Source: an uncultured Chitinophagaceae bacterium (lineage in GTDB: Bacteria; Bacteroidota; Bacteroidia; Chitinophagales; LD1). Taken from it: a DNA stretch of 44,564 nt. Location of the stretch: NCBI GenBank assembly GCA_964605875.1, contig CAZSEG010000008.1, forward strand, positions 1 through 44,564, in the 5' to 3' direction. The translations under genes and the position numbers were made by a program. The notes under the pieces were generated by a model. That model was not told the DNA's origin. It made no database searches and saw only the letters and a list, made by a program, of their open reading frames with translations. This document shows, in pieces, positions 1 to 44,564 of the stretch. Positions within the stretch are counted from its first letter, which is position 1. Each line of letters begins with the position of its first letter.

Positions 1-186
1 CGATAAAGTCAGCTACCTGTGGAACTCGACCTAAGGTTTCGAACACGTATGGTTTCAAACTTTGGATAAGTTAACTGTGTCCACCCGCATATCCGCAAAC
101 AGCAAGATTTACACAAACTGTGCAATCAAAATCGGTTTCGCTAAAACTTATGTATATTCTTTGCCGTTGGAAAAAGTGCGTAATAA

Positions 187-2775
187 ATGAGTGATGAGTT
201 AGAAAATCAACCGCAGGCAGATGAAGCCGTTCACATTGACGGCATGTTCAAAAACTGGTTTTTGGACTATGCAAGTTATGTGATTCTGGAACGCGCTGTG
301 CCTGCCATCGAAGACGGCTTGAAGCCCGTGCAGCGCAGGATTCTGCACGCGCTGAACGAAATGGATGACGGGCGTTTCAACAAGGTGGCGAATGTTATCG
401 GGCAGACCATGCAATACCATCCTCATGGCGATGCCAGCATAGGCGAAGCCCTTGTAAACATGGGGCAAAAGGAATTGCTTTTCGACATTCAGGGTAACTG
501 GGGCGACATCCGCACGGGTGACTCTGCCGCTGCCCCGCGATACATTGAAGTGCGCCTTTCAAAGTTTGCCAAAGAAGTTGCTTTTAACGACCAAACCACC
601 GAATGGCAACTGAGTTATGACGGGCGCAAACGCGAACCCGTGAACCTGCCGATGAAATTTCCGTTGGCGATTTCGCAGGGCGCGGATGGCATTGCAGTCG
701 GGCTTTCCACAAAAATTCTGCCGCATAATTTTATCGAATTGTGCAAAGGTTCAATTGATATTCTGAAAGGAAAAAAGGTGAAACTCTATCCCGATTTTCC
801 CACTGCGGGTTTTGCCGATGTGAGCGAATACAACGGTGGCGCAAGAGGCGGAAAAGTGAAGGTGCGCGCAAAGATTGAAACCGTTGACAAAAAGAATTTA
901 ATCATCACCGAAATTCCTTTTTCAACCACTACCACTTCGCTGATTGAAAGCATTTTGAAAGCCAACGAAAAAGGCAAAATCAAAATCAAAAAAGTAACCG
1001 ATAACACCGCAAAAAATGTCGAGATAAATATTGAATTGCAGGCGGGCGTTGATGCCGACAAAACCATTGACGCGCTTTACGCTTTCACCGATTGCGAAGT
1101 GAGCATCAGTCCCAATGCGTGTGTGATTCAGGGCGATAAGCCGTTGTTTACAACGGTTGATGAAATTCTTCGCATTTCAACGGAAGCCACGAAAGAACTG
1201 CTGAAACGCGAGCTGGAGATCAAGCAGGCGGCATTAAATGAATCGTGGCATTTCGCTTCGCTCGAAAAAATATTTATCGAAAAAAGAATTTACCGCGACA
1301 TCGAAGAAGCCGAAACTTTTGAAGATGTTATCGCAAGAATTGATAAGGGTTTGAAGCCTTACAAAAAACTTTTCCGCAGGGAAATTACGCAGGATGATAT
1401 TATTCGCCTTACGGAAATCAAAATTAAACGCATATCGAAATACGATTCGTTTAAAGCCGATGAGGAAATTAAAAAAATTGAAGAAGGTTTAACACAAGTA
1501 GCTTACGATTTAGAGCATCTCACCGATTTTTCGATTGCGTATTTTGAAAATCTTTTGAAGAAATACGGCAAAGGGCGCGAGCGCAAAACGGAACTGAAAG
1601 GTTTTGAAAATATTGAAGTGAAAGCCGTTGTGTTCAACAACACAAAATTATATGTAAACCGCGCAGAAGGCTTTGCGGGCGCGGGTTTGAAGAAGGATGA
1701 ATTTGTTTGCGATTGTTCCGACATTGACGATATTATCGCTTTTACGCGAAGCGGAAAAATGATGGTCTTTAAAATTGAAGATAAAAAATTTGTGGGCAAA
1801 GACATCATTCACATTGCCGTTTGGAAAAAAGGCGATGACCGCACCGCCTACAATTTGGCGTATTACGATGGCGCAAGCAAACGCAGTTTTGTGAAGCGGT
1901 TTAATGTTACGTCCATCACGCGCAACACCGAATATGATTTAACGCAGGGCAGCGCGGGCAGCAAGATTTTATATTTCACCGTGAACCCCAACAGCGAAAG
2001 CGAAGTGGTGCGTATTCAACTGCATCCCAACGCTTCCGCACGCATCAAAGAATTTGATTTCGATTTTGGCAGCATTGACATCAAAGGCAGGCAGGCGCAA
2101 GGAAATATTCTTACAAAATTTCCGGTGCGCAAAATTGATTTGAAAGAACGCGGTGCATCGAGCATTGGCGGTTTAAAAATCTGGTTCGACCCCGAATACG
2201 GCAGATTGAATCGCGATGAAAAAGGAAATTATTTGGGTGAATTTGACACGGGCGATAAAATTCTTGTCGCTTACAAAGACGGAAACATAGAACTCACCGA
2301 TTTTGAAATTACCAACCGCTACGAGCCGAATGATATTTATTTAGTAGAAAAATTTAATCCCGAAAAAATTTACAGTTGCATTTATTTTGACGGCAACAGC
2401 AAGAATTGGTATGTAAAGCGTTTCCATATTGAATTGAAAACCGAAAAGGTGAAGTCATCTATTATCACTGACCATAAGGATAGTAAGCTGGCATTGTTCT
2501 CTGCCAAACAAAATCCGGTTGCCAAATTCAACATCGTGAAGGGCAAGGATAAAGAGAAATATGAAGTTGAACAGCCGCTGAACGACATCATGGATGTGAA
2601 AGGTTGGAAAGCCTTGGGTAACCGTCTTACGCAATTTGTCGTTACAGGAAAAATAGCAGACATTTCACCGGAAGACGAACAACTACCGGAGGATGATTTA
2701 AAAGTAGGTGATACCATAGAGTGGAATGTAAACGATAAAGCAGGAAAAAAAGGCGAGCAGGGAGGATTGTTTTAA
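187..2775 (+). CDS. parC: DNA topoisomerase IV subunit A (type IIA topoisomerase A subunit, ParC-like)
   Basis: 862-aa ORF. N-terminal 'FLDYASYVILERAVPAIEDGLKPVQRRILHAL' and the catalytic-Tyr region 'AAPRYIEVRLS' are typical of GyrA/ParC. Length and N-terminus fit Bacteroidota ParC better than GyrA. Confidence 0.88.
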   Translation: MSDELENQPQADEAVHIDGMFKNWFLDYASYVILERAVPAIEDGLKPVQRRILHALNEMDDGRFNKVANVIGQTMQYHPHGDASIGEALVNMGQKELLFDIQGNWGDIRTGDSAAAPRYIEVRLSKFAKEVAFNDQTTEWQLSYDGRKREPVNLPMKFPLAISQGADGIAVGLSTKILPHNFIELCKGSIDILKGKKVKLYPDFPTAGFADVSEYNGGARGGKVKVRAKIETVDKKNLIITEIPFSTTTTSLIESILKANEKGKIKIKKVTDNTAKNVEINIELQAGVDADKTIDALYAFTDCEVSISPNACVIQGDKPLFTTVDEILRISTEATKELLKRELEIKQAALNESWHFASLEKIFIEKRIYRDIEEAETFEDVIARIDKGLKPYKKLFRREITQDDIIRLTEIKIKRISKYDSFKADEEIKKIEEGLTQVAYDLEHLTDFSIAYFENLLKKYGKGRERKTELKGFENIEVKAVVFNNTKLYVNRAEGFAGAGLKKDEFVCDCSDIDDIIAFTRSGKMMVFKIEDKKFVGKDIIHIAVWKKGDDRTAYNLAYYDGASKRSFVKRFNVTSITRNTEYDLTQGSAGSKILYFTVNPNSESEVVRIQLHPNASARIKEFDFDFGSIDIKGRQAQGNILTKFPVRKIDLKERGASSIGGLKIWFDPEYGRLNRDEKGNYLGEFDTGDKILVAYKDGNIELTDFEITNRYEPNDIYLVEKFNPEKIYSCIYFDGNSKNWYVKRFHIELKTEKVKSSIITDHKDSKLALFSAKQNPVAKFNIVKGKDKEKYEVEQPLNDIMDVKGWKALGNRLTQFVVTGKIADISPEDEQLPEDDLKVGDTIEWNVNDKAGKKGEQGGLF

Positions 2776-2808
2776 AAAAGCGCTTCTTCACTTTACAATC
2801 AATATTGA

Positions 2809-5610
2809 ATGGCAGCAAAAGCAGTAGCAAAAACAACAGCAAGCAAAAGTTTCATTGACTTCAAGTCGGTGATATTTTGGGTGTTGGCTATTGTGTTTTT
2901 CTGCTATGCAAATTCACTGACCAATGACTACAATATGGATGATGAGATTGTAACCGTCAATCATCCGCTTACTTCAAAAGGTATTTCGGCAATTCCCGAT
3001 ATTTTAAAATCACCTTATTTCCAAAGCGATATTTACTCGTATGAATACCGCCCGATTGTACATATCAGCTTTGCAATAGAGCATCAGTTTTTGGGACAAA
3101 GTCCGTTTGTAAGTCATTTAATAAATCTGCTTTTATATCTGCTGCTTATTTATGTAGCATTTGATTTATTAAAGCGATTATTTCCTGCCATCAATCAAAC
3201 CATTCTTGCCGCAATTGTTTTAGTCTTTGCATTGCATCCAACGCACACAGAAGTTGTTGCAAGCATTAAAAACAGGGATGAAATTCTTGCATTATTATTT
3301 TCTTTTTTAGCATGGCGGGAAGCAATAAAATTTACAACTACAAAACAATGGTGGAGGATTTTATTGGTTGTGTTGTTATTTAATCTGGCAATGGGAGCGA
3401 AGGTTACGGTACTTTCATTTGCAATTATTATTCCTATTTCAATTCTGCTCTTAAATACAGGGAATTGGAAAGTTCTCTTAATTACTTTTATACTGTCGGT
3501 TTCTGTTGTGCTTTGGTTGCAGCAATTAAACATAGGAAAGCAGATAATTTTTGTTTTGCTGAACGTTTCTTTTTCTGCTTTAATCCTGAGGATTAGAAAT
3601 ATTGAATTTCACAAATTCTTATCCGAAGCGCGGGACGATAATCAGGAATTAAAAGGCACAATTGAGTTAAAGAAAATATTTCAGATATTAAAAACTTACT
3701 ATCCTTATTTGCTTGCCGTTTTATTCGCCTTATCTTTTTTCGGCTTTATTTATCCTTCGGCATTGGGAATTATCGGTGTTATTTTTCTGATGGTTTTACT
3801 TCAGGCATTTTCCAAAGGAGAAATAAAAATTTTCTGGACGATTTGCCTGTTTTTAGCATTAATCTCATTAGCTGCTTTTTTGCCGAGAAAGCACATCAAT
3901 TCAATTTTATTTTGTTTGATATTCATACCGATAGGTCTTTATTATTTTAAAACAATATCCAAGAATGTTTTAATTGCCGGATTCGCACTTTTGGTTCTTG
4001 TATCTTTTGTACATATACATAGCCTTTGGTGGATAACCCTTGTCGCTGTTGTTTATTATTATTCTACAGAAAAGAAATTATTGACTAAATTAAATTTGGC
4101 ATTAATAATTGTATTAACCATTTGTTTAGCATATATTTTAATTAGCGGCAAGAATGTAGAAACCATCGCAAAACTGCTCATTGTTGTGGTTGTCGCTTCT
4201 TTTTCAATGCGAAAATTTCCCGATTATATTGCAACCAATCTCTATGCTTTATGCTTAATTTTCCTTTTTTACGCGGCAGTTTTTTCGGAACGCAGTTTTT
4301 TTAACCATCACTCAAAAGACTTTATTCAGGTAATTCAACAAAGCGATGTAAACACCTCAAACAGCGTTAATATTGTTCCAACTCAAACATACCGTCCTGT
4401 TTTATTTGCAGAGTTTCCCGTTAATATTTACGAAGATCCTTTAGAAATTAAAATCGGTACTTCTGCCGAAGTTTTATTGAAATATTTAAAACTCACTTTA
4501 ATTCCTTATCCGCTTTCTTTTTATTACGGATATTCTGAAATAAAACCTGTTTCCGTAAATAATTTATTGCCGATTATTTCAATCATAATTCATGCGTTGC
4601 TGTTAATTGCTGCTGCATTATCGTTTAAAAGAAATAAATTAATTTCATTCGGCATTTTACTTTACTTAATAAGCATTGCGCCTTTTTCAGCGTTGGCAGC
4701 TCCGATTCCGGGAGTGATGGCTGACAGGTATTTGTTTGCACCGACACTCGGTTTTGCGATGGTTGTAATTGGAGTAATTACATGGTTGGTAAAAACAGAT
4801 TGGCATTCAAAATTATCCGGCATTTCAGTTTTTCCTAAAAATGCAAGATATGTTTTAGGTGGTTTGTTATTAGCATATACTTCATTAACTATTGCGCGAA
4901 ATAATGACTGGAAAGACCGGCTAACGCTGTTTAGAAATGACATTATTCATGTTCCCAATTCTGCGCAGGCGCATAATTTATTGGCATATCATTTAAACAG
5001 AACTGCACAGGAAGTTACCGACCCGCTTGAACGCAAAAAACTGATGGAAGAAGCTGTGTTTCATTTTCAACGCGCTACCGAAATTTGGTCTGAATTTATG
5101 AATGCTACTTACGATTTAGGACGCACGCATGAGCAATTAGGAAACTGGAATCAGGCAATTGCTGCATACAAACGAACATTTGAAATTGACACTTCGTTTT
5201 CTGATGCAATTTTCAGAATGGGTATTATTTATGAAGCTGAAAATAAATTGGACTCTGCAATTATTGCCTATCAGTTTGTTACGGAAGATAATCCTGTGAA
5301 TATTACCGCTTTCAACAATTTGAGCTATTGCTATTTCAAAAAACAGGAGTACAGAAATGCCATCGAAACAGGCAGGCGTTCATCTTTTTATCACCCGACA
5401 AATACCGACCCGATTGTAAACATCGGTAAAACATTTTTACACATTAAAGAGAATGACAGCGCACTTTATTACTTTGAAAAAGTTTATCCAAATCGCGCTG
5501 ATGACAAAGGCTTAACAGAGGCGCTTTACAAACTTTGGAATGAAAAAGGAAACATGGAGCGCGCTAATTTTTATTATCGCAGGATGCAGATAATGGGAAT
5601 GGTGCGATAG
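2809..5610 (+). CDS. Multi-pass membrane protein with C-terminal TPR repeats; PMT_2/TMTC-like (GT-C fold) putative glycosyltransferase
   Basis: 933-aa ORF. N-terminal 'NMDDEIVTVNHPL' and 'YRPIVHISFAIEHQFLG..SHLINLLLY' resemble the DUF1736/TMTC-ArnT-type signature. More than 10 hydrophobic helices follow. The last ~230 aa look like TPR repeats ('AHNLLAYHL', 'YDLGRTHEQLGNWNQAIAAYKRTFEID', 'FRMGIIYEAENKLDSAIIAYQ'). Confidence 0.65.
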   Translation: MAAKAVAKTTASKSFIDFKSVIFWVLAIVFFCYANSLTNDYNMDDEIVTVNHPLTSKGISAIPDILKSPYFQSDIYSYEYRPIVHISFAIEHQFLGQSPFVSHLINLLLYLLLIYVAFDLLKRLFPAINQTILAAIVLVFALHPTHTEVVASIKNRDEILALLFSFLAWREAIKFTTTKQWWRILLVVLLFNLAMGAKVTVLSFAIIIPISILLLNTGNWKVLLITFILSVSVVLWLQQLNIGKQIIFVLLNVSFSALILRIRNIEFHKFLSEARDDNQELKGTIELKKIFQILKTYYPYLLAVLFALSFFGFIYPSALGIIGVIFLMVLLQAFSKGEIKIFWTICLFLALISLAAFLPRKHINSILFCLIFIPIGLYYFKTISKNVLIAGFALLVLVSFVHIHSLWWITLVAVVYYYSTEKKLLTKLNLALIIVLTICLAYILISGKNVETIAKLLIVVVVASFSMRKFPDYIATNLYALCLIFLFYAAVFSERSFFNHHSKDFIQVIQQSDVNTSNSVNIVPTQTYRPVLFAEFPVNIYEDPLEIKIGTSAEVLLKYLKLTLIPYPLSFYYGYSEIKPVSVNNLLPIISIIIHALLLIAAALSFKRNKLISFGILLYLISIAPFSALAAPIPGVMADRYLFAPTLGFAMVVIGVITWLVKTDWHSKLSGISVFPKNARYVLGGLLLAYTSLTIARNNDWKDRLTLFRNDIIHVPNSAQAHNLLAYHLNRTAQEVTDPLERKKLMEEAVFHFQRATEIWSEFMNATYDLGRTHEQLGNWNQAIAAYKRTFEIDTSFSDAIFRMGIIYEAENKLDSAIIAYQFVTEDNPVNITAFNNLSYCYFKKQEYRNAIETGRRSSFYHPTNTDPIVNIGKTFLHIKENDSALYYFEKVYPNRADDKGLTEALYKLWNEKGNMERANFYYRRMQIMGMVR

Positions 5611-5613
5611 TAT

Positions 5614-6234
5614 TTACCCGATTTTTCTTCCAATAACATCAAAGGCTTTTAGCTTAAAATCCTTTATTATACTTTCTTCATAATCTGTTTTAAACATTGT
5701 CCAAATCATAACATCGCGCAAGTTGCCGGATGTATCGGTTGTTCTATTCTTCAACGTGGCTTCTAATTGATAACCTAACTTTTTAGGAATAGCCTGACTT
5801 CTGATATTATCGGGAGCGCAATGAATTTCTATTCGTGAAAGCTGTTCTGTTTCAAATCCCACTTTTGTCAATGCGCTTACTGCTTCCAAAGCGTAACCTT
5901 GTTTTATGTGTTTAACACTTATCCAATAACCAATTTCTCTTGCATTATTTTCTACTTTGATGTGAAGCCCTGTTGAACCAATTAATTCGCTTTCTGTTTT
6001 GTCAAAAATTCCAAATACATAATCATGCCCTAAATCAAATTGCCCGCGAAAAAGCCTTAATCTTTCAATCTTGGCATCCAGCGTTTCAGGCTCATTTTTT
6101 GCCCAAGGCATCCAGGGAAGCAGGTGGTCTAAACTTTCTGTTATTGCATCTTGCAGCATTGTTGCATCTGTAGGTTGATAGCAACGTATTATCAATCTTT
6201 CAGTTTCTATTTTATATGCTTTTGCCATTTGCAT
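5614..6234 (-). CDS. GNAT family N-acetyltransferase (RimJ/RimL-like)
   Basis: 'TERLIIRCYQPTDATMLQDAI..LLPWMPWA' and 'IGYWISVKHIKQGYALEAVSAL' are typical of the Acetyltransf_3 family. The ORF track starts at a TTG (6255) that overlaps the upstream gene. I prefer the ATG at 6234 (alternative 6228). Confidence 0.8.
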   Translation of the reverse strand: MQMAKAYKIETERLIIRCYQPTDATMLQDAITESLDHLLPWMPWAKNEPETLDAKIERLRLFRGQFDLGHDYVFGIFDKTESELIGSTGLHIKVENNAREIGYWISVKHIKQGYALEAVSALTKVGFETEQLSRIEIHCAPDNIRSQAIPKKLGYQLEATLKNRTTDTSGNLRDVMIWTMFKTDYEESIIKDFKLKAFDVIGRKIG

Positions 6235-6244
6235 AATAGCGCGA

Positions 6245-7465
6245 TTAAGCCTCAATTACCTTGCTTCCGACAAATTGTTTCGCATAAACTTTTAGTCCTT
6301 CAGCCAGACATTTTATTGCAGCTTCTAAATCGCTTTCGTTTAAAACATAAGCAATGCGCACTTCGTTTTTACCTTCATTTTTGGTTGAATAAAAACCCGA
6401 AGCCGGAGCCATCATTACAGTTGAATTATTGAAAGAAAACACCTCTAACATCCAGCGGCAAAAATCATCGGCATTCTCAACCGGCAATGCTGCTACGCAA
6501 TAAAATGCGCCACCCGGAGTTGGGCATTGCACACCTTCAATTTCGTTTAGTAATTCAATCAGCTTATTTCTTCTGCCTGTGTATTCTTTCACTACTTCAT
6601 CGTAATAGCTTTGTGGTAAATCAAAAAGTGATGCACCCGCAAGTTGCCCGATCGATGGCGGGCTTAATCGTGCCTGCCCGAATTTCAAAGCGGTTTCCAT
6701 CAAACTTTTATTGCGCGATACAATTGCGCCAACCCTTGCTCCGCAAGCCGAAAATCTTTTACTGATGGAATCAATCACTACAACGTGTTCGTTCATACCT
6801 TCAAGGTTCAATGCGCTGAAATGCTTTTTTCCTTCATACACAAACTCGCGATATACTTCATCCACTATCAAAAACAAATTGTGTTTCAGGCAAATGCTGC
6901 GCAGTGTTTCCAATTCTTCTTTGCTGTATAAGTAGCCGGTTGGGTTATTCGGATTACAAATAAGAATTGCTTTGGTGCGTTCGTTTATCAATTGCTCAAA
7001 CGATTCGATAGCAGGTAATGCAAAGCCTGTTTCGATAGAAGTGGAAATTGGTTTTACAATAATATTTCCCGCCTGCGCAAAGCTGATGTAGTTGGCATAC
7101 ATTGGTTCGGGTATGATGATTTCATCGCCATCGTCCATACAACTCATCATAGTAAACGAAAGTGCTTCGCTGCCTCCGTTGGTTATCATAAAAATTTCGG
7201 GCTGCACATTTATATCTATTCGATTATAGTATTTTGAGAACTGTTCGCGGTAGTTTGCAAAGCCTTCGCTCGGGCAATATGCCAGCACATTTATATCCAA
7301 GTTTTTAAGCGCGTCCCAGAACTGTTTGGGCGTTTCAATGTCGGGTTGCCCGATGTTGAGATGAAAAACTTTTACGCCCTTCTTTTTTGCGGCTTCGGCA
7401 AAAGGTGCAAGTTTGCGAATAGGTGATGCGGGCATTTTTGCGCCCTTAGTTGATATTGATGGCAT
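6245..7465 (-). CDS. Pyridoxal-phosphate-dependent aminotransferase, class I (aspartate/aromatic aminotransferase-like)
   Basis: 406 aa. Motifs 'PIRKLA', 'LNIGQPD', 'NPNNPTG' and the PLP-lysine motif 'SISKRFSACGARVG'. Confidence 0.9.
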   Translation of the reverse strand: MPSISTKGAKMPASPIRKLAPFAEAAKKKGVKVFHLNIGQPDIETPKQFWDALKNLDINVLAYCPSEGFANYREQFSKYYNRIDINVQPEIFMITNGGSEALSFTMMSCMDDGDEIIIPEPMYANYISFAQAGNIIVKPISTSIETGFALPAIESFEQLINERTKAILICNPNNPTGYLYSKEELETLRSICLKHNLFLIVDEVYREFVYEGKKHFSALNLEGMNEHVVVIDSISKRFSACGARVGAIVSRNKSLMETALKFGQARLSPPSIGQLAGASLFDLPQSYYDEVVKEYTGRRNKLIELLNEIEGVQCPTPGGAFYCVAALPVENADDFCRWMLEVFSFNNSTVMMAPASGFYSTKNEGKNEVRIAYVLNESDLEAAIKCLAEGLKVYAKQFVGSKVIEA

Positions 7466-7634
7466 TGCTATAAAATTGAGGTGGCGAAAATGGTAAAATT
7501 TCTTGCCCCGTGTCTGTCAAAGATGCTTGGCTTCAGACTAATTTTCTGATTGCCCGACATAAATTCGGACAATAAAGCACACAATAAATGTCAATTTGTG
7601 GAGGCACGGTTATTGAGTAATCGGGTAATTAAAA

Positions 7635-7642
7635 TACATTTG
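7635..7642 (+). promoter_or_regulatory. Candidate Bacteroidota sigma-A -7 box (TAcaTTTG)
   Basis: Exact match to the TAnnTTTG consensus, 33 nt upstream of the trxA ATG. No experimental support. Confidence 0.4.
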
Positions 7643-7674
7643 AACTTCATTCGTTCACAACTAAAAATTATATC

Positions 7675-7995
7675 ATGGCTTTACAATTTACAGACAACAA
7701 CTTCGAGACAACCGTTTTAAAAAGCGATAAAGTGGCAATTGTGGACTTTTGGGCAGAGTGGTGTGGTCCATGCCGCGCAGTAGGTCCAATCGTTGAAGAA
7801 CTTTCAAAGGAATATGAAGGTCGCGCAGTTATCGGCAAAGTGGATGTGGACAACAATCCCGAAACCGCAATGAAATACGGCATCCGCAGTATTCCAACTA
7901 TTTTGTTTATCAAAAATGGTGTAGTGGTTGATAAGCACGTTGGCGCAGCACCAAAAGCGCATTTGGTAGATATACTGAATAAGCATTTGAGCTGA
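7675..7995 (+). CDS. trxA: Thioredoxin
   Basis: 106 aa with the canonical 'WAEWCGPC' active site and thioredoxin length. Confidence 0.95.
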   Translation: MALQFTDNNFETTVLKSDKVAIVDFWAEWCGPCRAVGPIVEELSKEYEGRAVIGKVDVDNNPETAMKYGIRSIPTILFIKNGVVVDKHVGAAPKAHLVDILNKHLS

Positions 7996-8020
7996 TTCGA
8001 AATGAACTACCGAAATAAAA

Positions 8021-8051
8021 ATGCCTGCTCAATTGAGCAGGCATTTTTATT
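8021..8051 (+). terminator. Rho-independent terminator after trxA (looks bidirectional)
   Basis: Perfect 10-bp stem ATGCCTGCTC/GAGCAGGCAT (8021-8030 and 8035-8044) with loop AATT. An A-run precedes it and TTTTATT follows. Confidence 0.75.
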
Positions 8052-8100
8052 CTGCAAGCAATTTAATGAATAATGATACTGCCATAAAAATTGAATCGAA

Positions 8101-8925
8101 ATGACCGGAAGAGAGAAAACTATTATTACCGCTGAACCCGATTCGCTGTGGATATACTTGAATAAAATTTGGCAATATCGTTCGCTGATTTTTGTGTTCG
8201 CCAAACGCGACCTGAAAGTGAAATATGCGCAAACGTGGTTAGGCTTGGGCTGGACGATTGTGCAGCCTTTGACAGGATTGCTGATTTTTTCTTTTTTCTT
8301 CGGTTATGTATTGAAATGGCAGGCGGATGGGCTGCCTTATTCGCTGTATGTTTTGTCGGGTTTATTGGGTTGGAATTTTTTCAATTACATTGTCTATCAA
8401 GGCATGAACAGCGTACAGGAATCGGCTCACGTTATCAAGAAAATTTATTTTCCGAAAGCCGTTCTGCCGTTATCGAAAGTTGTGGTAGCTATGGTTGAAT
8501 TGAGTGTCAGTTTTTTGCTGATTATTCCTTTGCTTATTTGGCATGAACAAGCATTGTCATGGCGCATTATTTTTATTCCCGTGATTTTGTTGTTCAATAT
8601 ACTAATTGCTTTGTTTGTTGTTTTTCTCACGGCATCGCTGTCGTACAGAATAAGAGATTTGTTTCATCTTGTTCCCTTTCTGATGTACTTTGGAATATGG
8701 GTAACGCCTGTGTTTTTCACAAAAACCATATTGCCGCAGCAAATTGACTTTATCTGGTATTTCAACCCTATGGCAGCGGTAGTTGAAGGGTGGCGTTGGT
8801 GCTTGTTTTCAGAATGGCAGTATAATTTGTATTTTGTGCCTGCTTTGTTAAGTATTGTTTTGCTGTTTATTTCAGGCTTTTATATGTACAGCAAAGCAGA
8901 AAGTAAATTCAGTGATTTTGCGTGA
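8101..8925 (+). CDS. wzm: ABC-2 type polysaccharide/O-antigen export permease
   Basis: 274 aa. 'FAKRDLKVKYAQTWLGLGWTIVQPL' is the typical Wzm/TagG/KpsM N-terminal signature, followed by six hydrophobic segments. Confidence 0.85.
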   Translation: MTGREKTIITAEPDSLWIYLNKIWQYRSLIFVFAKRDLKVKYAQTWLGLGWTIVQPLTGLLIFSFFFGYVLKWQADGLPYSLYVLSGLLGWNFFNYIVYQGMNSVQESAHVIKKIYFPKAVLPLSKVVVAMVELSVSFLLIIPLLIWHEQALSWRIIFIPVILLFNILIALFVVFLTASLSYRIRDLFHLVPFLMYFGIWVTPVFFTKTILPQQIDFIWYFNPMAAVVEGWRWCLFSEWQYNLYFVPALLSIVLLFISGFYMYSKAESKFSDFA

Positions 8926-9002
8926 GTTTCGATATAGTTATATTTTCCAAATTATATATTCATTTTGCCATCTCGTGAAAGATGAACAAGGCAATGATGC
9001 GC
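8922..9002 (+). pseudogene. Decayed 5' fragment of a wzt gene (duplicate of 11008-11098)
   Basis: GTG at 8922 overlaps the wzm stop (GTGA). 8922-8937 matches 11008-11023 at 12/16 nt, and 8968-9002 matches 11064-11098 at 30/35 nt (hand alignment). 'HLVKDEQGNDA' corresponds to Wzt 'HPLKDEQGNDT'. A frameshift and an in-frame TGA at 8976 interrupt it. Confidence 0.65.
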
Positions 9003-9023
9003 GGGGGGTATTGATGAACATAT

Positions 9024-10904
9024 ATGAAAAACTACTTGAATGAGAAAAAGAAAAAGTTATCAGCTATTGCACTGTTGGGTGTAATAAGTATTACTGCTAT
9101 TCTCTTGATTTTCCCAAATTGGTGGAATAATGCCTCTTTACAAGAATTTAAAAATTGGTATCCTATTTGGGGTCCGCTGATTTATTTCGGAATAAATTAT
9201 TTAATGCCGATATATTTTTGTTTGTGTGTAGTTACTCTATTCATACTTTATTTTAAAGAGTATATAATTTTTCTAAAATCTATTTTCGCAAGATTAAAAA
9301 ATATATGCAATCGTGTTATAAAGTATTTTTCCCAAGATGTTTTGAATGAAAGAAGGTTCGTTGCAGATTTGTTTCTGAAACTTTTAGCCCTTGTTTATTT
9401 AATTGCTTTTGGATCCCTACTTTGGCAGTTTCAGTTGGTTTCTGAAAATGGATTGATTCCTTACAAAGAATTTGCAGAACAAACTTTTTTGTCTGAAGGA
9501 TATACTGCTATTTTAAACTACCCTTCTGTTTTTTGGCTCAACCAATCAAATTGGTTTATTCTGACCGTCCTTTCTCTTTCCTGTGTAATTTCAATAGTCA
9601 GCCTTTTCAAGACAAAAACATTCAATTATTTTTTTCTATGGTTCTTTTATCTCTCAATTGTAACCTTTGGTCGTGATTTGTTTCATTTTCCTTGGGATAC
9701 CTTTCTTTTGGAAATAGGCTTTTTATCCATCTTTTTAGTTTGTTTCACTAAACGGCTTAATCAGTTTCCTCGAATCTTGCTTTTTACTTTTCTTTTATTG
9801 TTTTTCAGGCAATGGCTCTCTATGGGAATTACCAAAATATTATGGGCAGCCCCAACTTGGTATGACCTGACTTATATGAAATATTTCTGGTTAAATCAGC
9901 CAAGTCCTACGCCTGTTGCATGGTATATGTACCAACTGCCTATGCCCTTTCAAAAATTTTTTACGGCAGGAACTTTAATATTTGAAATAGCTATTCCTCT
10001 TGCTATGTTTTTTGGAAGAAAGGGCAGAATTGTGGCATTTTTTATTTCCCTGTTCTTATCTTTTATGATACAATTGAACGGAAATTATGGGTTTTTCAAT
10101 ATCCTCACGGTTATATTAGGGATTTGGTGTTTGGATGATCATTTTTTTAAGCGAAAAAGTAATTTAAGCCTTTCCACCTCGCAGGTTTTTTTAAAACACC
10201 GTTTTTTCAGAACCCTGAACTTTTTGCTGATTTATCTGATTACAGGTTTTAATTTGTTTTATGTCTATTTGCAGTTTGATAAACAATCGAATCATCCTGC
10301 CAATTTTTTAAACTATTATTTTTTTGATAAAAATGTTACACCGCAATCAGGTTTTATCAAACCGGTGTTTTTTGAGATGGGAAAGATAATTTCAAGATTT
10401 AGAATTGTTTCTCCTCATGGAGTGTTTAAATATATTCCCCAAAAGAGAAATTATATTCAAATACAAGTAAAAGTAAGTGAGAATGATTGGCAGAACTTAA
10501 CATTTTCCAAAGGCAGAGATATAATTAACTTTTGTTTTTCTGCACCCATTATGCATCGGTTGTCCTTTAATTTTTATTACCAGTCATACGGGATAGATTT
10601 CTTTCCTTTTTTAAAAATCAACCCAAATTCAAAATATATTAACTCTTGGATGAAAAATTTAATCAATGGTATTTTTGATAACAATAGTGAAATTAGAAAG
10701 CTGATTAGCTATTCTCAAAATGGCAAAGTAGAGCAAATCAGAGTTTTTCAAAATTATATGTATATCCATAAAAATGCAAAGATGCCCTTCCAAGATAATA
10801 GCGTCAAAAATCAAACTATTCGCATATTATATCTAAATCCTTCCGATAAATTTGAAACACCTTTTTTTGCATTTAGCTTAGACAAATTGATAAAGAAAGA
10901 TTGA
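9024..10904 (+). CDS. Polytopic membrane protein, lipase maturation factor (LMF1)-like
   Basis: 626 aa with many TM helices. 'LALVYLIAFGSLLWQFQLVSENGLIPY' and 'FPWDTFLLEIGFLSIF' resemble the LMF1 signature as I recall it (WD..LLE.GFL). The N-terminus carries the locus-specific WYP module. Confidence 0.55.
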   Translation: MKNYLNEKKKKLSAIALLGVISITAILLIFPNWWNNASLQEFKNWYPIWGPLIYFGINYLMPIYFCLCVVTLFILYFKEYIIFLKSIFARLKNICNRVIKYFSQDVLNERRFVADLFLKLLALVYLIAFGSLLWQFQLVSENGLIPYKEFAEQTFLSEGYTAILNYPSVFWLNQSNWFILTVLSLSCVISIVSLFKTKTFNYFFLWFFYLSIVTFGRDLFHFPWDTFLLEIGFLSIFLVCFTKRLNQFPRILLFTFLLLFFRQWLSMGITKILWAAPTWYDLTYMKYFWLNQPSPTPVAWYMYQLPMPFQKFFTAGTLIFEIAIPLAMFFGRKGRIVAFFISLFLSFMIQLNGNYGFFNILTVILGIWCLDDHFFKRKSNLSLSTSQVFLKHRFFRTLNFLLIYLITGFNLFYVYLQFDKQSNHPANFLNYYFFDKNVTPQSGFIKPVFFEMGKIISRFRIVSPHGVFKYIPQKRNYIQIQVKVSENDWQNLTFSKGRDIINFCFSAPIMHRLSFNFYYQSYGIDFFPFLKINPNSKYINSWMKNLINGIFDNNSEIRKLISYSQNGKVEQIRVFQNYMYIHKNAKMPFQDNSVKNQTIRILYLNPSDKFETPFFAFSLDKLIKKD

Positions 10905-11007
10905 CCTAACCCAATAAAATAACTCGTAAATTTTGATGTAACGGGCTTGGGAACTAAAAATGGAAACAATTTGTTATTTTCGTACTTTAATTAGTGATAT
11001 TTGAAAT

Positions 11008-12294
11008 ATGAACTCCGATATAGCCATAAAAGTTGAGCATCTTTCTAAGCTATATTCGCTTCACCATCCCCTGAAAGATGAACAGGGAAATGATACGCAT
11101 GAACTTTGGGCATTAAAAGATGTTTCGTTTGAAATTAAGAAGGGCGAAAGCGTTGGGATTATTGGACCTAACGGCAGCGGCAAAAGCACTTTGCTTAAAA
11201 TACTGGCAGGAGTAACAAAGCCGACATCGGGGAAAGTTGAAATAAACGGCAGGATTGCAAGCATTTTAGATATAGGCGCGGGCTTTCATCCCGAATTGAG
11301 CGGTCGGGAAAATATTTTTCTGAACGGGCAAATACATGGATTCAGTAAAAAAGAAATCCGGTTAAAATTTGATGAAATAGTCGCTTTTTCAGGAATTGAA
11401 AAATTTATTGATGAACCGGTAAAAAATTATTCCAATGGGATGTATTTGCGGTTGGCATTCAGCATTATGGCTCATTTAGATTTTGATATGTATTTGTTTG
11501 ATGAAGTATTTAGCGTGGGGGATACAAAATTCGCTGCTAAAGTCAATGAAAAGATTGATAAAATTATTAATTCAAAGAAAACAATAATACACGTAAGTCA
11601 CAATTTTAACGAATTTCATAATAAAGTTTTATACATTTTAGTTGAAGCCGGAGAAGTGAAAGAACTAAGCAGGAACAGGATGATAATATCTAATTATGTT
11701 GAGCGTAATCTTAATCTGAAAAAAAATGAAATTCTCACCAATGCGATTGAAATAGAGGATTTTTCAACCTTTCCTGAATCAGATGAACTTAAAATTATCA
11801 AGGTTAAGTTTTATCAAAACCAAAAGGACGATAAAGAGCAATTCATAACAAATAAGAGTTTTATCATTGAATTAGAATATGAAAAATTTAAGGACGAAAA
11901 TACCATTGATATTATACTAATAGTATCAGATTATCAGGGAAATCCTATTATTACCTCTACTTCTTTTATTGCGGGAGATTTTAGTAAATGGATTAAAAGG
12001 GGGCGGTATGTTAATCAATGTATTATTCCTTCGAATACTTTTCACTCTCAGCCGTACAAAATTAGTTTCTATTTTGTAAAAAATACAGAGCGTCTTGTTC
12101 TACAATCTATACATAATGAAAATGTTAAAAACCTATATAATGACAATACTATTGACATAGCATTAAAAATATCTGATTTAATATTATTTAAACCGTTGTT
12201 TTTCAAAAATGGAATGCCTGCGGATTTAGGTTCTTTAAATTTGGGAGGTCAAATCCTTTTGGGGTGTGATTGGAAATCAGAAAGCATAGTGTAA
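11008..12294 (+). CDS. wzt: ABC-2 type polysaccharide export ATP-binding protein with C-terminal extension (Wzt_C-like glycan-binding domain)
   Basis: Walker A 'GPNGSGKST', signature-like 'YSNGMYLRLAFS', Walker B 'MYLFDEVFSVGD', H-loop 'HVSHN'. About 180 extra C-terminal residues, as in Wzt proteins that recognise glycan caps. Confidence 0.88.
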   Translation: MNSDIAIKVEHLSKLYSLHHPLKDEQGNDTHELWALKDVSFEIKKGESVGIIGPNGSGKSTLLKILAGVTKPTSGKVEINGRIASILDIGAGFHPELSGRENIFLNGQIHGFSKKEIRLKFDEIVAFSGIEKFIDEPVKNYSNGMYLRLAFSIMAHLDFDMYLFDEVFSVGDTKFAAKVNEKIDKIINSKKTIIHVSHNFNEFHNKVLYILVEAGEVKELSRNRMIISNYVERNLNLKKNEILTNAIEIEDFSTFPESDELKIIKVKFYQNQKDDKEQFITNKSFIIELEYEKFKDENTIDIILIVSDYQGNPIITSTSFIAGDFSKWIKRGRYVNQCIIPSNTFHSQPYKISFYFVKNTERLVLQSIHNENVKNLYNDNTIDIALKISDLILFKPLFFKNGMPADLGSLNLGGQILLGCDWKSESIV

Positions 12295-12365
12295 ATTCGT
12301 CCGGTAAACCTAAGATAGTGAAATCTAAAATAATCAACCTGATTCAACAGGATATTGTTCAAAAA

Positions 12366-13157
12366 ATGTATCTCAATTATAATCGAGTTTGGGATAAACA
12401 GAAAGATTACCCTTATTTAAATTATTTTGGAATAAATTTTGACTTGGAAAGTATATCTTCCATAAAATTTTACTTTCATGTTTTTAGTAAACTGGATGAA
12501 AATATCGTAAAATTATTTTTACCGAAAACTGATGATTTTTTCAACTATTATCATTTGCACGACCTCAAAAAAGTTAATTCAGCATCAGCAGATGATACAG
12601 GTTGTGCTTTTGAGATTAAATTTTACAAGGATAAAAAACACCCTGATATAGGATTTCATTACAGATTGAAGCCGGCACAAGCCTCGTTTGATATTATTGG
12701 ACAGCCAAAAAATCTACCATTTGATGTTTTAACATTAAACACTTCTCCCGGTATAAATTATGAATATAGCAGTGGTGGTCATGTACTAAAGAAAAAATAT
12801 TTCTATTTAAAAGACTCCTCTCATAAAGAGTATTTTTCAAAAAGATTCGGGTATGATTTCCTGCTGTCCGCAGACACAATTGAGTATGCCGAGTCCGATT
12901 ATTTTGCTAAAATTAATACATACTATGGGAATGATTATGACAGCCGAGATAAGGCAAATATTTTTACAGAACCACAAAAAAAATTAATACGGGAATTATG
13001 TGAACAGTTTAATTTAGAAATTACAGGTTTAGGTTATTATGAGCAATCAACTATTAGGTCGGTTTATTTTTTTAGTAAAAATGATACTATACCTATAAGT
13101 TCAACAGAGAAAATTACCCAGTATTATGTGGATACAATTGGCAGATTGATTAAGTAA
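12366..13157 (+). CDS. Hypothetical protein; five Tyr/Phe-rich beta-hairpin repeats (possible PT-barrel/ABBA-like fold)
   Basis: The ORF is open from a TTG at 12270; the first ATG is at 12366. Repeated strand pairs: 'FGINFDL/IKFYFHV', 'AFEIKFY/IGFHYRL', 'GINYEYS/KKYFYLK', 'TIEYAES/AKINTYY', 'GLGYYEQ/IRSVYFFS'. I recognise no family with confidence. Confidence 0.5.
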   Translation: MYLNYNRVWDKQKDYPYLNYFGINFDLESISSIKFYFHVFSKLDENIVKLFLPKTDDFFNYYHLHDLKKVNSASADDTGCAFEIKFYKDKKHPDIGFHYRLKPAQASFDIIGQPKNLPFDVLTLNTSPGINYEYSSGGHVLKKKYFYLKDSSHKEYFSKRFGYDFLLSADTIEYAESDYFAKINTYYGNDYDSRDKANIFTEPQKKLIRELCEQFNLEITGLGYYEQSTIRSVYFFSKNDTIPISSTEKITQYYVDTIGRLIK

Positions 13158-13238
13158 TAAAAAGATGAACTAATAAATAAAGGATATATCATTGCCAAGT
13201 TGCTAAAATAAAGGAGAATTAAAAAAAGGTCAGAAGAA

Positions 13239-14099
13239 ATGAACACTTTTGAAGTACAGGAAATGTTCTCCAGCAATATACAACATCACCATACAAATTA
13301 TATTCAGGATATGAAAATTCTAAGAAATCCGGTTTTACAAAATTTTCTGAATCAGAATGGATATGTGGTCTTAGATCTGTTCAACGAACAGAATGTACAA
13401 GATTTTTTGGACGAATACTATTCTTTTGAAGAAAAATTTCAATTTAGCAATGGCGTTCATATAACTATGGAACATTGCAGTCCTGATTTGAGTAAAATGA
13501 TTTCTGATAAACTAATAAATCTGGCAACTGATTGTTTCAACAATACTTTTAAGGATTATAAGTTGTTTCAAGGCAGTTTTATATCAAAACAACAAAATTC
13601 AGAATCTAATGAAATCCACCATCACCAAGACTGGACATTTGTAGATGAGCAAAATGGTTTTGAATCTTATACACTTTGGATTGCTTTATGCGACATTACA
13701 AAAGATATGGGAACGATTGGAGTTATTCCGAAAAGTCATTCGGATATAAAAAACATTCGCTATTCCCCCATAGAAAAATACTCTTTTTATTCTGAACTGT
13801 TAGAGTATGCAAGCCAAAAATCAGTTGAGTATATTGAGTTGAAAGCGGGTCAGGCTGTTTTATGGAATCATCGTTTGGTGCATAGTTCAAGTGCCAATAA
13901 TTCTGGAAAAGTCCGTATCAATATGACTTTCGCAATAACATCTAAAGATGCACAATTGAAATTATTTTGGTTATCGCCCAAAACAAACAAAGTAGTAGAA
14001 TTTAATGTTCCTGACAATTTCTACTCAATAAATAATTCCTCAACACTTTCAGCGTATTTTAAAAACGCTGAATACCCTGAAAATGCAATTGAAGTTTAA
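13239..14099 (+). CDS. Phytanoyl-CoA dioxygenase (PhyH) family Fe(II)/2-oxoglutarate oxygenase
   Basis: 286 aa. Facial triad 'HHQD' (H at 13623-13625, D at 13629-13631), distal His in 'LWNHRLVHSS', and the PhyH-type 'GTIGVIPKSH' segment. Confidence 0.75.
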   Translation: MNTFEVQEMFSSNIQHHHTNYIQDMKILRNPVLQNFLNQNGYVVLDLFNEQNVQDFLDEYYSFEEKFQFSNGVHITMEHCSPDLSKMISDKLINLATDCFNNTFKDYKLFQGSFISKQQNSESNEIHHHQDWTFVDEQNGFESYTLWIALCDITKDMGTIGVIPKSHSDIKNIRYSPIEKYSFYSELLEYASQKSVEYIELKAGQAVLWNHRLVHSSSANNSGKVRINMTFAITSKDAQLKLFWLSPKTNKVVEFNVPDNFYSINNSSTLSAYFKNAEYPENAIEV

Positions 14100-14123
14100 C
14101 GCGCTACACCGAAATAATACAGT

Positions 14124-15002
14124 ATGAAAAAAATATTTAATGACCCTCAGCAAAACAGTCAATACATCAATGAAGGCTATGTTATTTGCGATTTACTTTC
14201 CCCTGAAGAAGTACAAAGCACATTGTCTGAACTGACGGCATTACGCCCTGATGATAAATTTGCACCAATAGACAGAGCCTCCAGCTATCATTGCACATTT
14301 CTTGACACAAACGAAGATTACAAACGAAGTGTCAATAGCCTGATTCAAAAAATATTAAATCCTTATCTCGAAAAGATTTTAAACGAATATGTGATTTGGG
14401 GAGCAAATCTTTATGTGAAGCCATCCGGAACAGGAAAGTTTGAGATGCATCAAAACTGGATGCACGTCAGCAATGAAAAAGAGCAAACTTCATTAACAAT
14501 TTGGTGTCCGTTGGTAAACACCAGCACCGATAATGGCACAATTCAGTTAGTTCCAAAATCTCATAAAATTGTACCGGATATTGCTACTGCAAATGTACCT
14601 TGCTATTTTTCTGAAATAGAAGATTTCATATTAAGTGATTATTTACAACCAATTCCTTTAAAAGCCGGGCAGTGTGTGATTTTTGAAGATGGGGTTATCC
14701 ATTTTTCGGATGTTAATCTGGCAAGCACACCAAGATATGCTCTTCAAATATTAGTGGGGCATAAAGAAGTAAAGCCTGTTTACTATTATTTTGATGAAAA
14801 AAATCCTGAAAAAGGTTTTGAAGTGTTTGAATTGGAAACAGATTTTTGGGTAACAAGCAGCTATCATACATTCAGAGATAAACCTAAAAATCAAAAGTCG
14901 GTTGGTTTTGTTGAAAACATCAATAAACAACTGAATAGAGAAGACTTCATTAAAGCAATGGAAAATGGTGCTGTAAGAAGAAAAGAAATTTACGGTGATT
15001 AG
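14124..15002 (+). CDS. PhyH family oxygenase paralogue with an HxN in place of HxD
   Basis: 292 aa, collinear with the previous ORF ('GTIQLVPKSH', 'LKAGQCVIFEDGVIHFS'). The triad reads 'MHQN' (N111 = AAC at 14454-14456). Confidence 0.7.
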   Translation: MKKIFNDPQQNSQYINEGYVICDLLSPEEVQSTLSELTALRPDDKFAPIDRASSYHCTFLDTNEDYKRSVNSLIQKILNPYLEKILNEYVIWGANLYVKPSGTGKFEMHQNWMHVSNEKEQTSLTIWCPLVNTSTDNGTIQLVPKSHKIVPDIATANVPCYFSEIEDFILSDYLQPIPLKAGQCVIFEDGVIHFSDVNLASTPRYALQILVGHKEVKPVYYYFDEKNPEKGFEVFELETDFWVTSSYHTFRDKPKNQKSVGFVENINKQLNREDFIKAMENGAVRRKEIYGD

Positions 15003-16177
15003 GCGGTTACTTTTAATGAAACCAATTTAAAAATTGAACCATTAAACAGGGTGAAATACTCATCTTGGGAGTAACGAAAGTTATCTGTCGGGATAAACTT
15101 TATTAAGAATTGTTGTGTTATTTTTTTTGCAAGCTGTTCACCAAGACATTTATGCTGTCCATATCCAAACGCAAGATGCTTTTGTTTTTGTTCGGGATAA
15201 AATGTTTGCGGATTCATAAACTGTTCCGGGTCTCTGTTGGCAGCTCCTAAAAATAAAGCAATAGTAGAATTAGGCGGAATCGTTATTCCGTCAATGCTGA
15301 CCTCCGTATTGTTTTCCCTGAATGTCAGTTGTATCGGTGAGTACAGCCTGAACACTTCATTCATGAACTGCTCTGAATAGTCCGAATCGTTTATCAATTT
15401 TTTTCTGTCTGCCACATCGGTATAAATCAAATACAAACAAGAGGTAATTGCGCTGGCTGTTGTTTCAGTTCCCGAAAAAATTAAAAACCGGATAAATTTT
15501 ATCAGGTCTTCTTTAGAATGTTGAGTTATTCCACTAATTCCCGACAACATATTTTTCATGTTTTCAGAAAAAGTTTTTTCAGATAAATTTTTTTCAATAA
15601 CCTCGTCTAACAGGCTCCAGTTTTCATAAATGTTTTTGATATACTGATTTCGCAATGCTCTGTTGTTTTGAACAGAAAAAATATTGATAGAATCCGGTAA
15701 TTTTAAAAATCCCAATGATTTGAATGTCATTGTAAGCATAAAAGGATTTATTAATTCGTCAACCAGATTGATTGTTTCCAATTGTTTTGTTTCTTCTGAA
15801 AGATGATTAAAACAGAGGTTGAAAAAATCAGCGTTTACAGGCAGGGAAGAATAATTATCAATAATTTCTCTTTTTATTTTTAAGTGATTACTAACATCAG
15901 CACCTAACAGTACGGGATCCATTGAACGATGAAAACGAGATGGAGCATAAACATCACTATTTCTTATGATTGCTTTTAAGGTATCATATCTGAATACAAT
16001 GTAGCAATCGTTTTTCTTTGAATAAAAAGTCTTCCCGATTTTGTAAAAATCATTGTAGTATGTAAATAAATTATCTCTGAATTCCTGAGAATAAATATCA
16101 AGCTCGCTCAAATCAGCAGTTTCCTTACGAATTGGGTTAAACAGTAATTTAAACCTTGTAAGCAGACTATTTTTCAT
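14999..16177 (-). CDS. Cytochrome P450
   Basis: 392 aa. I-helix 'SGTETTA', ExxR 'EVFRLYSP', heme-thiolate loop 'FGYGQHKCLGEQLA'. Confidence 0.9.
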   Translation of the reverse strand: MKNSLLTRFKLLFNPIRKETADLSELDIYSQEFRDNLFTYYNDFYKIGKTFYSKKNDCYIVFRYDTLKAIIRNSDVYAPSRFHRSMDPVLLGADVSNHLKIKREIIDNYSSLPVNADFFNLCFNHLSEETKQLETINLVDELINPFMLTMTFKSLGFLKLPDSINIFSVQNNRALRNQYIKNIYENWSLLDEVIEKNLSEKTFSENMKNMLSGISGITQHSKEDLIKFIRFLIFSGTETTASAITSCLYLIYTDVADRKKLINDSDYSEQFMNEVFRLYSPIQLTFRENNTEVSIDGITIPPNSTIALFLGAANRDPEQFMNPQTFYPEQKQKHLAFGYGQHKCLGEQLAKKITQQFLIKFIPTDNFRYSQDEYFTLFNGSIFKLVSLKVTA

Positions 16178-16180
16178 ACT

Positions 16181-17026
16181 TTACTTTTGTGCACTTATCA
16201 AATAATAATGGTACATTCCTGTTTTCAAATACATCTTCTCTCTCAATTCATCCATATTCTTGATTTCATTTTTTTGTATGGTGTCGGAATGTCTCCATTC
16301 GTTGAAATTTTCGGAGAACAAATAACCGTAGGGCAATACATCTTCACTGATTTCTTCAGCTTCCACATTTTTGAATCCGGCTTTCTTTAATTTATCAACG
16401 TAAACATCAATAGAATACAAATTTTGGGAGGGAACACCCATAAATTTCGAGGCAGTTAACACGCTCGGATTATTGGTGTCATTTGATTTCGGCAATGCGT
16501 CAGTGAGAATCAGGCTGCCGCCTTTTTTCAGTACTCTGAATGCTTCATTAAAAAAACGCTCTCTGCTATTAAAATGAAAAGCACATTCAACAGCAATAAT
16601 CTTATCAAAAAAATCAGCCTGAAACTTTAGCTGAACAGCATCACCGCTCAAGAGTTTTACTCTGTCTGAAAGATTATTTTCCAAAATCTTTTTCTGAGCA
16701 TACTGCACCTGTTTATCAAAAATATTTATTCCTGTAATACAGATACCATGAAAAATTTGGGCGATATATATATCCTGAATTCCATAACCAAAACCCACAT
16801 CCAGAATATGCTCTCTATTCTTTAATGCTGCCTTTTCCATAACTAAATCCAGCATTTCCCTGCAAGCAAAATCTATTGTATCGGCATTTTTCCAATATCC
16901 TAAATTCAACCATTCATAATTAAGATTTCTGTTATTGGATACTCTTGCATCTTCCAGTATCTCATACAACTGATGCACAGAAGTATCTGTTTTTTTACGA
17001 CTGAATATTTTAGAGAAATTGGACAT
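16181..17026 (-). CDS. Class I SAM-dependent methyltransferase
   Basis: 281 aa. 'LNLGYWKN..' followed by motif I 'ILDVGFGYGIQD' and post-I/II 'LLSGDAVQL', 'KKGGSLILTD'. It lies 3 nt upstream of the P450 on the same strand. Confidence 0.85.
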   Translation of the reverse strand: MSNFSKIFSRKKTDTSVHQLYEILEDARVSNNRNLNYEWLNLGYWKNADTIDFACREMLDLVMEKAALKNREHILDVGFGYGIQDIYIAQIFHGICITGINIFDKQVQYAQKKILENNLSDRVKLLSGDAVQLKFQADFFDKIIAVECAFHFNSRERFFNEAFRVLKKGGSLILTDALPKSNDTNNPSVLTASKFMGVPSQNLYSIDVYVDKLKKAGFKNVEAEEISEDVLPYGYLFSENFNEWRHSDTIQKNEIKNMDELREKMYLKTGMYHYYLISAQK

Positions 17027-17044
17027 GAAAAATCAGGAATTACA

Positions 17045-17052
17045 CAAAACTA
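17045..17052 (-). promoter_or_regulatory. Candidate -7 box (TAgtTTTG on the minus strand) for the methyltransferase-P450 operon
   Basis: The plus strand reads CAAAACTA, which is TAGTTTTG on the minus strand, 19-26 nt upstream of the ATG at 17026. Confidence 0.35.
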
Positions 17053-17137
17053 AGTATAGAAGGCATAATTACAATATAATTCACAACAGTTTCTTACAGA
17101 CTTTCGGCTATTTTTACACTGGTAAAGTATAACAAGC

Positions 17138-19297
17138 GTGGAAATTGATTCTTTAGACATTAGCTCCTTTGATTTTTTTAAGAACCCTTATTTTTATTAT
17201 GAAAAATTGAGGGTGCGAAATCCTGATGTTCACTTCCTGAGTAAAAATGGTTGTTATCTTGTAATAGGATTTGGGGCTGCTGCAAAAGTTCTTGGCACTC
17301 CTAAAATTTACAGTTCAAAATTCAATGAAGTTTTTGACAGTGTTTTAATTGGTTCTGACCCTCCCGTTCACACAACAAACCGTAAAATACTCACAGAAGA
17401 ACACGATTTTCTGAAAACGAAGCTGGAAGATTATATCCGAGTCAGAATAGAAGATATTGCTTCTTATGTTTTAAATCAAACAGGCAACAAACAGGTTACA
17501 GATGTGGTGAGAGATTTTGCCTACCCTTTATCTACGCTTATCATTTTTGAAATGCTTGGATTGGATATTTCAAATGATAAAATCATAAAGGAATGGACTT
17601 ACAATGCTGTGCTGAACATCAATATTCATAACATTCACAATTCGGAACACCACTGGCAAATATTCAAACCTGTTGTTGAAGCGTATATTGATAAAAAAGA
17701 AAACAGTTCGGTTTTTCTTAATCAAAAAATTCGCGAGAGGTTTTCCAGAGAGGAGCTAATCAGTGTAACAAAAATATTTTTAACAGGCGGAAACGAAACA
17801 ACTCCGAAACTTATCACTTCCTGTCTTAATTACCTCATCAGGAATAAATCTTTATGGAACTTAGTGAAGACTAACGAAGATGCTTTGGAACAGGTTATCC
17901 ATGAGATACTAAGATTGGAAGCGCCTGTTCAGATTATCAACCGTATAGCCACAGAGGATACATCTCTTGGCGGAGTTCAGATTCCTAAAGGCTCGGTTAT
18001 TTTTGTTTCGCTTGCTGCGGCAAACAGAGACCCCCGTGTTTTCGACTCTCCAAATGATGTAATATTACACAGGGACAAACAGAAAATTCTTTCATTTGGT
18101 TATGGACCTCATCATTGTATAGGAGCTTCTTTAGCTAAAACCGAAACCAAAATAGCTTTGAAAAAATTTATTTCCCATTTTAAAGAACCCCATTTACTTC
18201 CGATTTCACAACAAGACTACATTGAATCCAGCCATGTCAGAGGTTTGAAATATTTATATGTTCAAGATGCTGATTCTGTGAAAAAAGTCAGCAATTACAG
18301 AGAAAAAGCGGTTGATTTATTAGAGGCACAATTAAAAGAATATAATCACTTTCCTACGTTTGAATTTTATCCGGATTTTGAATCCAAAAAACATAAAGGC
18401 TGGCATTATACTTACCCCTCGCCATTTATACATGCCAATGTTATCTGTTCATTGCTTAATACTGAAAATGAACAACTGATAAGTTTGGCAAAAAAAGGAA
18501 AACCGTTTTTACTGGAAACGAAAGAAAGCGGAGATTTATGGAGGTTTTGGAAAACGGATAATTGTCAGCACCCAGTTCCTTTTGATATAGACGATACTGC
18601 AGTCTGTTCTTTTGCCTTAGAGAAAATGGGTCATGCTGTCAAAAACAAAAAAAGACTACTGCGCAATATAAAAGATGACGGAACGATTTTAACATGGTTT
18701 AAATCTCATTTCAAGCTGTCCGATTTTTGCTCTCCGAAATCAATTTACAAAGCGTTTTACGAAAAAAAAGCTATCCGATATACTTACGAAGCAAAAATGT
18801 TTGACTGGCAGGATTCCGAAGCAGGAGTTGCTTCCAGTGCGCTGATGTATTTGAATAATATACCATTGGAGAAATCTGTTGAAAAATGTATTTCACTTTG
18901 GAGAAATAATGATTCAAAGCATAATTTTTATGACAAAAAAATTGTCGTTGCTTATCACATTGCAAGGGCTTACAAGGAAGGGATACAATCTTTCGATGTT
19001 CTTAGGGCTGAAATGGAAGCGTATATCCAAAACAATCTGGATTACTTTGAATTTGCAGAATTATTGTTTGCCTGCCTGACCCTGAAATATCTTAAACTGG
19101 AAGAAGACACTTACAAAAAAACCTACATAAAGATTATCAATTATGCACTTGGCAACCCTGACGATTTATTTTCATATTATCCTTATTTCACATCAAAAGA
19201 CCATGTTTTTTATGCAGGGTCAAGATGCTTAACCGCAGCGATGTTCTTGGAAGTAACAAAAGATTATGACCTCAGTCCGGGCGGTAATGATTTTTAA
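17138..19297 (+). CDS. Fusion protein: cytochrome P450 (N-terminal ~380 aa) plus an alpha/alpha-repeat domain carrying a class II terpene cyclase-type DxDDTA motif (C-terminal ~330 aa)
   Basis: GTG start. P450 motifs 'GGNETTP', 'EILRLEAP' and 'FGYGPHHCIGASLA' (Cys327 at 18116-18118). The C-terminal domain has 'VPFDIDDTAVCSFAL' (DIDDTA at 18584-18601). Compare squalene-hopene cyclase 'DVDDTAVV' and copalyl-diphosphate synthase 'DIDDTAM'. Confidence 0.8.
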   Translation: MEIDSLDISSFDFFKNPYFYYEKLRVRNPDVHFLSKNGCYLVIGFGAAAKVLGTPKIYSSKFNEVFDSVLIGSDPPVHTTNRKILTEEHDFLKTKLEDYIRVRIEDIASYVLNQTGNKQVTDVVRDFAYPLSTLIIFEMLGLDISNDKIIKEWTYNAVLNINIHNIHNSEHHWQIFKPVVEAYIDKKENSSVFLNQKIRERFSREELISVTKIFLTGGNETTPKLITSCLNYLIRNKSLWNLVKTNEDALEQVIHEILRLEAPVQIINRIATEDTSLGGVQIPKGSVIFVSLAAANRDPRVFDSPNDVILHRDKQKILSFGYGPHHCIGASLAKTETKIALKKFISHFKEPHLLPISQQDYIESSHVRGLKYLYVQDADSVKKVSNYREKAVDLLEAQLKEYNHFPTFEFYPDFESKKHKGWHYTYPSPFIHANVICSLLNTENEQLISLAKKGKPFLLETKESGDLWRFWKTDNCQHPVPFDIDDTAVCSFALEKMGHAVKNKKRLLRNIKDDGTILTWFKSHFKLSDFCSPKSIYKAFYEKKAIRYTYEAKMFDWQDSEAGVASSALMYLNNIPLEKSVEKCISLWRNNDSKHNFYDKKIVVAYHIARAYKEGIQSFDVLRAEMEAYIQNNLDYFEFAELLFACLTLKYLKLEEDTYKKTYIKIINYALGNPDDLFSYYPYFTSKDHVFYAGSRCLTAAMFLEVTKDYDLSPGGNDF

Positions 19298-19348
19298 AAA
19301 GTTAAATCCTTATTTTGTTCTCAGGAATTAAACGCACAACGTTTTTGT

Positions 19349-20764
19349 ATGATAAGAAGATTGAAGAATAAAATAAAAAAAATATGGGAAACTCCGGTTT
19401 CAGACGGTGATACAGCCAGCCGTTCTTGGACAGATGAATTTAATAAGCACCGCAACAAAAAAGATATTTTTCGTGTCTGCCATGCCCCGTTCAAATCCAT
19501 CAGATTTGAGCCGAAGGGCATCGTGCGTACCTGTTGCTATAACGTTGAGGTTGTTTTAGGGCGTTATCCGGAAATGTCATTAACTCAAATTTGGAATAGC
19601 GATGAGGCGAATTTGCTAAGGGAAAAAATCAGTAACAATGATTTAAGCATGGGATGCCGCTTGTGCGGGCAGCAGTTAGCAAACAAAGAATACAGCACCG
19701 TTAAACTGTTGCAATATGATAATTTGCCCGACAGTATCAACAATTATCCTGTAATGCTTGATTTTTCATTGCACAATACTTGTAATTTGGAATGTGTGAT
19801 GTGTCACGGAGAGTTTTCTTCTTCTATAAGAAGCAATCGCGAAAAGCTGCCCCCTGTTCCAATGTTGTATGACGATAATTTTGTGCAGCAACTGGAAGAA
19901 TTTATTCCTTATGCACGGCAATTTGTATTTGCAGGTGGCGAGCCGTTTCTAATCAAGGTATATTACGATATTTGGGAACGCATCAATCGCCTGAGTCCCG
20001 AATCAGATATTCACATTGTTACAAATGGTACAATCTTAAATGAACGGGTAAAAACGATACTTGCCGCAGGAAAATATCACATTACCATGTCAATAGATTC
20101 CTTTCAGGAAAAAACCTACGAAACAATAAGGGTAAACGCATCATACAAACGTGTTATGGAAAATATGCAGTTTTTTCAAGAATACTGTAAACAACAAAAT
20201 ACCGAGTTTGCTGTTAATGTTTGCCCGATTAAAGAAAACAGGTTTGAAATTCCGGAAATGGTTGGCTTTTGTAATGCGCACGCAATTAAGTTGTATCTGT
20301 TAAACATCGTGTATCCTGTTGGGGTGTCTTTACACACACTGCCTTTGGCAGAACTGCAAACATTGCATGATAACTATGCTGCGTATCAATTTGAGCAGGA
20401 CACATACATCAGTAAACACAATTTAAAACAGTTTGAAGATTTGCAAAACAGAATTGCGGCACTGATACAAAAGAAAACGACAGATACCCCCGATGCTCAA
20501 TATACAGATGGCGACAAAGTTATGTTTGAGGTATATACCGACTTGCTTACAGAGAAAGCAGACAGGTTTTATCAGGAATCGGGGAGCGATGTTGTTGATG
20601 CCAGACAAAAAATAACAGAGATAGGAATACATTTTAAAGACAGTTACGTTTCTAAAGGAAGATTGAAAGAAATGGAAAGCATCAGTTCCGAAAGAATAGT
20701 TGTAATGTTCAGGACATTGTCTCATGAAGAGTTGAAAGAAGTAATAAAAACCCATATACTTTGA
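19349..20764 (+). CDS. Radical SAM enzyme with an N-terminal SPASM/twitch-like Cys motif
   Basis: 471 aa. CX3CX2C 'CNLECVMC' at 19781-19804. Upstream of it, 'CHAPFKSIRFEPKGIVRTC' fits CX12GX4C (first Cys at 19478-19480), followed by 'IW' and 'GCRLCG'. Confidence 0.82.
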   Translation: MIRRLKNKIKKIWETPVSDGDTASRSWTDEFNKHRNKKDIFRVCHAPFKSIRFEPKGIVRTCCYNVEVVLGRYPEMSLTQIWNSDEANLLREKISNNDLSMGCRLCGQQLANKEYSTVKLLQYDNLPDSINNYPVMLDFSLHNTCNLECVMCHGEFSSSIRSNREKLPPVPMLYDDNFVQQLEEFIPYARQFVFAGGEPFLIKVYYDIWERINRLSPESDIHIVTNGTILNERVKTILAAGKYHITMSIDSFQEKTYETIRVNASYKRVMENMQFFQEYCKQQNTEFAVNVCPIKENRFEIPEMVGFCNAHAIKLYLLNIVYPVGVSLHTLPLAELQTLHDNYAAYQFEQDTYISKHNLKQFEDLQNRIAALIQKKTTDTPDAQYTDGDKVMFEVYTDLLTEKADRFYQESGSDVVDARQKITEIGIHFKDSYVSKGRLKEMESISSERIVVMFRTLSHEELKEVIKTHIL

Positions 20765-23064
20765 AAAGCAGCTTTCATATAAAAGACAAAATTTCCCCTT
20801 GGTGGCAACCTAAGATTGCTTTTATACTATCGCATTGCTATTTGTGCTTTGCCATATTCCAAACAGATATTGTCCGTTCTGTTTTGTTTGTACTTCTGTT
20901 TACAATAAGTGCGTTAGGATTCGGTATGCTGGGGCATATCATTAACGATTGGACAGACGCAGAAACCGACAGAAAAAGCGAAAAAAAAAACATCGCCAAC
21001 GCATTTGGCTTTCGGAAATTACTGTGGGTTACTTCAGGTACATTATTGATTGCATTTTTCCCTTGGTTCTTTTTGGGGTTCGACCACATCATAGCAGCAT
21101 TTCTTATTGCCGAAATCCTGCTTTTTATTTTGTATTCCGTAAAACCGTTCAGGGTAAAGGAAAGAAAATGGGGCGGGGTACTTTTTGATGCCTTATATGC
21201 TTACGCGCTCCCGACTGCGCTGGTTTTTTATTCGGCAACAATATTTTTTGAACAGCCGCTAAACTTGATACTATTGGTGTCTGTGTCATTGTGGGCTTTG
21301 GCTGTGGGAATACAGAATATTATCATTCACCAGATAGAAGATTATGAAAATGATATTAGCTCAAAAACCCAAACATGGGTTGTGCAAACCGGAAGGCAAA
21401 AGGCACGAAAATTAGTACTCGCCTTTATTGTGCCACTCCACCTGTTATTATTTCTGCTGTTTGTATTTTATGTAGAAACACATTATTTACGTTTTTATGC
21501 CTTATTTCCATTATTGTTTCTTGCTTTCAGAATATACAAAACATTTCATTGGAAATCGTATAATTCTTTTCTGCGTTCTCCCGTATCATCAGACCTGCAA
21601 AAAATCAATATTCACTATCATTTTTTTCTTCCTTACTGGCATTTGCTTCTGTTGATTTTTATTGATTTTAAATTTGTCGTTTTGTTGATAACGCATTTCA
21701 TTTTCTTTAATTCCTCATTATTCAGTTGGCTTATTGCTAAATACATATCACCTTTTTTATTTTTTATTTTTTACAAAACACCCGCAGTAATTACAAATTA
21801 CGCTGTTTTTTATTACCGCCTTTTTTTTCTTGGAGAGTCGGCAGAACGTGCAAGACGAGAACATTATGCTTCGTATATCGCTGCAAAAAATGAAAAACAC
21901 AAAAGAAACACTTTGCCTAATATTGCCGTAGCGAACAGCAACAAAAACAAATACACCGAAACCTTTGTCGAAAATCATGTTGATGGTCTTCTTCGCTCAA
22001 ATTTTTATGTACACAGACTTTACGGAGGAAATTTACCATCTGCCGATTACCGGACGGGAATCCTTATTTCCAACAGCAAAGCATATATCAAATATTGCGA
22101 GTGGAAAGAGTTTATTTTCGATTTACCCGAAAATTATTATCAGAAAAAGGCAGTGAAAGATTATTTGGTAAAAAACAATATTACTCTTGCGTTGGCAGAG
22201 TTTGGAACGTGTGGCGTTGAACTATATGAAATTTGCTCCGAAATAAATATACCCTTAATTGTTATTTTTCACGGTTACGATATTCATCACAGTGATATAC
22301 GCGAAAAAAACAGACATCGTTACCTTAAAATGTTTGACTATGCTGCTAAAATTATAGGAGTTTCAAAGGATATAATAAGCAGGTTAAAAGAATTGGGTGC
22401 TGACGATAAAAAACTGATTTATTTACCTTGCACTTTTAATGCCGGTATATTCCAATATTCAGATCATTCAAAATGCGAAAATATTTTTCTTGCCGTAGGA
22501 AGATTTACAGAAACTAAAAGTCCGCACCTGACAATTCTTGCATTTAACGAAGTGTTGAAAGAAATTCCAAATGCACGGCTGAGAATGATTGGAAAAGATG
22601 GCGGAGGCGAATTATTTGAAGCCTGTCATATTCTGGCAAAAGCATTGAGCATAGAAAATAAGATTGATTTTTTGGGTGTTCTTTCGCCTTCCGAAGTTTA
22701 TGAAGAAATGAAAAATGCACGGGTATTTGTGCAACATTCATTGACAACCCCGCTGCATGGAGATAAAGAAGGAACTCCCGTTTCCGTAATAGAAGCAATG
22801 GCTTGCGGGCTGCCGGTAGTTGCTACCCGCCATGCGGGCATTGCAGAGCTAATCCGGTCGGGTGAAAATGGGATTTTGACAGAGGAGTATGATTATTTGA
22901 CAATGGCAAAAGAAATGGTGCGTGTTTGCAAAAACGATGCTTTAGTTTTTTCATTGGGAAAAAATGCTTCGGAAAGTATCCTGACCAATTCTTTAATCAC
23001 TGAAAATTCCAATATCTTAGCCGAGATAATTGAAAAATGCAGACTAAACAGTAAAACTTGCTGA
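20761..23064 (+). CDS. Fusion protein: UbiA-family prenyltransferase (N-terminal, membrane) plus GT4 glycosyltransferase (C-terminal)
   Basis: 767 aa. The TTG start overlaps the previous stop, so the start is uncertain. Asp-rich motifs 'NDWTDAETD' (20944-20970) and 'EDYEND'. About 8 TM helices, then a WcaL-like GT4 with 'GRFTETKSPH' and EX7E 'EGTPVSVIEAMACGLPVVAT' (22768-22794). Confidence 0.8.
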   Translation: MKSSFHIKDKISPWWQPKIAFILSHCYLCFAIFQTDIVRSVLFVLLFTISALGFGMLGHIINDWTDAETDRKSEKKNIANAFGFRKLLWVTSGTLLIAFFPWFFLGFDHIIAAFLIAEILLFILYSVKPFRVKERKWGGVLFDALYAYALPTALVFYSATIFFEQPLNLILLVSVSLWALAVGIQNIIIHQIEDYENDISSKTQTWVVQTGRQKARKLVLAFIVPLHLLLFLLFVFYVETHYLRFYALFPLLFLAFRIYKTFHWKSYNSFLRSPVSSDLQKINIHYHFFLPYWHLLLLIFIDFKFVVLLITHFIFFNSSLFSWLIAKYISPFLFFIFYKTPAVITNYAVFYYRLFFLGESAERARREHYASYIAAKNEKHKRNTLPNIAVANSNKNKYTETFVENHVDGLLRSNFYVHRLYGGNLPSADYRTGILISNSKAYIKYCEWKEFIFDLPENYYQKKAVKDYLVKNNITLALAEFGTCGVELYEICSEINIPLIVIFHGYDIHHSDIREKNRHRYLKMFDYAAKIIGVSKDIISRLKELGADDKKLIYLPCTFNAGIFQYSDHSKCENIFLAVGRFTETKSPHLTILAFNEVLKEIPNARLRMIGKDGGGELFEACHILAKALSIENKIDFLGVLSPSEVYEEMKNARVFVQHSLTTPLHGDKEGTPVSVIEAMACGLPVVATRHAGIAELIRSGENGILTEEYDYLTMAKEMVRVCKNDALVFSLGKNASESILTNSLITENSNILAEIIEKCRLNSKTC

Positions 23065-24851
23065 AAGGATTACACATAAATTTGTTCGCAAAGGCAACTG
23101 TTCCCTGGGTTATATGGACTGTATGCTTTTTTTTGTACTACCATCCGGGAATTGCTGCTCTCTTAGTTTTTATTGAATCGAACGTTGCTTTTTTGTTTAC
23201 GGCAAATTATTCGGAATACAAACAATGGTATCCTAACTGGCATCTTCTTGTATTTTTTGTTTTCCGTATTTTCCCGTTTATACTCATTTTACTGTGCAGC
23301 TTTCTTCTTCTAAAAATTATTCAAAAAAAAGGCAATAAGATTCTTAGCCGTTTAATCCCGTTTTTTGAGCTTAATTTCATGCAGTTGTTGTTTAATGCCG
23401 TTGCATTGTTACTTTTTTGGCTATTTGTGTATTACACGTTTCAGCCCGATTTTACCCGGCAGCTTATTATGGCACGTTGCTTTGTTTTGACACTTTATAT
23501 GCAACTGCTATTAACTGTTGTATTTAATTTTAACCGGGTAAAGAATATACTTAAACAATTTCTTTTTGTGCCTGCATTGCCATATACGCTGTCCATTTTC
23601 AGAATACTTTTTTATGCTTACAGCATTATATTTTATTTAGGCAACAGTGCCCGTTATTTTAAATCTGTTGCGAGCGGAACATTTACGCCAATGCCAATAT
23701 TTGGCGAATTATTTTATGTTTTTTCAACTTCTTTGTTTTTATATCAAGTTGTTTTTTGGCTGTGCATTGCTTCTTTTATAGGCGTAATAATAGGCTATAA
23801 AACTCGCTTGTTCTTAATATTAAGTGCAGTGCTAAGCCTGTTTGTGATAAGTGTTCCCAATATGTTTGGAACAAGCTGGCATCATCATCTTTTTATATGG
23901 GTAACATGGTTTTTAGTATTCAGTCCTTGTTTTGATGTTTATTCCATAGACTCGTATTTAAATAAAAACAAAACAATCCGGTTAAAAGGTGAATATACTT
24001 TCACTATTCGTATTATCTGGCTTCAAATAGGTATTCTGTATTGGTGTTCAGGTGTTGCTAAATTATGGGATTCCGGTTTTGACTGGGCATTGAGCGATTC
24101 TATGATTAACCAGTTTCAATTAGAATGGTTTGAGAACTATAATAAAGTGCCATATATCCGAATAGACAGATACCCGGCTTTAATGAAATTTGGCGGCTTG
24201 GCAGCGATTTGTTTTGAAATGCTGTACTTCTTCTTCCTTTTTAAAAAATATACCAGAAGAATTGCAATTTGGGGAGCATTGCTGATGCACAACCTGCTTG
24301 GATATTTTCTATATATCAGTTTTCTTGCTGCGCTTCAGGCTTTTTATATAGTTTTTATTGACTGGAATAAATATTTTAAGAGCAATAATGTGGCGGAAAT
24401 TCAAGACCGAAATCCTGTAAATAAGTGGAATATTCGTATCGGTATCGGAGTTGTTTTAATGAATCTGTTTTTTGGTATGGCATCTATTAAAACGTATCCT
24501 TTTTCCGGTTATCCTGAATATTCAGAAATTATACCTGACTATACATATCAACTTAAACTTACCGGATATAATGATGATAAAATTGTTTTTACAAATGCCG
24601 ATTTTGAGAAAGAAGGCTTTGACTGGGAAACTTTCAGACGGAGAGAACAAAAAATTGCCAATGTTTTTTTAGGGGGAAATGATTGCGAATCGTATATCAG
24701 GTCGTATTGGAGTTTGATTAACCAACATATTCGCGCATCGAAAGATGTTCGCAATCTTGATGTCAGCCTGCTTAAAGTAAACCTGAACCCGGACAGCCTG
24801 AAAATACTTGACGAGAAATTTATCGGGAGCTATTCGTTTGCTGTAAAATAA
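23058..24851 (+). CDS. HTTM domain (vitamin K-dependent gamma-carboxylase-like) polytopic membrane protein, paralogue 1
   Basis: 597 aa, TTG start. 'LSIFRILFYAY', 'WHHHLFIWVTWFLVFSPCFDVYSID' and 'WLQIGILYWCSGVAKLWDSGFDWA' fit the HTTM pattern. Strongly collinear with ORF 27921-29750. Confidence 0.6.
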   Translation: MLKGLHINLFAKATVPWVIWTVCFFLYYHPGIAALLVFIESNVAFLFTANYSEYKQWYPNWHLLVFFVFRIFPFILILLCSFLLLKIIQKKGNKILSRLIPFFELNFMQLLFNAVALLLFWLFVYYTFQPDFTRQLIMARCFVLTLYMQLLLTVVFNFNRVKNILKQFLFVPALPYTLSIFRILFYAYSIIFYLGNSARYFKSVASGTFTPMPIFGELFYVFSTSLFLYQVVFWLCIASFIGVIIGYKTRLFLILSAVLSLFVISVPNMFGTSWHHHLFIWVTWFLVFSPCFDVYSIDSYLNKNKTIRLKGEYTFTIRIIWLQIGILYWCSGVAKLWDSGFDWALSDSMINQFQLEWFENYNKVPYIRIDRYPALMKFGGLAAICFEMLYFFFLFKKYTRRIAIWGALLMHNLLGYFLYISFLAALQAFYIVFIDWNKYFKSNNVAEIQDRNPVNKWNIRIGIGVVLMNLFFGMASIKTYPFSGYPEYSEIIPDYTYQLKLTGYNDDKIVFTNADFEKEGFDWETFRRREQKIANVFLGGNDCESYIRSYWSLINQHIRASKDVRNLDVSLLKVNLNPDSLKILDEKFIGSYSFAVK

Positions 24852-25662
24852 TACCTATTTTCTTTTGCAATTCAGGTGGGTTTTGCCCCCACAAACTATT
24901 AATCTGAAACAGGAAACCGTAAATAAACTGAGGCGGCATTTTTTTTGTTATCAACTGTTTTTCAAATTGTTTCACGAAATTTAAAGAATCGCAAACTAAA
25001 TTGCTCATACAACTGTAACAATTCTGGAACATATAGTTGTTATTTTTTTTTCTTAAAATGGCATCAATAGCAATAGTATCTATGCAAGCTCCGCCCATAT
25101 TTTGAAGCCAATTGTTTTCGGTTTCTTTTCGTATTGATATTTCCTGATATGCCGTATCTTCCACAATTTGTATGTTTTCCAAATTTTGGTTTTTTAAATC
25201 GTGAAGCAATTCAAAAAAATCTTTAGGCTTATTTAAGCTGTCTGCAATTGTGCAGTTAAAAAAAGCATCTTGTACAATCCATTTTGAAGGGGAATCGGAT
25301 ATTTTTACAAGAGCAACGACATGAGATAAATGAATATTGAACCCGAAATTGTAAGTGCAGGCTTCAATCCCCTGCCGTTCAAGAGATTTTACAAGCAGGG
25401 CTGCCGCTAATCCGCAAGTGGTACGCCCTTTATTTTCATTTATTCTTTTCAGGTATTTATCTGTATCAAAATCTTCAAAAGTATCGTATCTGAAATCATT
25501 TAAAACGGGGTCAATGCTGTCGCCCATAATAATCAGTTGCGCTATGGTTCGCCTCTGGTTTTGACTTATTTCAAATTTCGCCTGCATTTCTTCAGCTCGT
25601 TGCTTACAAGACTGAAACAAAACGAAGCTGCAGCACAGGAAGAAAACAAACTTTAGATTCAT
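24820..25662 (-). CDS. Lipoprotein with a transglutaminase-like Cys-His-Asp core (putative cysteine peptidase/acyltransferase fold)
   Basis: Signal peptide with lipobox-like 'VLFQSC'. 'GRTTCGLAAALLVKSLERQGIEACTYNFG...HVVALVK...WIVQDAFF' matches the C...H...D spacing of transglutaminase-like domains. Confidence 0.5.
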   Translation of the reverse strand: MNLKFVFFLCCSFVLFQSCKQRAEEMQAKFEISQNQRRTIAQLIIMGDSIDPVLNDFRYDTFEDFDTDKYLKRINENKGRTTCGLAAALLVKSLERQGIEACTYNFGFNIHLSHVVALVKISDSPSKWIVQDAFFNCTIADSLNKPKDFFELLHDLKNQNLENIQIVEDTAYQEISIRKETENNWLQNMGGACIDTIAIDAILRKKNNNYMFQNCYSCMSNLVCDSLNFVKQFEKQLITKKMPPQFIYGFLFQINSLWGQNPPELQKKIGIILQQTNSSR

Positions 25663-25708
25663 TAGTAAGGGATTGCAACGAAACTAATAAGATGTTTGAA
25701 TTTTCCTA

Positions 25709-25716
25709 TAAATTTG
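25709..25716 (+). promoter_or_regulatory. Candidate -7 box (TAaaTTTG)
   Basis: Exact TAnnTTTG match, 16 nt upstream of the ATG at 25732, in the 69-bp divergent intergenic region. Confidence 0.35.
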
Positions 25717-25731
25717 AAACCTTAATGTTGT

Positions 25732-26937
25732 ATGAAAAAGTTAATAGCACTCCTGATTGTTGCATTATTCTCTTTACTGTTTGTAACAATAATTCCCGCT
25801 TGGTGGTTTAATCGAACATTAAACCACTTTGAAATCTGGTATCCTGATTTTGGCAGAATACTTTTTTTTTATCTGAATTATGGTTTTTATCCGCAATTTT
25901 TAATTGCTTTATTCGGGTTAGTTTACCTGATTTACAAACGGCTTAAATCGGGCTATGGGTTGAAGTGGCAAAAAACATTGCATACCCTTGTATATCTATC
26001 GGTTTTTGCGGTCGCCCTGTCGGTTTTTTACATATTTCACAGTTCGTATTATGCCCTGCAGTATAGCTCTTATCCAAAAAAAAATATTGTAATATGGGAA
26101 GATAAGAGAAATGCTATTCTTGATTCGCTTGCTAATTGCGAGAATCTTCAGGACAGTATAATTTGTATCAACCGTTTTGCTTACAGAGACGCATTACATG
26201 GAGGCAGAAGCATACGCATAAACAGTGTTGATATAAATAAAACTGCCTTGCAATGGGAGGCGGAGGTTTTTGCGCATTATTTTTCGGAAGATAAATTGAC
26301 GGTTAATTGTGACGGAAATTCTATGTATAATGTTTCTCTTTACAAGGAATTTATGGACGAACAACTAAAATCCTACCGTTATTTCATCGGTATTCCAAAC
26401 GACCCTGAGAAGAAAGGACATGCAATCAATCTGTTAGTTACAAACACGAAGCAATATTATTTGATTGACCCTATGTTTAACTCATGGTTTGCCGATGAAT
26501 CGGGAAATCTGATTGATTTAAGGAAGTTGATATTGAAATACAGGCTGTCTGATATGGACAGTGTCAGGTTGGCTTATATTCCTGAAAAAGCGCAATGCCT
26601 TACTTATTCCGAAGCGGTAACACTGATTGACCATCCGCTTTTTGATGAAGACAAAGAAGGATACTTTTTAAGAAGCAATAATGATGAATTTCCCCTTGTT
26701 TTTAATTGCGAAAGGAATCTTAAAGACTATTTAGAACCGGATTATTATGAAGATTATCAGGATATTGCAGCTTATTACGGGAGAACAGATTTGAAATTTA
26801 CGGATGAAAAAGATTTTGTAAATTGTTTTGCTTTTGTCAGCCTGATAGAGGGAGAAGGCGGGGAAGATATTTTGAAAGAAATCAGGAATTGGTTTGAAAG
26901 TGATATAAGAACACTTGAACAATTACAAATAAATTAG
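25732..26937 (+). CDS. Membrane-anchored protein: N-terminal WYP two-helix module plus a transglutaminase-like domain (paralogue of 24820-25662)
   Basis: 401 aa. The N-terminus 'IPAWWFNRTLNHFEIWYPDFGRILFFYLNY' closely matches ORF 9024. The soluble part has 'NCDGNSMYNVSLY...GHAINLLV...YYLIDPMFNSWFADESGN', collinear with 'HVVALVK...WIVQDAFFNCTIADSLNK' of the lipoprotein. Confidence 0.5.
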   Translation: MKKLIALLIVALFSLLFVTIIPAWWFNRTLNHFEIWYPDFGRILFFYLNYGFYPQFLIALFGLVYLIYKRLKSGYGLKWQKTLHTLVYLSVFAVALSVFYIFHSSYYALQYSSYPKKNIVIWEDKRNAILDSLANCENLQDSIICINRFAYRDALHGGRSIRINSVDINKTALQWEAEVFAHYFSEDKLTVNCDGNSMYNVSLYKEFMDEQLKSYRYFIGIPNDPEKKGHAINLLVTNTKQYYLIDPMFNSWFADESGNLIDLRKLILKYRLSDMDSVRLAYIPEKAQCLTYSEAVTLIDHPLFDEDKEGYFLRSNNDEFPLVFNCERNLKDYLEPDYYEDYQDIAAYYGRTDLKFTDEKDFVNCFAFVSLIEGEGGEDILKEIRNWFESDIRTLEQLQIN

Positions 26938-26950
26938 ACAAGAGAATAAA

Positions 26951-27919
26951 ATGAAAAAAGCAATTGTATTAGGCGCAGGCGGCTTCATCGGCTCGCATTT
27001 GGTGAAAAGATTAAAAAGCGAAGGTTATCGCGTAAAAGGAATTGATTTAAAACATCCCGAATTTTCCGGAACAGCAGCCGATGAGTTTGTTTTGGGCGAT
27101 TTGCGCAATTGGGATTTTGTGCAAAATATCATTGACGAAAATACAGACGAACTATATCAGCTTGCAGCCGACATGGGCGGAGCGGGATATATTTTTACCG
27201 GAGAACATGATGCCGATGTGATGCACAATTCAGCACAAATAAACCTGAATGTGGCAAAAGCAGCCGTTGAGAAAAAAGTGAAAGCATTATTTTATTCTTC
27301 GTCTGCCTGTATGTATCCCGAATATAATCAGACAGACCCCGACAACCCCAAATGTGCTGAAAACACTGCCTATCCTGCCGCACCCGACAGCGAATACGGA
27401 TGGGAAAAATTGTTCAGCGAACGCCTGTATTTATCGTTCAAAAGAAATTACGGGCTGAATGTAAAAATCGCCCGCTATCACAACATCTACGGAACGGAAA
27501 GCGCGTGGAAAAACGGTAAGGAGAAAGCTCCTGCCGCGCTTTCAAGAAAAGTAGCGCAAACGCCCGGTGGCGGTGAAATAGAAATTTGGGGCGATGGAAA
27601 ACAAACCCGTTCGTTTCTTTTTATTGACGACTGCTTGGATGCAACAACAATGCTGCTGCGGTCGGATAAAACAGGAGCATATAATATCGGTTCGGAAGAA
27701 ATGATTTCGATTAACGATTTTGCAAAACTGATTATGCAAATTGCAGGAAAACAATTCACGATAAAAAATATACCGGGACCCGAAGGCGTAAGAGGAAGAT
27801 GTTCCGATAATGCTTTGATTAAAAAAGATTTGAAATGGCAACCGGAATATGATTTGAAAAAAGGAATGGAAATTACTTACAAATGGATAGCGGGGGAAGT
27901 TGAAAAAAATAAAATCTGA
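26951..27919 (+). CDS. GDP-mannose 3,5-epimerase-like SDR (NAD-dependent epimerase)
   Basis: 322 aa. 'GAGGFIGSH', 'LAADMGG', 'SSACMYPE', 'YGWEKL', 'RYHNIYG..WKNGKEKAPAA', 'WGDGKQTRSF.FIDDC', 'IPGPEGVRGRCSDNALIKK'. These blocks match plant GME almost block for block as I recall its sequence, including the catalytic Cys/Tyr/Lys positions. Confidence 0.8.
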   Translation: MKKAIVLGAGGFIGSHLVKRLKSEGYRVKGIDLKHPEFSGTAADEFVLGDLRNWDFVQNIIDENTDELYQLAADMGGAGYIFTGEHDADVMHNSAQINLNVAKAAVEKKVKALFYSSSACMYPEYNQTDPDNPKCAENTAYPAAPDSEYGWEKLFSERLYLSFKRNYGLNVKIARYHNIYGTESAWKNGKEKAPAALSRKVAQTPGGGEIEIWGDGKQTRSFLFIDDCLDATTMLLRSDKTGAYNIGSEEMISINDFAKLIMQIAGKQFTIKNIPGPEGVRGRCSDNALIKKDLKWQPEYDLKKGMEITYKWIAGEVEKNKI

Positions 27920-27920
27920 A

Positions 27921-29750
27921 ATGATTTTAAAGAGCAATATCATTTCATTTATTTCCAAAATCAGGCATTACCTGATTTTTAATTTAGGCTATCTGTTTTT
28001 TTTAGTTTTTGCTGTTTTATATTTTTATTACCGGAGAGAATTTTATGATGCTTTCCACTTTTATTTTGAAGCGCCATACAATTATTTTAAGCTGTGGTTT
28101 CCAAAATTTTATTTTGAGGCATATTTATTTACCATAATTCTGAAAATTTCTTTTTTCGTTACACTCATTGCCTCAGTATATTATTTATTCAGGAAAAGTA
28201 AACAAAGTGCTTCTTGGATTTTCTATAATATACAATCCGGTTACTGGCGGTTTATTGCTTATGAGTTTGCAATAATACTCCCGTTTTTTCTGCTTTACCT
28301 TACCTTGTATTTTTCATTAAAATACTTTGTGCCGACAGCGCAAAATGGCTTACAGATACTTATTACAAGAGGCTTTTTACTGCATATTTCTTTTCAAGCG
28401 GTAATTATACTTTTCGGAAACTTTGAAAAGATACGGAATTATTTAAAAAATTATTTACTGCTGCCGCAATTGCCACACAATATTGCTGTTTTAAGAATAG
28501 TGTTCTTTTTTTATCTGGCATATATTTATGACAGAAAATATTTTTCTGCTTTACCGACAGTTTCTTTAACAAGTAAAGTTTCCTTGCCTTATATCGGTTG
28601 GCTGATAGAATTGATTCCTGTGAATACCTCCATTTATACGGTATTTATTTTTATTGGAATTATTTGCTGTGCATTTATTGTAATCGGCTATAAAACAAGA
28701 TGGTTTTTGCTCGTTAATGCAGTGTGCGCTTTTTACATTATTGCCACGCCTAATTTTTTTGGCAAATTGTGGCACGAGCAATTGGTAATATGGATATGCT
28801 GGTTTTTTGCTTTGAGCAGATGTTATGATGCACTTTCATTAGATGCCAAACTGAGCAAAAAACCGATTGTAAAAAGCGCAGATTATACATTTCCTGTAAG
28901 ATTTATATGGCTGCAATTGGGTATCATTTATTTTTGGGCGGGGTTTTACAAATTGTGGGATTGTGGTTTTGATTGGGCGTTAAGTCAATCAATGATTAAT
29001 CAGGTGCAGTTGGAGTGGCTGCAACACTATGATAAAATTCCCGCTATAAGAATTGACAACTATCCCATATTATTAAAGATAAGCGGATTGTTGGTAATAG
29101 GTTTTGAACTGTGCTATATTTTATTTGTATTGAAACCCGCAACACGCTGGATTGCTGCTGCCGGAGGATTGTTGATGCACAATGTTATCGGCTATTTTAT
29201 GTACATTTCTTTTTCGCATTTATTGCAGGCTTTCTATGTAGTTTATGTTGATTTCACTTGCTTGTTTTCCAAAGGAAAGCAAAATGCGGAAGTTGTTTTT
29301 GGCTATTCCAAAGCGGCTTTCGGTACAGGGATTTTAGTTCTCTCGATAAATTTTTTATGCGGTATGTTTTCAATAGACACCTACCCGTTTTCTTCCTATC
29401 CTAAATATGCGGCTATAATTCCCGATACTATAAAAATTATACATTTTGAGCCATACTTGCCCGATAGCAATACCGTTGATGTTCACGCTGTGGGCAAAAA
29501 AAATAATTTCAGGTGGGAAAGCTATGGTTGGTTAGAGTATGGCTTAATCAAGGATTTTGAAACCGGGCAAGATGTACAAAAACGTTTGTATGATTACTGG
29601 GAAATATGGCAGAGCCATAACCCCGAACTGAAAGAATACAAAAATGTGAAAGTATCTGTCAGAGAACGCCCTGTATCTCCCGAAGGAATCAATCAAAATA
29701 AAATCACGCAATTTATGGGAACGATTGGCGATTGCAACGAACAGGAATAA
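27921..29750 (+). CDS. HTTM domain polytopic membrane protein, paralogue 2
   Basis: The ATG at 27921 sits directly after the epimerase stop (the track starts at TTG 27900). 'IAVLRIVFFFY', 'WHEQLVIWICWFFALSRCYDALSLD', 'WLQLGIIYFWAGFYKLWDCGFDWALSQSMINQVQLEW' and 'LLMHNVIGYFMYISF' are collinear with ORF 23058. Confidence 0.6.
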   Translation: MILKSNIISFISKIRHYLIFNLGYLFFLVFAVLYFYYRREFYDAFHFYFEAPYNYFKLWFPKFYFEAYLFTIILKISFFVTLIASVYYLFRKSKQSASWIFYNIQSGYWRFIAYEFAIILPFFLLYLTLYFSLKYFVPTAQNGLQILITRGFLLHISFQAVIILFGNFEKIRNYLKNYLLLPQLPHNIAVLRIVFFFYLAYIYDRKYFSALPTVSLTSKVSLPYIGWLIELIPVNTSIYTVFIFIGIICCAFIVIGYKTRWFLLVNAVCAFYIIATPNFFGKLWHEQLVIWICWFFALSRCYDALSLDAKLSKKPIVKSADYTFPVRFIWLQLGIIYFWAGFYKLWDCGFDWALSQSMINQVQLEWLQHYDKIPAIRIDNYPILLKISGLLVIGFELCYILFVLKPATRWIAAAGGLLMHNVIGYFMYISFSHLLQAFYVVYVDFTCLFSKGKQNAEVVFGYSKAAFGTGILVLSINFLCGMFSIDTYPFSSYPKYAAIIPDTIKIIHFEPYLPDSNTVDVHAVGKKNNFRWESYGWLEYGLIKDFETGQDVQKRLYDYWEIWQSHNPELKEYKNVKVSVRERPVSPEGINQNKITQFMGTIGDCNEQE

Positions 29751-29753
29751 ATC

Positions 29754-31268
29754 ATGAAACCTCATTTAAAGACAATTACTTACCTGTTCCTGCTCAACAT
29801 TTTTTTTGTTGTCTTTTTATTTTTGCTTGGGCACTCGTGGTATATAGCTGAAATGGGAGAAACTGCAAAAACAGCATATCCGCGATTTTATTTTTTGTTT
29901 GTGTTGCTTGGGCAGAACAGTGTTTTTCTTTTTGATTTTTTTTCAATAGCAATTATTCTGCTTAATACCTTTCTTATATTCAAACTAATCTCATTATATC
30001 GTGATAAAGGGACAGCAGTTCTTTTTTTCTGCTCAACAACAGTTGCACTTATGGCAGCGGAATGGACATTGAGAAAAATGGAGTATCTGCCCGGAATGTA
30101 TCCATGGTCTAAATATTCATTCAAACCTGCAGAAAAATTACAAGAGAAGAAAGGTTTTTATGCTGATGAAGACGGCATATTGAAAATTGACAGTACAAGC
30201 CAATTAGAAATAGCTTCAATGATAGTGAAAAATCAAAAAGAATTTGGGATAAACAAAGCAGATGAAGTGTATGAACTGGCAAGCAATTATACAGATGTTT
30301 TAAACAGAATGGCAGACAATGATTTTTCTGAACATTATTTTTCGATAATGCAAAAACCTGAAAATATACGAACGGAATGGGAAGCTGCCATAGTAAATTT
30401 TGTTTGTAACCCGATAAATAAAGATGGATTCAGAAGTATTGAGTTCAAGAGATACAGGTGCTCCAAACCTTCCATATTACTGCTCGGTGATTCTTTTACC
30501 TGGGGGCATACTACTGATAATAAAACCAACTCATTTGCCGATATTTTATTAAGCAAAGGTTTTGTGGTATATAATACAGGAATTACTACAACAGATGTGG
30601 CTCAGTATTTAGCCGTGGCAAAAAAATATATTCCCGAATTATACCCCGATTATGTAGTCGTAAATTTTTATCTCGGCAATGACATTTCTTATTACAAACG
30701 GGAGGTTTTGCCACATCACCCGACATTTTATTGTACTAATAACTATTTACTTGCCTGTCCGCATGGCAAATATCTGAACAAGGAAGAATCTTATCAATTT
30801 GCATTGGCATATAATCAAGTGCCGTCTAACGAAAAAAGTATAGTGGATAGACTATTGATAAAAACCGTAGTCGGAACACTATTGATGTGGCGTTGCTCAA
30901 ATATTGATTTGGTTCCTTACCTGACACATTGTAATTCAGGAATCCACAGAGGAATTTTGACACCTTATTTCCAAGAAGCTGAAAAACGGAAATACCCGAC
31001 ACCGTACTGCAATCAAGAGTTACAACAAATAAAAAACATAGCCGAGCAGCACAATTCTAAATTTATTTTGTCATCTATTCCCGATTTCAGTACCGGGTCG
31101 TTGAAAACGACAAAGGACTTTCCTGATTTGTTTACAGGAATGGAGTATGTAGAAATGAACGTGAGGCGGGCAGATTACGAATTGGGGAGTGGAATACATT
31201 TTAATGAGGCGGGTCATAAAAAGTATGCGGAATTTTTGGACAGCTTAATACGAAACTCTCAATACTAA
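29754..31268 (+). CDS. Membrane-anchored SGNH/GDSL-family hydrolase or acyltransferase
   Basis: 504 aa with N-terminal TM helices. Block I 'LLLGDSFTWGH', block II 'NTGITTTD', block III 'NFYLGNDI', block V-like 'GIHFNEAGHKKYAEFL'. Confidence 0.65.
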   Translation: MKPHLKTITYLFLLNIFFVVFLFLLGHSWYIAEMGETAKTAYPRFYFLFVLLGQNSVFLFDFFSIAIILLNTFLIFKLISLYRDKGTAVLFFCSTTVALMAAEWTLRKMEYLPGMYPWSKYSFKPAEKLQEKKGFYADEDGILKIDSTSQLEIASMIVKNQKEFGINKADEVYELASNYTDVLNRMADNDFSEHYFSIMQKPENIRTEWEAAIVNFVCNPINKDGFRSIEFKRYRCSKPSILLLGDSFTWGHTTDNKTNSFADILLSKGFVVYNTGITTTDVAQYLAVAKKYIPELYPDYVVVNFYLGNDISYYKREVLPHHPTFYCTNNYLLACPHGKYLNKEESYQFALAYNQVPSNEKSIVDRLLIKTVVGTLLMWRCSNIDLVPYLTHCNSGIHRGILTPYFQEAEKRKYPTPYCNQELQQIKNIAEQHNSKFILSSIPDFSTGSLKTTKDFPDLFTGMEYVEMNVRRADYELGSGIHFNEAGHKKYAEFLDSLIRNSQY

Positions 31269-32563
31269 TGATAAAAAACGTAATCATATTAATCATATCT
31301 TTTCTTGTTATCAGCTTTTTTTTGTTGCTTGGGAAATTGATTTCAGAGCGTTATTTTATATCAACAAATATTTTAAACTGGTATAAAATCTTTATTTGTT
31401 TTATTTCAATCGGGGGAGCATATTTTATTTACAAAGCGGAATTTTTAAATAAGGAATTATTCTTTAAAGGATTTATTTTCTGTTTTTTGTTTTTATTTTT
31501 TGAATTGCTTTTCACATACATTATTGATTACAAAAAATATTATGGAATAACTATTCACGGAAAGGAAATAGGATATGATTTAAAATTACAACAACAAACT
31601 TATGCAGACAGTGCGGGAATAAACAAATTTATTAATGATAAAAATACGCCTCTTGGATATATCATTAACAAGGAAGGATTTAGCTCGCGATACGAATTTA
31701 CAAAACAGGTTGCGGACTCGTTGAAAAGAATTTCAAAAGTAATTATGTTCATTGGCGATTCACATACCGAAGGCTATTGTGCAGACCCGATAACTCACTC
31801 ATTTACAAATTTAATTGATCAAAATAAAAATTTCAGTGCGTTAAATGTTGGAGTAGGCGGCACTGACCCGCTGCAATACAAGCTGATTGCAGAACAGTAT
31901 ATTCCAAAGCTATTGCCCGATATGGTAATTGTAGCGCTGTGTTTGGATAATGATTTTATGCATTACGACAGAAAACCTGCTCCGTTGCAACCATTACACT
32001 TTCAAACAAATTACAACTGGTTGAACGCAACCCTTCCCGAATCACATCCCGATTTTGCGCCTGATAAATATTTTGAAAATTGGGATGCCGCAAAATCATA
32101 TTATCTTGAGAATTATACCATTACAGGAAAAGATATTCATTTGCTCGAAAAAATATTTATCATTCCATCAAATTTCAACAGCTTTTTGTATTACTTGTCA
32201 ACGGCATTAAAAAAGTATTTCAATCTGAAAAAATCAATTGAAAAATACGGCAAAAACATATCCGTAAATTTTAAATTATCAGACAATGATATTACCTACC
32301 GTCATTTGACAACTATTCGTGAAATATGCAAAGAGCAGAAAGTTGATTTTAAATTATTCGGTGTGCCTACAATAAAAGATATGGCATTAAATCAGGATTC
32401 AGTTTATTTAAAATATCAGACGGTTTTGAAAGATTTGCATTTGTATTATCCCCGCAATTTTGTGAGCAATGATTTTGTAAGCGAACGTAATGACCATTTT
32501 AATAATAAAGGGCATGAAAAATTTGCGGAATTTCTTGACAGCATAATTTCGGACTATGAGTAA
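31268..32563 (+). CDS. Membrane-anchored SGNH/GDSL-family hydrolase or acyltransferase (paralogue)
   Basis: 431 aa, with ATG overlapping the previous stop (TAATG). 'IMFIGDSHTEGY', 'NVGVGGTD', 'CLDNDF', 'NDHFNNKGHEKFAEFLDSII'. The C-terminus parallels the preceding ORF. Confidence 0.65.
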   Translation: MIKNVIILIISFLVISFFLLLGKLISERYFISTNILNWYKIFICFISIGGAYFIYKAEFLNKELFFKGFIFCFLFLFFELLFTYIIDYKKYYGITIHGKEIGYDLKLQQQTYADSAGINKFINDKNTPLGYIINKEGFSSRYEFTKQVADSLKRISKVIMFIGDSHTEGYCADPITHSFTNLIDQNKNFSALNVGVGGTDPLQYKLIAEQYIPKLLPDMVIVALCLDNDFMHYDRKPAPLQPLHFQTNYNWLNATLPESHPDFAPDKYFENWDAAKSYYLENYTITGKDIHLLEKIFIIPSNFNSFLYYLSTALKKYFNLKKSIEKYGKNISVNFKLSDNDITYRHLTTIREICKEQKVDFKLFGVPTIKDMALNQDSVYLKYQTVLKDLHLYYPRNFVSNDFVSERNDHFNNKGHEKFAEFLDSIISDYE

Positions 32564-33548
32564 TCCATATTTGTCAATAGTATTGGTAGGGCGTAATGAT
32601 AATTACGGTGGCGATTTTAGGGAGCGTTTGCAAATGTGCATATCCGGTTTGTTCGAGCAGTTAAATCGTTTCCGGATTCATTCGGAAATTATTTTTGTCA
32701 ATTACAATCCTTTACCGGAACCGGATATTAAAGATTTTATTGCTTGGCACAAATCAACCGATTATGTTTCAATTCGTATCATAACAGTTCCTTCTGAAGT
32801 CCATGAAAAATTTGTTTTGAAGCACGGAATAAAAAACGTTCCGGTGAATGAATATCTTGGAAAAAACGCAGGAATAAGAAGAAGCAAAGGTGAATATATT
32901 TTATGTATGAATCCTGACATTTTGTTTCCTGACGAACTCGTAAAATATGTTTTAAAAGGATTGCAACAGTGTTATTTTTACCGTGCAAACAGAATTGATT
33001 TTGATTTTGTTGACGGAAAAAAACAATTGCTGCGCATTAATTTGAAAGGACATTCTCCCAAAATTCAAATTTACTCAGAATGGGCTACTTGGTTCTTAAA
33101 TTTGAAATATGCTTTTATCAATTGGTATATGATCAATTCAGTCAGGATAGAAAAGTTTTTAAATCGCATCAAAAAGCCGGTTTTTTATGATAATGCCGAA
33201 CTTCGTTTTCACTGCAAAACCAGTGGAGATTTTATGTTGATGCACCATTCACATTGGATGGCAACAGAAGGTTATTTTGAAACTTCCGCTATCGCACTTC
33301 ACATAGATTCATTATTTGTCATTCAAACTGCAATGTATGGTTTAAAGGAAAAGGTTATTAAATTTCCTATTTACCACAGAGAGCATGAAAGAAGATTTAC
33401 CGCAAACAATGATAATCCCGAAGAACTTGATGCCTATAAGCGTTTTCAACATGAAGCACAGATGATGCTCAAACAGAAGAAGAATAAAATATTTAATCAA
33501 AATAATTGGGGATTGATTGACTTGACATTACCCGAAATTAATTCATAG
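32556..33548 (+). CDS. GT-A fold glycosyltransferase (GT2-like)
   Basis: 330 aa. 'LSIVLVGRNDNYGGDF', 'NAGIRRSKGEYILCMNPDILF', 'GDFMLMHHSHWMATEGY'. Overlaps the upstream gene by 8 nt. Confidence 0.65.
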   Translation: MSNPYLSIVLVGRNDNYGGDFRERLQMCISGLFEQLNRFRIHSEIIFVNYNPLPEPDIKDFIAWHKSTDYVSIRIITVPSEVHEKFVLKHGIKNVPVNEYLGKNAGIRRSKGEYILCMNPDILFPDELVKYVLKGLQQCYFYRANRIDFDFVDGKKQLLRINLKGHSPKIQIYSEWATWFLNLKYAFINWYMINSVRIEKFLNRIKKPVFYDNAELRFHCKTSGDFMLMHHSHWMATEGYFETSAIALHIDSLFVIQTAMYGLKEKVIKFPIYHREHERRFTANNDNPEELDAYKRFQHEAQMMLKQKKNKIFNQNNWGLIDLTLPEINS

Positions 33549-33549
33549 C

Positions 33550-34599
33550 ATGAAGTATTATTTATCTATTGTCGCAACATCACGCAATGATAATCATGGA
33601 GGCGACCTGATACAACGGACAAGTGCCTTTGTGAACAGCGTGTTTGTTCAGGCAAAAAAATGGAATTTTCCGGTTGAATTGATATTGGTGGAATGGAACC
33701 CACCGGAAGAAAATGTTTTATTGCACGAAGTGCTTCCGAAACCGCAACAGGATGATTTGGTTACATTAAAATATGTTGTTGTTCCCCGCGAAATTCATAA
33801 CAAATACATAGGCGCAAAAAAAATTCCGCTTTACCAGATGATAGCAAAAAATGCAGGTATCAGAAGAGCGGATGGTGAATATATTTTATGTACCAATATT
33901 GATATTATTTTTTCAGACGAGTGTTTTCAGATATTTGCAGAAAGGAAATTTCAGCCGAATAATTTTTATAGGGCAAACAGGTGTGATATTCCCAAAGAAG
34001 TAATGGAAATAGAAGATTTTAATAACAGCTTGCAATATGCCCGCGAAAATATTTTAAACAGATTGGGAAAAGCACCCGGACATGAAACTTTGGCTTTACC
34101 CCGGTTTGTATATTTCTTTCCCAACCTTTCTCGTTTTATCAACTACTTTATTTTAAAACTCTGGAAAGCGACTCATAAAAATAAATTCCCCCATTTTTTA
34201 ATTGATTTTGATGCTTGTGGTGATTTTACTTTAATGAGTAAGCAAGACTGGATGGATATTGAAGGATATGTAGAATTAGATATGTATTCTATTCATGTTG
34301 ACAGCATGGCATTATGGGCTGCTGCTGCATTGGGTAAAAAGCAAATCATTTTTCCGTACAAAGCCTGCGTTTATCATATTGACCATGAAAACGGATGGGA
34401 AAGTGAAGATATACTGAAAACTATAAAATTTTTGGAGTCCAAATCCTGCTTGGATTATTCTATTGTACACAAAGGCGGACTGTATATTGTTGAAAGAAAA
34501 CAGCATTGGAACTTGAACAAACCCGATTGGGGTTTTGCCAACGAAAAGTTTAAAGAATATATTTTCGCGCCCGGAAAAGAAATGACAGAAATAAATTGA
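33550..34599 (+). CDS. GT-A fold glycosyltransferase (GT2-like), tandem paralogue
   Basis: 349 aa. 'LSIVATSRNDNHGGDL', 'NAGIRRADGEYILCTNIDIIF', 'GDFTLMSKQDWMDIEGY'. Confidence 0.65.
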   Translation: MKYYLSIVATSRNDNHGGDLIQRTSAFVNSVFVQAKKWNFPVELILVEWNPPEENVLLHEVLPKPQQDDLVTLKYVVVPREIHNKYIGAKKIPLYQMIAKNAGIRRADGEYILCTNIDIIFSDECFQIFAERKFQPNNFYRANRCDIPKEVMEIEDFNNSLQYARENILNRLGKAPGHETLALPRFVYFFPNLSRFINYFILKLWKATHKNKFPHFLIDFDACGDFTLMSKQDWMDIEGYVELDMYSIHVDSMALWAAAALGKKQIIFPYKACVYHIDHENGWESEDILKTIKFLESKSCLDYSIVHKGGLYIVERKQHWNLNKPDWGFANEKFKEYIFAPGKEMTEIN

Positions 34600-35708
34600 T
34601 GGCAAAAACAGGAATTATAGGAATCGGTAAGCTCGGAATATGCTTTGCTTTGAATTTGGAAAAAGCGGGTTATAGTGTGGTTGGCGTTGATATAGATGAA
34701 AATTATATCGCACAACTCAACGAAAAAAAAATAATTTCTTCCGAACCATTGGTTGAGGAATATTTAATCCAATCAAAAAATTTCACTGCATCGGTAAATA
34801 TCAGTGATGTTGTAAATGATGATACGGATATTATTTTCATCATGGTCGCTACGCCTTCATTGCCCGATGGCAGTTATGACCATTCGCAGGTAGAAAAAGT
34901 AACAAATGAACTGATTGCTTTCGGCAAAAGAAATATCACGGTTGATATAGTTATAGGCTGCACGGTGATGCCCGGATATTGCAATGCTTTGTCGGAAAAA
35001 TTGAAAAAATATAATTACAGGATAAGCTATAATCCTGAATTTATTGCGCAGGGTTCAATTATTAAAAATCAACAATATCCCGACCAAATATTAGTAGGCG
35101 AAGCGAATAAAGAAGCCGGAGATAAAATTGAAGCCGTTTTAAAATCTTTCTGTAAAAATGAGCCTGCTGTTTGCAGAATGAATTTGCTTAGCGCAGAAAT
35201 TGCCAAACTTGCCACGAATTGTTTTTTAACTGCAAAAATTTCATTTGCCAATTCAATCGGAGATTTAGCCATTAAAGCAGGAGCGGATGCGGATAAAATC
35301 TTAAATGCCGTTGGCGCAGATTCGAGAATCGGTAAAAAATACCTGAATTACGGCTTTGGCTTTGGCGGACCTTGTTTTCCGCGCGATAACCGTGCATTGA
35401 ATTTATTCGCTTCGCAAAATAATTATGAACTGCTCATCAGTTCCGCAACCGATGAAATAAATAAAAGGCATCTGGCTTTTCAGGTTGAACAATATTTAAA
35501 ACAATATGCCGAAGACGAAACAATAATCTTTGATTATGTTACTTACAAAAAAGATTCCGTTTTGTTGGAAGAATCGCAGCAACTTTCCTTAGCCGTGCAA
35601 TTGGCGAAGGCAGGCAGGAAAATAACTATAAAAGAAAGACCCGAAGTAATTACGCTGCTTGAAAAGAATTATCCGAATTTGTTTATTTGGGAGAATACAA
35701 ACTCGTAG
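34599..35708 (+). CDS. Nucleotide-sugar 6-dehydrogenase (UDP-glucose/GDP-mannose dehydrogenase family)
   Basis: The ATG at 34599 overlaps the previous TGA. Rossmann N-terminus 'GIIGIGKLGICFALNL', 'NPEFIAQGS', catalytic Cys loop 'GFGGPCFPRD'. Short for the family (369 aa). Confidence 0.8.
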   Translation: MAKTGIIGIGKLGICFALNLEKAGYSVVGVDIDENYIAQLNEKKIISSEPLVEEYLIQSKNFTASVNISDVVNDDTDIIFIMVATPSLPDGSYDHSQVEKVTNELIAFGKRNITVDIVIGCTVMPGYCNALSEKLKKYNYRISYNPEFIAQGSIIKNQQYPDQILVGEANKEAGDKIEAVLKSFCKNEPAVCRMNLLSAEIAKLATNCFLTAKISFANSIGDLAIKAGADADKILNAVGADSRIGKKYLNYGFGFGGPCFPRDNRALNLFASQNNYELLISSATDEINKRHLAFQVEQYLKQYAEDETIIFDYVTYKKDSVLLEESQQLSLAVQLAKAGRKITIKERPEVITLLEKNYPNLFIWENTNS

Positions 35709-35776
35709 CAGTTTGTGTTGCAACAAAAAACCATCATGTTATCCATTTACAGTTACTGAATAACATCTGTTGGATT

Positions 35777-37981
35777 CTAATTCGCCATCTCGCTCATAAA
35801 CTTCAAACGCACCAATTGTATGTTTTCCACTTCAATGTCTTCGCCATCAAATTCATTGTAGGCGGCATCCAAAGAATCGGTGGGTGCGGTGCGGAAATAA
35901 TCAAAAATATCTTTCACCAAATCTTCATCAACTATATCATATAAGTAGTAGTCCAGATTAAGTTTAGTGCCGCTGTGTACGATGCTTTCCATCTCGTTGA
36001 TTAAATCCTGCCGTTTCATGCCCATATTTTTGGCAATGTCTTCTACCGAAAGTCGCTTATCAATCATCTGAATGATTTTGATTTTTTCCGCGCCTTTGCT
36101 GGCGATGCCTTTCACCGCAAAATCTGTCGGGCGGTCAATTTCATTTTCTTCCACATAATCGGCAATCAGCTTGATGAACGGCTTGCCGTATTTTTCGGCT
36201 TTGCCTTTGCTTACACCGTTAATGGTGGCAAGTTCTTCCATTGTAATCGGATAGCGCGTTGCCATTTCTTCCAGCGAAAATTCCTGAAAAATCACATAAG
36301 GTGGCAGGTTGAATTGCTTGCCGGTTTTTACCTGCAAATCTTTCAGCATTTTTGAAAGCACTTCATCAATAGCCGTGCTTTGCTTGCCTGCATTGTCGGC
36401 AATCACATCCGTGCCGTCATCTTCGTAATTGTGATTCACGCTCACTTTTACGCTGTATGGCTTTTTAAGGAACTCTAAACTTTTTTTGTTCAACTTCAAT
36501 AAGCCGTATTGCTCGATGTCTTTATCAATCAAACCGCGCATCATAGCATTGCGGATAACTGCATTCCAGTAACCTTCATCAAAACCCGCACCGATGCCAA
36601 ACCATTCCTGTTTATCGTATTTAAAGTCGGTAATCTCCTTTGCCTTTTTACCGATAATCAACTTAACGATATAAGGCAAATCGTGGTTTTCTTTTACCGC
36701 CTGAATCACTTTCAATGCCTGCTGAACGTGTTGCTGAACTTCTAATTTATCTTTAGGATGGCGGCAGTTATCGCACAAACCTCCGCAATTATCCTGCCCA
36801 AATTCTTCACCAAAATAATGCAACAGGAACTTTCTGCGGCAGCCGGAATCTTCAATATACGCAACCGTTTCATTCACCAATTGCAAACCGCGCTCGCGCT
36901 CTGCAACCGATTTGTCGCGCAACAGTTTTTCAAGTTTGGAAATATCTTTATAGCTGAAATAAGTAATGCACTCGCCTTCCATGCCATCGCGACCCGCGCG
37001 ACCTGTTTCCTGATAATAATTTTCTAACGATTTAGGAATGTCGTAGTGAATGATGTAGCGAATATCCGGCTTGTCAATACCCATTCCAAATGCAATGGTG
37101 GCAACAATCACATCAATTTCCTCCATCAAAAAAGCATCCTGAATACCTGCGCGTTTTTTAGTATCCAAACCTGCGTGATAGGCATCTGCTTTTACATTGT
37201 TCACGCGCAAAATACTTGCCAAATCATCGGCAGTTTTGCGGTTGATTACATAAATAATTCCGCTTTTGCCGGGGCGTTGTTTTACAAACTGAATTAAATT
37301 CCGGTTGGCTAAAGTCGGTGTTTTTTTGGTGCGGATTTCGTAGTAAAGATTAGTTCTGTTAAAGCTCGACATGAATATGTTCGGCTTCTCCAATGCCAGA
37401 GTTTTTACAATATCGCTTTGCACTTTTGGCGTGGCAGTTGCCGTTAAAGCCATCACCGGAATTTTGGTTCCCAACTGGTCAATAATTTCCCGTATTCTGC
37501 GGTACTCCGGGCGAAAATCGTGTCCCCACTCCGAAATACAGTGCGCTTCGTCCACCGCAACAAAACTTATTTTTACCTCCGTAAAAATTTCTACCGTTTC
37601 CTGTTTGTTCAAGGTTTCGGGAGCCACATACAGCAACTTGGTTTTGCCGTCATGCACATCTTTTATTACCTGCGTTTTCTGCGTTTTGTTCAGCGAAGAA
37701 TTGAGGAAGTGCGCAATTTCATTATTATCGGAATAGTTGCGCATCAAATCCACCTGGTTTTTCATCAGGGCAATCAATGGCGAAATAATGATAGCCACAC
37801 CTTCCTGCACCACAGCGGGCAACTGGTAACAAAGCGACTTGCCACCGCCTGTCGGCATCAAAACCAAAGTATCTTTTCCGGCTAAAACCGAACGGATAAT
37901 TTCTTCCTGATTGCCTTTGAAAGTATTGAACCCAAAGTTTTCCTGCAGGGCATCGGTGAGTGATATTTCTTCTACGCGCAT
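35777..37981 (-). CDS. recQ: ATP-dependent DNA helicase RecQ
   Basis: 734 aa. 'PTGGGKSLCYQLPA', 'DEAHCISEWGHDFRPEY', 'LTATAT', 'YQETGRAGRDG', a Zn-binding Cys cluster 'CGGLCDNC' and a C-terminal HRDC-like region. Confidence 0.95.
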   Translation of the reverse strand: MRVEEISLTDALQENFGFNTFKGNQEEIIRSVLAGKDTLVLMPTGGGKSLCYQLPAVVQEGVAIIISPLIALMKNQVDLMRNYSDNNEIAHFLNSSLNKTQKTQVIKDVHDGKTKLLYVAPETLNKQETVEIFTEVKISFVAVDEAHCISEWGHDFRPEYRRIREIIDQLGTKIPVMALTATATPKVQSDIVKTLALEKPNIFMSSFNRTNLYYEIRTKKTPTLANRNLIQFVKQRPGKSGIIYVINRKTADDLASILRVNNVKADAYHAGLDTKKRAGIQDAFLMEEIDVIVATIAFGMGIDKPDIRYIIHYDIPKSLENYYQETGRAGRDGMEGECITYFSYKDISKLEKLLRDKSVAERERGLQLVNETVAYIEDSGCRRKFLLHYFGEEFGQDNCGGLCDNCRHPKDKLEVQQHVQQALKVIQAVKENHDLPYIVKLIIGKKAKEITDFKYDKQEWFGIGAGFDEGYWNAVIRNAMMRGLIDKDIEQYGLLKLNKKSLEFLKKPYSVKVSVNHNYEDDGTDVIADNAGKQSTAIDEVLSKMLKDLQVKTGKQFNLPPYVIFQEFSLEEMATRYPITMEELATINGVSKGKAEKYGKPFIKLIADYVEENEIDRPTDFAVKGIASKGAEKIKIIQMIDKRLSVEDIAKNMGMKRQDLINEMESIVHSGTKLNLDYYLYDIVDEDLVKDIFDYFRTAPTDSLDAAYNEFDGEDIEVENIQLVRLKFMSEMAN

Positions 37982-38111
37982 ATTGCTATATTTTAATTGC
38001 TGAATTTATAGTTATTTTTTTGTTATCGCCAAAACATTATTGAAAACTGTTTTGAAACGCCATTTTTAAAAGGATGCCGAAATTAAAATTTTCGCGCAAA
38101 TAAAGAAGCGT

Positions 38112-38119
38112 TACTTTTG
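38112..38119 (+). promoter_or_regulatory. Candidate -7 box (TActTTTG)
   Basis: Exact TAnnTTTG match, 36 nt upstream of the manC ATG. Confidence 0.4.
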
Positions 38120-38154
38120 CGCCCGCTTCTCAAAAAGAAAGATAAATAAAACGC

Positions 38155-39234
38155 ATGAGTCATACCTACGTTGTAATCATGGCGGGCGGAATAGGCAGCC
38201 GCTTTTGGCCCCAAAGCCGCACCGCAAAGCCAAAGCAGTTTTTAGATATTCTTAACGTAGGTAAAACGCTTTTGCAACTCACTTACGAACGATTGCAAAC
38301 GGTCTGCCCGCCCGAAAATGTTTTTGTGGTAACGGCTGATATTTACGAAGGCTTGGTGAAAGAACAGTTGCCGCAGATTCCTTCGGGCAATATTTTGAAA
38401 GAACCTGTGCGCAGAAACACCGCGCCATGTATTGCTTACGCCTGCGACAGAATTGCCGCAATTGATAAAGAAGCAAGTATTGTTATCACGCCATCCGACC
38501 AACTGATTCTTGAAAATGATAAATACATACGCATTTTGCGCAAGTGTTTGGCGTTTACAAACAAACAAGATGTGTTGGTTACGATTGGCGTGAAACCGAC
38601 AAAGCCTTCTACGGGCTACGGCTACATTCAGTATTTGGAAAAAGAAGAAGACGAGGGTTTTCATAAAGTGAAAACTTTTACCGAAAAACCTTCATTGGAT
38701 ATTGCAAAAACCTTTTTGGCAAGCGGAGATTTTTTGTGGAACTCGGGTATGTTTGTTTGGCGGGCAAAAACCATTCTGAAAGCATTACACAAACATTTGC
38801 CCGAAGTGATTGATGCGTTTGAAGACGGAGCAAAAGTTTACAACACATCCAAAGAGAAAAAATTTATCGAGCGCGCCTATTCGGAGGTAACCAATATATC
38901 TATTGATTATGGCGTGATGGAAAAAGCGAATAATGTTTACACCATTCCCGCAGATTTTGGCTGGAGTGATGTAGGCACTTGGGATTCTTTGTATGAGGTT
39001 TATGAAAAAGATTATCTAGGTAATGCCGTGCAGGGCAACAACGTGAAAGTGTATGACGCGCGTAACAATGTAATTATGACACCCGATGAAAAATTGGTGG
39101 TGGTGCAGGGCATTGAAGGCTTGTGTGTGATTGACACGGGCGATGTGCTTTTGATTTGCCAACGCGCCAACGAACAGGAAATAAAGCAAGTAACCGTTGA
39201 TTTGAAAGTGGCGGATTTGGATAAGTTTCTCTGA
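38155..39234 (+). CDS. manC: Mannose-1-phosphate guanylyltransferase (short form, no isomerase domain)
   Basis: 359 aa. 'VIMAGGIGSRFWPQSR', 'EPVRRNTAPCIAYA', 'GYGYIQ', 'FTEKP', 'WNSGMFVW', 'WSDVGTW'. Confidence 0.88.
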   Translation: MSHTYVVIMAGGIGSRFWPQSRTAKPKQFLDILNVGKTLLQLTYERLQTVCPPENVFVVTADIYEGLVKEQLPQIPSGNILKEPVRRNTAPCIAYACDRIAAIDKEASIVITPSDQLILENDKYIRILRKCLAFTNKQDVLVTIGVKPTKPSTGYGYIQYLEKEEDEGFHKVKTFTEKPSLDIAKTFLASGDFLWNSGMFVWRAKTILKALHKHLPEVIDAFEDGAKVYNTSKEKKFIERAYSEVTNISIDYGVMEKANNVYTIPADFGWSDVGTWDSLYEVYEKDYLGNAVQGNNVKVYDARNNVIMTPDEKLVVVQGIEGLCVIDTGDVLLICQRANEQEIKQVTVDLKVADLDKFL

Positions 39235-39345
39235 GCCTCGAAATCAATTTTGTTAAAACATATAAAATCCTCCTGCCGGCTTTAAACATCCGGCAGTTTC
39301 AAACGTTATTGAAATCCATAGTTTATGTGGAATTGGGTGGATAAG

Positions 39346-39378
39346 GCGGCTTCGTTTTCTGACGGAGTCGCTTTTTTT
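39346..39378 (+). terminator. Rho-independent terminator about 110 nt downstream of manC
   Basis: 9-bp stem GCGGCTTCG/CGGAGTCGC (two G-U pairs) with an 8-nt loop, followed by T7 (39372-39378). A weaker hairpin CTGCCGG/CCGGCAG lies at 39273-39296. Confidence 0.55.
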
Positions 39379-39461
39379 GTTTCGCCTGCTCTCCAATCTC
39401 ACATCTCGCGCCCCACATCTCTACTATTTGTTTTCTTTGCCGCGTTTTAACTGCAATTCAC

Positions 39462-40694
39462 TTGAACAAGCGCAAAATATTTAACGACCCTGTGTATGGT
39501 TTCATCACCATTCCGCACGAACTCATTTTCGATATTGTAGAGCATCGCTATTTTCAGCGTTTGCGCAGGATTAAGCAATTGGGCTTGAGCGACTACATCT
39601 ACCCGGGCGCGCTGCACACGCGCTTTCACCATGCGTTGGGGGCTTTTCATTTAATGCGCAAGGCAATTTCTATTCTTAAAATAAAAGGAATTGCCATTTC
39701 GGAAGAAGAAGAATTGGGCGCGTCAATTGCCATTTTGTTGCACGATATTGGTCACGGACCGTTTTCGCACACGCTCGAAAAATGTTTGATACCGGGCGTA
39801 AATCACGAAAGCATTTCGCGCATATATTTCAAAAAACTGAATCAACATTTTGAGGGTAAGCTCGACACCGCCATTCAAATTTTTGAAGACACTTATCCCA
39901 AACGTTTTTTGCATCAATTGGTTTCATCGCAGTTGGATGTGGACAGGCTCGACTACCTAACCCGCGACAGTTTTTTTACAGGTGTAAACGAAGGCATCAT
40001 CAGCTACGACCGCATCATAGAAATGATGAATGTGATGAACGATGAACTGGTGATTGAGCAAAAGGGAATTTACTCTATCGAGAAATTTATCATTTCGCGC
40101 AGGCTGATGTACTGGCAGGTGTATCTGCACAAAACTGTGTTGTGTGTAGAGCAAATGCTCATCAAAACTATTGAACGCGCCAAGCAACTTTCCATGCAGG
40201 GCGAAGAGCTTCCCTGCTCAAAGCCGTTGAATTATTTTCTGCATAAAAATATATCGGCAGAAGATTTTGCCAACTCTGATGAAGCCATCGAATACTTCTC
40301 ACTTTTAGATGATGTGGATGTGTTTGCTGCATTGAAAGAATGGCAGTTTCACAGCGATGTGTTGTTAAGCAAATTGTGCGAAGCAATTTTGAATCGCCAC
40401 TTGTTTAAGATTGAATTACACAATCATCCGATTGATGAAAATTACCTCACTGCTTTAAGAAAAAATGTAGCCGAAAGATGGAACATCAGCGAAGAAGATG
40501 CGAATGGATTTGTGTTTACGGATTCTACCTATAATCACGCTTACAATACCAAAGAAGATATGATAAAAATATTGGGCAGCGATGGCGTGGTGCGCAATGC
40601 TTCCAATGTTTCTGAACATCTGGAGGCAACCGTTGTGAGCGAAAGGGTCGTCAAGTATTATGTGTGTTATCCGAAGGTTATCAAAGGTGTATAG
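39462..40694 (+). CDS. HD domain phosphohydrolase (dGTPase/SAMHD1-like family)
   Basis: 410 aa, TTG start. 'KIFNDPVYGFI', 'HTRFHHALGAFHL', 'LLHDIGHGPFSH', 'DVDRLDYLTRDS'. Confidence 0.85.
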   Translation: MNKRKIFNDPVYGFITIPHELIFDIVEHRYFQRLRRIKQLGLSDYIYPGALHTRFHHALGAFHLMRKAISILKIKGIAISEEEELGASIAILLHDIGHGPFSHTLEKCLIPGVNHESISRIYFKKLNQHFEGKLDTAIQIFEDTYPKRFLHQLVSSQLDVDRLDYLTRDSFFTGVNEGIISYDRIIEMMNVMNDELVIEQKGIYSIEKFIISRRLMYWQVYLHKTVLCVEQMLIKTIERAKQLSMQGEELPCSKPLNYFLHKNISAEDFANSDEAIEYFSLLDDVDVFAALKEWQFHSDVLLSKLCEAILNRHLFKIELHNHPIDENYLTALRKNVAERWNISEEDANGFVFTDSTYNHAYNTKEDMIKILGSDGVVRNASNVSEHLEATVVSERVVKYYVCYPKVIKGV

Positions 40695-40746
40695 AGAATG
40701 AGGTTGGAAAATTTAAAAACGACAAGTTCAGGTGACTACTCGGCTG

Positions 40747-40821
40747 TTGTCATGTCGAGGAACGAGACATCCTTCAAGGGTGAATCTACCTTGAAGGATG
40801 CTTCCTTCGTCAGCATGACAA
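40747..40821. repeat. Long imperfect palindrome (REP-like intergenic element)
   Basis: The inner stem is a perfect 12 bp, CATCCTTCAAGG/CCTTGAAGGATG (40768-40779 and 40789-40800), with a 9-nt loop. Outer arms TTGTCATG...GGAA / TTCC...CATGACAA extend it to about 27 bp. It resembles the 'GTCAT..GAG.GAA.GA..' palindromic repeats common in Bacteroidota intergenic regions. Confidence 0.55.
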
Positions 40822-40924
40822 ATCTGAGTTTTTCCTCTGCGTCCTCCGCGCCTCTGCGAGATATTTTACCACCACACAATATTTTTTCAAAAATACGTTT
40901 AAGCCACAAAGTTAATTACTGACT

Positions 40925-41977
40925 ATGCAATATACTGCGCAACAGATTTGTGATGCACTGAACGGAAAATTAGAAGGCAACCCCGATGCGGTTGTTACCA
41001 AACTGGCAAAAATCGAAGAAGCCGATGGCGCTTCGCTTACCTTTATCAGCAATCCTAAATATGAAGTTTTTGCCGATAGCGTAACGGCAGGCGCGCTGAT
41101 TGTAAACGAAACGCTCACTGTTTCCAGCACAAAGGTGAAAGCAATTATTCGCGTTGCCGACCCGTATTCAAGCCTTTCAAAACTGCTTGCCATTTACAGC
41201 CAAAACGGAAAGAGCAAAACCGGCATTGCCGAGTGGAGCAGAATTGGCGAAAGCTCTACCTATGGCGAAAACGTTAGCATTGCAGACTTTGCCTACATTG
41301 GCAGCAATGTAACTATCGGCAACAACGTAAAAATCTATCCGCACGTTTTTATTGGCGACAACTGCACGGTGGATGATGATACAATTTTGTATGCAGGCGT
41401 AAAGGTTTACAACGATTGCAAAATCGGTAAACGTTGCATCATTCAGGCGGGCGCTGTAATTGGTTCCGATGGTTTTGGTTTTGCACCGCAACCCGATGGC
41501 ACTTTTCAAAAAATTCATCATGTAGGCAATGTAATTCTCGGCAACGATGTGGAGATTGGCGCCAACACCTGCATTGATAAAGCAACGCTTGGTTCAACAC
41601 ATATTAAAGATGGTGTGAAGCTCGACAACCTGATTCAGATTGCGCACAATGTTGAAGTGGGCGAAAACACCGTGATGGCTGCCATGGCGGGCGTTTCGGG
41701 CAGCACCAAGATTGGCAAAAGCAATATGATTGGCGGACAGGTTGGCATCACAGGGCATTTGGTAATTGCCGATGGCACAAAGATTCAGGCACAGGCTGCG
41801 GTGATAAAAAACATTGACACACCGAATAAAGGATTTTCGGGTACACCTGCTATTGATGCCCGCGAACATTATCGCCAGCTCGCAGCCCTTAAACAATTGC
41901 CGGAATTGATAAAGAAAATTGCGCAATTGGAGAAACAGATAATAGAAATCAGAGGTCAGAAATCAGACGGGAAATGA
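40925..41977 (+). CDS. lpxD: UDP-3-O-(3-hydroxyacyl)glucosamine N-acyltransferase
   Basis: 350 aa. N-terminal 'ICDALNGKLEGNPD', a long left-handed beta-helix of hexapeptide repeats, and 'GFGFA', typical of LpxD. Confidence 0.9.
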   Translation: MQYTAQQICDALNGKLEGNPDAVVTKLAKIEEADGASLTFISNPKYEVFADSVTAGALIVNETLTVSSTKVKAIIRVADPYSSLSKLLAIYSQNGKSKTGIAEWSRIGESSTYGENVSIADFAYIGSNVTIGNNVKIYPHVFIGDNCTVDDDTILYAGVKVYNDCKIGKRCIIQAGAVIGSDGFGFAPQPDGTFQKIHHVGNVILGNDVEIGANTCIDKATLGSTHIKDGVKLDNLIQIAHNVEVGENTVMAAMAGVSGSTKIGKSNMIGGQVGITGHLVIADGTKIQAQAAVIKNIDTPNKGFSGTPAIDAREHYRQLAALKQLPELIKKIAQLEKQIIEIRGQKSDGK

Positions 41978-41997
41978 TTAAAGTAAACGCATAAAAA

Positions 41998-42399
41998 ATG
42001 AAAGCAAAACACAACGTTTTATTAGTGATATTTTGGGCAGGTATTGTTTCTTTATTTTTTACGGGATGTAAAAAAGATGTGGCTGTTTGTTTAGATGAAA
42101 ATGCTTTTTGTTCCTACGTCAATAGCGAACATTTCGATTCAACAAGAACTGTTATGAACGACTTTCTGAAAACGATAAATAAGAACAAAAACAGTGATGA
42201 AAAACTGGAAGCATTAAACGCATGGTTAGCTTGTAAAAGTTGTGTTTCAAAAGCGGAAATTTTCTGTAATTCATGTATAAAAACCAATCCGCCCCAAAGC
42301 GAATTGCGCGTACATTTTCTTGCCAACGGAAAAGATATTGAATTGACTTTGGATGTTTTAATGGATGAGCCATTAAGATTTGTCCGCTACCATGAATAA
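41998..42399 (+). CDS. Small hypothetical lipoprotein
   Basis: 133 aa. Signal peptide with lipobox 'LFFTGC'. Six further Cys residues. I recognise no family. Confidence 0.55.
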   Translation: MKAKHNVLLVIFWAGIVSLFFTGCKKDVAVCLDENAFCSYVNSEHFDSTRTVMNDFLKTINKNKNSDEKLEALNAWLACKSCVSKAEIFCNSCIKTNPPQSELRVHFLANGKDIELTLDVLMDEPLRFVRYHE

Positions 42400-42482
42400 C
42401 AACAATCCTAATCAACTATTAAAATATCAATACTTTTGCAGGATGAAATTATTAGGAACTGATTTGAATATTGGCTGTTGTT

Positions 42483-42498
42483 CCCCTCTTGAGAGGGG
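42483..42498. repeat. Short GC-rich hairpin (CCCCTCttgaGAGGGG) followed by GGGGTGTG; REP-like
   Basis: Seen directly. It resembles the 'SPLERG/GVG'-type intergenic repeats found widely in Bacteroidota. A TActTTTG box lies upstream at 42431-42438. Confidence 0.4.
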
Positions 42499-42581
42499 TT
42501 AGGGGTGTGTTTTGTGTTCAGAAAAAATAATAATCATACATTTTCCAACCATAGAAACTATTTGAAATCTTAATTACAGGA

Positions 42582-44030
42582 ATGACTTCAACCAACCAGC
42601 AAACAATCAAAAAAGCCTTTTCTCTTAGCGGAGTCGGCTTGCATACAGGGCAAACAGTTACTTTAAATTTTCTTCCCGCAGCGCCCAACCACGGCATCAA
42701 ATTTCAGCGTATTGACCTGCCCGAAAAGCCCGTTGTGCCTGCCGATATTGATTTGGTGGTGAGCGTTGAACGCGGCACCACTTTAGATAAAAACGGTGTG
42801 AAAATCGCCACCGTTGAGCACCTGATGGCGGCTTGTCTCGGTTTGCAGATTGATAACTTACTGATTGAACTCAACGGCATGGAAATCCCCATCATGGACG
42901 GAAGTTCGCAGCCCTATATTGAAGCATTTGAAAAAGCAGGCATTCAGGAGCAAAACGAGTTTCGCGAAACCTTTGAATTGCGCCATCCTATTTCCTACAT
43001 TGATAAAGACTCGGGTGTTGAAATGCTTGCCATGCCCAGCGACCGCTACCGCGTTACGGCAATGATTGACTACAAATCTCCGGTGCTCGGGCAGCAACAC
43101 GCTTCGTTAGATAACCTTGCCGATTTCAAAAAGGAATTTGCGGGCAGCCGCACGTTTTGCTTTTTACATGAATTAGAAATGTTGTTTGATGCAGGCTTGA
43201 TAAAAGGTGGCGATTTAAACAATGCCATTGTGGTGGTTGACAAACAAATTGATGAAAAAGAGATTGAACGCCTTGCCACAATTTTTGAAAAACCCGACAT
43301 CACGGTGGTGGAAGAAGGTATCTTGAACAACGTAAAGCTGCGCCACCCCAACGAGCCTGCGCGCCATAAGCTGTTGGATATTGTTGGTGATTTGGCTTTG
43401 ATAGGCATTCCTTTCAATGCGCAGATTATTGCCACGCGCCCGGGACACAAATCCAATGTTGAGTTTGGGAAAAAGATAAAAGCCTACATCAAAAAAGCGC
43501 GTATGCAGGATGACGCGCCTGAGTATGATGTAAACGCACAACCGATTTATGATTCGGTGCAGATAAAAAAGACTTTGCCGCATCGCTACCCATTTGCTTT
43601 GGTGGACAAAATCATCAAGCTCACCGAGCGCGAAGTGGTGGGTGTGAAAAACGTAACCTTCAACGAAGAGTTTTTTCAGGGACACTTTCCCGATAACCCT
43701 GTAATGCCGGGCGTGTTGCAGATTGAAGCATTAGCGCAAACGGGCGGCATCTTGGTACTGCGCGAATACCCCGACCCCGAAAACTACGATACTTACTTTT
43801 TGAAAATTGATAAAGCCAAATTCAAACAGAAAGTATTGCCGGGCGATACGCTTTTATTAAAAATGGAACTGCTTGCGCCTGTGCGCAGAGGCATTGTAGA
43901 AATGAAAGGCACCGCATTTGTAGGTAACAAAATGGTGTGTGAAGCCGAACTGATGGCGCGCGTGGTGCGCAGAGAGCCTGCGGGCAACAAACCCGCTTCT
44001 GCTAAGGAGGCAAAGCAAGTGAGCAGTTAA
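42582..44030 (+). CDS. lpxC/fabZ: Bifunctional UDP-3-O-acyl-GlcNAc deacetylase / 3-hydroxyacyl-ACP dehydratase (LpxC-FabZ fusion)
   Basis: 482 aa. LpxC 'GVGLHTG', 'TVEHLMAA', 'HKLLDIVGDLAL'. FabZ 'LPHRYPFALVDKI', 'FFQGHFPDNPVMPGVLQIEALAQ'. This fusion is characteristic of Bacteroidota. Confidence 0.95.
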   Translation: MTSTNQQTIKKAFSLSGVGLHTGQTVTLNFLPAAPNHGIKFQRIDLPEKPVVPADIDLVVSVERGTTLDKNGVKIATVEHLMAACLGLQIDNLLIELNGMEIPIMDGSSQPYIEAFEKAGIQEQNEFRETFELRHPISYIDKDSGVEMLAMPSDRYRVTAMIDYKSPVLGQQHASLDNLADFKKEFAGSRTFCFLHELEMLFDAGLIKGGDLNNAIVVVDKQIDEKEIERLATIFEKPDITVVEEGILNNVKLRHPNEPARHKLLDIVGDLALIGIPFNAQIIATRPGHKSNVEFGKKIKAYIKKARMQDDAPEYDVNAQPIYDSVQIKKTLPHRYPFALVDKIIKLTEREVVGVKNVTFNEEFFQGHFPDNPVMPGVLQIEALAQTGGILVLREYPDPENYDTYFLKIDKAKFKQKVLPGDTLLLKMELLAPVRRGIVEMKGTAFVGNKMVCEAELMARVVRREPAGNKPASAKEAKQVSS

Positions 44031-44123
44031 ATAGATAATTAAATACAACTGTTGCAAAACAAGGTTCAGTTTTAGTTGTCAGTTTGTTTTTATTGCAGCG
44101 CATTAAAACACGAACTGATTTCA

Positions 44124-44564
44124 ATGAAGGCTTTGCTGATATATCTTGTTACGCTCATCAATCAACCCGCTCAACAGCCGCAAATAATCAACGAGCCTTT
44201 GCCTGTATTTCCAACCGAAGATTTTCGCTCTCCGGTGGACATTCCCATTTCGCTGGCGGGCAACTTTGGCGAGCCGCGCAGGTTGCATTTTCACACAGGG
44301 CTGGACATTCGCACCAATCAGCAGGAAGGTTTAAATATTTACTCGGTTGCCGATGGTTATGTCAGCCGCATCAACATCAGCGGAAGCGGCTACGGCAAAG
44401 CGGTTTACATCACCCACACCAATGGTTATGTGTCGGTGTATGCGCATCTGCAAAAATTAGTGGGCAGGTTTGCCGAGCGTTTGGAACAGGAGCAATACAA
44501 GCAGGAATCTTTTGCCGTTGATTTCAATTTAAAGCCCGATGAGCTGCCCTTTTTCACGGGCAGC
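44124..44564 (+). CDS. M23 family metallopeptidase (partial, runs off the 3' end of the window)
   Basis: Open frame from the ATG at 44124 to the window end (147 codons, no stop), absent from the ORF track. 'FRSPVDIPISLAGNFGEPRRLHFHTGLDIRT' (HxxxD) and 'GYGKAVYITHTNGYVSVYAHL' are typical of M23/LytM. Confidence 0.8.
   Translation, partial: MKALLIYLVTLINQPAQQPQIINEPLPVFPTEDFRSPVDIPISLAGNFGEPRRLHFHTGLDIRTNQQEGLNIYSVADGYVSRINISGSGYGKAVYITHTNGYVSVYAHLQKLVGRFAERLEQEQYKQESFAVDFNLKPDELPFFTGS

What the first reader, a model, noticed from the sequence alone, without database searches (positions are those of the whole stretch)
8101..35708. Hybrid accessory locus: Wzm/Wzt glycan-export genes combined with a terpenoid-type oxidative tailoring block and HTTM/LMF membrane proteins
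Seen: about 27 kb and about 24 ORFs in five tightly packed blocks, with many 1-8 nt overlaps. Three gene sets co-occur.
(a) ABC-transporter-dependent glycan genes: wzm, wzt with a C-terminal extension, two GT-A enzymes, a GT4 domain, a GDP-mannose 3,5-epimerase homologue, a sugar dehydrogenase and two SGNH proteins.
(b) Enzymes usually seen in terpenoid or secondary-metabolite clusters: two P450s (one fused to a DxDDTA domain), two PhyH oxygenases, a SAM methyltransferase, a radical SAM enzyme, a UbiA prenyltransferase and a possible PT-barrel protein.
(c) Two HTTM paralogues, an LMF1-like protein and two transglutaminase-fold proteins.
I recognise no Wzx/Wzy, no WecA/WbaP-type initiating transferase, no P450 redox partner and no prenyl-diphosphate synthase in the window.
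Inference: the locus makes a heavily tailored glycoconjugate. One possibility is a glycan built on, or capped by, an oxidised, cyclised or methylated prenyl moiety, with the UbiA-GT4 fusion possibly replacing a classical initiating enzyme. I know of no described pathway with this composition.
Basis: partly seen in the sequence, partly recalled or inferred. Interest (0 to 1): 0.85.

Follow-up and report, generated by a model that had tools for sequence, protein, structure and literature searches.

The report
Glycan-export locus with built-in terpenoid module
A 27-kb gene cluster for an ABC-exported surface sugar polymer also carries a prenyltransferase, a terpene-cyclase-like domain and several oxygenases; the same combination recurs in dozens of related bacteria, which points to an undescribed sugar-terpenoid surface molecule.

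Summary
Positions 8101-35708 carry 21 tightly packed genes in five strand blocks. They include wzm/wzt, a GDP-mannose 3,5-epimerase homologue, a sugar dehydrogenase, GT4 and GT2-like enzymes, two P450s, two PhyH oxygenases, a CMAS-type methyltransferase, a radical SAM enzyme, a UbiA-GT4 fusion, an LMF1-like protein and two HTTM-like proteins.

The domain fused to the P450 models confidently as a single-barrel (beta-only) class II terpene cyclase. Its closest solved structure is drimenol synthase, and its DxDD motif is invariant.

In 31 related Bacteroidota loci the cyclase domain sits within 10 kb of UbiA (29), PhyH (28), wzm (22) and wzt (21). Elsewhere the cyclase domain is fused directly to UbiA, PhyH or P450, again beside wzm/wzt.

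The window is therefore not an idiosyncratic hybrid. It is one variant of a conserved, uncharacterised family of ABC-transporter-dependent glycoconjugate loci with an isoprenoid-tailoring module.

The product is unknown. Whether the terpenoid is a lipid anchor or a chain-end cap cannot be decided here. The PT-barrel and transglutaminase labels remain unverified. I found no published description of such a system.

The parts
2809..5610 (+). GT-C-like multi-pass membrane protein with a C-terminal TPR domain.
   Evidence: About 18 hydrophobic segments and an NDYNMDDE loop after TM1. TPR hits. Aligns over residues 33-867 with proteins that flank the cassette in 16 related loci (E 2e-78); these carry PMT_2 hits. 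GC 0.33-0.36, like the locus.
8101..8925 (+). Wzm: ABC-2 permease.
   Evidence: PF01061 at 39 bits; weak KpsM/Wzm NCBIfam hits. Homologues in 22 of 31 related loci.
9024..10904 (+). LMF1-like polytopic membrane protein.
   Evidence: PF06762, 6.6e-39. Orthologues in L006 and L019 next to P450-TC and UbiA-GT4.
11008..12294 (+). Wzt ATPase with a C-terminal domain of about 190 aa (about 11728-12294).
   Evidence: ABC_tran; TagH and Wzt are the top NCBIfam hits. The C-terminal domain is conserved at 20-33% identity in 13 related loci. The only PDB hits of its profile are two standalone ~150-residue 'ABC transporter' chains (6O14, 8DKY), which I recall to be the Aquifex Wzt carbohydrate-binding domain; E is 0.3, so not significant.
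12270..13157 (+). Soluble protein of unknown fold.
   Evidence: No Pfam or NCBIfam hit. Orthologue in L006. The same domain forms the N-terminal half of 526-535-aa TylF-type methyltransferases in L003, L007 and L010.
13239..14099 (+). PhyH-type Fe(II)/2OG oxygenase with a canonical HxD motif.
   Evidence: PF05721, 1.4e-22; HQD motif.
14124..15002 (+). PhyH-type protein from the conserved orthologue group that has HQN in place of HxD.
   Evidence: PF05721, 4.4e-15. 44-59% identical orthologues in 19 loci, all with HQNW.
14999..16177 (-). Stand-alone cytochrome P450.
   Evidence: PF00067, 4.7e-25. ExxR motif and Cys loop are visible in the translation.
16181..17026 (-). SAM methyltransferase of the CMAS / cyclopropane-fatty-acid-synthase type.
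   Evidence: PF02353, 1e-17; NCBIfam CFA synthase, 1.3e-17. Orthologues in L001, L005, L009, L021, L037 and L038.
17138..19297 (+). Fusion of a cytochrome P450 (aa 1 to about 380) with a beta-only class II terpene-cyclase-like domain (aa 381-719; DNA about 18278-19297). DIDD is at aa 483-486.
19349..20764 (+). Radical SAM enzyme with an N-terminal twitch/SPASM-like domain.
   Evidence: NF033640 at 164 bits (cut-off 170). Radical_SAM and SPASM Pfam hits. Homologues in L023-L026.
20761..23064 (+). Fusion of a UbiA prenyltransferase (aa about 1-360) with a GT4 glycosyltransferase (aa about 450-745).
   Evidence: Pfam. NDxxDxxxD and HQxxDxxxD motifs are conserved. 14 clusters of full-length fusion homologues.
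23058..24851 (+). HTTM-like polytopic membrane protein, paralogue 1. Its start overlaps the end of UbiA-GT4 by 7 nt.
   Evidence: 33% identical to paralogue 2. Family evidence.
24820..25662 (-). Predicted lipoprotein of unknown function.
   Evidence: Signal peptide plus Cys. No family hit. No homologue in the related loci.
25732..26937 (+). Membrane-anchored protein with a Cys...His...Asp motif. It may be the counterpart of the F12 family of the canonical cassettes.
   Evidence: No family hit. hhalign to F12 over the C/H/D region is weak, E 0.006.
26951..27919 (+). GDP-mannose 3,5-epimerase homologue.
   Evidence: 292 bits to 2C59.
27900..29750 (+). HTTM-like polytopic membrane protein, paralogue 2.
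   Evidence: More than 150 homologues, some with PF05090 or named HTTM/VKGC. Sits directly after UbiA-GT4 in L032, L037 and L038.
29754..31268 (+). Membrane-anchored SGNH/GDSL hydrolase or acyltransferase 1.
   Evidence: Sub-threshold GDSL hits. GDS and HFNxxGH motifs. Homologues in L006, L019, L020 and L032.
31268..32563 (+). Membrane-anchored SGNH/GDSL protein 2.
   Evidence: As for SGNH protein 1.
32556..33548 (+). GT2-like (GT-A) glycosyltransferase a.
   Evidence: Sub-threshold PF00535 hit. Tandem paralogue of the next gene. The pair is conserved in L006, L032, L037 and L038.
33550..34599 (+). GT2-like (GT-A) glycosyltransferase b.
34596..35708 (+). UDP-glucose/GDP-mannose dehydrogenase family enzyme.
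   Evidence: PF03721 and PF00984. Conserved at the same position in L006, L032, L037 and L038.
38155..39234 (+). ManC-type mannose-1-phosphate guanylyltransferase. This is a core flank gene and a likely precursor supplier, not part of the island.
   Evidence: Pfam. Also present next to RecQ in the relative L034, which lacks the locus.

Best explanation
The window holds one variant of a conserved family of ABC-transporter-dependent (Wzm/Wzt) glycoconjugate loci that contain an isoprenoid-tailoring module. This family is found in Bacteroidota and, as fused versions, in other metagenomic contigs of undetermined taxonomy.

Proposed course; only the gene content, the fold and the linkage are shown, and every step below is inferred.
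1. Sugar supply. GDP-mannose from ManC is epimerised by the GME homologue to GDP-L-galactose or GDP-L-gulose. The dehydrogenase makes a uronic acid.
2. Prenyl transfer and glycosylation. At the cytoplasmic face of the inner membrane, the UbiA half of the UbiA-GT4 fusion attaches a prenyl chain, taken from a housekeeping prenyl diphosphate, to an acceptor. The fused GT4 half glycosylates that product or makes its acceptor. The result is a prenyl-linked glycoside.
3. Remodelling of the prenyl chain. The beta-only class II cyclase domain protonates a C=C bond through the middle Asp of DIDD (D485) and cyclises the chain. The fused P450, the second P450 and the PhyH oxygenases hydroxylate it. The CMAS-type methyltransferase C-methylates an olefin. 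The role of the radical SAM enzyme is open.
4. Chain extension. The GT2-like pair extends the glycan.
5. Export. Wzm/Wzt exports the finished molecule, and the Wzt C-terminal domain reads a defined end structure.
6. Outer-face steps. On the outer face, the membrane-anchored HTTM-like, LMF1-like, SGNH and Cys/His/Asp proteins modify the product, and the GT-C-like/TPR protein transfers or decorates it.

Whether the terpenoid is the lipid end (primer or anchor) or the distal cap that licenses export is unresolved. I rate the two as about equally likely.
For: Fold and motif:
- The AF2 model of aa 381-719 has pLDDT 90.
- Its best PDB match by Foldseek is the AsDMS drimenol synthase cyclase domain (TM 0.69-0.71, E 5e-8). 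Next come the small SHC-like cyclases, MstE and the copalyl-PP and drimenyl-PP synthases.
- D483, D485 and D486 are invariant in 34 fusion homologues.
- The middle Asp is kept in at least 133 of 141 family representatives.
- PMC12232559 states that the middle Asp of DxDD is the general acid, and that AsDMS and MstE are the beta-only class II cyclases.

Linkage:
- Of 31 related loci, 29 have UbiA, 28 PhyH, 22 wzm and 21 wzt within 10 kb. Gene order is conserved across Flavobacteriales, Chitinophagales and Saprospiraceae at 30-47% protein identity.
- Rosetta-stone fusions exist: PhyH+TC, UbiA+TC+TPR, UbiA+TC+PhyH, TC+UbiA and TC+P450. Two of these multi-domain genes sit beside wzm plus a wzt with a true Wzt_C domain and multi-domain GTs.

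UbiA:
- The UbiA catalytic motifs are intact.

Synteny:
- The window is collinear with L006 (wzt, unk295, PhyH genes, P450-TC, LMF1, UbiA-GT4, GME, SGNH, GT2x, UGDH).
- UbiA-GT4, HTTM, GME, the GT2x pair, UGDH, PMT_2, wzt, PhyH and the CMAS MT recur in L032, L037 and L038.

Chemistry:
- The cyclase, the CMAS-type MT, the P450s and the PhyH proteins all belong to families whose characterised members act on olefinic or aliphatic lipid chains. That statement is family knowledge.
Against: - There is no chemical or genetic evidence. All relatives are MAGs or metagenomic contigs.
- The cyclase domain has no significant sequence match to any solved cyclase and no Pfam hit of its own. The assignment rests on a predicted fold plus a motif.
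- L032, L037 and L038 carry the UbiA-GT4/HTTM core without a P450-cyclase gene in the +/-10 kb seen. Cyclisation is therefore dispensable for at least some variants.
- The prenyl acceptor is unknown.
- The window has no P450 redox partner.
- PhyH oxygenases also occur in ordinary carbohydrate clusters (weak TIGR04324 hit), so they need not act on the isoprenoid.
- Nine loci lacked wzm within 10 kb, although several of these are cut by contig ends.
Confidence: 0.55

Rival explanations
1. Glycosylated meroterpenoid or terpenoid small molecule. The locus is a natural-product cluster. UbiA prenylates a small acceptor, the cyclase, P450s, PhyH proteins and MT tailor it, the GTs add one or a few sugars, and the ABC-2 pair acts as a DrrAB/NodIJ-type exporter rather than a polysaccharide transporter.
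For: UbiA plus a beta-only class II cyclase is the logic of the MstE merosterolic-acid pathway (PMC12232559; PMC12324236). P450s, a methyltransferase and a radical SAM enzyme are typical tailoring enzymes. The drrA subfamily is among the Wzt NCBIfam hits. The window has no OPX/PCP, ligase or initiating transferase.
Against: The best NBD hits are TagH and Wzt (157-167 bits against 99 for DrrA). A conserved C-terminal Wzt domain is present, and true Wzt_C domains occur in the fused-gene loci. Several GTs, multi-domain polymerase-like GTs (L035), TylF methyltransferase arrays, an EPS-type amidotransferase and a GT-C-like/TPR protein recur. These are hallmarks of polymer assembly.
Confidence: 0.17
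2. Known three-component side-chain system. UbiA is a polyprenyl-phosphate phosphoribosyltransferase that makes Und-P-ribofuranose. SDR enzymes epimerise it, and the GT-C enzyme adds the pentofuranose to the Wzm/Wzt-exported O-polysaccharide in the periplasm. This follows Citrobacter youngae O1/O2 and mycobacterial arabinan. The terpenoid-type enzymes would then be unrelated tailoring enzymes.
For: A UbiA-family enzyme, a GT-C-like protein, SDRs and wzm/wzt co-occur. The described precedent is in PMC11127046. The UbiA profile does hit DPPRS 8J8J at E 0.002.
Against: The DPPRS hit covers only the N-terminal 110 residues and is weaker than the hits to DGGGP synthase and chlorophyll synthase (1.5e-5 each). 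The single sequence gives no PDB hit at all, whereas ORF15 is 31% identical to DPPRS. The Pfam and NCBIfam scans of the locus ORFs gave no hit to a phosphoribose phosphatase or a MATE/SMR flippase. This model does not explain the fusions of UbiA to a cyclase and PhyH or to GT4.
Confidence: 0.12
3. Two or more independent pathways lie side by side in a variable region. One is a glycan locus and the other a terpenoid or other cluster, with no shared product.
For: The locus has five strand blocks. It is an island of low GC that is absent next to RecQ in a close relative. Gene content varies between relatives.
Against: The same juxtaposition is kept at 30-47% identity across several families, with conserved order. 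It also appears in fused genes next to wzm/wzt in unrelated contigs. Terpenoid-type and glycan genes are interleaved, with 4-8 nt overlaps (rSAM / UbiA-GT4 / HTTM).
Confidence: 0.06
4. Peptide (RiPP-like) modification system. The radical SAM enzyme, the P450s, the PhyH proteins, an HTTM gamma-carboxylase-like enzyme and Cys/His/Asp proteases mature a peptide that the ABC transporter exports.
For: Characterised HTTM enzymes (GGCX, MloH) carboxylate peptide-bound residues. The radical SAM enzyme has a twitch/SPASM-like domain. The best P450 NCBIfam hit is to the cyclodipeptide-associated group.
Against: There is no room for a precursor ORF next to the radical SAM gene; the gap is 51 nt. The AsnB-like protein of the canonical cassettes is a true glutamine-hydrolysing Asn synthase / EPS amidotransferase (463 bits, above cut-off) and not a lasso cyclase (223 against 525). 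The radical SAM enzyme is in only 4 of 31 loci. Sugar-nucleotide and GT genes dominate.
Confidence: 0.03

Closest known systems
Beta-only class II terpene cyclases: AsDMS drimenol synthase (Aquimarina spongiae) and MstE merosterolic acid synthase (Scytonema)
   Same: A single alpha/alpha-barrel domain of about 330-350 aa. The best structural matches have TM 0.69-0.71 to AsDMS and 0.6 to MstE. A DxDD-type general-acid motif sits at the start of a barrel helix. As with MstE, it is partnered with a UbiA-type prenyltransferase.
   Different: There is no significant sequence similarity. It is fused to a P450 (or PhyH, or UbiA) rather than to a HAD phosphatase. It sits in wzm/wzt glycan loci rather than in a terpenoid cluster. 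Substrate and product are unknown.
ABC-transporter-dependent O-polysaccharide pathways with terminal capping (E. coli O8/O9a WbdD plus the Wzt carbohydrate-binding domain; Aquifex aeolicus Wzm/Wzt)
   Same: A Wzm/Wzt pair, with Wzt carrying an extra C-terminal domain. Cytoplasmic GTs, no Wzx/Wzy, and methyltransferases next to wzt. In distant relatives the UbiA-cyclase-PhyH protein carries coiled-coil and TPR segments, which recalls the ruler-type terminators.
   Different: Known caps are methyl, phosphomethyl or Kdo. No known system contains a prenyltransferase, a terpene cyclase or P450s. The Wzt C-terminal domain here is not recognised by Pfam Wzt_C.
Three-component pentofuranose side-chain systems (Kelly et al. 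2024, PMC11127046) and the mycobacterial arabinogalactan cluster (Rv3806c UbiA/DPPRS, DprE1/E2, GT-C arabinosyltransferases, Wzm/Wzt)
   Same: A UbiA-superfamily enzyme, a GT-C-type membrane enzyme, SDRs and Wzm/Wzt in one glycan locus.
   Different: The UbiA here is not of the DPPRS subfamily. No phosphatase or small flippase is present. A cyclase, P450s, PhyH proteins and a CMAS-type MT are present, and UbiA is fused to GT4.
HTTM / vitamin K-dependent carboxylase family (GGCX; bacterial MloH) and LMF1
   Same: Polytopic membrane proteins of this superfamily. The LMF1 hit is strong, and the HTTM assignment holds through homologues. The cofactor of GGCX is a product of a UbiA-family enzyme, and here the HTTM-like gene overlaps the end of the UbiA-GT4 gene.
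   Different: There is no detectable match to the GGCX sequences in the PDB. The context is a glycan locus. The function is unknown.

Membership tests
ABC-transporter-dependent (Wzm/Wzt) polysaccharide pathway | ABC-2 permease (Wzm) and a cognate ATPase (Wzt) encoded together | tested here: met
   PF01061 and PF00005. TagH and Wzt are the best NCBIfam hits, at 157-167 bits but below the equivalog cut-offs.
ABC-transporter-dependent (Wzm/Wzt) polysaccharide pathway | Wzt C-terminal carbohydrate-binding domain (Pfam Wzt_C) in cap-dependent systems | tested here: inconclusive
   A C-terminal domain of about 190 aa is present and conserved in relatives. It has no Pfam hit. The profile hits only 6O14 and 8DKY, which I recall to be the Aquifex Wzt carbohydrate-binding domain, at E 0.3. 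Wzt_C is faint in L037 and clear in L035 and L036.
ABC-transporter-dependent (Wzm/Wzt) polysaccharide pathway | No Wzx flippase or Wzy polymerase; cytoplasmic glycosyltransferases build the chain | tested here: met
   No Wzx/Wzy-type family was found on the locus ORFs. A GT4 domain and two GT2-like proteins are present.
ABC-transporter-dependent (Wzm/Wzt) polysaccharide pathway | Polyprenyl-phosphate-linked primer made by a PNPT or PGT initiating enzyme (it may be encoded elsewhere) | tested here: not met
   None is in the window. No recurrent family of that kind is in the related loci. Genome-wide absence could not be tested.
Class II terpene cyclase (beta-only type) | alpha/alpha-barrel beta-domain fold | tested here: met
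   AF2 pLDDT 90, pTM 0.91. Foldseek gives AsDMS at E 5e-8 and TM 0.69-0.71, and the next 30 hits are almost all class II cyclases. This is a predicted structure, not a solved one.
Class II terpene cyclase (beta-only type) | DxDD motif with a strictly conserved middle Asp (general acid) | tested here: met
   DIDD at aa 483-486. It is invariant in 34 homologues. The middle Asp is kept in at least 133 of 141 representatives.
Class II terpene cyclase (beta-only type) | Sequence membership in the Pfam SQHop_cyclase or Prenyltrans families | tested here: not met
   The window protein has no Pfam hit and no PDB sequence hit. Distant fused family members give only sub-threshold hits.
Class II terpene cyclase (beta-only type) | Protonation-initiated cyclisation of an isoprenoid substrate | not testable with these tools
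   This needs an enzyme assay.
UbiA prenyltransferase superfamily | Pfam UbiA above the gathering score and two Asp-rich motifs | tested here: met
   49.8 bits against 34.2. NDxxDxxxD and DxxxD are invariant in 19-26 homologues.
Polyprenyl-phosphate phosphoribosyltransferase (DPPRS/PPPRS) subfamily and the three-component pentofuranose system | UbiA enzyme close to Rv3806c/ORF15 (about 30% identity) | tested here: not met
   phmmer gives no hit. The profile gives E 0.002 over the N-terminal 110 residues only, which is weaker than the DGGGPS and ChlG hits.
Polyprenyl-phosphate phosphoribosyltransferase (DPPRS/PPPRS) subfamily and the three-component pentofuranose system | Phosphoribose phosphatase and a MATE/SMR flippase in the locus | tested here: not met
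   The Pfam and NCBIfam scans of the locus and most flank ORFs gave no such hit.
Polyprenyl-phosphate phosphoribosyltransferase (DPPRS/PPPRS) subfamily and the three-component pentofuranose system | GT-C glycosyltransferase (GT136) | tested here: inconclusive
   A GT-C-like/TPR protein lies at 2809-5610. Its relatives hit PMT_2. Membership in GT136 was not tested.
HTTM (PF05090) / LMF1 (PF06762) | Pfam match | tested here: inconclusive
   LMF1 is met for 9024-10904 (134 bits). HTTM is not detected on 23058-24851 or 27900-29750, but homologues at 33-43% identity carry PF05090. The profile finds no GGCX chain in the PDB.
GDP-mannose 3,5-epimerase | Full-length similarity to characterised GME | tested here: met
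   292 bits, E 6e-86 to 2C59, residues 4-321. Activity was not tested.
Fe(II)/2-oxoglutarate oxygenase (PhyH) | HxD/E...H facial triad | tested here: inconclusive
   PhyH1 has HQD...H. PhyH2 and all 19 of its orthologues have HQN...H.
ABBA (PT-barrel) prenyltransferase | Recognisable family or fold match for 12270-13157 | tested here: not met
   No Pfam or NCBIfam hit. The domain is fused to TylF methyltransferases in relatives, which does not suggest a prenyltransferase.
Transglutaminase-like cysteine protease fold | Family or fold match, Cys-His-Asp triad | tested here: inconclusive
   There are no family hits. 25732-26937 shares a C...H...D stretch with family F12 of the canonical cassettes at hhalign E 0.006. 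24820-25662 shows nothing.

The most novel reading that the evidence does not exclude
Many Bacteroidota, and some other bacteria, make a class of surface glycoconjugate that has not been described. It would be an ABC-exported glycan covalently joined to a cyclised, hydroxylated and methylated terpenoid, built in situ by a UbiA / beta-only-cyclase / PhyH / P450 module. The terpenoid would serve either as a dedicated lipid anchor or primer that replaces the usual undecaprenyl-diphosphate start, or as the non-reducing-end cap that the Wzt C-terminal domain reads to license export and set chain length.
Probability: 0.35. Interest if true: 0.9.

Novelty: new variant of a known kind. Interest (0 to 1): 0.78.

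Why it matters
If the inferred link is chemical as well as genomic, it joins two fields that have been studied apart: terpenoid cyclisation and cell-surface polysaccharide export.

- It would give a function to a large orphan family of single-domain class II cyclase-like proteins (905 clusters at 50% identity).
- It would add a new kind of terminal or anchoring group to the ABC-transporter-dependent pathway.
- It could give bacterial HTTM/LMF1-type membrane proteins a testable role.
- It would add a new type of lipid-glycan surface structure in abundant environmental Bacteroidota, of interest as a possible antigen or biomarker.

The hypothesis can be tested directly once a cultured carrier is found.

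Tried and rejected
- An exact-sequence look-up of the fusion protein found no contig.
- Foldseek with the full-length model returned only P450s. The C-terminal domain had to be folded separately.
- Sequence searches of the cyclase domain and of its profile against the PDB gave nothing meaningful.
- The UbiA domain alone gave no PDB hit.
- The HTTM-family profile gave no PDB hit, not even GGCX.
- hhalign of the HTTM family against LMF1 aligned only a short N-terminal motif, not the cores.
- I considered a lasso-peptide or RiPP reading of the AsnB-like plus Cys/His/Asp pair in the canonical cassettes and rejected it. The AsnB-like protein scores as a true Asn synthase / EPS amidotransferase.
- I considered the three-component pentofuranose reading and rated it low.
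- There is no tRNA, no Rfam family and no island-flanking repeat. Sigma-70-type promoter and terminator scans are at background level and do not suit Bacteroidota anyway.
- Literature searches for a terpene cyclase or UbiA together with Wzm/Wzt found no description of such a system.
- Source names gave no organism for the window.

Full report
**1. What is in the sequence**

The window is a complete 44,564-base contig from an NCBI metagenome-assembled genome; the identical proteins are on record with a contig of that length. Between 8101 and 35708 there are 21 ORFs of at least 200 aa in five strand blocks. Most junctions overlap by 1-8 nt or are separated by 1-3 nt. GC is 0.31-0.38 in the locus and 0.41-0.44 in the flanks. 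The flanks are housekeeping genes: a gyrA-like topoisomerase, an aminotransferase and thioredoxin on the left, and RecQ, ManC, an HD protein and LpxD on the right. A genome whose RecQ clusters at 90% identity or more keeps ManC next to RecQ but has unrelated genes where the window has the locus (L034). The locus therefore behaves as a variable island. No tRNA, Rfam family or flanking repeat marks its ends.

**2. Check of the gene labels**

Confirmed by Pfam, NCBIfam or PDB sequence searches:
- Wzm.
- Wzt with a C-terminal extension of about 190 aa.
- An LMF1-like protein (6.6e-39).
- Two PhyH oxygenases.
- Two P450s with intact ExxR motifs and Cys loops.
- A CMAS-type SAM methyltransferase.
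- A radical SAM enzyme with an N-terminal twitch domain (NF033640, 164 bits against a cut-off of 170).
- A UbiA-GT4 fusion.
- A GDP-mannose 3,5-epimerase homologue (292 bits to 2C59).
- A UDPG/GDP-Man dehydrogenase.

Supported only weakly:
- The two GT2-like proteins give sub-threshold hits. They are tandem paralogues.
- The two SGNH proteins give sub-threshold hits but carry the GDS and block-V motifs.

Supported only through homologues: the two 'HTTM' paralogues have no Pfam hit at E <= 0.1. Members of their large family at 33-43% identity carry PF05090 or are named HTTM / vitamin K-dependent gamma-carboxylase or DoxX by their sources.

Not verified: the PT-barrel label of 12270-13157 and the transglutaminase fold of 24820-25662 and 25732-26937.

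**3. The DxDDTA domain**

The 719-aa fusion has about 36 full-length homologues at 33-47% identity, all from Bacteroidota MAGs or metagenomes. V480, P481, D483, D485 and D486 are invariant.

An AlphaFold2 model of residues 381-719, built on 20 homologues, has pLDDT 90 and pTM 0.91. Foldseek against the PDB gave these matches:
- First, the cyclase domain of drimenol synthase AsDMS from the flavobacterium Aquimarina spongiae (E 5e-8, TM 0.69-0.71).
- Then a 334-aa Actinoplanes protein, small SHC-like cyclases, MstE, squalene-hopene cyclase, and copalyl- and drimenyl-diphosphate synthases.

AsDMS and MstE are the two characterised class II cyclases that consist of a beta domain only, and the middle Asp of DxDD is the general acid (PMC12232559; PMC12324236). 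At the sequence level the domain matches no solved structure and no Pfam family. The assignment therefore rests on predicted fold plus motif.

A profile search of 1.84 billion representatives found 905 clusters at E <= 1e-3, of which 453 are at E <= 1e-10. Most are stand-alone proteins of 330-360 aa. The middle Asp is kept in at least 133 of the 141 best representatives that cover the motif.

**4. Is the co-occurrence with wzm/wzt more than chance?**

I collected 31 related loci by exact look-up and by a scan of one genome per GTDB species. They come from Flavobacterium, Chryseobacterium, Fluviicola, Vicingaceae, Chitinophagaceae, Saprospiraceae and unclassified Bacteroidia.

BLAST and clustering of their ORFs show the following families within 10 kb of the cyclase domain:

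| Family | Loci (of 31) |
|---|---|
| UbiA | 29 |
| PhyH | 28 |
| AsnB-type amidotransferase | 27 |
| GT-A-like protein (F4) | 26 |
| wzm | 22 |
| wzt | 21 |
| GT-C-like/TPR protein | 16 |

Several of the loci that lack wzm or wzt are cut by contig ends. The gene order is conserved:

wzm - wzt - methyltransferases - PhyH - SDR - P450/cyclase - UbiA - F12 - AsnB - SDR - F4 - F15 - F14 - GT8-like - PhyH - GT-C/TPR

In Saprospiraceae the cyclase domain is a separate gene without the P450.

Gene fusions give independent evidence (Pfam):
- PhyH+cyclase (P0261, P0320).
- UbiA+cyclase+TPR (P0289).
- UbiA+cyclase+PhyH, with or without TPR (P0290, P0294).
- Cyclase+UbiA (P0331).
- Cyclase+P450 in the reverse order (P0333, P0351).
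- Several of these give sub-threshold SQHop_cyclase_C or Prenyltrans hits.

The loci of P0294 and P0289 also contain wzm, a wzt with a clear Wzt_C domain, multi-domain GT4/GT2 proteins, and an AMP-binding enzyme plus thioesterase. Chance juxtaposition is therefore very unlikely.

**5. Where the window sits in this family**

The window belongs to a variant shared with L006 and L019 (Chryseobacterium MAGs), L020 (a Chitinophagaceae MAG), and L032, L037 and L038. In this variant:
- UbiA is fused to GT4. There are 14 clusters of full-length fusion homologues.
- An HTTM-like gene follows the fusion directly. In the window it overlaps by 7 nt.
- Next come the GME homologue, the GT2-like pair and the dehydrogenase.
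- wzt, several PhyH genes (4 to about 10 per locus), a CMAS-type methyltransferase, SGNH proteins and a PMT_2-type GT-C protein complete the set.
- L006 is almost collinear with the window.
- L032, L037 and L038 lack a P450-cyclase gene in the 20 kb seen, so cyclisation is an optional layer in this variant.

The canonical cassettes have a small membrane protein pair (F14, F15) that aligns weakly with the core and the C-terminal YPFSxYPxY motif of the HTTM-like family (BLAST E 0.002-0.004; hhalign E 1.4e-4 and 0.01). The HTTM-like component is therefore probably general.

The window's 933-aa protein at 2809-5610 aligns over residues 33-867 with the GT-C/TPR proteins of the cassettes. It has the low GC of the locus, so it probably belongs to the system even though three unrelated-looking genes separate it from wzm.

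**6. What the UbiA enzyme is not**

A described system combines a UbiA-family enzyme, a GT-C enzyme and Wzm/Wzt. It is the three-component pathway for periplasmic pentofuranose side chains, related to mycobacterial arabinan synthesis (PMC11127046). There the UbiA enzyme is a polyprenyl-phosphate phosphoribosyltransferase that is 31% identical to Rv3806c.

Here the evidence points away from that subfamily:
- The single UbiA domain gives no PDB hit at all.
- A profile of 19 homologues hits DGGGP synthase and chlorophyll synthase at 1.5e-5. It hits DPPRS only at 0.002, over the N-terminal 110 residues.
- No phosphoribose phosphatase or MATE/SMR flippase is present.
- That model gives no role to the cyclase, the P450s or the CMAS-type methyltransferase, and it does not explain the fusions.

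I keep it as a rival at low probability.

**7. Most likely mechanism**

Shown:
- The gene content.
- The predicted cyclase fold and its motif.
- The intact UbiA and P450 motifs.
- The conserved linkage and the fusions.

Inferred:
- UbiA attaches a prenyl chain from a housekeeping prenyl diphosphate to an acceptor at the cytoplasmic membrane face.
- The fused GT4 glycosylates the product or makes the acceptor.
- The cyclase domain protonates a C=C through D485 and cyclises the chain.
- The P450s and PhyH oxygenases hydroxylate it, and the CMAS-type methyltransferase C-methylates an olefin.
- The GT2-like pair extends a glycan from GDP-L-Gal or GDP-L-Gul and a uronic acid.
- Wzm/Wzt exports the molecule.
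- The membrane-anchored HTTM-like, LMF1-like, SGNH and Cys/His/Asp proteins and the GT-C-like/TPR protein act on the outer face.

The argument that the tailoring enzymes act on the isoprenoid is by family. Class II cyclases, CMAS-type methyltransferases, P450s and PhyH have characterised members that work on olefinic or aliphatic lipid chains, and three of them are found fused to UbiA or to the cyclase.

Anchor or cap?
- For an anchor or primer: UbiA is membrane-embedded, it is fused to a GT4 (a family that often acts on lipid acceptors), and no initiating transferase recurs in any of the loci.
- For a cap: almost all loci have a Wzt with a conserved C-terminal domain. The only PDB hits of its profile are two standalone 'ABC transporter' chains that I recall to be the Aquifex Wzt carbohydrate-binding domain, at a non-significant E of 0.3. 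The fused UbiA-cyclase-PhyH proteins carry coiled-coil-like and TPR segments that recall the ruler-type terminators WbdD and WbbB. That comparison rests on my own knowledge, and the coiled-coil hits are weak.
- I cannot decide between the two.

**8. Rivals**

- A glycosylated meroterpenoid small molecule with a DrrAB-like exporter. This is plausible from the UbiA plus MstE-like logic, but it fits poorly with the polymer-type gene set.
- The three-component pentofuranose system (section 6).
- Independent neighbouring pathways. The conservation and the fusions argue against this.
- A RiPP-like system. There is no room for a precursor gene, the AsnB-like protein of the canonical cassettes is a true Asn synthase / EPS amidotransferase, and the radical SAM enzyme is in only 4 of 31 loci.

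**9. Novelty**

Full-text searches for terpene cyclase or UbiA together with Wzm, Wzt or O-antigen, and for MstE-type cyclases in Flavobacteria, found no description of this association. A recent survey of cyclase evolution mentions uncharacterised MstE-clade homologues in many phyla, Bacteroidota included, but gives them no function or context.

The parts are of known kinds. The combination, its breadth and the fusions are new as far as I can tell. I classify it as a new variant of a known kind, the ABC-transporter-dependent glycoconjugate pathway. There is a substantial chance that the product is a new class of molecule.

**10. Limits**

- Everything is computational.
- All relatives are uncultured.
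- The cyclase assignment depends on a predicted structure.
- The loci were seen only to +/-10 kb.
- The related loci are not phylogenetically independent, although they reach down to 30% protein identity.

Noticed in passing
window 9024-10904 (aa 32-60), 23058-24851 (aa about 50-62), 27900-29750 (aa 53-70), 25732-26937 (aa 23-42); weaker in 29754-31268: At least four otherwise unrelated membrane proteins of the locus share an N-terminal module: TM1, about 10 residues, then [FY]-x-x-W-[YF]-P-x-[FW], then TM2. The four are the LMF1-like protein, both HTTM-like proteins and the Cys/His/Asp protein; SGNH protein 1 may be a fifth. This was the only stretch that hhalign aligned between the HTTM and LMF1 families (E 2.5e-4). 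It may be a common anchor or an assembly or targeting element.
   Followed up: partly
window 14124-15002 (motif at aa about 108-111) and its orthologues in 19 related loci: The most conserved PhyH orthologue group has an invariant HQN where the Fe(II)-binding HxD of the facial triad should be. All other PhyH paralogues in these loci keep HQD. This suggests an atypical metal site or altered chemistry.
   Followed up: partly
window 2809-5610: A 933-aa GT-C-like membrane protein with C-terminal TPR repeats and locus-like low GC lies 2.5 kb upstream of wzm. It is the homologue of proteins that flank the cassette in 16 related loci.
   Followed up: yes
P0289, P0290, P0294 (loci L035 10001-14413; L036 2002-4941): There are giant multi-domain proteins of the form (PhyH-)UbiA-cyclase-PhyH followed by coiled-coil-like and TPR segments. 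They lie next to wzm, a wzt with Wzt_C, multi-GT proteins, and an AMP-binding enzyme plus thioesterase. The architecture recalls the coiled-coil chain-length terminators of O-antigen pathways.
   Followed up: partly
L037 1-9664 and L038 1-9968: Loci of the UbiA-GT4 variant carry 7 to about 10 PhyH paralogues, some fused to each other or to a CMAS-type methyltransferase. That is an unusual density of Fe/2OG oxygenases for a single pathway.
   Followed up: no
It is more likely a partner domain of glycan methylation than a prenyltransferase.
   Followed up: partly
L034 (GCA_006365075.1 contig VFQQ010000002.1, 714073-736277): A genome whose RecQ clusters at 90% identity or more with the window's has ManC beside RecQ, as the window does. 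On the other side it has DUF2400, PrsW, a GT2, YHS, DoxX_2 and other genes instead of the 27-kb locus. The locus is strain- or species-variable.
   Followed up: partly
window 32861-32935 and 33846-33920: The two GT2-like genes are tandem paralogues. They share a 75-nt stretch at 77% identity around the DxD-type motif.
   Followed up: no
window 19349-20764: In the radical SAM enzyme, the twitch/SPASM-like Cys-rich domain (aa 44-106) comes before the radical SAM core (aa 141-286). It scores 164 bits on NF033640, just under the cut-off of 170. Homologues occur only in the Saprospiraceae-type loci L023-L026.
   Followed up: no
window 34596-35708: The sugar dehydrogenase is short (370 aa). It matches only the N-terminal and central UDPG_MGDP_dh domains and gives no hit for the C-terminal domain. 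The 364-aa orthologues in L037 and L038 show the same pattern.
   Followed up: no

Follow-up and report, generated by a model that had tools for sequence, protein, structure and literature searches.

A cytochrome P450 fused to a class II terpene cyclase beta-domain homologue in a conserved gene cluster of Bacteroidota

The fusion gene and its neighbourhood

The window (the whole stretch of DNA that was analysed, 44,564 nt, from an uncultured Chitinophagaceae bacterium) carries a gene cluster of low GC content in which a cytochrome P450 and a terpene cyclase-like domain are encoded by a single ORF. The positions of the genes, domains and motifs are collected in Table 1. A preliminary description of this DNA had reported a 719-aa ORF at 17138-19297, with a complete P450 in residues 1 to ~380 and a helix-rich C-terminal part bearing the sequence DIDDTA at 18584-18601. 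The ORF was found as stated, on the + strand and with a GTG start, and the motif lies at exactly these coordinates in a region of ~335 aa that is predicted to be all-helical, with ~12 helices.

Table 1. Genes, domains and motifs of the fusion locus.
Feature	Position	Strand	Basis or remark
Whole gene cluster, GC 31-38%	8101..35708		Bounded by thioredoxin and RecQ
Wzm-like ABC-2 permease	8101-8925	+	
LMF1-like membrane protein	9024-10904	+	
Wzt/TagH-like ATPase	11008-12294	+	
Conserved unknown protein	12270-13157	+	
Two PhyH-family Fe/2-oxoglutarate dioxygenases	13239-14099 and 14124-15002	+	
Second, free-standing P450, 392 aa	14999..16177	-	
SAM-dependent methyltransferase	16181..17026	-	
P450-cyclase fusion ORF, whole	17138..19297	+	GTG start, 719 aa, stop included
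Cytochrome P450 domain, aa 1-375	17138..18262	+	Pfam p450, NCBIfam, alignment to solved P450s
I-helix oxygen-activation motif GGNETT, aa 217-222	17786..17803	+	Motif position in ORF
K-helix ExxR (EILR), aa 256-259	17903..17914	+	Motif position in ORF
Haem-binding loop FGYGPHHCIG, aa 320-329	18095..18124	+	Cys327 thiolate ligand at 18116-18118
Connecting helix, P450 C-terminus to first barrel helix, aa 378-402	18269..18343	+	Full-length AF2 model
Class II terpene cyclase beta domain, single (alpha/alpha)6 barrel, aa ~385-712	18290..19273	+	AF2, Foldseek, profile vs PDB
SPFIHAN segment; F430, equivalent of AsDMS cation-pi F281	18419..18439	+	hmmalign mapping
WRFW motif, aa 468-471; F470, equivalent of AsDMS F318	18539..18550	+	hmmalign mapping
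DIDDTA general-acid motif, aa 483-488	18584..18601	+	Alignment to AsDMS and SHC
D485, predicted proton donor	18590-18592	+	
Y598, equivalent of AsDMS Y427	18929..18931	+	hmmalign mapping
YPYFTSK segment; F684, equivalent of AsDMS cation-pi F509	19178..19198	+	hmmalign mapping
Radical SAM enzyme, N-terminal SPASM/twitch domain, immediately 3' of fusion	19349..20764	+	
UbiA prenyltransferase (aa ~1-340) fused to GT4 glycosyltransferase	20761..23064	+	Pfam
Further members: epimerase, GDSL proteins, weak GT2-like ORF, UDP-glucose dehydrogenase, two paralogous membrane proteins	within 8101..35708		

The N-terminal half is a complete bacterial P450 of the class I type, with the Cys-loop, the ExxR motif, the I-helix acid-alcohol pair and a full-length fold, as had been proposed. 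It matched the Pfam p450 model with an E-value of 2.6e-28 and the NCBIfam P450 models with values of 1e-41 to 1e-44, and the alignment to solved bacterial P450s spans residues 8-373 without a missing end (best E 5.9e-44). Across 15 fused orthologues, F320, G321, G323, H325, C327 and G329 of the haem loop are invariant, and G217, G218, E220, T221 and T222 of the I-helix, together with E256 and R259, are kept in at least 90%. No ferredoxin-like ORF or Pfam match was found anywhere in the window, that is, there is no dedicated redox partner nearby; this is common for bacterial P450s and is no argument against activity. In the full-length AF2 model (pTM 0.73), the helix that leads from the P450 into the barrel forms a block with pLDDT 87-96, and the two values together suggest that the protein may be a fixed two-domain unit.

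The neighbourhood is conserved and comprises UbiA, PhyH dioxygenases, methyltransferases, sugar enzymes and the Wzm/Wzt exporter. The permease, the ATPase and the protein encoded at 12270-13157 recur in most related loci, and the LMF1-like protein in L009 and L011 only. Of all families in these loci, PhyH recurs most often (18 genes in 8 loci), and orthologues of the radical SAM enzyme are present at L002, L006, L017 and L018. The free-standing P450 is 29% identical to the fused P450 domain. The UbiA-GT4 protein matched Pfam UbiA at 3.8e-13 and Glycos_transf_1 at 1.4e-32, its Asp-rich motifs are invariant, and it probably provides the prenylated substrate. Here it is encoded two genes downstream of the fusion, after the radical SAM gene, and in other fused loci directly downstream; a UbiA gene was found in most related loci examined. 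No solved UbiA is nearer to it than E ~0.01, so that the subfamily is too divergent for an acceptor to be assigned. The conserved proteins encoded at 12270-13157, 23058-24851, 25732-26937 and 27900-29750 gave no family match, the LMF1-like ORF showed no relationship to the two paralogous membrane proteins, the cluster encodes no polyprenyl synthase, and Rfam gave no match within the window.

A single-barrel class II terpene cyclase homologue

The C-terminal domain was modelled by AF2 with a pLDDT of 78 and a pTM of 0.82. Its best Foldseek match was the drimenol synthase AsDMS (E 1.2e-7, TMq 0.69), the leading matches being AsDMS, 'prenylcyclase', Tpn2 and SHC, and all PDB matches at E<=1e-3 were without exception class II cyclases or 'prenylcyclase'. 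At the sequence level, a family profile of 85 sequences, built from free-standing domains only, matched AsDMS at 1.7e-24, SHC at 5e-11, AstC at 1e-8 and ent-CPS at 2.5e-4 in the PDB. A profile made from full-length proteins was swamped by P450 matches in the same search. The window domain alone gave zero matches in Pfam, in NCBIfam and by phmmer against the PDB, and the Pfam model SQHop_cyclase_C (PF13243) was reached by 29 of 87 relatives. The family is visible only by exhaustive profile search, since a word-indexed search of 5.8 billion proteins returned 7 relatives, or 13 with a profile; overall, the clade comprises 626 clusters at 50% identity (E<=1e-3).

Other (alpha/alpha)6 barrels were considered and rejected. 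LanC-like, glycoside-hydrolase and complement-TED folds do not account for the domain; TED and glycoside-hydrolase matches appeared only at Foldseek E >= 0.018 with low TM scores, and the Pfam TED matches of 15 relatives were weaker than the cyclase matches. Neither the fold nor the profile searches found an (alpha/alpha)6 hydrolase or LanC-type protein scoring near the cyclases. The idea that this module is class II cyclase-like is therefore backed by fold, profile homology and motif alignment alike, and the unrelated fold that would have spoken against it did not appear. These data support the assignment of the domain as a homologue of the class II (protonation-type) terpene cyclase beta domain, from which we infer an enzymatic activity.

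In the AF2 models, the P450 is followed by one barrel of ~330 aa only, and a second (gamma) barrel is absent. The preliminary description had likewise counted about one barrel and had taken this as a sign that the domain might be non-canonical or simply a prenyl-binding module; the count stands, but one barrel is no anomaly in itself, because single-barrel class II cyclases are already on record, namely MstE, the beta domain of AsDMS and the Sorangium mono-beta synthase.

The DxDDTA motif is expected 5e-4 times in an ORF of this amino-acid composition; a translation of the whole window in all six frames contains it once. D483-I-D485-D486-T-A aligns with D331-L-D333-T-T of AsDMS and with D374-V-D376-D377-T-A of SHC. 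The catalytic triad D331/D333/Y427 of AsDMS maps by hmmalign to D483/D485/Y598. In AsDMS all three residues are essential by mutagenesis, the Y427F variant being inactive, and Y427 forms a hydrogen bond to the general acid and thereby activates it (PMC12365925). D485 is thus the predicted proton donor, and homology mapping would place its motif at the cavity floor. Over 87 family members, the position of D485 is D in 85 and E in the remaining 2, those of D483 and D486 are D in 83 and 78, and that of Y598 is Y in 84. A DxDD motif in which every acidic position is kept is described as machinery for the protonation of an unactivated olefin (PMC12232559).

Three aromatic residues, F430 (F in 82 of the 87 members), F470 and F684, occupy cation-pi positions of AsDMS, and two of the five such positions are non-aromatic here (V480 and A693). 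R469 of the WRFW motif is a family-specific, near-invariant Arg, and K687 is invariant among the fused orthologues. The diphosphate-binding residues Y373, R425, Y426 and R513 of AsDMS correspond to W520, N596, F597 and D688 and are not kept, and R378, which takes part in diphosphate recognition, falls in an unaligned loop of the window protein; the head group of the substrate is therefore probably different. It should be noted that the window protein departs from its family at two near-invariant positions, N567 (Ser) and G573 (Asn).

The closest known system is that of the HAD-TCbeta drimenol synthases (AsDMS of Aquimarina spongiae and the fungal AstC). AsDMS, also from Bacteroidota, is likewise a two-domain bifunctional enzyme with a C-terminal beta-only cyclase domain, is the best match in both sequence and structure, and shares the Asp pair, the activating Tyr and the three cation-pi aromatics. 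It differs from the window protein in its N-terminal partner (HAD phosphatase versus P450), in its motif (DxDTT versus DxDDTA), in its linker, which is disordered in the AsDMS type and a rigid helix in our model (PMC12232559, PMC12365925), and in its genetic context (FPP synthase and AraC versus UbiA, glycan and ABC genes).

MstE, the monodomain merosterolic acid synthase of Scytonema, likewise has one beta barrel and no gamma domain. Moreover, its substrate is not a free diphosphate but a chain that a prenyltransferase has put in place, which fits the UbiA neighbour and the cyclase-UbiA fusions described below. Its sequence similarity is however confined to ~43 residues at a profile E of 0.05, it lies outside the top 50 fold matches, its motif is DxD rather than DxDDTA, and neither a P450 fusion nor a glycan or ABC context is reported for it in the literature examined. 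SHC and the bacterial class II diterpene cyclases (beta-gamma) have the same barrel fold, with DxDDTA at the same helix-N-terminal position in a chain of ~480-630 aa; in the window protein QW repeats are largely missing and, as there is no gamma domain, the active site cannot sit at a beta-gamma interface as it does in SHC, bacterial CPS and SsDMS.

Recurrence of the fusion and of the P450/cyclase pairing

A database survey for the same architecture, which the preliminary description had proposed, found the same single ORF in 10 other genomes that span several families of Bacteroidota. These ORFs encode proteins of 706-766 aa with the haem loop, and the DxDD motif is present in 9 of the 10, the motif check finding none in L016. 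An orthologue of 717 aa (WP_121337435.1) comes from Flavobacterium sp. 123, a strain in culture. In other genomes the P450 and the cyclase are indeed encoded by separate genes, as would be expected if an assembly error or frameshift had joined two neighbours in the window. Such an artefact is nevertheless exceedingly improbable given the uninterrupted ORF in ten independent genomes and in a cultured isolate, the existence of several clusters (at 50% identity) of fusion proteins with ~703-722 aa, and the junction modelled as a confident continuous helix. The covalent coupling of a cyclase-like module to a monooxygenase that had been suggested is thus real.

The two domains also stay together where they are not fused in this manner. 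At the split loci L001-L006 the P450 gene ends 6-12 nt before the cyclase gene, and at L018 the two genes overlap. Distant relatives include reverse-order (cyclase-P450) fusions and cyclase-UbiA fusions, and one locus carries three consecutive cyclase/P450 pairs. The fused P450 domains of both orders are nearer to one another than to other P450s of these loci. The P450s of the split loci are not orthologues of the fused P450; comparison showed them to be a separate P450 lineage. At one distant locus, a radical SAM gene lies upstream of the cyclase gene in place of a P450 gene. The adjacency of the split genes, the two fusion orders, the three pairs at one locus and the kinship of the P450 domains point to a functional coupling of P450 and cyclase, and the cyclase-UbiA fusions, together with the UbiA genes of most related loci, link this pair to UbiA enzymes.

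Possible function and wider significance

Given these observations, we consider it fairly probable that the protein is a bifunctional cyclase-oxygenase acting on the prenyl chain that UbiA contributes to an exported terpenoid glycolipid; the activity, the substrate, the product and the order in which cyclisation precedes oxidation are inferred. Asp485, with Tyr598 holding it and Asp483 and Asp486 in support, would protonate a C=C double bond in that chain, and F430, F470 and F684 would stabilise the carbocations during ring formation. The P450 half would oxygenate the same molecule, most likely by hydroxylation of the cyclised scaffold. Rather than a free prenyl diphosphate, the likely substrate is a prenyl chain that the UbiA-family enzyme has attached to an acceptor. 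Dioxygenases, methyltransferases and glycosyltransferases may then decorate the product and the Wzm/Wzt-type ABC transporter may export it, the overall product being a putative surface or membrane terpenoid glycolipid.

The two halves could also work in the reverse order, the P450 epoxidising a prenyl double bond and the cyclase protonating the epoxide to give a hydroxylated polycycle. Squalene epoxidase and oxidosqualene cyclase (OSC) likewise apply an oxygenase and a protonation-type cyclase to one prenyl chain, with epoxidation first and protonation of the epoxide afterwards; squalene epoxidase is a flavoenzyme, the motif of OSC is DCTA, and we know of no pair of this type on a single polypeptide. 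The obligate pairing of P450 and cyclase (fused both ways, adjacent, in three pairs) is what a substrate-product relay predicts, and its strict 1:1 ratio suits an epoxidase-plus-epoxide-cyclase logic equally well, which weakens the reading that we prefer. Moreover, once the chain terminus has been used, further cyclisations need the activation of internal olefins. We nonetheless regard epoxidation first as unlikely. Epoxide-opening cyclases such as OSC (VxDCTA) relax the DxDD motif, whereas the full acid cluster and the activating Tyr are kept here, and the partner of the distant-locus cyclase is a radical SAM enzyme, a family that to our knowledge is not known to epoxidise. The retention of DxDD and the replacement of the P450 by a radical SAM enzyme rather favour C-H functionalisation by the partner over an obligatory epoxidation before cyclisation.

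Alternatively, the barrel might not cyclise at all, but bind a polyprenyl compound such as a polyprenyl-phosphate-linked glycan and present it to the P450 or UbiA, or carry out another acid-catalysed step (hydration, isomerisation or cleavage of an allylic linkage) in an ordinary glycan pathway. Glycan-type genes indeed dominate the cluster (Wzm/Wzt, GT4, the weak GT2-like ORF, the epimerase and UDP-glucose dehydrogenase, with AsnB-like amidotransferases in related loci), a prenyl synthase is lacking, the AsDMS diphosphate-binding residues are absent, and N567S and G573N alter near-invariant positions. The same two substitutions weaken the cyclase-oxygenase reading, as do the non-aromatic V480 and A693, the lack of a polyprenyl synthase or ferredoxin in the cluster, and the resemblance of the cluster otherwise to an ABC-transporter-dependent glycan locus. 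However, the Asp pair, the activating Tyr and the pocket aromatics are near-universal over hundreds of divergent relatives, which is hard to reconcile with a passive binder, and (alpha/alpha)6 hydrolases and LanC-type proteins score nowhere near the cyclases. A non-cyclising role is therefore quite improbable in our view.

The architecture appears to be undescribed, as the preliminary description had supposed: we found no description of a P450-class II cyclase fusion in the searchable literature, and nothing relevant on PDB entry 6IJ1. No beta-only class II terpene cyclase was known before 2020, and only three kinds have been characterised so far (MstE, the drimenol synthases with a HAD domain and an enzyme from Sorangium). 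To these, the present analysis adds a large uncharacterised beta-only clade from glycan-export clusters, in which fusion to, or pairing with, P450s and UbiA prenyltransferases is a recurring feature. If active, the window protein would be, as far as we found, the first natural single-chain class II cyclase-monooxygenase, which would be useful for biocatalysis. The orthologue in a cultured Flavobacterium makes the idea directly testable.

On a wider scale, the fusion could be the signature enzyme of a widespread pathway that has gone unrecognised and that makes cyclic-terpenoid glycolipids for export. These lipids would take the functional place of hopanoids or sterols in Bacteroidota and other phyla, although we hold this broader proposal only tentatively and with some doubt. 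In such a pathway, a divergent UbiA enzyme would load a polyprenyl chain onto an acceptor of the sugar or phospho type, one or several pairs of a beta-only cyclase and a P450 (in some lineages with a radical SAM partner instead) would cyclise and oxidise the chain, and glycosyl-, methyl- and sulfotransferases would decorate the product before Wzm/Wzt delivers it to the cell envelope. Since the cyclase domain of the window protein has no Pfam or NCBIfam match and the protein is annotated in databases as 'cytochrome P450' only, an active enzyme would hint at bacterial terpenoid glycolipids as a family that present genome-mining tools might overlook.

The P450 and cyclase halves of the ORF

The preliminary description had claimed a single 719-aa ORF with a complete P450 in its N-terminal half and a DIDDTA motif further downstream, and each of these was recovered in a GTG-started ORF at 17138-19297(+) (see the table of features). 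All P450 signatures were found, solved bacterial P450s align end to end over residues 8-373 of the fusion (best E 5.9e-44), and Pfam and NCBIfam give the same identity. For an ORF of the same composition the expected number of DIDDTA-type motifs is 5e-4; the window's six-frame translation contains one.

Used as the sole query, the 335-aa C-terminal domain had no match in Pfam, NCBIfam or PDB sequences. An exhaustive profile search of 50%-identity representatives retrieved 626 relatives at E<=1e-3 (317 at <=1e-10 and 47 at <=1e-30). Among the 87 relatives that were scanned, 29 reach Pfam SQHop_cyclase_C, and the partner domains are P450 (16/87), UbiA (7/87) and PhyH (4/87). The structure comparison proposed in the preliminary description placed class II terpene cyclases nearest to the AF2 model (pLDDT 78, pTM 0.82), the best neighbour being AsDMS, the HAD-fused drimenol synthase of Aquimarina spongiae (E 1.2e-7, TMq 0.69); further neighbours are the 334-residue 'prenylcyclase' (6ij1), the class II domain of a fungal CPS, Tpn2, squalene-hopene cyclase (SHC) and Rv3377c. 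A family profile built from 85 free-standing relatives gave E values of 1.7e-24 for the AsDMS cyclase domain, 5e-11 for SHC, 1e-8 for the fungal HAD-fused AstC and no better than 0.05 for the monodomain cyclase MstE. By its fold, its profile homology and its catalytic residues, the C-terminal domain belongs to the class II cyclase superfamily, and the cyclase-like module suspected earlier is borne out. It differs from canonical beta-gamma cyclases in having no gamma domain and from HAD-TCbeta drimenol synthases in having neither a HAD domain nor their diphosphate site, while its relatedness to MstE is not demonstrable at the profile E of 0.05.

To map residues, the window domain and AsDMS (Fujiyama numbering) were both aligned to the family HMM. 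The catalytic D331, the general acid D333 and the acid-activating Y427 of AsDMS, whose activity is abolished singly by D331A/N, D333N or Y427F (PMC12365925), correspond to D483, D485 and Y598. The middle Asp of the motif is D in 85/87 family members and E in 2/87; D occupies the D483 position in 83/87 and the D486 position in 78/87, and Y the Y598 position in 84/87. The cation-pi residues F281, F318 and F509 correspond to F430, F470 and F684, and F328 and F518 to V480 and A693. The pyrophosphate binders Y373, R425, Y426 and R513 are not kept (W520, N596, F597 and D688), and R378 falls in a loop that cannot be aligned with the window domain; therefore, the substrate head group is probably recognised otherwise than in AsDMS. 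R469, a family-specific, near-invariant residue of a WRFW motif, and K687 are candidate ligands of that head group. It should be noted, as a caution, that the window protein departs at two near-invariant positions, N567 (Ser; N in 79/87 relatives) and G573 (Asn; G in 79/87), both retained by its closest relatives.

Recurrence and arrangements of the fusion

The survey for the same architecture that the preliminary description had called for, made with one genome per species, yielded 13 Bacteroidota loci from Chitinophagaceae, Chitinophaga, Chryseobacterium, Flavobacterium, Fluviicola, Crocinitomicaceae and others. Ten of them hold one uninterrupted 706-766-aa ORF with a haem loop, and the DxDD motif is present in 9/10, none being found in the remaining fused locus, L016. 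The cultured isolate Flavobacterium sp. 123 carries a 717-aa orthologue annotated only 'cytochrome P450', and in the full-length model of the fusion (pLDDT 80, pTM 0.73) the domains are connected by a helix (aa 378-402) that is predicted with confidence. That the single ORF is an assembly artefact has a negligible probability and is effectively excluded.

In split loci L001-L006, 6-12 nt separate the end of the P450 gene from the free-standing cyclase gene that follows it, and in L018 the two genes overlap. The reverse order, cyclase-P450, occurs in more distant proteins (P0074, P0087, P0106, P0154), cyclase-UbiA fusions in P0059, P0103, P0121 and P0058, and fusions with an acyltransferase or an epimerase among distant relatives as well. 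Fused P450 domains of both orders score 130-214 bits against one another, 55-87 bits against split-locus P450s and 111-141 bits against the window's second P450. Fused and free cyclases are interspersed in a rough neighbour-joining tree drawn without support values, a pattern suggesting that fusion or fission took place more than once.

A metagenomic locus (L024:3675-13540) has a run of three cyclase/P450 units, namely two gene pairs and a 779-aa cyclase-P450 fusion, in the order cyclase, P450, cyclase, P450, fusion, then UbiA; GT2, two GT4, sulfotransferase, UbiA and MBOAT genes flank them. Such an array suggests that the pair is used modularly or iteratively.

Gene cluster and proposed pathway

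The fusion lies in a low-GC island that also encodes a Wzm-like permease, a Wzt/TagH-like ATPase, two PhyH dioxygenases, a second P450, a methyltransferase, an epimerase, GDSL proteins, a weak GT2-like ORF and UDP-glucose dehydrogenase. Together with the nearest relatives, the flanking LpxC-FabZ fusion gene assigns the contig to Bacteroidota. An Rfam scan of the window found no family.

Features of the window and of the fusion ORF
Feature	Position (nt)	Residues (aa)	Remarks
Flanks	1-8000 and 35777-44564		Ordinary housekeeping genes, 41-44% GC: topoisomerase subunit A, aminotransferase, thioredoxin, RecQ, LpxD, LpxC-FabZ fusion
Low-GC island	8101-35708		31-38% GC; bounded by thioredoxin gene and recQ
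LMF1-like (lipase maturation factor) membrane protein	9024-10904	626 aa	Orthologue directly after the P450-cyclase ORF in Chryseobacterium loci L009, L011
Conserved protein without assigned family	12270-13157	~295 aa	
I-helix GGNETT (+)		217-222	P450 signature
ExxR as EILR (+)		256-259	P450 signature
Haem loop FGYGPHHCIG (+)		320-329	P450 signature, including Cys327
DIDDTA motif (+)	18584-18601	483-488	C-terminal domain
Divergent positions N567 / G573	18836-18856	567-573	Cyclase domain
Radical SAM/SPASM enzyme	19349-20764		SPASM/twitch domain (aa 44-106) N-terminal to core (aa 141-286); near NCBIfam 'N-terminal twitch' NF033640 (164 bits, cutoff 170)
UbiA prenyltransferase-GT4 glycosyltransferase fusion	20761-23064	767 aa	Also in L008, L009
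Paralogous polytopic membrane proteins	23058-24851 and 27900-29750		36% identity, E 1e-110; no Pfam or NCBIfam match; orthologues in L008, L011

In split loci L001-L006, L017 and L018, the gene for the ~295-aa protein has the Wzt ATPase gene on one side and the P450/cyclase genes on the other; the protein is also present in fused locus L009, with PhyH genes between it and the fusion, and has a possible counterpart in L023.

The gene families that recur across eight fused loci are PhyH (18 genes), epimerase, P450 and UbiA (9 each), TylF methyltransferase, ABC_tran and ABC2_membrane (7 each) and Asn synthase-like (5), with no prenyl synthase among them. In the majority of the eight, the start of the UbiA gene coincides with the end of the fusion ORF or slightly overlaps it; this UbiA family retains both Asp-rich motifs, and no solved UbiA enzyme is more than remotely similar to it. 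A UbiA-cyclase-TPR protein is encoded beside Wzm and a Wzt that carries a Wzt_C domain. L023 has a distant relative (24% identity) in the same cluster type, with Wzm/Wzt, PhyH, UbiA and AsnB. There (L023:9061-14781), a radical SAM gene rather than a P450 gene overlaps the cyclase gene start and two more radical SAM genes follow, an arrangement in which the system may work independently of oxygen.

In the reading that we consider reasonably likely, the beta-only barrel would be an active class II cyclase in which D485 protonates an olefin, and the P450 domain would oxygenate the same molecule, a prenyl chain presumably supplied by the UbiA enzyme encoded nearby. The end product would be a terpenoid glycolipid that is decorated and then exported by Wzm/Wzt. 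Cyclisation before oxidation is favoured because the complete strong-acid motif is retained and because one relative has a radical SAM enzyme in the P450's place. The main rival is the reverse order, epoxidation followed by epoxide-triggered cyclisation, which fits the strict one-to-one pairing of cyclase and P450 and which we rate as a distinctly weaker candidate. Less probable still would be a non-cyclising barrel with a binding or other acid-catalytic role in an ordinary glycan pathway.

The papers examined on beta-only class II cyclases name only MstE, HAD-fused enzymes and one Sorangium protein and report no P450 fusion; targeted searches for a P450-class II cyclase fusion likewise found nothing on such an architecture, in line with the earlier suspicion that it is undescribed. 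The system is noteworthy for a P450 fusion that is repeated and made in both orders, for its link to UbiA, and for a glycan-export context that is widely conserved.

Follow-up and report, generated by a model that had tools for sequence, protein, structure and literature searches.

A conserved UbiA-GT4 fusion protein in a putative terpenoid-glycolipid locus of uncultured Bacteroidota

The cyanobacterial merosterol pathway combines a UbiA-like prenyltransferase with MstE, an SHC-like (monodomain class II) cyclase, to give a cyclised meroterpenoid, and P450s are also present (PMC5618424, PMC12414744). A UbiA fold with two Asp-rich motifs occurs in the polyprenyl-phosphate phosphoribosyltransferases, among them M. 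tuberculosis Rv3806c, a decaprenyl-phosphate phosphoribosyltransferase (DPPRS), and the C. youngae ORF15 (PPPRS) three-component systems; fusion with a second enzyme, an N-terminal phosphatase, is known, and the glycan loci concerned also encode an ABC transporter, an SDR epimerase and a GT-C (PMC11127046). In archaeal AfUbiA (4tq3) and DGGGP synthase (6m31/7bpu) the motifs are placed at the cytoplasmic ends of TM2 and TM6, and the canonical nine-TM UbiA fold ends outside the cell (PMC4106721). With respect to the glycosyltransferase half of the protein described here, the relevant enzymes are the retaining GT4 members BshA, MshA, PimA and MGlcDAG synthase, whose acceptors are small molecules or lipids, and the exopolysaccharide GT4s WcaL and EpsE, which all share with it a GT-B fold, an EX7E motif, R/K phosphate-binding residues and, as we infer, action at the cytoplasmic face of the membrane.

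The DNA analyzed (the window) is a 44,564-nucleotide stretch from an uncultured Chitinophagaceae bacterium (assembly GCA_964605875.1, contig CAZSEG010000008.1); features lie on its forward strand unless stated otherwise. A single uninterrupted ORF of 767 aa (20761-23064) begins at a TTG that shares bases with the stop codon of the radical-SAM gene before it (TTGA). An earlier, sequence-only reading had described this ORF as a UbiA-family prenyltransferase joined to a GT4 glycosyltransferase, and both domains were detected with Pfam: PF01040 at aa 31-259 (E 3.8e-13; 49.8 bits, gathering cut-off 34.2) and Glycos_transf_1 at aa 569-737 (113 bits, E 1.4e-32), with Glyco_transf_4 at aa 457-557 scoring 26.7 bits, slightly below its cut-off of 28.5. 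The catalytic motifs it had picked out were placed by translation: NDWTDAETD at aa 62-70 (20944-20970) at the end of TM2, EDYEND within HQIEDYEND at aa 190-198 (D194xxxD198; 21328-21354) at the end of TM6 and, in the GT4 domain (GT-B; aa 386-767, 21916-23061), the EX7E motif EGTPVSVIE with E670 and E678 (22768-22794). The basic linker quoted between the domains, ERARREHYASYIAAKNEKHKR, was located at aa 362-382 (21844-21906), a juxtamembrane segment with a conserved ARREHY. Since A364, R366, E367, H368 and Y372 were invariant or almost so in the alignment of fusions, this segment is more than a loose spacer. The best PDB sequence matches of the GT4 domain were BshA-type (2jjm/3mbo, E about 1.3e-13) and MshA-like (3c48/3c4q, about 3e-7), and weak NCBIfam matches to EpsE and WcaL were obtained, but every named model scored far below its cut-off; in contrast to those enzymes, the present GT4 forms one polypeptide with a polytopic UbiA domain.

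Thirteen additional full-length homologues (749-764 aa, 41-56% identity) were recovered from independent assemblies, each as one continuous ORF. N62, D63, D66, D70, R131, K133, D194, D198, R581, K586, E670 and E678 were invariant across the 14 fusions, the UbiA catalytic residues being conserved. Among 96 stand-alone relatives N62, D66 and D70 were present in all and D63 in 92, with E in the remaining 4, and the second Asp-rich motif, examined in both sets, likewise kept its catalytic residues. A survey of domain architectures found UbiA and GT4 together in 24 of the 150 best representative clusters, and split forms as well. One of these encodes a UbiA of 325 aa and a GT4 of 369 aa in genes with a 4-nt overlap (L012), while in another (L014) the UbiA gene is followed by an AsnB-like gene and then by GT4. 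A stand-alone GT4 orthologue of 455/457 aa is also known (P0015, L014), and one stand-alone UbiA family member (L027) is directly followed by a non-homologous, GT32-like gene. An architecture shared by these 13 homologues and 24 clusters is no assembly artefact and more than chance. Conservation supports the view that both catalytic domains are intact and have been selected together, and the recurrent fusion and split-but-adjacent genes support functional coupling of the two. All carriers of the fusion were uncultured MAGs, and the fusion is conserved in uncultured Bacteroidota.

The polytopic N-terminal part, earlier put at about 340 aa, was found to consist of an eight-helix UbiA core (aa 15-262, 20803-21546; AF2 model, Foldseek and PF01040), to which two more hydrophobic segments, S9 and S10, have to be added. 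No solved structure matching the UbiA part was detectable by sequence search. Foldseek analysis of the AF2 model (pLDDT 87.4) gave AfUbiA (4tq3/4tq4) and DGGGP synthase (6m31/7bpu) as top matches (E 1e-4 to 1e-3, TMt 0.59-0.65), and the model places this part within the UbiA fold, nearest to these two enzymes. While the Asp-rich motifs are equally located at the cytoplasmic ends of TM2 and TM6, identity to these enzymes is only 14-18%, with no sequence-level match, and the present protein differs in having K75-x-N77 just after motif 1, an extra HL8-9 motif (DLQKINIHYH), S9/S10 and the GT4 domain. The position after motif 1 is usually occupied by an R-P type motif in other UbiA families. The HL8-9 motif is conserved in the family, as are the polar residues K75, N77, H190 and Q191.

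Segment S9 (aa 290-316, 21628-21708; AF2 model and sequence) is hydrophobic, contains a conserved D/E-x-K/R in its middle and has its helix interrupted at D302; it is either TM9 or a re-entrant hairpin. Segment S10 (aa 318-340, 21712-21780; sequence comparison) shows weak hydrophobicity, many aromatic and basic residues and a tendency to indels; it is missing from short-type fusions and from most stand-alone relatives, and is probably interfacial. The N-terminus, both Asp-motif loops, the TM4-5 and TM8-S9 loops and the linker are rich in K/R, with alternate loops nearly devoid of them. As the canonical fold ends outside, a cytoplasmic GT4 domain would require that S9 and S10 cross the membrane either twice in all or not at all.

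Loci L001-L012 show a recurrent set of genes around the fusion. In the window the fusion stop is overlapped by 7 nt by the gene for its conserved downstream partner, a 597-aa HTTM/VKGC-like polytopic protein (23058-24851), followed by an NAD-dependent epimerase/dehydratase (SDR, 26951-27919), a second HTTM-like paralogue (P0172, 616 aa, 27900-29750, 36% identical to ORF 23058), two membrane-anchored GDSL/SGNH-like proteins (29754-32563), two paralogous GT-A (GT2-like) proteins (32556-34599) and a UDP-glucose/GDP-mannose dehydrogenase-like protein (34596-35708). Domain searches upstream identified an ABC-2 type permease (Wzm-like, 8101-8925), a 626-aa LMF1/HTTM-type polytopic protein (9024-10904), an ABC ATPase with a C-terminal extension of about 200 aa (Wzt-like, 11008-12294; its L002 homologue has a faint Wzt_C match) and a radical SAM protein with an N-terminal twitch/SPASM domain (19349-20764). 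Also upstream are two PhyH-family Fe/2OG dioxygenase genes (13239-14099 and 14124-15002) and, on the reverse strand, a 392-aa P450 and a 281-aa CMAS-like SAM methyltransferase (14999-17026). Two genes upstream of the fusion, ORF 17138-19297 joins a P450 (aa 1-375) to a class II terpene-cyclase beta-like domain (aa ~371-719; DIDDTA at 18584-18601); in a Foldseek comparison this C-terminal half shows the fold of the drimenol synthase class II cyclase domain (E 5e-10, TMq 0.68), and its stand-alone homologues adjoin P450, UbiA, ABC-2 and PhyH genes. The P450-cyclase-like fusion, PhyH dioxygenases and CMAS-like methyltransferase point to terpenoid chemistry, a context missed by the sequence-only reading. 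A polytopic GT-C-like protein with C-terminal TPR (2809-5610), homologous to the PMT_2+TPR protein of L019, is a possible outlying member of the locus.

The clade to which the UbiA part belongs is large (about 2,800 representative clusters) and uncharacterised, and its members are repeatedly fused or adjacent to GT4, class II terpene-cyclase beta domains, PhyH dioxygenases, CMAS-like methyltransferases, HTTM-like membrane proteins and ABC-2 exporters. UbiA-like and HTTM-like domains are joined in one protein in P0076, P0106 and P0202; a terpene-cyclase-beta-like domain is fused to UbiA in P0152, P0158 and an L017 ORF, and there are also fusions with PhyH+TPR, with a CMAS-like methyltransferase and with GT4+GDSL. 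As with the merosterol pathway, the present locus combines a UbiA-fold membrane transferase, a class II cyclase-like domain of about 340 aa (beta only) and P450s, and UbiA-cyclase fusions occur in the clade. In contrast to that pathway, the transferase is fused to GT4 and the cyclase-like domain to a P450, PhyH paralogues, an ABC-2 exporter, HTTM-like proteins and nucleotide-sugar genes are added, and no aromatic-acceptor genes were seen. Nor was a cyclase-like domain found within 10 kb on either side of the Flavobacterium-type fusions (L002-L004, L007-L010), where 7-9 PhyH genes are carried; cyclization is therefore not universal.

These data are best explained, with a probability of roughly 0.45, by a bifunctional inner-membrane enzyme which attaches a prenyl group to an acceptor and a sugar to the lipid so formed, as part of a terpenoid-glycolipid/glycan locus of about 28 kb. 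The UbiA-fold domain would bind an isoprenoid diphosphate via Mg2+, coordinated on the cytoplasmic side by the pair of Asp-rich motifs, and move the isoprenoid chain, either linear or pre-cyclised by the neighboring class II cyclase-like domain, onto a putative acceptor. The tethered cytoplasmic GT4 would then place a nucleotide-sugar-derived sugar on the head group of the same membrane-bound product. The fusion may form the core of a low-GC locus (8101-35708, perhaps also 2809-7465) in which the P450-cyclase fusion would cyclise the lipid, P450s and PhyH enzymes oxidise it, and the CMAS-like methyltransferase and radical SAM protein methylate it; the two GT-A proteins, SDR, UDP-sugar dehydrogenase, GDSL and HTTM-like proteins would further glycosylate or acylate it, and the ABC-2 transporter would export a terpenoid glycolipid or terpenoid-anchored glycan. 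The architecture, the fold, the intact catalytic motifs and the conserved partners are observed, whereas the type of donor, the order of the steps, a substrate common to both domains and a cytoplasmic GT4 are inferred. Both domains score above family thresholds and retain their catalytic residues, in favor of this explanation; further points in its favor are the UbiA fold of the model, the weak matches of the family to enzymes using prenyl or phytyl diphosphates, the fusions and neighbors of the clade, the cyclase-like domain of ORF 17138-19297, the merosterol precedent, the gene set recurring in L001-L012 and the K/R distribution. Against it count the Flavobacterium-type loci, the resemblance to a Wzm/Wzt glycan locus, the helix parity of S9 and S10, the restriction of carriers to uncultured MAGs and the fact that neither acceptor-forming genes (e.g. 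aromatic acid, glycerol phosphate) nor a prenyl diphosphate synthase gene were recognized in the loci. Because of the repeated fusion, the split adjacent genes and the glycosyltransferase gene after UbiA in L027, the earlier proposal that a prenyl-linked molecule is made and then glycosylated is the most economical reading. Its corollary, compensation for a missing WecA/WbaP-type enzyme, found only partial support. No such Pfam family was found in the ORFs of at least 120 aa scanned in the window (a few overlapping antisense ORFs and 44084-44521 apart), so the absence is real for the window. In ABC-transporter-dependent pathways, however, the initiating transferase is commonly encoded elsewhere, and its absence therefore needs no compensation.

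That absence would also fit a DPPRS/PPPRS-like enzyme, the analogy drawn by the sequence-only reading, in which UbiA puts ribose-5-phosphate from PRPP on polyprenyl phosphate and GT4 extends it, yielding a WecA/WbaP-replacing primer or a lipid-linked donor for the GT-C+TPR protein. PPPRS fusions such as HAD phosphatase-UbiA occur in O-antigen loci and work with an SDR-type epimerase, flippase and GT-C (PMC11127046). The present locus and its relatives hold an SDR epimerase, a PMT_2/GT-C+TPR protein and a Wzm/Wzt-like transporter, and so also resemble a classical Wzm/Wzt glycan locus, which would fit a lipid-linked sugar-donor role. We nevertheless consider this explanation unlikely. None of nine family N-domains matched the DPPRS models NF008977/NF008978 at E<=1, yet these models do match a different UbiA protein, from CPR; the NCBIfam matches of the family, all weak, were to prenyl/phytyl-diphosphate users (archaeal prenyltransferases, ChlG/BchG, MenA, DGGGPS and HPT). 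The DPPRS structure 8j8j ranked only 39th in the Foldseek search (E 0.35, TMt 0.52), behind the enzymes that use prenyl diphosphates, and together these results rule against DPPRS identity. The partner here is a C-terminal GT4 rather than an N-terminal phosphatase, and neither a phosphatase (HAD, PAP2) nor a GtrA/MATE/SMR flippase was seen. We know of no GT4 acting on polyprenyl-P-ribose, and the cyclase-like domain, PhyH genes and CMAS-like methyltransferase would be left without a role.

UbiA-type terpene cyclases have been inferred in 14% of bacterial ent-CPP synthase gene clusters (PMC9814783), and with a class II cyclase-like domain nearby and Asp-rich motifs intact for diphosphate ionization, the UbiA domain could be a non-canonical terpene cyclase/synthase which ionises the diphosphate of the cyclase-like product, with GT4 glycosylating the terpene alcohol. 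This is improbable, as the Flavobacterium-type loci lack the cyclase-like domain within 10 kb on either side, the HL8-9 motif with K75, N77, H190 and Q191 suggests a putative second substrate site, and no positive evidence separates this chemistry from prenyl transfer. Equally little weight is given to the fusion being mainly a membrane anchor, with GT4 an ordinary Wzm/Wzt-pathway glycan-chain enzyme and UbiA performing a chemically separate step or only scaffolding. The stand-alone GT4 orthologue, the typical glycan genes and the nearest named GT4 relatives (the exopolysaccharide enzymes EpsE and WcaL, matched weakly and far below cut-off) are consistent with it, but the invariance of the UbiA catalytic residues in all fusions argues that this domain is no dead anchor, and the fusion or adjacency of its clade to several other locus enzymes argues for a common lipid substrate. 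Prenylation by UbiA of a quinone-like aromatic, used as cofactor or substrate by the HTTM/vitamin-K-carboxylase-like proteins in extracytoplasmic modification, is very improbable, for although some ORF 23058 homologues bear PF05090 (VKG_Carbox), ORF 9024 matches LMF1, UbiA-HTTM fusions are known and weak MenA-type matches were obtained, the latter did not surpass the ChlG or DGGGPS matches, quinone-ring biosynthesis genes were not seen, and the GT4 fusion would be left unexplained.

In the favored explanation of a prenylating and glycosylating membrane enzyme, this unstudied gene cluster looks as if it were built for making, decorating and exporting a sugar-bearing isoprenoid lipid.

The fusion gene at 20761-23064 (+ strand) was translated as one continuous reading frame of 767 aa, just as the sequence-only reading had described it; its TTG start overlaps the TGA stop of the radical-SAM gene upstream. 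Pfam placed PF01040 (UbiA) at aa 31-259 (49.8 bits, gathering cut-off 34.2, E 3.8e-13) and Glycos_transf_1 at aa 569-737 (113 bits, threshold 26.4, E 1.4e-32). The N-terminal GT-B half, matched by Glyco_transf_4 at aa 457-557, fell slightly under its cut-off (26.7 versus 28.5 bits), and a precomputed PF13439 match is present in most homologues of the fusion. The sequence motifs claimed earlier were all located, these being the Asp-rich motifs NDWTDAETD (aa 62-70) and HQIEDYEND (aa 190-198, with DxxxD at aa 194-198), the EX7E motif EGTPVSVIE (E670-E678) of the GT4 domain, and between the domains a basic linker segment, ERARREHY...KR (aa 362-382). Both Asp-rich motifs, NDxxDxxxD and DxxxD as defined in PMC4106721, lie where TM2 and TM6 end on the cytoplasmic side when mapped on the helix positions of the AF2 model. 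E670 and E678 align with the matching glutamates of BshA (2jjm), and both are invariant in the homologues.

A search of 5.8 billion proteins returned 13 more full-length homologues from different assemblies (749-764 aa, 41-56% identity), identical in architecture throughout, together with one 457-aa GT4-only protein. Residues expected to be catalytic did not vary in the alignment, these being N62, D63, D66, D70, R131, K133, D143, H190, Q191, D194 and D198 of the UbiA part and R581, K586, E670 and E678 of the GT4 part; A364, R366, E367, H368 and Y372 of the linker were invariant or almost so. As judged from these sequences, the UbiA-GT4 fusion is not an artefact. Split forms were found as well. 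In one related locus (L012) the genes for UbiA (325 aa) and GT4 (369 aa) overlap by 4 nt; in another (L014) an AsnB-like gene stands between the UbiA gene and a GT4 gene of 455 aa. L014 is a Chitinophagaceae MAG whose SDR is 93% identical to that of the window, which points to this family as the probable origin of the window. The carriers found by genome scan were MAGs of Chitinophagales, Flavobacterium and Saprospiraceae, plus one cyanobacterium, and there is therefore no cultured model among them; their database names are "hypothetical" or generic.

When a profile of the N-domain was searched against 1.84 billion representative proteins, 2,800 representatives were matched at E<=1e-3 and 710 at E<=1e-30. 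Stand-alone proteins of 320-400 aa made up 96 of the best 150 of these 2,800, and an orthologous GT4 domain (HMM E<=1e-79) was present in 24 of the same 150, with two more partial. In the 96 stand-alone relatives N62, D66, D70, K75, N77, Y125, R131, K133, G183, D194 and D198 were essentially invariant, and D63, alone among the Asp-motif positions, varied (D in 92, E in 4). Other members of the clade are fused to GT4+GDSL, PhyH+TPR, a CMAS-like MTase, DUF6212 or an HTTM-like domain. No PDB chain was matched even at E<=10 by the N-domain of the fusion, searched alone or as a 9-sequence profile, and no NCBIfam equivalog came near its cut-off for either the UbiA or the GT4 domain; for the clade N-domains the weak NCBIfam matches, far under cut-off, were to archaeal prenyltransferases, chlorophyll synthase, MenA and DGGGP synthase. 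Matches of the N-domain to solved structures came from the fold search only. Its AF2 model (pLDDT 87.4) is an all-helical UbiA fold of two four-helix bundles, for which Foldseek gave AfUbiA, DGGGPS and ApUbiA at probability 1.00 (TMt 0.53-0.69), the best matches being AfUbiA 4tq3/4tq4 and DGGGPS 6m31/7bpu (E 1e-4 to 1e-3, TMt 0.59-0.65). Score, motifs and modelled fold all assign the N-domain to the UbiA superfamily. Within it, the clade of about 2,800 representative clusters is large and, as far as sequence searches detect, holds no characterised or solved member.

With respect to topology, the K/R-rich regions of the fusion are the N-terminus, the TM2-3 loop (motif 1), the TM4-5 loop, the TM6-7 loop (motif 2), the loop between TM8 and the ninth hydrophobic segment (S9), and the linker, as read from AF2 helices and charge; the alternate loops of the UbiA part hold zero or one K/R. 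This pattern agrees with the orientation of AfUbiA, which has an eight-helix core with the N-terminus and both motifs cytoplasmic (PMC4106721). Because a canonical TM9 places the C-terminus outside the cell, a cytoplasmic GT4 domain needs S9, or S9 together with the following segment (S10), to cross the membrane zero or two times. A conserved D/E-x-K/R sits at the centre of S9 (aa 290-316), whose helix is broken at D302. Absent from most stand-alone relatives, S10 (aa 318-340) was considered as a tenth TM helix adapting the 9-TM fold to a cytoplasmic fusion. This was dropped, since the segment is missing from the short-type fusions (P0034, P0045, P0084 and P0112, in which GT4 begins 20-40 residues past S9), has an Eisenberg hydrophobicity of 0.30 as against 0.5-0.8 in the other helices, carries about 3 K/R per sequence, and shows indels among close homologues. 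We infer that the GT4 domain is cytoplasmic because it needs nucleotide sugars and follows a basic linker, and the positive-inside pattern is in favour.

The fusion sits in a densely packed low-GC block at about 8000-36000 (31-38% GC, against 41-44% in the flanks). A GC difference of this kind from the housekeeping flanks is characteristic of surface-glycan or secondary-metabolite islands that are exchanged horizontally. The flanking genes are topoisomerase-like on one side and RecQ, LpxD and an LpxC-FabZ (FabA-like) fusion (42582-44030, +) on the other, this last fusion being usual in Bacteroidota; they indicate a Bacteroidota chromosome. The block begins with genes for an ABC-2 permease, an LMF1/HTTM-type protein, an ABC ATPase extended at its C-terminus and a pair of PhyH dioxygenases. 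Next come a P450 and a CMAS-like methyltransferase, then a 719-aa P450 fusion, a radical SAM protein of the N-terminal-twitch type and the UbiA-GT4 fusion. After the fusion come a 597-aa HTTM/VKGC-like protein, whose gene overlaps the stop of the fusion by 7 nt, an SDR epimerase, a second HTTM-like paralogue and two GDSL-like proteins, and the block ends with two GT-A-like paralogues and a UDP-sugar dehydrogenase-like protein. The permease and the extended ATPase match the transporter pair of a Wzm/Wzt ABC-transporter-dependent glycan pathway, and the homologue of the ATPase in L002 gave a faint Wzt_C match.

Three of these genes code for large polytopic proteins of HTTM / vitamin-K-carboxylase / LMF1 type (23058-24851, 27900-29750 and 9024-10904, all +). 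The first two are the sole clear paralogue pair (36% identity); the third, which has the Pfam LMF1 match, showed no BLASTP similarity to ORF 23058. Relatives of these proteins are fused to a UbiA-like domain in P0076, P0106 and P0202. In the radical SAM protein (19349-20764, +) the SPASM/twitch domain (aa 44-106) precedes the radical SAM core (aa 141-286), and the protein scored 164 bits with the N_Twi_rSAM model, slightly below the cut-off of 170; an orthologue lies immediately upstream of the fusion in L005. The adjacent GT-A-like paralogues (32556-33548 and 33550-34599, +) share an N-terminal 'YLSIV..RNDN.GGD' and barely touched the Pfam GT2 model, and in related loci such a pair adjoins a UDP-sugar dehydrogenase-like gene (L002-L004, L007-L009 and L012 are listed, with the count given as nine, and in L008 the dehydrogenase-like gene is covered in part only). 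At the expected iron-binding H-x-D of the facial triad the second PhyH paralogue (14124-15002, +) has H-Q-N (FEMHQNW) where the first has the usual H-Q-D, and the second may be inactive or of altered chemistry. This H-Q-N also differs from the H-x-A/G of halogenases. Upstream of the block, a GT-C-like protein of 933 aa (2809-5610, +) has many TM segments, NMDDE in its first loop and a C-terminal TPR part, which alone was detected by Pfam; it aligns in two blocks (49% and 33% identity) with the PMT_2+TPR GT-C protein of L019.

The 719-aa P450 fusion (17138-19297, +) joins a CYP107-like P450 (aa 1-375) to a domain of about 345 aa that resembles a beta-only class II terpene cyclase and contains a DIDDTA motif (nt 18584-18601, +). 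These C-terminal 345 aa had no Pfam match even at E<=5. Their AF2 model (pLDDT 83.7) was closest in Foldseek to the class II domain of drimenol synthase (9m7e/9mhs, E 5e-10, TMq 0.68), followed by squalene-hopene cyclase and Rv3377c, and the domain is thus predicted to have an alpha/alpha-toroid fold most like that of class II cyclases. Class II cyclases use the middle Asp of DxDD as their general acid (PMC12232559); this residue is present in 7/8 aligned homologues and is Glu in P0212. In homologues of the P450 fusion the cyclase-like domain is either fused to a P450 or encoded by a separate gene adjoining a P450 gene, and stand-alone cyclase-like genes adjoin P450, ABC-2, PhyH and stand-alone UbiA genes of the clade (L027, L028). 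The same domain is fused directly to a UbiA-like domain in P0152 (1470 aa, UbiA-cyclase-PhyH-TPR), in P0158 (979 aa, UbiA-cyclase-TPR) and in an ORF of L017, a cyanobacterial MAG (492-4064, UbiA-cyclase-PhyH), where the UbiA part is broken by one in-frame stop (483-485) that may mark a pseudogene or an assembly error. Merosterol biosynthesis, which uses a UbiA-like prenyltransferase, an SHC-like monodomain cyclase and P450s (PMC5618424, PMC12414744), is a known precedent for this combination and was the only one found when the literature was searched for UbiA paired with class II cyclases or for P450-cyclase fusions; no description of a P450-class II cyclase-like fusion was found.

Around the fusion in L001-L012 there recurred 1-9 PhyH genes, an ABC ATPase, a CMAS-like MTase, an HTTM-like protein, an SDR, a GT-A pair and a UDP-sugar dehydrogenase, with a carbamoyltransferase and a PMT_2 GT-C added in some. 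In the Flavobacterium-type loci (L002-L004, L007-L010) 7-9 PhyH genes lie upstream of the UbiA-GT4 gene within the 10 kb examined, some fused to one another or to a CMAS-like methyltransferase. Such a density of Fe/2OG enzymes is unusual for one locus.

We conclude that the fusion is a real bifunctional enzyme. In the reading held most likely, at a probability of roughly 0.45, the UbiA part would transfer an isoprenoid group to an acceptor and the GT4 part would glycosylate the prenylated product at the inner membrane face, the rest of the locus further cyclising, oxidising, methylating, glycosylating and exporting the molecule. The general idea of making and then glycosylating a prenyl-linked molecule, put forward in the sequence-only reading, is supported by this analysis. 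Its more specific proposal, that the UbiA domain acts like the polyprenyl-phosphate phosphoribosyltransferases (DPPRS) and replaces a WecA/WbaP-type initiating enzyme, appears distinctly unlikely. The context of GT-C, SDR and ABC genes keeps it alive, and a GT-C+TPR-like protein is present in the window. However, the DPPRS family models NF008977/NF008978 matched none of 9 family N-domains at E<=1, although they do match another UbiA protein (L023), and the DPPRS structure 8j8j (Rv3806c) ranked 39 in the fold search (E 0.35, TMt 0.52). Pfam scans of the window gave no HAD/PAP2 phosphatase and no GtrA/MATE/SMR family member. The locus does lack a WecA/WbaP-type enzyme as claimed, with neither PF00953 nor PF02397 (polyprenyl-phosphate sugar-1-phosphate initiating transferases) in any scanned ORF of the window, and such a gene may lie elsewhere in the genome; the suggestion that the fusion compensates for it is, like the DPPRS analogy, not supported, since a defining family test failed.

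Rivals to prenyl transfer followed by glycosylation would make the UbiA domain a UbiA-type terpene cyclase, or nothing but the membrane anchor of an ordinary glycan GT4, or would take the locus as a quinone/HTTM system. A RiPP-type pathway was suggested by the many PhyH genes, the radical SAM, the HTTM/SdpB-like proteins and ABC-2, but the cyclase and nucleotide-sugar genes fit it poorly, and no protease was recognised in the Pfam scans. A defence system was dismissed, the PF20706 'GT4-conflict' match (21 bits, threshold 26) lying beneath the ordinary GT4 match.

The literature search found no description of the architecture, partners or locus type of the UbiA-GT4 fusion. Both domains come from known superfamilies, and the novelty lies in the fusion of GT4 at the C-terminus, in the uncharacterised UbiA clade and in the locus that goes with them. 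The fusion gives direct access to a large clade of UbiA fold in which no member of known function was found, and which is seen here in MAGs and metagenome assemblies only. One polypeptide would combine the lipid-forming step with the addition of the first sugar and, expressed alone, should reveal the substrate of the clade; it is also a natural prenyltransferase-glycosyltransferase chimera usable for engineering. A broader proposal, speculative and rather unlikely at present, is that the UbiA clade nucleates an unrecognised membrane-bound assembly line for exported isoprenoid glycolipids or glycan anchors of the envelope in Bacteroidota and some cyanobacteria. In it, physical coupling would link prenyl transfer with class II cyclisation, several Fe/2OG hydroxylations, C-methylation and glycosylation, as the alternative fusions UbiA-GT4, UbiA-cyclase-PhyH-TPR, UbiA-MTase and UbiA-HTTM suggest, and the product would leave the cell through a Wzm/Wzt-type transporter. 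If true, bacteria would have a new class of surface lipid or glycan anchor. Should the product prove to be a terpenoid glycolipid or terpenoid-anchored glycan, a new type would be added to the envelope lipids, and a new logic of priming or anchoring to ABC-transporter-dependent export; the many-PhyH loci beside the fusion in freshwater Flavobacterium and Chitinophagales MAGs would be explained as well.

What the first reader, a model, noticed from the sequence alone, without database searches (positions are those of the whole stretch)
23058..29750. Two HTTM (vitamin-K carboxylase-like) paralogues plus an LMF1-like protein in one glycan locus
Seen: ORFs 23058-24851 and 27921-29750 share long collinear blocks:
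- 'WH..L.IW..WF...S.C.D..S.D'
- 'R.IWLQ.GI.Y...G..KLWD.GFDWAL S.SMINQ.QLEW'
- 'LLMHN..GYF.YISF...LQAFY.V..D'
- 'TYPFS.YP.Y..IIPD'
These fit my recollection of the HTTM domain. ORF 9024-10904 looks LMF1-like.
Established: the characterised relatives act on proteins. VKGC carboxylates Glu using a prenylquinone cofactor, SdpB is required for maturation of a Bacillus toxin peptide, and LMF1 matures secreted lipases. None has a known role in polysaccharide synthesis.
Inference: either these bacterial members have a new glycan- or lipid-directed activity, or the locus also modifies a protein. The co-located UbiA prenyltransferase is notable because VKGC needs a prenylated quinone.
Basis: partly seen in the sequence, partly recalled or inferred. 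Interest (0 to 1): 0.7.

Follow-up and report, generated by a model that had tools for sequence, protein, structure and literature searches.

The report
Vitamin-K-carboxylase-like enzymes in glycolipid locus
Three membrane proteins in this Bacteroidota gene cluster have the fold of the human vitamin-K-dependent carboxylase, and two of them clearly keep its key catalytic residues; they are built into a conserved cluster of prenyl-transfer and sugar-transfer genes, which suggests that vitamin-K-type chemistry is used on a lipid-anchored sugar product rather than on blood-clotting-type proteins.

Summary
ORFs 23058-24851 and 27921-29750 are paralogues (36% identity, E 1e-110). ORF 9024-10904 is a clear LMF1 protein (Pfam E 6.6e-39).

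Neither paralogue hits Pfam HTTM directly. HTTM membership rests on three other lines:
- Six of seven tested relatives pass the HTTM cut-off.
- A confident AlphaFold model (pLDDT 91) matches only human VKGC chains in the PDB.
- Profile alignment to VKGC (E 1.5e-5) places invariant K344, E396, H285 and W352 on catalytic or quinone-pocket residues K218, D263, H160 and W223.

The VKGC Glu-binding Asn pair is not conserved, and no VKGC lumenal-domain match was found. These are therefore not gamma-glutamyl carboxylase orthologues.

The family is large (784 representatives at E<=1e-30). It sits in a syntenic cassette: UbiA/GT4, SDR, HTTM, SGNH, two GT2-like genes, an NDP-sugar dehydrogenase and a GT-C+TPR protein, often with PhyH oxygenases and a Wzm/Wzt exporter. 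In other MAGs UbiA is fused directly to the HTTM protein.

Best reading: a menaquinol-dependent VKGC-like oxygenase/base that acts at the periplasmic face on a prenyl-anchored glycoconjugate. The reaction itself is unknown. This is a new variant of a known kind, and the interest is fairly high.

The parts
27921..29750 (+). HTTM2: core orthologue of a Bacteroidota VKGC-like (HTTM superfamily) membrane enzyme. It has a 4-TM N-terminal extension, a ~270-aa HTTM core and a ~105-aa C-terminal alpha/beta domain.
   Evidence: Relatives share 45-74% identity and sit in the same syntenic position. AF2 model pLDDT 91.2. Foldseek against the PDB gives only VKGC chains, E 4.5e-6. hhalign to VKGC gives E 1.5e-5.
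23058..24851 (+). HTTM1: divergent lineage-specific paralogue of HTTM2. Its start overlaps the UbiA-GT4 stop by 7 nt.
   Evidence: 36% identity to HTTM2, E 1e-110. None of 154 relatives is closer to it than to HTTM2. It keeps every invariant residue of alignment A1.
28950..28952 (+). Codon of K344 in HTTM2, aligned with the VKGC catalytic base K218. Partner residues are E396 (29106-29108, ~D263), H285 (28773-28775, ~H160) and W352 (28974-28976, ~W223).
   Evidence: Invariant in 48 sequences. Equivalences come from hhalign. Coordinates. Residue roles from PMC12589487, PMC12647623 and PMC13486548.
24060..24062 (+). Codon of K335 in HTTM1 (= K344 of HTTM2). Partner residues are E387 (24216-24218), H275 (23880-23882) and W343 (24084-24086).
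   Evidence: Alignment A1 mapping.
9024..10904 (+). LMF1-family membrane protein with a VKGC-like fold, encoded between the ABC permease and ATPase genes. It keeps an invariant Lys (K271, 9834-9836) and Glu (E321), but not the His.
   Evidence: Pfam PF06762 E 6.6e-39. AF2 pLDDT 89.3. Foldseek against the PDB gives only VKGC chains, E 5e-4. hhalign A1 against A5 gives E 4.9e-4 with K344~K271 and E396~E321. Conservation.
20761..23064 (+). UbiA prenyltransferase (aa ~30-260) fused to a GT4 glycosyltransferase (aa ~460-740).
   Evidence: Pfam UbiA 3.8e-13 and Glycos_transf_1 1.4e-32. Orphan UbiA subfamily. Fused in 9 loci including the window and split in others. UbiA is fused to HTTM in P0346, P0351, P0353, P0360 and P0361.
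26951..27919 (+). Extended SDR epimerase/reductase and the best-conserved cassette gene. It ends 1 nt before the HTTM2 start.
   Evidence: Pfam Epimerase 1.1e-45. Best NCBIfam match is GDP-L-fucose synthase at 118 bits, far below its cut-off. 62-93% identity across loci.
24820..25662 (-). Predicted lipoprotein with an invariant Cys-His-Asp triad (transglutaminase-like thiol enzyme?).
   Evidence: Alignment A6 has invariant C83, H114 and D132. One family member gives a weak Transglut_core hit, E 0.0015. Present in 7 loci including the window.
25732..26937 (+). Membrane-anchored protein with the shared N-terminal W-Y-P hairpin and the same Cys-His-Asp domain.
29754..32563 (+). Two tandem membrane-anchored SGNH/GDSL-like proteins (29754-31268 and 31268-32563), directly downstream of HTTM2.
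   Evidence: Weak Pfam Lipase_GDSL and Lipase_GDSL_2 hits, E ~1e-4. The HTTM-SGNH gene order recurs in most of the 14 loci that hold this SGNH family.
32556..34599 (+). Two paralogous GT2-like proteins (32556-33548 and 33550-34599).
   Evidence: Only weak Glycos_transf_2 hits. Conserved as a pair in 21 loci.
34596..35708 (+). NDP-sugar 6-dehydrogenase, which makes a uronic-acid precursor.
   Evidence: TIGR03026 at 235.8 bits against a cut-off of 189.8. Present in 19 loci.
2809..5610 (+). GT-C (PMT_2-like) polytopic glycosyltransferase with C-terminal TPR repeats.
   Evidence: TPR hits. 9 of 15 family members hit PMT_2, best E 1.9e-9. In 15 loci it usually closes the cassette. In shorter HTTM relatives it lies 8-18 nt upstream of the HTTM gene.
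8101..12294 (+). Wzm/KpsM-type ABC permease (8101-8925) and TagH/Wzt-type ATPase (11008-12294), flanking the LMF1-like gene.
13239..20764 (.). Variable tailoring block: two PhyH 2OG oxygenases, a P450, a CMAS-like methyltransferase, a P450 fused to an unknown ~340-aa domain, and a SPASM/twitch radical-SAM enzyme.
   Evidence: PhyH arrays of up to 6 copies occur in related loci.

Best explanation
The two ORFs encode paralogous members of a large, Bacteroidota-centred, very divergent branch of the HTTM / vitamin-K-dependent-carboxylase superfamily. The LMF1-like ORF is a third protein with the same fold.

The proposed mechanism is inferred. Each HTTM protein binds a prenylated naphthoquinol in the membrane, most simply the cell's own menaquinol. 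The conserved Lys/Glu pair (K344/E396) deprotonates it so that it reacts with O2, as in VKGC. The resulting oxygenated-quinone base, or oxidising equivalent, then modifies a substrate held under the highly conserved periplasmic cap loop.

That substrate is probably not a Gla-type protein. It is more likely the prenyl-anchored glycoconjugate assembled by the co-conserved genes: UbiA prenyltransferase, GT4, GT2-like enzymes, NDP-sugar dehydrogenase, SDR, SGNH and GT-C+TPR. In this locus the product would be exported by Wzm/Wzt. HTTM2 is the core enzyme of the cassette. HTTM1 is an extra copy with the same active site but different N- and C-terminal parts, so probably the same chemistry on a different position or partner.

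Shown: paralogy, fold, conserved catalytic and quinone-pocket residues, synteny, and UbiA fusions. Inferred: the quinol cofactor, periplasmic orientation, the identity of the substrate, and the reaction type (carboxylation, epimerisation or oxidation).
For: Homology and fold:
- The paralogues match each other at E 1e-110.
- The family overlaps Pfam HTTM. Six of seven tested relatives, 35-43% identical to HTTM2, pass the gathering cut-off over nearly the whole profile.
- The AF2 model has pLDDT 91.2 and pTM 0.88.
- In the PDB only 16 VKGC chains match (E 4.5e-6 to 1e-2, probability 1.0). The next hit has E 0.38.
- In BFVD the only hit is the Yasminevirus VKGC-like epoxidase-desaturase.

Active site:
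- hhalign to VKGC gives E 1.5e-5 over 231 columns.
- Residues invariant in 48 sequences fall on K218, D263 (as Glu), H160, W223, Y211, G215, H287 and R68.
- K218, D263 and H160 start quinol deprotonation and stabilise the substrate. W223, A214 and G259 line the naphthoquinone and isoprenyl pocket (PMC12589487, PMC12647623, PMC13486548).
- The cap loop (aa 345-381) and the post-TM linker (aa 483-500) are the most conserved parts, 73% and 67% identical between the paralogues. The N-terminal extension and C-terminal domain are only 13% and 23% identical.

Context:
- The gene order UbiA/GT4-SDR-HTTM-SGNH-GT2l-GT2l-NDPDH-GT-C/TPR recurs in MAGs labelled in their records as Chitinophagaceae, Flavobacterium, Chryseobacterium, Saprospiraceae, Crocinitomicaceae and Dokdonia.
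- UbiA lies within 10 kb in 16 of 19 loci with adequate flanks.
- UbiA::HTTM fusion proteins exist, and one sits in the same cassette.
- The LMF1-like subfamily also sits beside UbiA, PhyH and ABC genes elsewhere.

Precedent for non-protein substrates: MloH (PMC12186529, PMC12647623).
Against: - Neither window protein hits Pfam HTTM or any NCBIfam model directly, and the family profile finds no PDB sequence. Residue equivalences therefore rest on a profile-profile alignment of moderate probability (79.6%).
- That alignment stops at H420. The counterparts of the CO2-trapping F299 and of M401/M402 are unresolved: invariant F431 fits only with a one-residue shift.
- TM-scores to VKGC are only about 0.40.
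- No biochemical data exist for any family member.
- No VKOR-type epoxide reductase was seen in the window or the loci, so recycling of a quinone epoxide is unaccounted for. The rest of the genome is not available.
- Two full-flank loci (L012, L025) and the shorter relatives lack UbiA nearby, so UbiA is not an obligate partner.
- A TPR-bearing PMT_2-type GT-C is typical of protein O-glycosylation, which keeps a protein target plausible.
Confidence: 0.4

Rival explanations
1. The target is a protein. The cassette is a periplasmic protein-modification system. The PMT_2-like GT-C with TPR repeats O-glycosylates secreted or surface proteins with a glycan built by the GT4 and GT2-like enzymes. The HTTM proteins modify the same proteins, as VKGC and the SdpB-dependent SdpC maturation do.
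For: - The characterised animal enzyme (VKGC) acts on secreted proteins.
- The GT-C partner belongs to the protein-mannosyltransferase-like PMT_2 family and carries TPR repeats.
- In the shorter relatives this gene sits 8-18 nt upstream of the HTTM gene.
- T9SS-signal (Por_Secre_tail) proteins lie next to the HTTM or LMF1-like genes in two loci.
- Periplasmic Cys-His-Asp (transglutaminase-like) proteins are part of the cassette.
Against: - No VKGC lumenal/propeptide-binding domain (PF22777) was detected in the direct Pfam scans of the two window proteins or among the families hit by the 48 aligned members. All VKGC orthologues retrieved carry it.
- The Glu-binding N158/N159 are replaced by L/W.
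- No conserved small ORF or precursor gene was seen in the window or in the clustered loci.
- The direct UbiA::HTTM fusions point to a prenyl-lipid partner.
Confidence: 0.22
2. The UbiA product is itself the HTTM substrate. UbiA prenylates an aromatic or quinol head group. The fused or adjacent HTTM oxygenates (epoxidises) that prenyl-quinol. GT4 and the GT2-like enzymes glycosylate it. PhyH, P450, radical-SAM and methyltransferase enzymes tailor it. The ABC transporter then exports a glycosylated meroterpenoid-type lipid.
For: - The fusions are permuted: UbiA-GT4 in the window and UbiA-HTTM elsewhere, within the same cassette.
- The quinol-activating residues are conserved.
- From my own recollection, not checked here, the Leptospira VKGC orthologue was reported to have epoxidase activity without carboxylase activity. 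The giant-virus VKGC-like proteins are proposed, from sequence, to retain epoxidase but not carboxylase activity (PMC13486548).
- The tailoring genes are of natural-product type.
- A conserved DxDDT(A/S) block lies in the P450-fused domain. It recalls class II terpene cyclases, but that comparison is from memory only.
Against: - No conserved gene supplies an aromatic head group.
- The UbiA domain matches no aromatic prenyltransferase subfamily near its cut-off.
- The tailoring genes vary between loci, whereas the sugar genes and the GT-C are the conserved core.
- The terpene-cyclase idea found no support in PDB sequence searches.
Confidence: 0.18
3. The HTTM protein acts in quinone-coupled redox rather than as an oxygenase. 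It would oxidise a hydroxyl of a polyprenyl-phosphate-linked sugar made by UbiA and pass the electrons to menaquinone. The adjacent SDR would then reduce the keto intermediate, giving epimerisation. This is a functional analogue of the mycobacterial UbiA(DPPR synthase)/DprE1/DprE2 route that feeds GT-C transferases. A variant is a general DoxX-like redox or chaperone role, as proposed for LMF1.
For: - UbiA, SDR, HTTM and GT-C co-occur with no DprE1-type flavoenzyme in the cassette.
- From my own knowledge, HTTM and LMF1 belong to the same clan as the quinone-linked DoxD/DoxX proteins.
- Other bacterial LMF1 proteins are fused to a DCC thiol-disulfide oxidoreductase domain, which points to redox functions.
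Against: - No DPPR-synthase model appears among the UbiA hits.
- The SDR is of the extended nucleotide-sugar type, closest to GDP-fucose synthase, not DprE2-like.
- Conservation of the complete VKGC Lys/acid/His set argues for VKGC-like quinol activation.
- The SDR is probably cytoplasmic, whereas the HTTM site is predicted to be periplasmic.
Confidence: 0.1
4. The HTTM proteins are non-catalytic scaffolds or carriers that organise the periplasmic-face enzymes or hold the lipid carrier. The similarity to VKGC would then be only structural.
For: - A shared N-terminal hairpin motif (F-K-x-W-Y-P) occurs in several different membrane enzymes of the cassette. It hints at assembly into one complex.
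- No activity is known for LMF1 itself.
Against: 31 residues are invariant across 48 sequences that share as little as ~32% identity, including the exact VKGC catalytic set. The most conserved segments are the active-site cap and linker. The divergent paralogue HTTM1 keeps all of them.
Confidence: 0.05

Closest known systems
[quoted passage not shown]
   Same: It is the only significant structural match. The HTTM core aligns, and residues invariant in this family fall on K218, H160, W223, Y211, G215, H287 and R68, with an acidic residue (Glu) at D263. The predicted topology is the same, with the site on the non-cytoplasmic face.
   Different: - No Pfam HTTM hit for the window proteins themselves.
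- No lumenal propeptide/Glu-binding domain (PF22777) detected. A ~105-aa C-terminal alpha/beta domain takes its place.
- A 4-TM N-terminal extension is added.
- The Glu-binding N158/N159 are replaced.
- The genomic setting is glycan and prenyl-lipid genes, with no Gla-type substrate in view.
MloH, the VKGC homologue of malonomycin biosynthesis (Streptomyces)
   Same: It is a bacterial HTTM enzyme embedded in a biosynthetic gene cluster and acting on a non-protein intermediate (PMC12186529, PMC12647623, bioRxiv 10.64898/2026.08.19.745780).
   Different: Its substrate is a polyketide-peptide intermediate and its partners are PKS/NRPS genes. Here the partners are UbiA, glycosyltransferases and an ABC glycan exporter.
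Giant-virus VKGC-like epoxidase-desaturase fusions (for example Yasminevirus A0A5K0UBG6)
   Same: It is the only BFVD structural hit. It keeps K218 and has Glu in place of D263, exactly as in this family. It lacks the carboxylation region and is proposed to act on lipids (PMC13486548).
   Different: It is fused to a sterol-desaturase-like domain and lies next to VKOR. Here the fusion or neighbour is UbiA or GT4, and no VKOR is seen. The viral domain is truncated to about 230-300 aa.
Lipase maturation factor 1 (LMF1, PF06762) and bacterial DCC-LMF1 proteins
   Same: ORF 9024-10904 passes the LMF1 model strongly and has the VKGC-like fold.
   Different: The LMF1_C match is below its cut-off (17 against 34.2 bits). 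The N-terminal DCC thiol-disulfide oxidoreductase domain, common in other bacterial LMF1 proteins, is absent and replaced by the W-Y-P hairpin. The gene sits between Wzm and Wzt in a glycan locus.
Mycobacterial decaprenyl-phospho-arabinose route (UbiA-type DPPR synthase, DprE1/DprE2, GT-C arabinosyltransferases)
   Same: It combines a UbiA-family enzyme, an SDR and a GT-C transferase that uses a lipid-linked sugar at the outer face. This comparison rests on my own knowledge of the pathway.
   Different: There is no DprE1 flavoenzyme. The UbiA domain does not match DPPR synthase models. The SDR is of the nucleotide-sugar type. The resemblance is in organisation only.

Membership tests
HTTM domain family (Pfam PF05090) | The protein itself scores above the Pfam gathering cut-off (27.7 bits). 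| tested here: not met
   Neither window paralogue gives any hit, even at E<=10. NCBIfam also gives none.
HTTM domain family (Pfam PF05090) | Homologous family members score above the cut-off over the full domain (transitive membership). | tested here: met
   P0074, P0078, P0080, P0109, P0118 and P0120 score 30.6-55.6 bits and cover up to profile positions 1-259. They match HTTM2 at E 1e-83 to 1e-111.
VKGC / HTTM superfamily | VKGC-type transmembrane fold. | tested here: met
   AF2 pLDDT 91.2. Foldseek against the PDB gives 16 VKGC chains at E 4.5e-6 to 1e-2 and probability 1.0, with nothing else below E 0.38.
VKGC / HTTM superfamily | Catalytic Lys (K218) with its acidic partner (D263) and His (H160). 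| tested here: met
   K344, E396 and H285 are invariant in 48 sequences and align to these residues. A Glu at the D263 position is also found in the viral homologues, and the human D263E mutant keeps partial activity (PMC13486548).
VKGC orthologues (true gamma-glutamyl carboxylases) | Lumenal domain PF22777, the conserved 374-418 region, and Glu-binding N158/N159/Y395. | tested here: not met
   No PF22777 hit. N158/N159 align to L283/W284. The alignment does not extend into region 374-418.
VKGC orthologues (true gamma-glutamyl carboxylases) | CO2-trapping Phe (F299) and the M401/M402 wall. | tested here: inconclusive
   The hhalign alignment ends at H420~H287. Invariant F431 has the right spacing only with a one-residue shift. 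No coordinates were available for a superposition.
VKGC / HTTM superfamily | Quinol-dependent oxygenase (epoxidase) activity. | not testable with these tools
   This needs biochemistry.
LMF1 (Pfam PF06762), ORF 9024-10904 | The LMF1 domain scores above its cut-off. | tested here: met
   134.1 bits against a cut-off of 27, covering profile positions 2-162 of 163.
LMF1 (Pfam PF06762), ORF 9024-10904 | LMF1 C-terminal domain PF25179. | tested here: not met
   17 bits against a cut-off of 34.2. The close subfamily carries PF06762 only, whereas more distant bacterial LMF1 proteins carry PF25179.
GT-C glycosyltransferases (the refuting alternative) | A match to a GT-C family profile, or a GT-C fold. 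| tested here: not met
   No Pfam hit and no GT-C structure among the Foldseek hits. A separate gene, 2809-5610, is the GT-C.
Acyltransferase_3 (the refuting alternative) | A match to PF01757. | tested here: not met
   No hit for the window proteins or for any of 48 relatives.

The most novel reading that the evidence does not exclude
Bacteroidota use vitamin-K (menaquinol) epoxidation chemistry, so far known for protein Glu carboxylation and one antibiotic, to modify a lipid-linked envelope glycan. One example would be carboxylation or epimerisation of the carbon next to the carboxylate of a uronic acid supplied by the co-conserved NDP-sugar dehydrogenase. The UbiA enzyme, the HTTM enzyme and a GT-C transferase would form a previously unrecognised membrane pathway. 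The shared W-Y-P hairpin would dock the periplasmic-face enzymes into one complex.
Probability: 0.15. Interest if true: 0.9.

Novelty: new variant of a known kind. Interest (0 to 1): 0.68.

Why it matters
VKGC-type chemistry uses quinol oxygenation to create a very strong base. It is known experimentally from animal protein carboxylation and from one Streptomyces antibiotic pathway, and most of the many bacterial HTTM and LMF1 proteins have no assigned role.

Here a large, conserved branch (hundreds of 50%-identity clusters) keeps the catalytic core. It is tied by gene order and by gene fusion to a prenyltransferase, glycosyltransferases, a GT-C enzyme and a glycan exporter. That gives a concrete, testable setting for a bacterial function of this superfamily. 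It also suggests a new kind of envelope glycolipid or glycan modification, and offers a bacterial handle on what LMF1-type proteins do.

Tried and rejected
- Direct Pfam scans (E up to 10) and NCBIfam scans (E up to 1) of both paralogues found nothing.
- The family profile found nothing among PDB sequences.
- GT-C and acyltransferase_3 were rejected. There are no profile or fold matches, and the true GT-C is gene 2809-5610.
- The search for a precursor peptide or small conserved ORF found only a thioredoxin gene in the one sizeable intergenic gap. No conserved small ORF appeared among the clustered loci.
- The UbiA domain could not be assigned to a subfamily. All hits are far below their cut-offs. 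The ideas that it is MenA-like or DPPR-synthase-like are therefore unsupported.
- hhalign of the LMF1-like alignment against VKGC was not significant on its own (E 0.094). Only the fold search and the A1-A5 comparison link them.
- PDB sequence and profile searches for the GT2-like pair, the membrane part of the GT-C/TPR protein and the P450-fused C-terminal domain were uninformative.
- Locus L035, which holds an LMF1-like homologue, gave no interpretable context.
- Literature searches found no description of this cassette.
- C5 deprotonation of a uronic acid was considered as the reaction. It is kept only as a low-probability reading, because known epimerases and lyases do this without a superbase.

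Full report
**Observation**

The window is a 44.6-kb contig that matches an NCBI record of the same length holding protein P0001. It carries ORFs 23058-24851 (597 aa) and 27921-29750 (609 aa from the ATG, which matches P0001). They are true paralogues.

ORF 9024-10904 matches Pfam LMF1 at E 6.6e-39.

The surrounding genes confirm a glycan-type locus:
- UbiA fused to GT4.
- A KpsM/Wzm-type permease and a TagH/Wzt-type ATPase.
- An NDP-sugar dehydrogenase above its NCBIfam cut-off.
- An extended SDR.
- Two weakly GT2-like proteins and two SGNH-like proteins.
- Two PhyH oxygenases, two P450s, a methyltransferase and a radical-SAM enzyme.

The low-GC stretches (0.31-0.38 at about 2-6 kb and 8-36 kb, against 0.41-0.44 in the flanks) cover these genes.

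**Are the paralogues HTTM proteins?**

Neither protein hits Pfam HTTM or any other Pfam or NCBIfam model, even at permissive thresholds. A profile of 48 relatives finds no PDB sequence. Three independent indirect lines nevertheless agree.

1. Transitive homology. Among relatives that match HTTM2 at E 1e-83 to 1e-111, six of seven tested pass the HTTM gathering cut-off over almost the full model.
2. Fold. An AlphaFold2 model of HTTM2 is confident, with pLDDT 91.2 and pTM 0.88. In the PDB it matches only 16 human VKGC chains (E 4.5e-6 to 1e-2, probability 1.0), and the next hit has E 0.38. In the viral structure library it matches only the Yasminevirus VKGC-like epoxidase-desaturase.
3. Profile-profile alignment. 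Against human VKGC, whose sequence was checked against PDB entries, hhalign gives E 9.5e-5. Against a vertebrate VKGC alignment it gives E 1.5e-5 and probability 79.6% over 231 columns.

No GT-C or acyltransferase_3 signal appears anywhere.

**Active site**

In the hhalign alignments, residues invariant in all 48 family sequences, HTTM1 included, fall on functional VKGC residues:

| HTTM2 residue | VKGC residue | Role in VKGC |
|---|---|---|
| K344 | K218 | base that deprotonates vitamin K hydroquinone |
| E396 | D263 | acidic partner of K218 (D263E keeps partial activity; giant-virus homologues also have Glu) |
| H285 | H160 | Glu and CO2 pocket |
| W352 | W223 | naphthoquinone pocket |
| Y337, G341 | Y211, G215 | TM5 |
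| H420 | H287 | TM7 |
| R192 | R68 | conserved N-terminal region, ahead of the first TM helix |

The roles of K218, D263, H160 and W223 are taken from PMC12589487, PMC12647623 and PMC13486548. The TM5, TM7 and R68 locations are inferred from the TM labels those papers give to neighbouring residues.

By contrast, the Glu-binding N158/N159 are L/W here. No VKGC lumenal domain (PF22777) is detected. The equivalents of F299 and M401/M402 cannot be settled, because the alignment ends at H420.

The best-conserved segments are the periplasmic cap loop (aa 345-381) and the linker after the last TM helix (aa 483-500). They are 73% and 67% identical between the paralogues, whereas the N-terminal extension and the C-terminal domain are 13% and 23% identical. 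The quinol-activating core is therefore retained, the carboxylase-specific substrate apparatus is not, and the outer face of the active site is under strong family-specific constraint.

**The LMF1-like protein**

Its model (pLDDT 89.3) also matches only VKGC chains in the PDB, E 5e-4 to 8e-3. hhalign between the two family alignments gives E 4.9e-4 and pairs K344 with the invariant K271, and E396 with E321. The His is not conserved.

About 32 close homologues form a subfamily that carries PF06762 only. More distant bacterial LMF1 proteins mostly carry an N-terminal DCC thiol-disulfide oxidoreductase domain, which is absent here.

The locus therefore encodes three VKGC-fold membrane proteins.

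**Genomic context**

A scan of species-representative genomes found 33 related loci. Nearly all are labelled as Bacteroidota MAGs; two 'Sphingobacteriales bacterium' records carry no MAG label. Clustering their ORFs together with the window's (34 loci in all) gives these counts:

| Gene family | Loci (of 34) |
|---|---|
| HTTM | 34 |
| UbiA and/or GT4 | 24 |
| GT2-like pair | 21 |
| SDR | 19 |
| NDP-sugar dehydrogenase | 19 |
| GT-C/TPR | 15 |
| SGNH | 14 |
| PhyH (36 copies in all) | 11 |
| ABC ATPase | 10 |

The recurrent gene order is UbiA/GT4-SDR-HTTM-SGNH-GT2l-GT2l-NDPDH-GT-C/TPR. The TPR membrane protein is a GT-C, because 9 of 15 members hit PMT_2.

A UbiA homologue lies within 10 kb in 16 of the 19 loci with adequate flanks. 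UbiA and GT4 are fused in nine loci including the window, and separate in others.

HTTM2 is the orthologue found everywhere. HTTM1 has no closer relative than 38% identity among 154 sequences, so it is a lineage-specific extra copy. Only one other locus, L028, has two copies.

A search of 1.84 billion cluster representatives with the family profile found 3947 proteins at E<=1e-3 and 784 at E<=1e-30. Among the best hits, five proteins of 818-884 aa are UbiA::HTTM fusions. One of them sits in the same cassette, followed by GT4, SDR, a GT2-like gene and the dehydrogenase.

Shorter relatives of about 530 aa lack UbiA nearby. They lie 8-18 nt downstream of the TPR membrane protein, among GT2, ACP/KASIII, GNAT, MBOAT, PhyH and ABC genes.

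LMF1-like homologues occur inside the cassette in L009, and next to UbiA, six PhyH genes, an ABC ATPase, a methyltransferase and a radical-SAM enzyme in L034.

**Interpretation**

The fusions and the synteny tie this HTTM branch to enzymes that handle prenyl-anchored substrates (UbiA, GT-C) and to sugar-building enzymes. The retained Lys/Glu/His/Trp set argues for binding and activation of a prenylated naphthoquinol. From my own knowledge, Bacteroidota have menaquinones as their respiratory quinones, so a cofactor is at hand without the UbiA gene.

Parity with VKGC and the distribution of Lys/Arg in the loops place the cap loop, the C-terminal domain and the W-Y-P loop on the periplasmic side. 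This is an inference.

I therefore favour a menaquinol-dependent VKGC-like oxygenase/base that works at the periplasmic face on the prenyl-anchored glycoconjugate of the cassette. The reaction type is open.

The rivals are:
- a protein target, suggested by the PMT_2+TPR partner;
- the UbiA product itself as the quinol-like substrate of a meroterpenoid-glycolipid pathway;
- a quinone-coupled dehydrogenase role that, with the SDR, would give a DprE1/DprE2-like epimerisation;
- a non-catalytic scaffold.

Precedents for non-protein substrates exist. MloH works on a polyketide-peptide intermediate (PMC12186529, PMC12647623, bioRxiv 10.64898/2026.08.19.745780), and viral epoxidase-desaturase fusions are proposed to act on lipids (PMC13486548).

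**Novelty and verdict**

Automated annotation already labels a few members 'Vitamin K-dependent gamma-carboxylase', 'HTTM domain-containing' or 'DoxX/SURF4 family', so the distant homology is not wholly new. I found no description of the cassette, of the UbiA fusions or of any function.

This is a new variant of a known kind: VKGC-superfamily enzymes embedded in a prenyl/glycan pathway. The mechanism is plausible but untested.

Noticed in passing
window 23190-23260, 28050-28110, 9130-9190, 25820-25880; also L004:1-1705(-) and L001:8447-10318(+): Several otherwise unrelated membrane proteins of the cassette start with the same TM hairpin, whose loop carries the motif F-K-x-W-Y-P-x-F/W-G. They are HTTM1, HTTM2, the LMF1-like protein, the Cys-His-Asp protein 25732-26937, and GT-C-like polytopic proteins in related loci. 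The loop is predicted to be periplasmic. It could be a docking element for a common partner or complex.
   Followed up: partly
window 24820-25662 (-) and 25732-26937 (+): The two genes between the HTTM paralogues, and their relatives in eight other loci, share an invariant Cys-His-Asp triad. One is a predicted lipoprotein and the other has the W-Y-P hairpin anchor. One family member gives a weak Transglut_core hit (E 0.0015). They are possibly periplasmic thiol hydrolases or transferases.
   Followed up: partly
window 17138-19297 (+), C-terminal part about 18245-19294: This P450 carries an extra ~340-aa domain. It has a block, P-V-P-x-D-I/V-D-D-T-A/S, conserved in all three homologues found. 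From memory the block resembles the DxDDTA signature of class II terpene cyclases. No PDB sequence match was found, so the resemblance is unverified.
   Followed up: partly
P0346, P0351, P0353, P0360, P0361; L036:10001-12589: In other metagenomic Bacteroidota the UbiA prenyltransferase is fused directly to the HTTM-like protein (818-884 aa). In the window it is fused to GT4 instead. The fusions are thus permuted within one cassette.
   Followed up: yes
window 7675-7995 (+): A thioredoxin gene (WCGPC motif) lies just upstream of the ABC permease gene. It is probably housekeeping, but it is noted because VKGC-type systems depend on thiol-driven quinone recycling.
   Followed up: no
window 1-44564 (composition): The GT-C/TPR gene region (about 2-6 kb) and the cassette (about 8-36 kb) have 31-38% GC, against 41-44% in the flanking housekeeping genes. 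The flanks include a topoisomerase IV/gyrase A-type subunit, RecQ, LpxD and an LpxC-FabZ fusion, all named from their sequences without a profile search. The pattern is typical of a variable or horizontally exchanged surface-glycan island.
   Followed up: no
L005, L006, L014, L019, L034, L036 (related loci): Tandem arrays of three to six PhyH-type 2OG oxygenase genes sit next to the ABC ATPase and UbiA genes. The number varies strongly between loci, and their substrate is unknown.
   Followed up: no
P0274-P0326 (distant LMF1 homologues): Most distant bacterial LMF1 proteins have the architecture DCC thiol-disulfide oxidoreductase + LMF1 + LMF1_C. The subfamily in this window has lost the DCC domain.
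   Followed up: partly
L037:8017-11593 and L039:8004-11626: Shorter HTTM relatives (about 530-540 aa, without the N-terminal extension) lie 8-18 nt downstream of a ~658-aa TPR membrane protein. The clusters also hold ACP, KASIII, GNAT, MBOAT and GT2 genes, and L037 has an adjacent T9SS-signal protein.
   Followed up: partly
window 19349-20764 (+): This radical-SAM enzyme has an N-terminal SPASM/twitch domain. It scores 164 bits against NCBIfam NF033640, just under the 170-bit cut-off. It is conserved in at least one related locus (L011).
   Followed up: no
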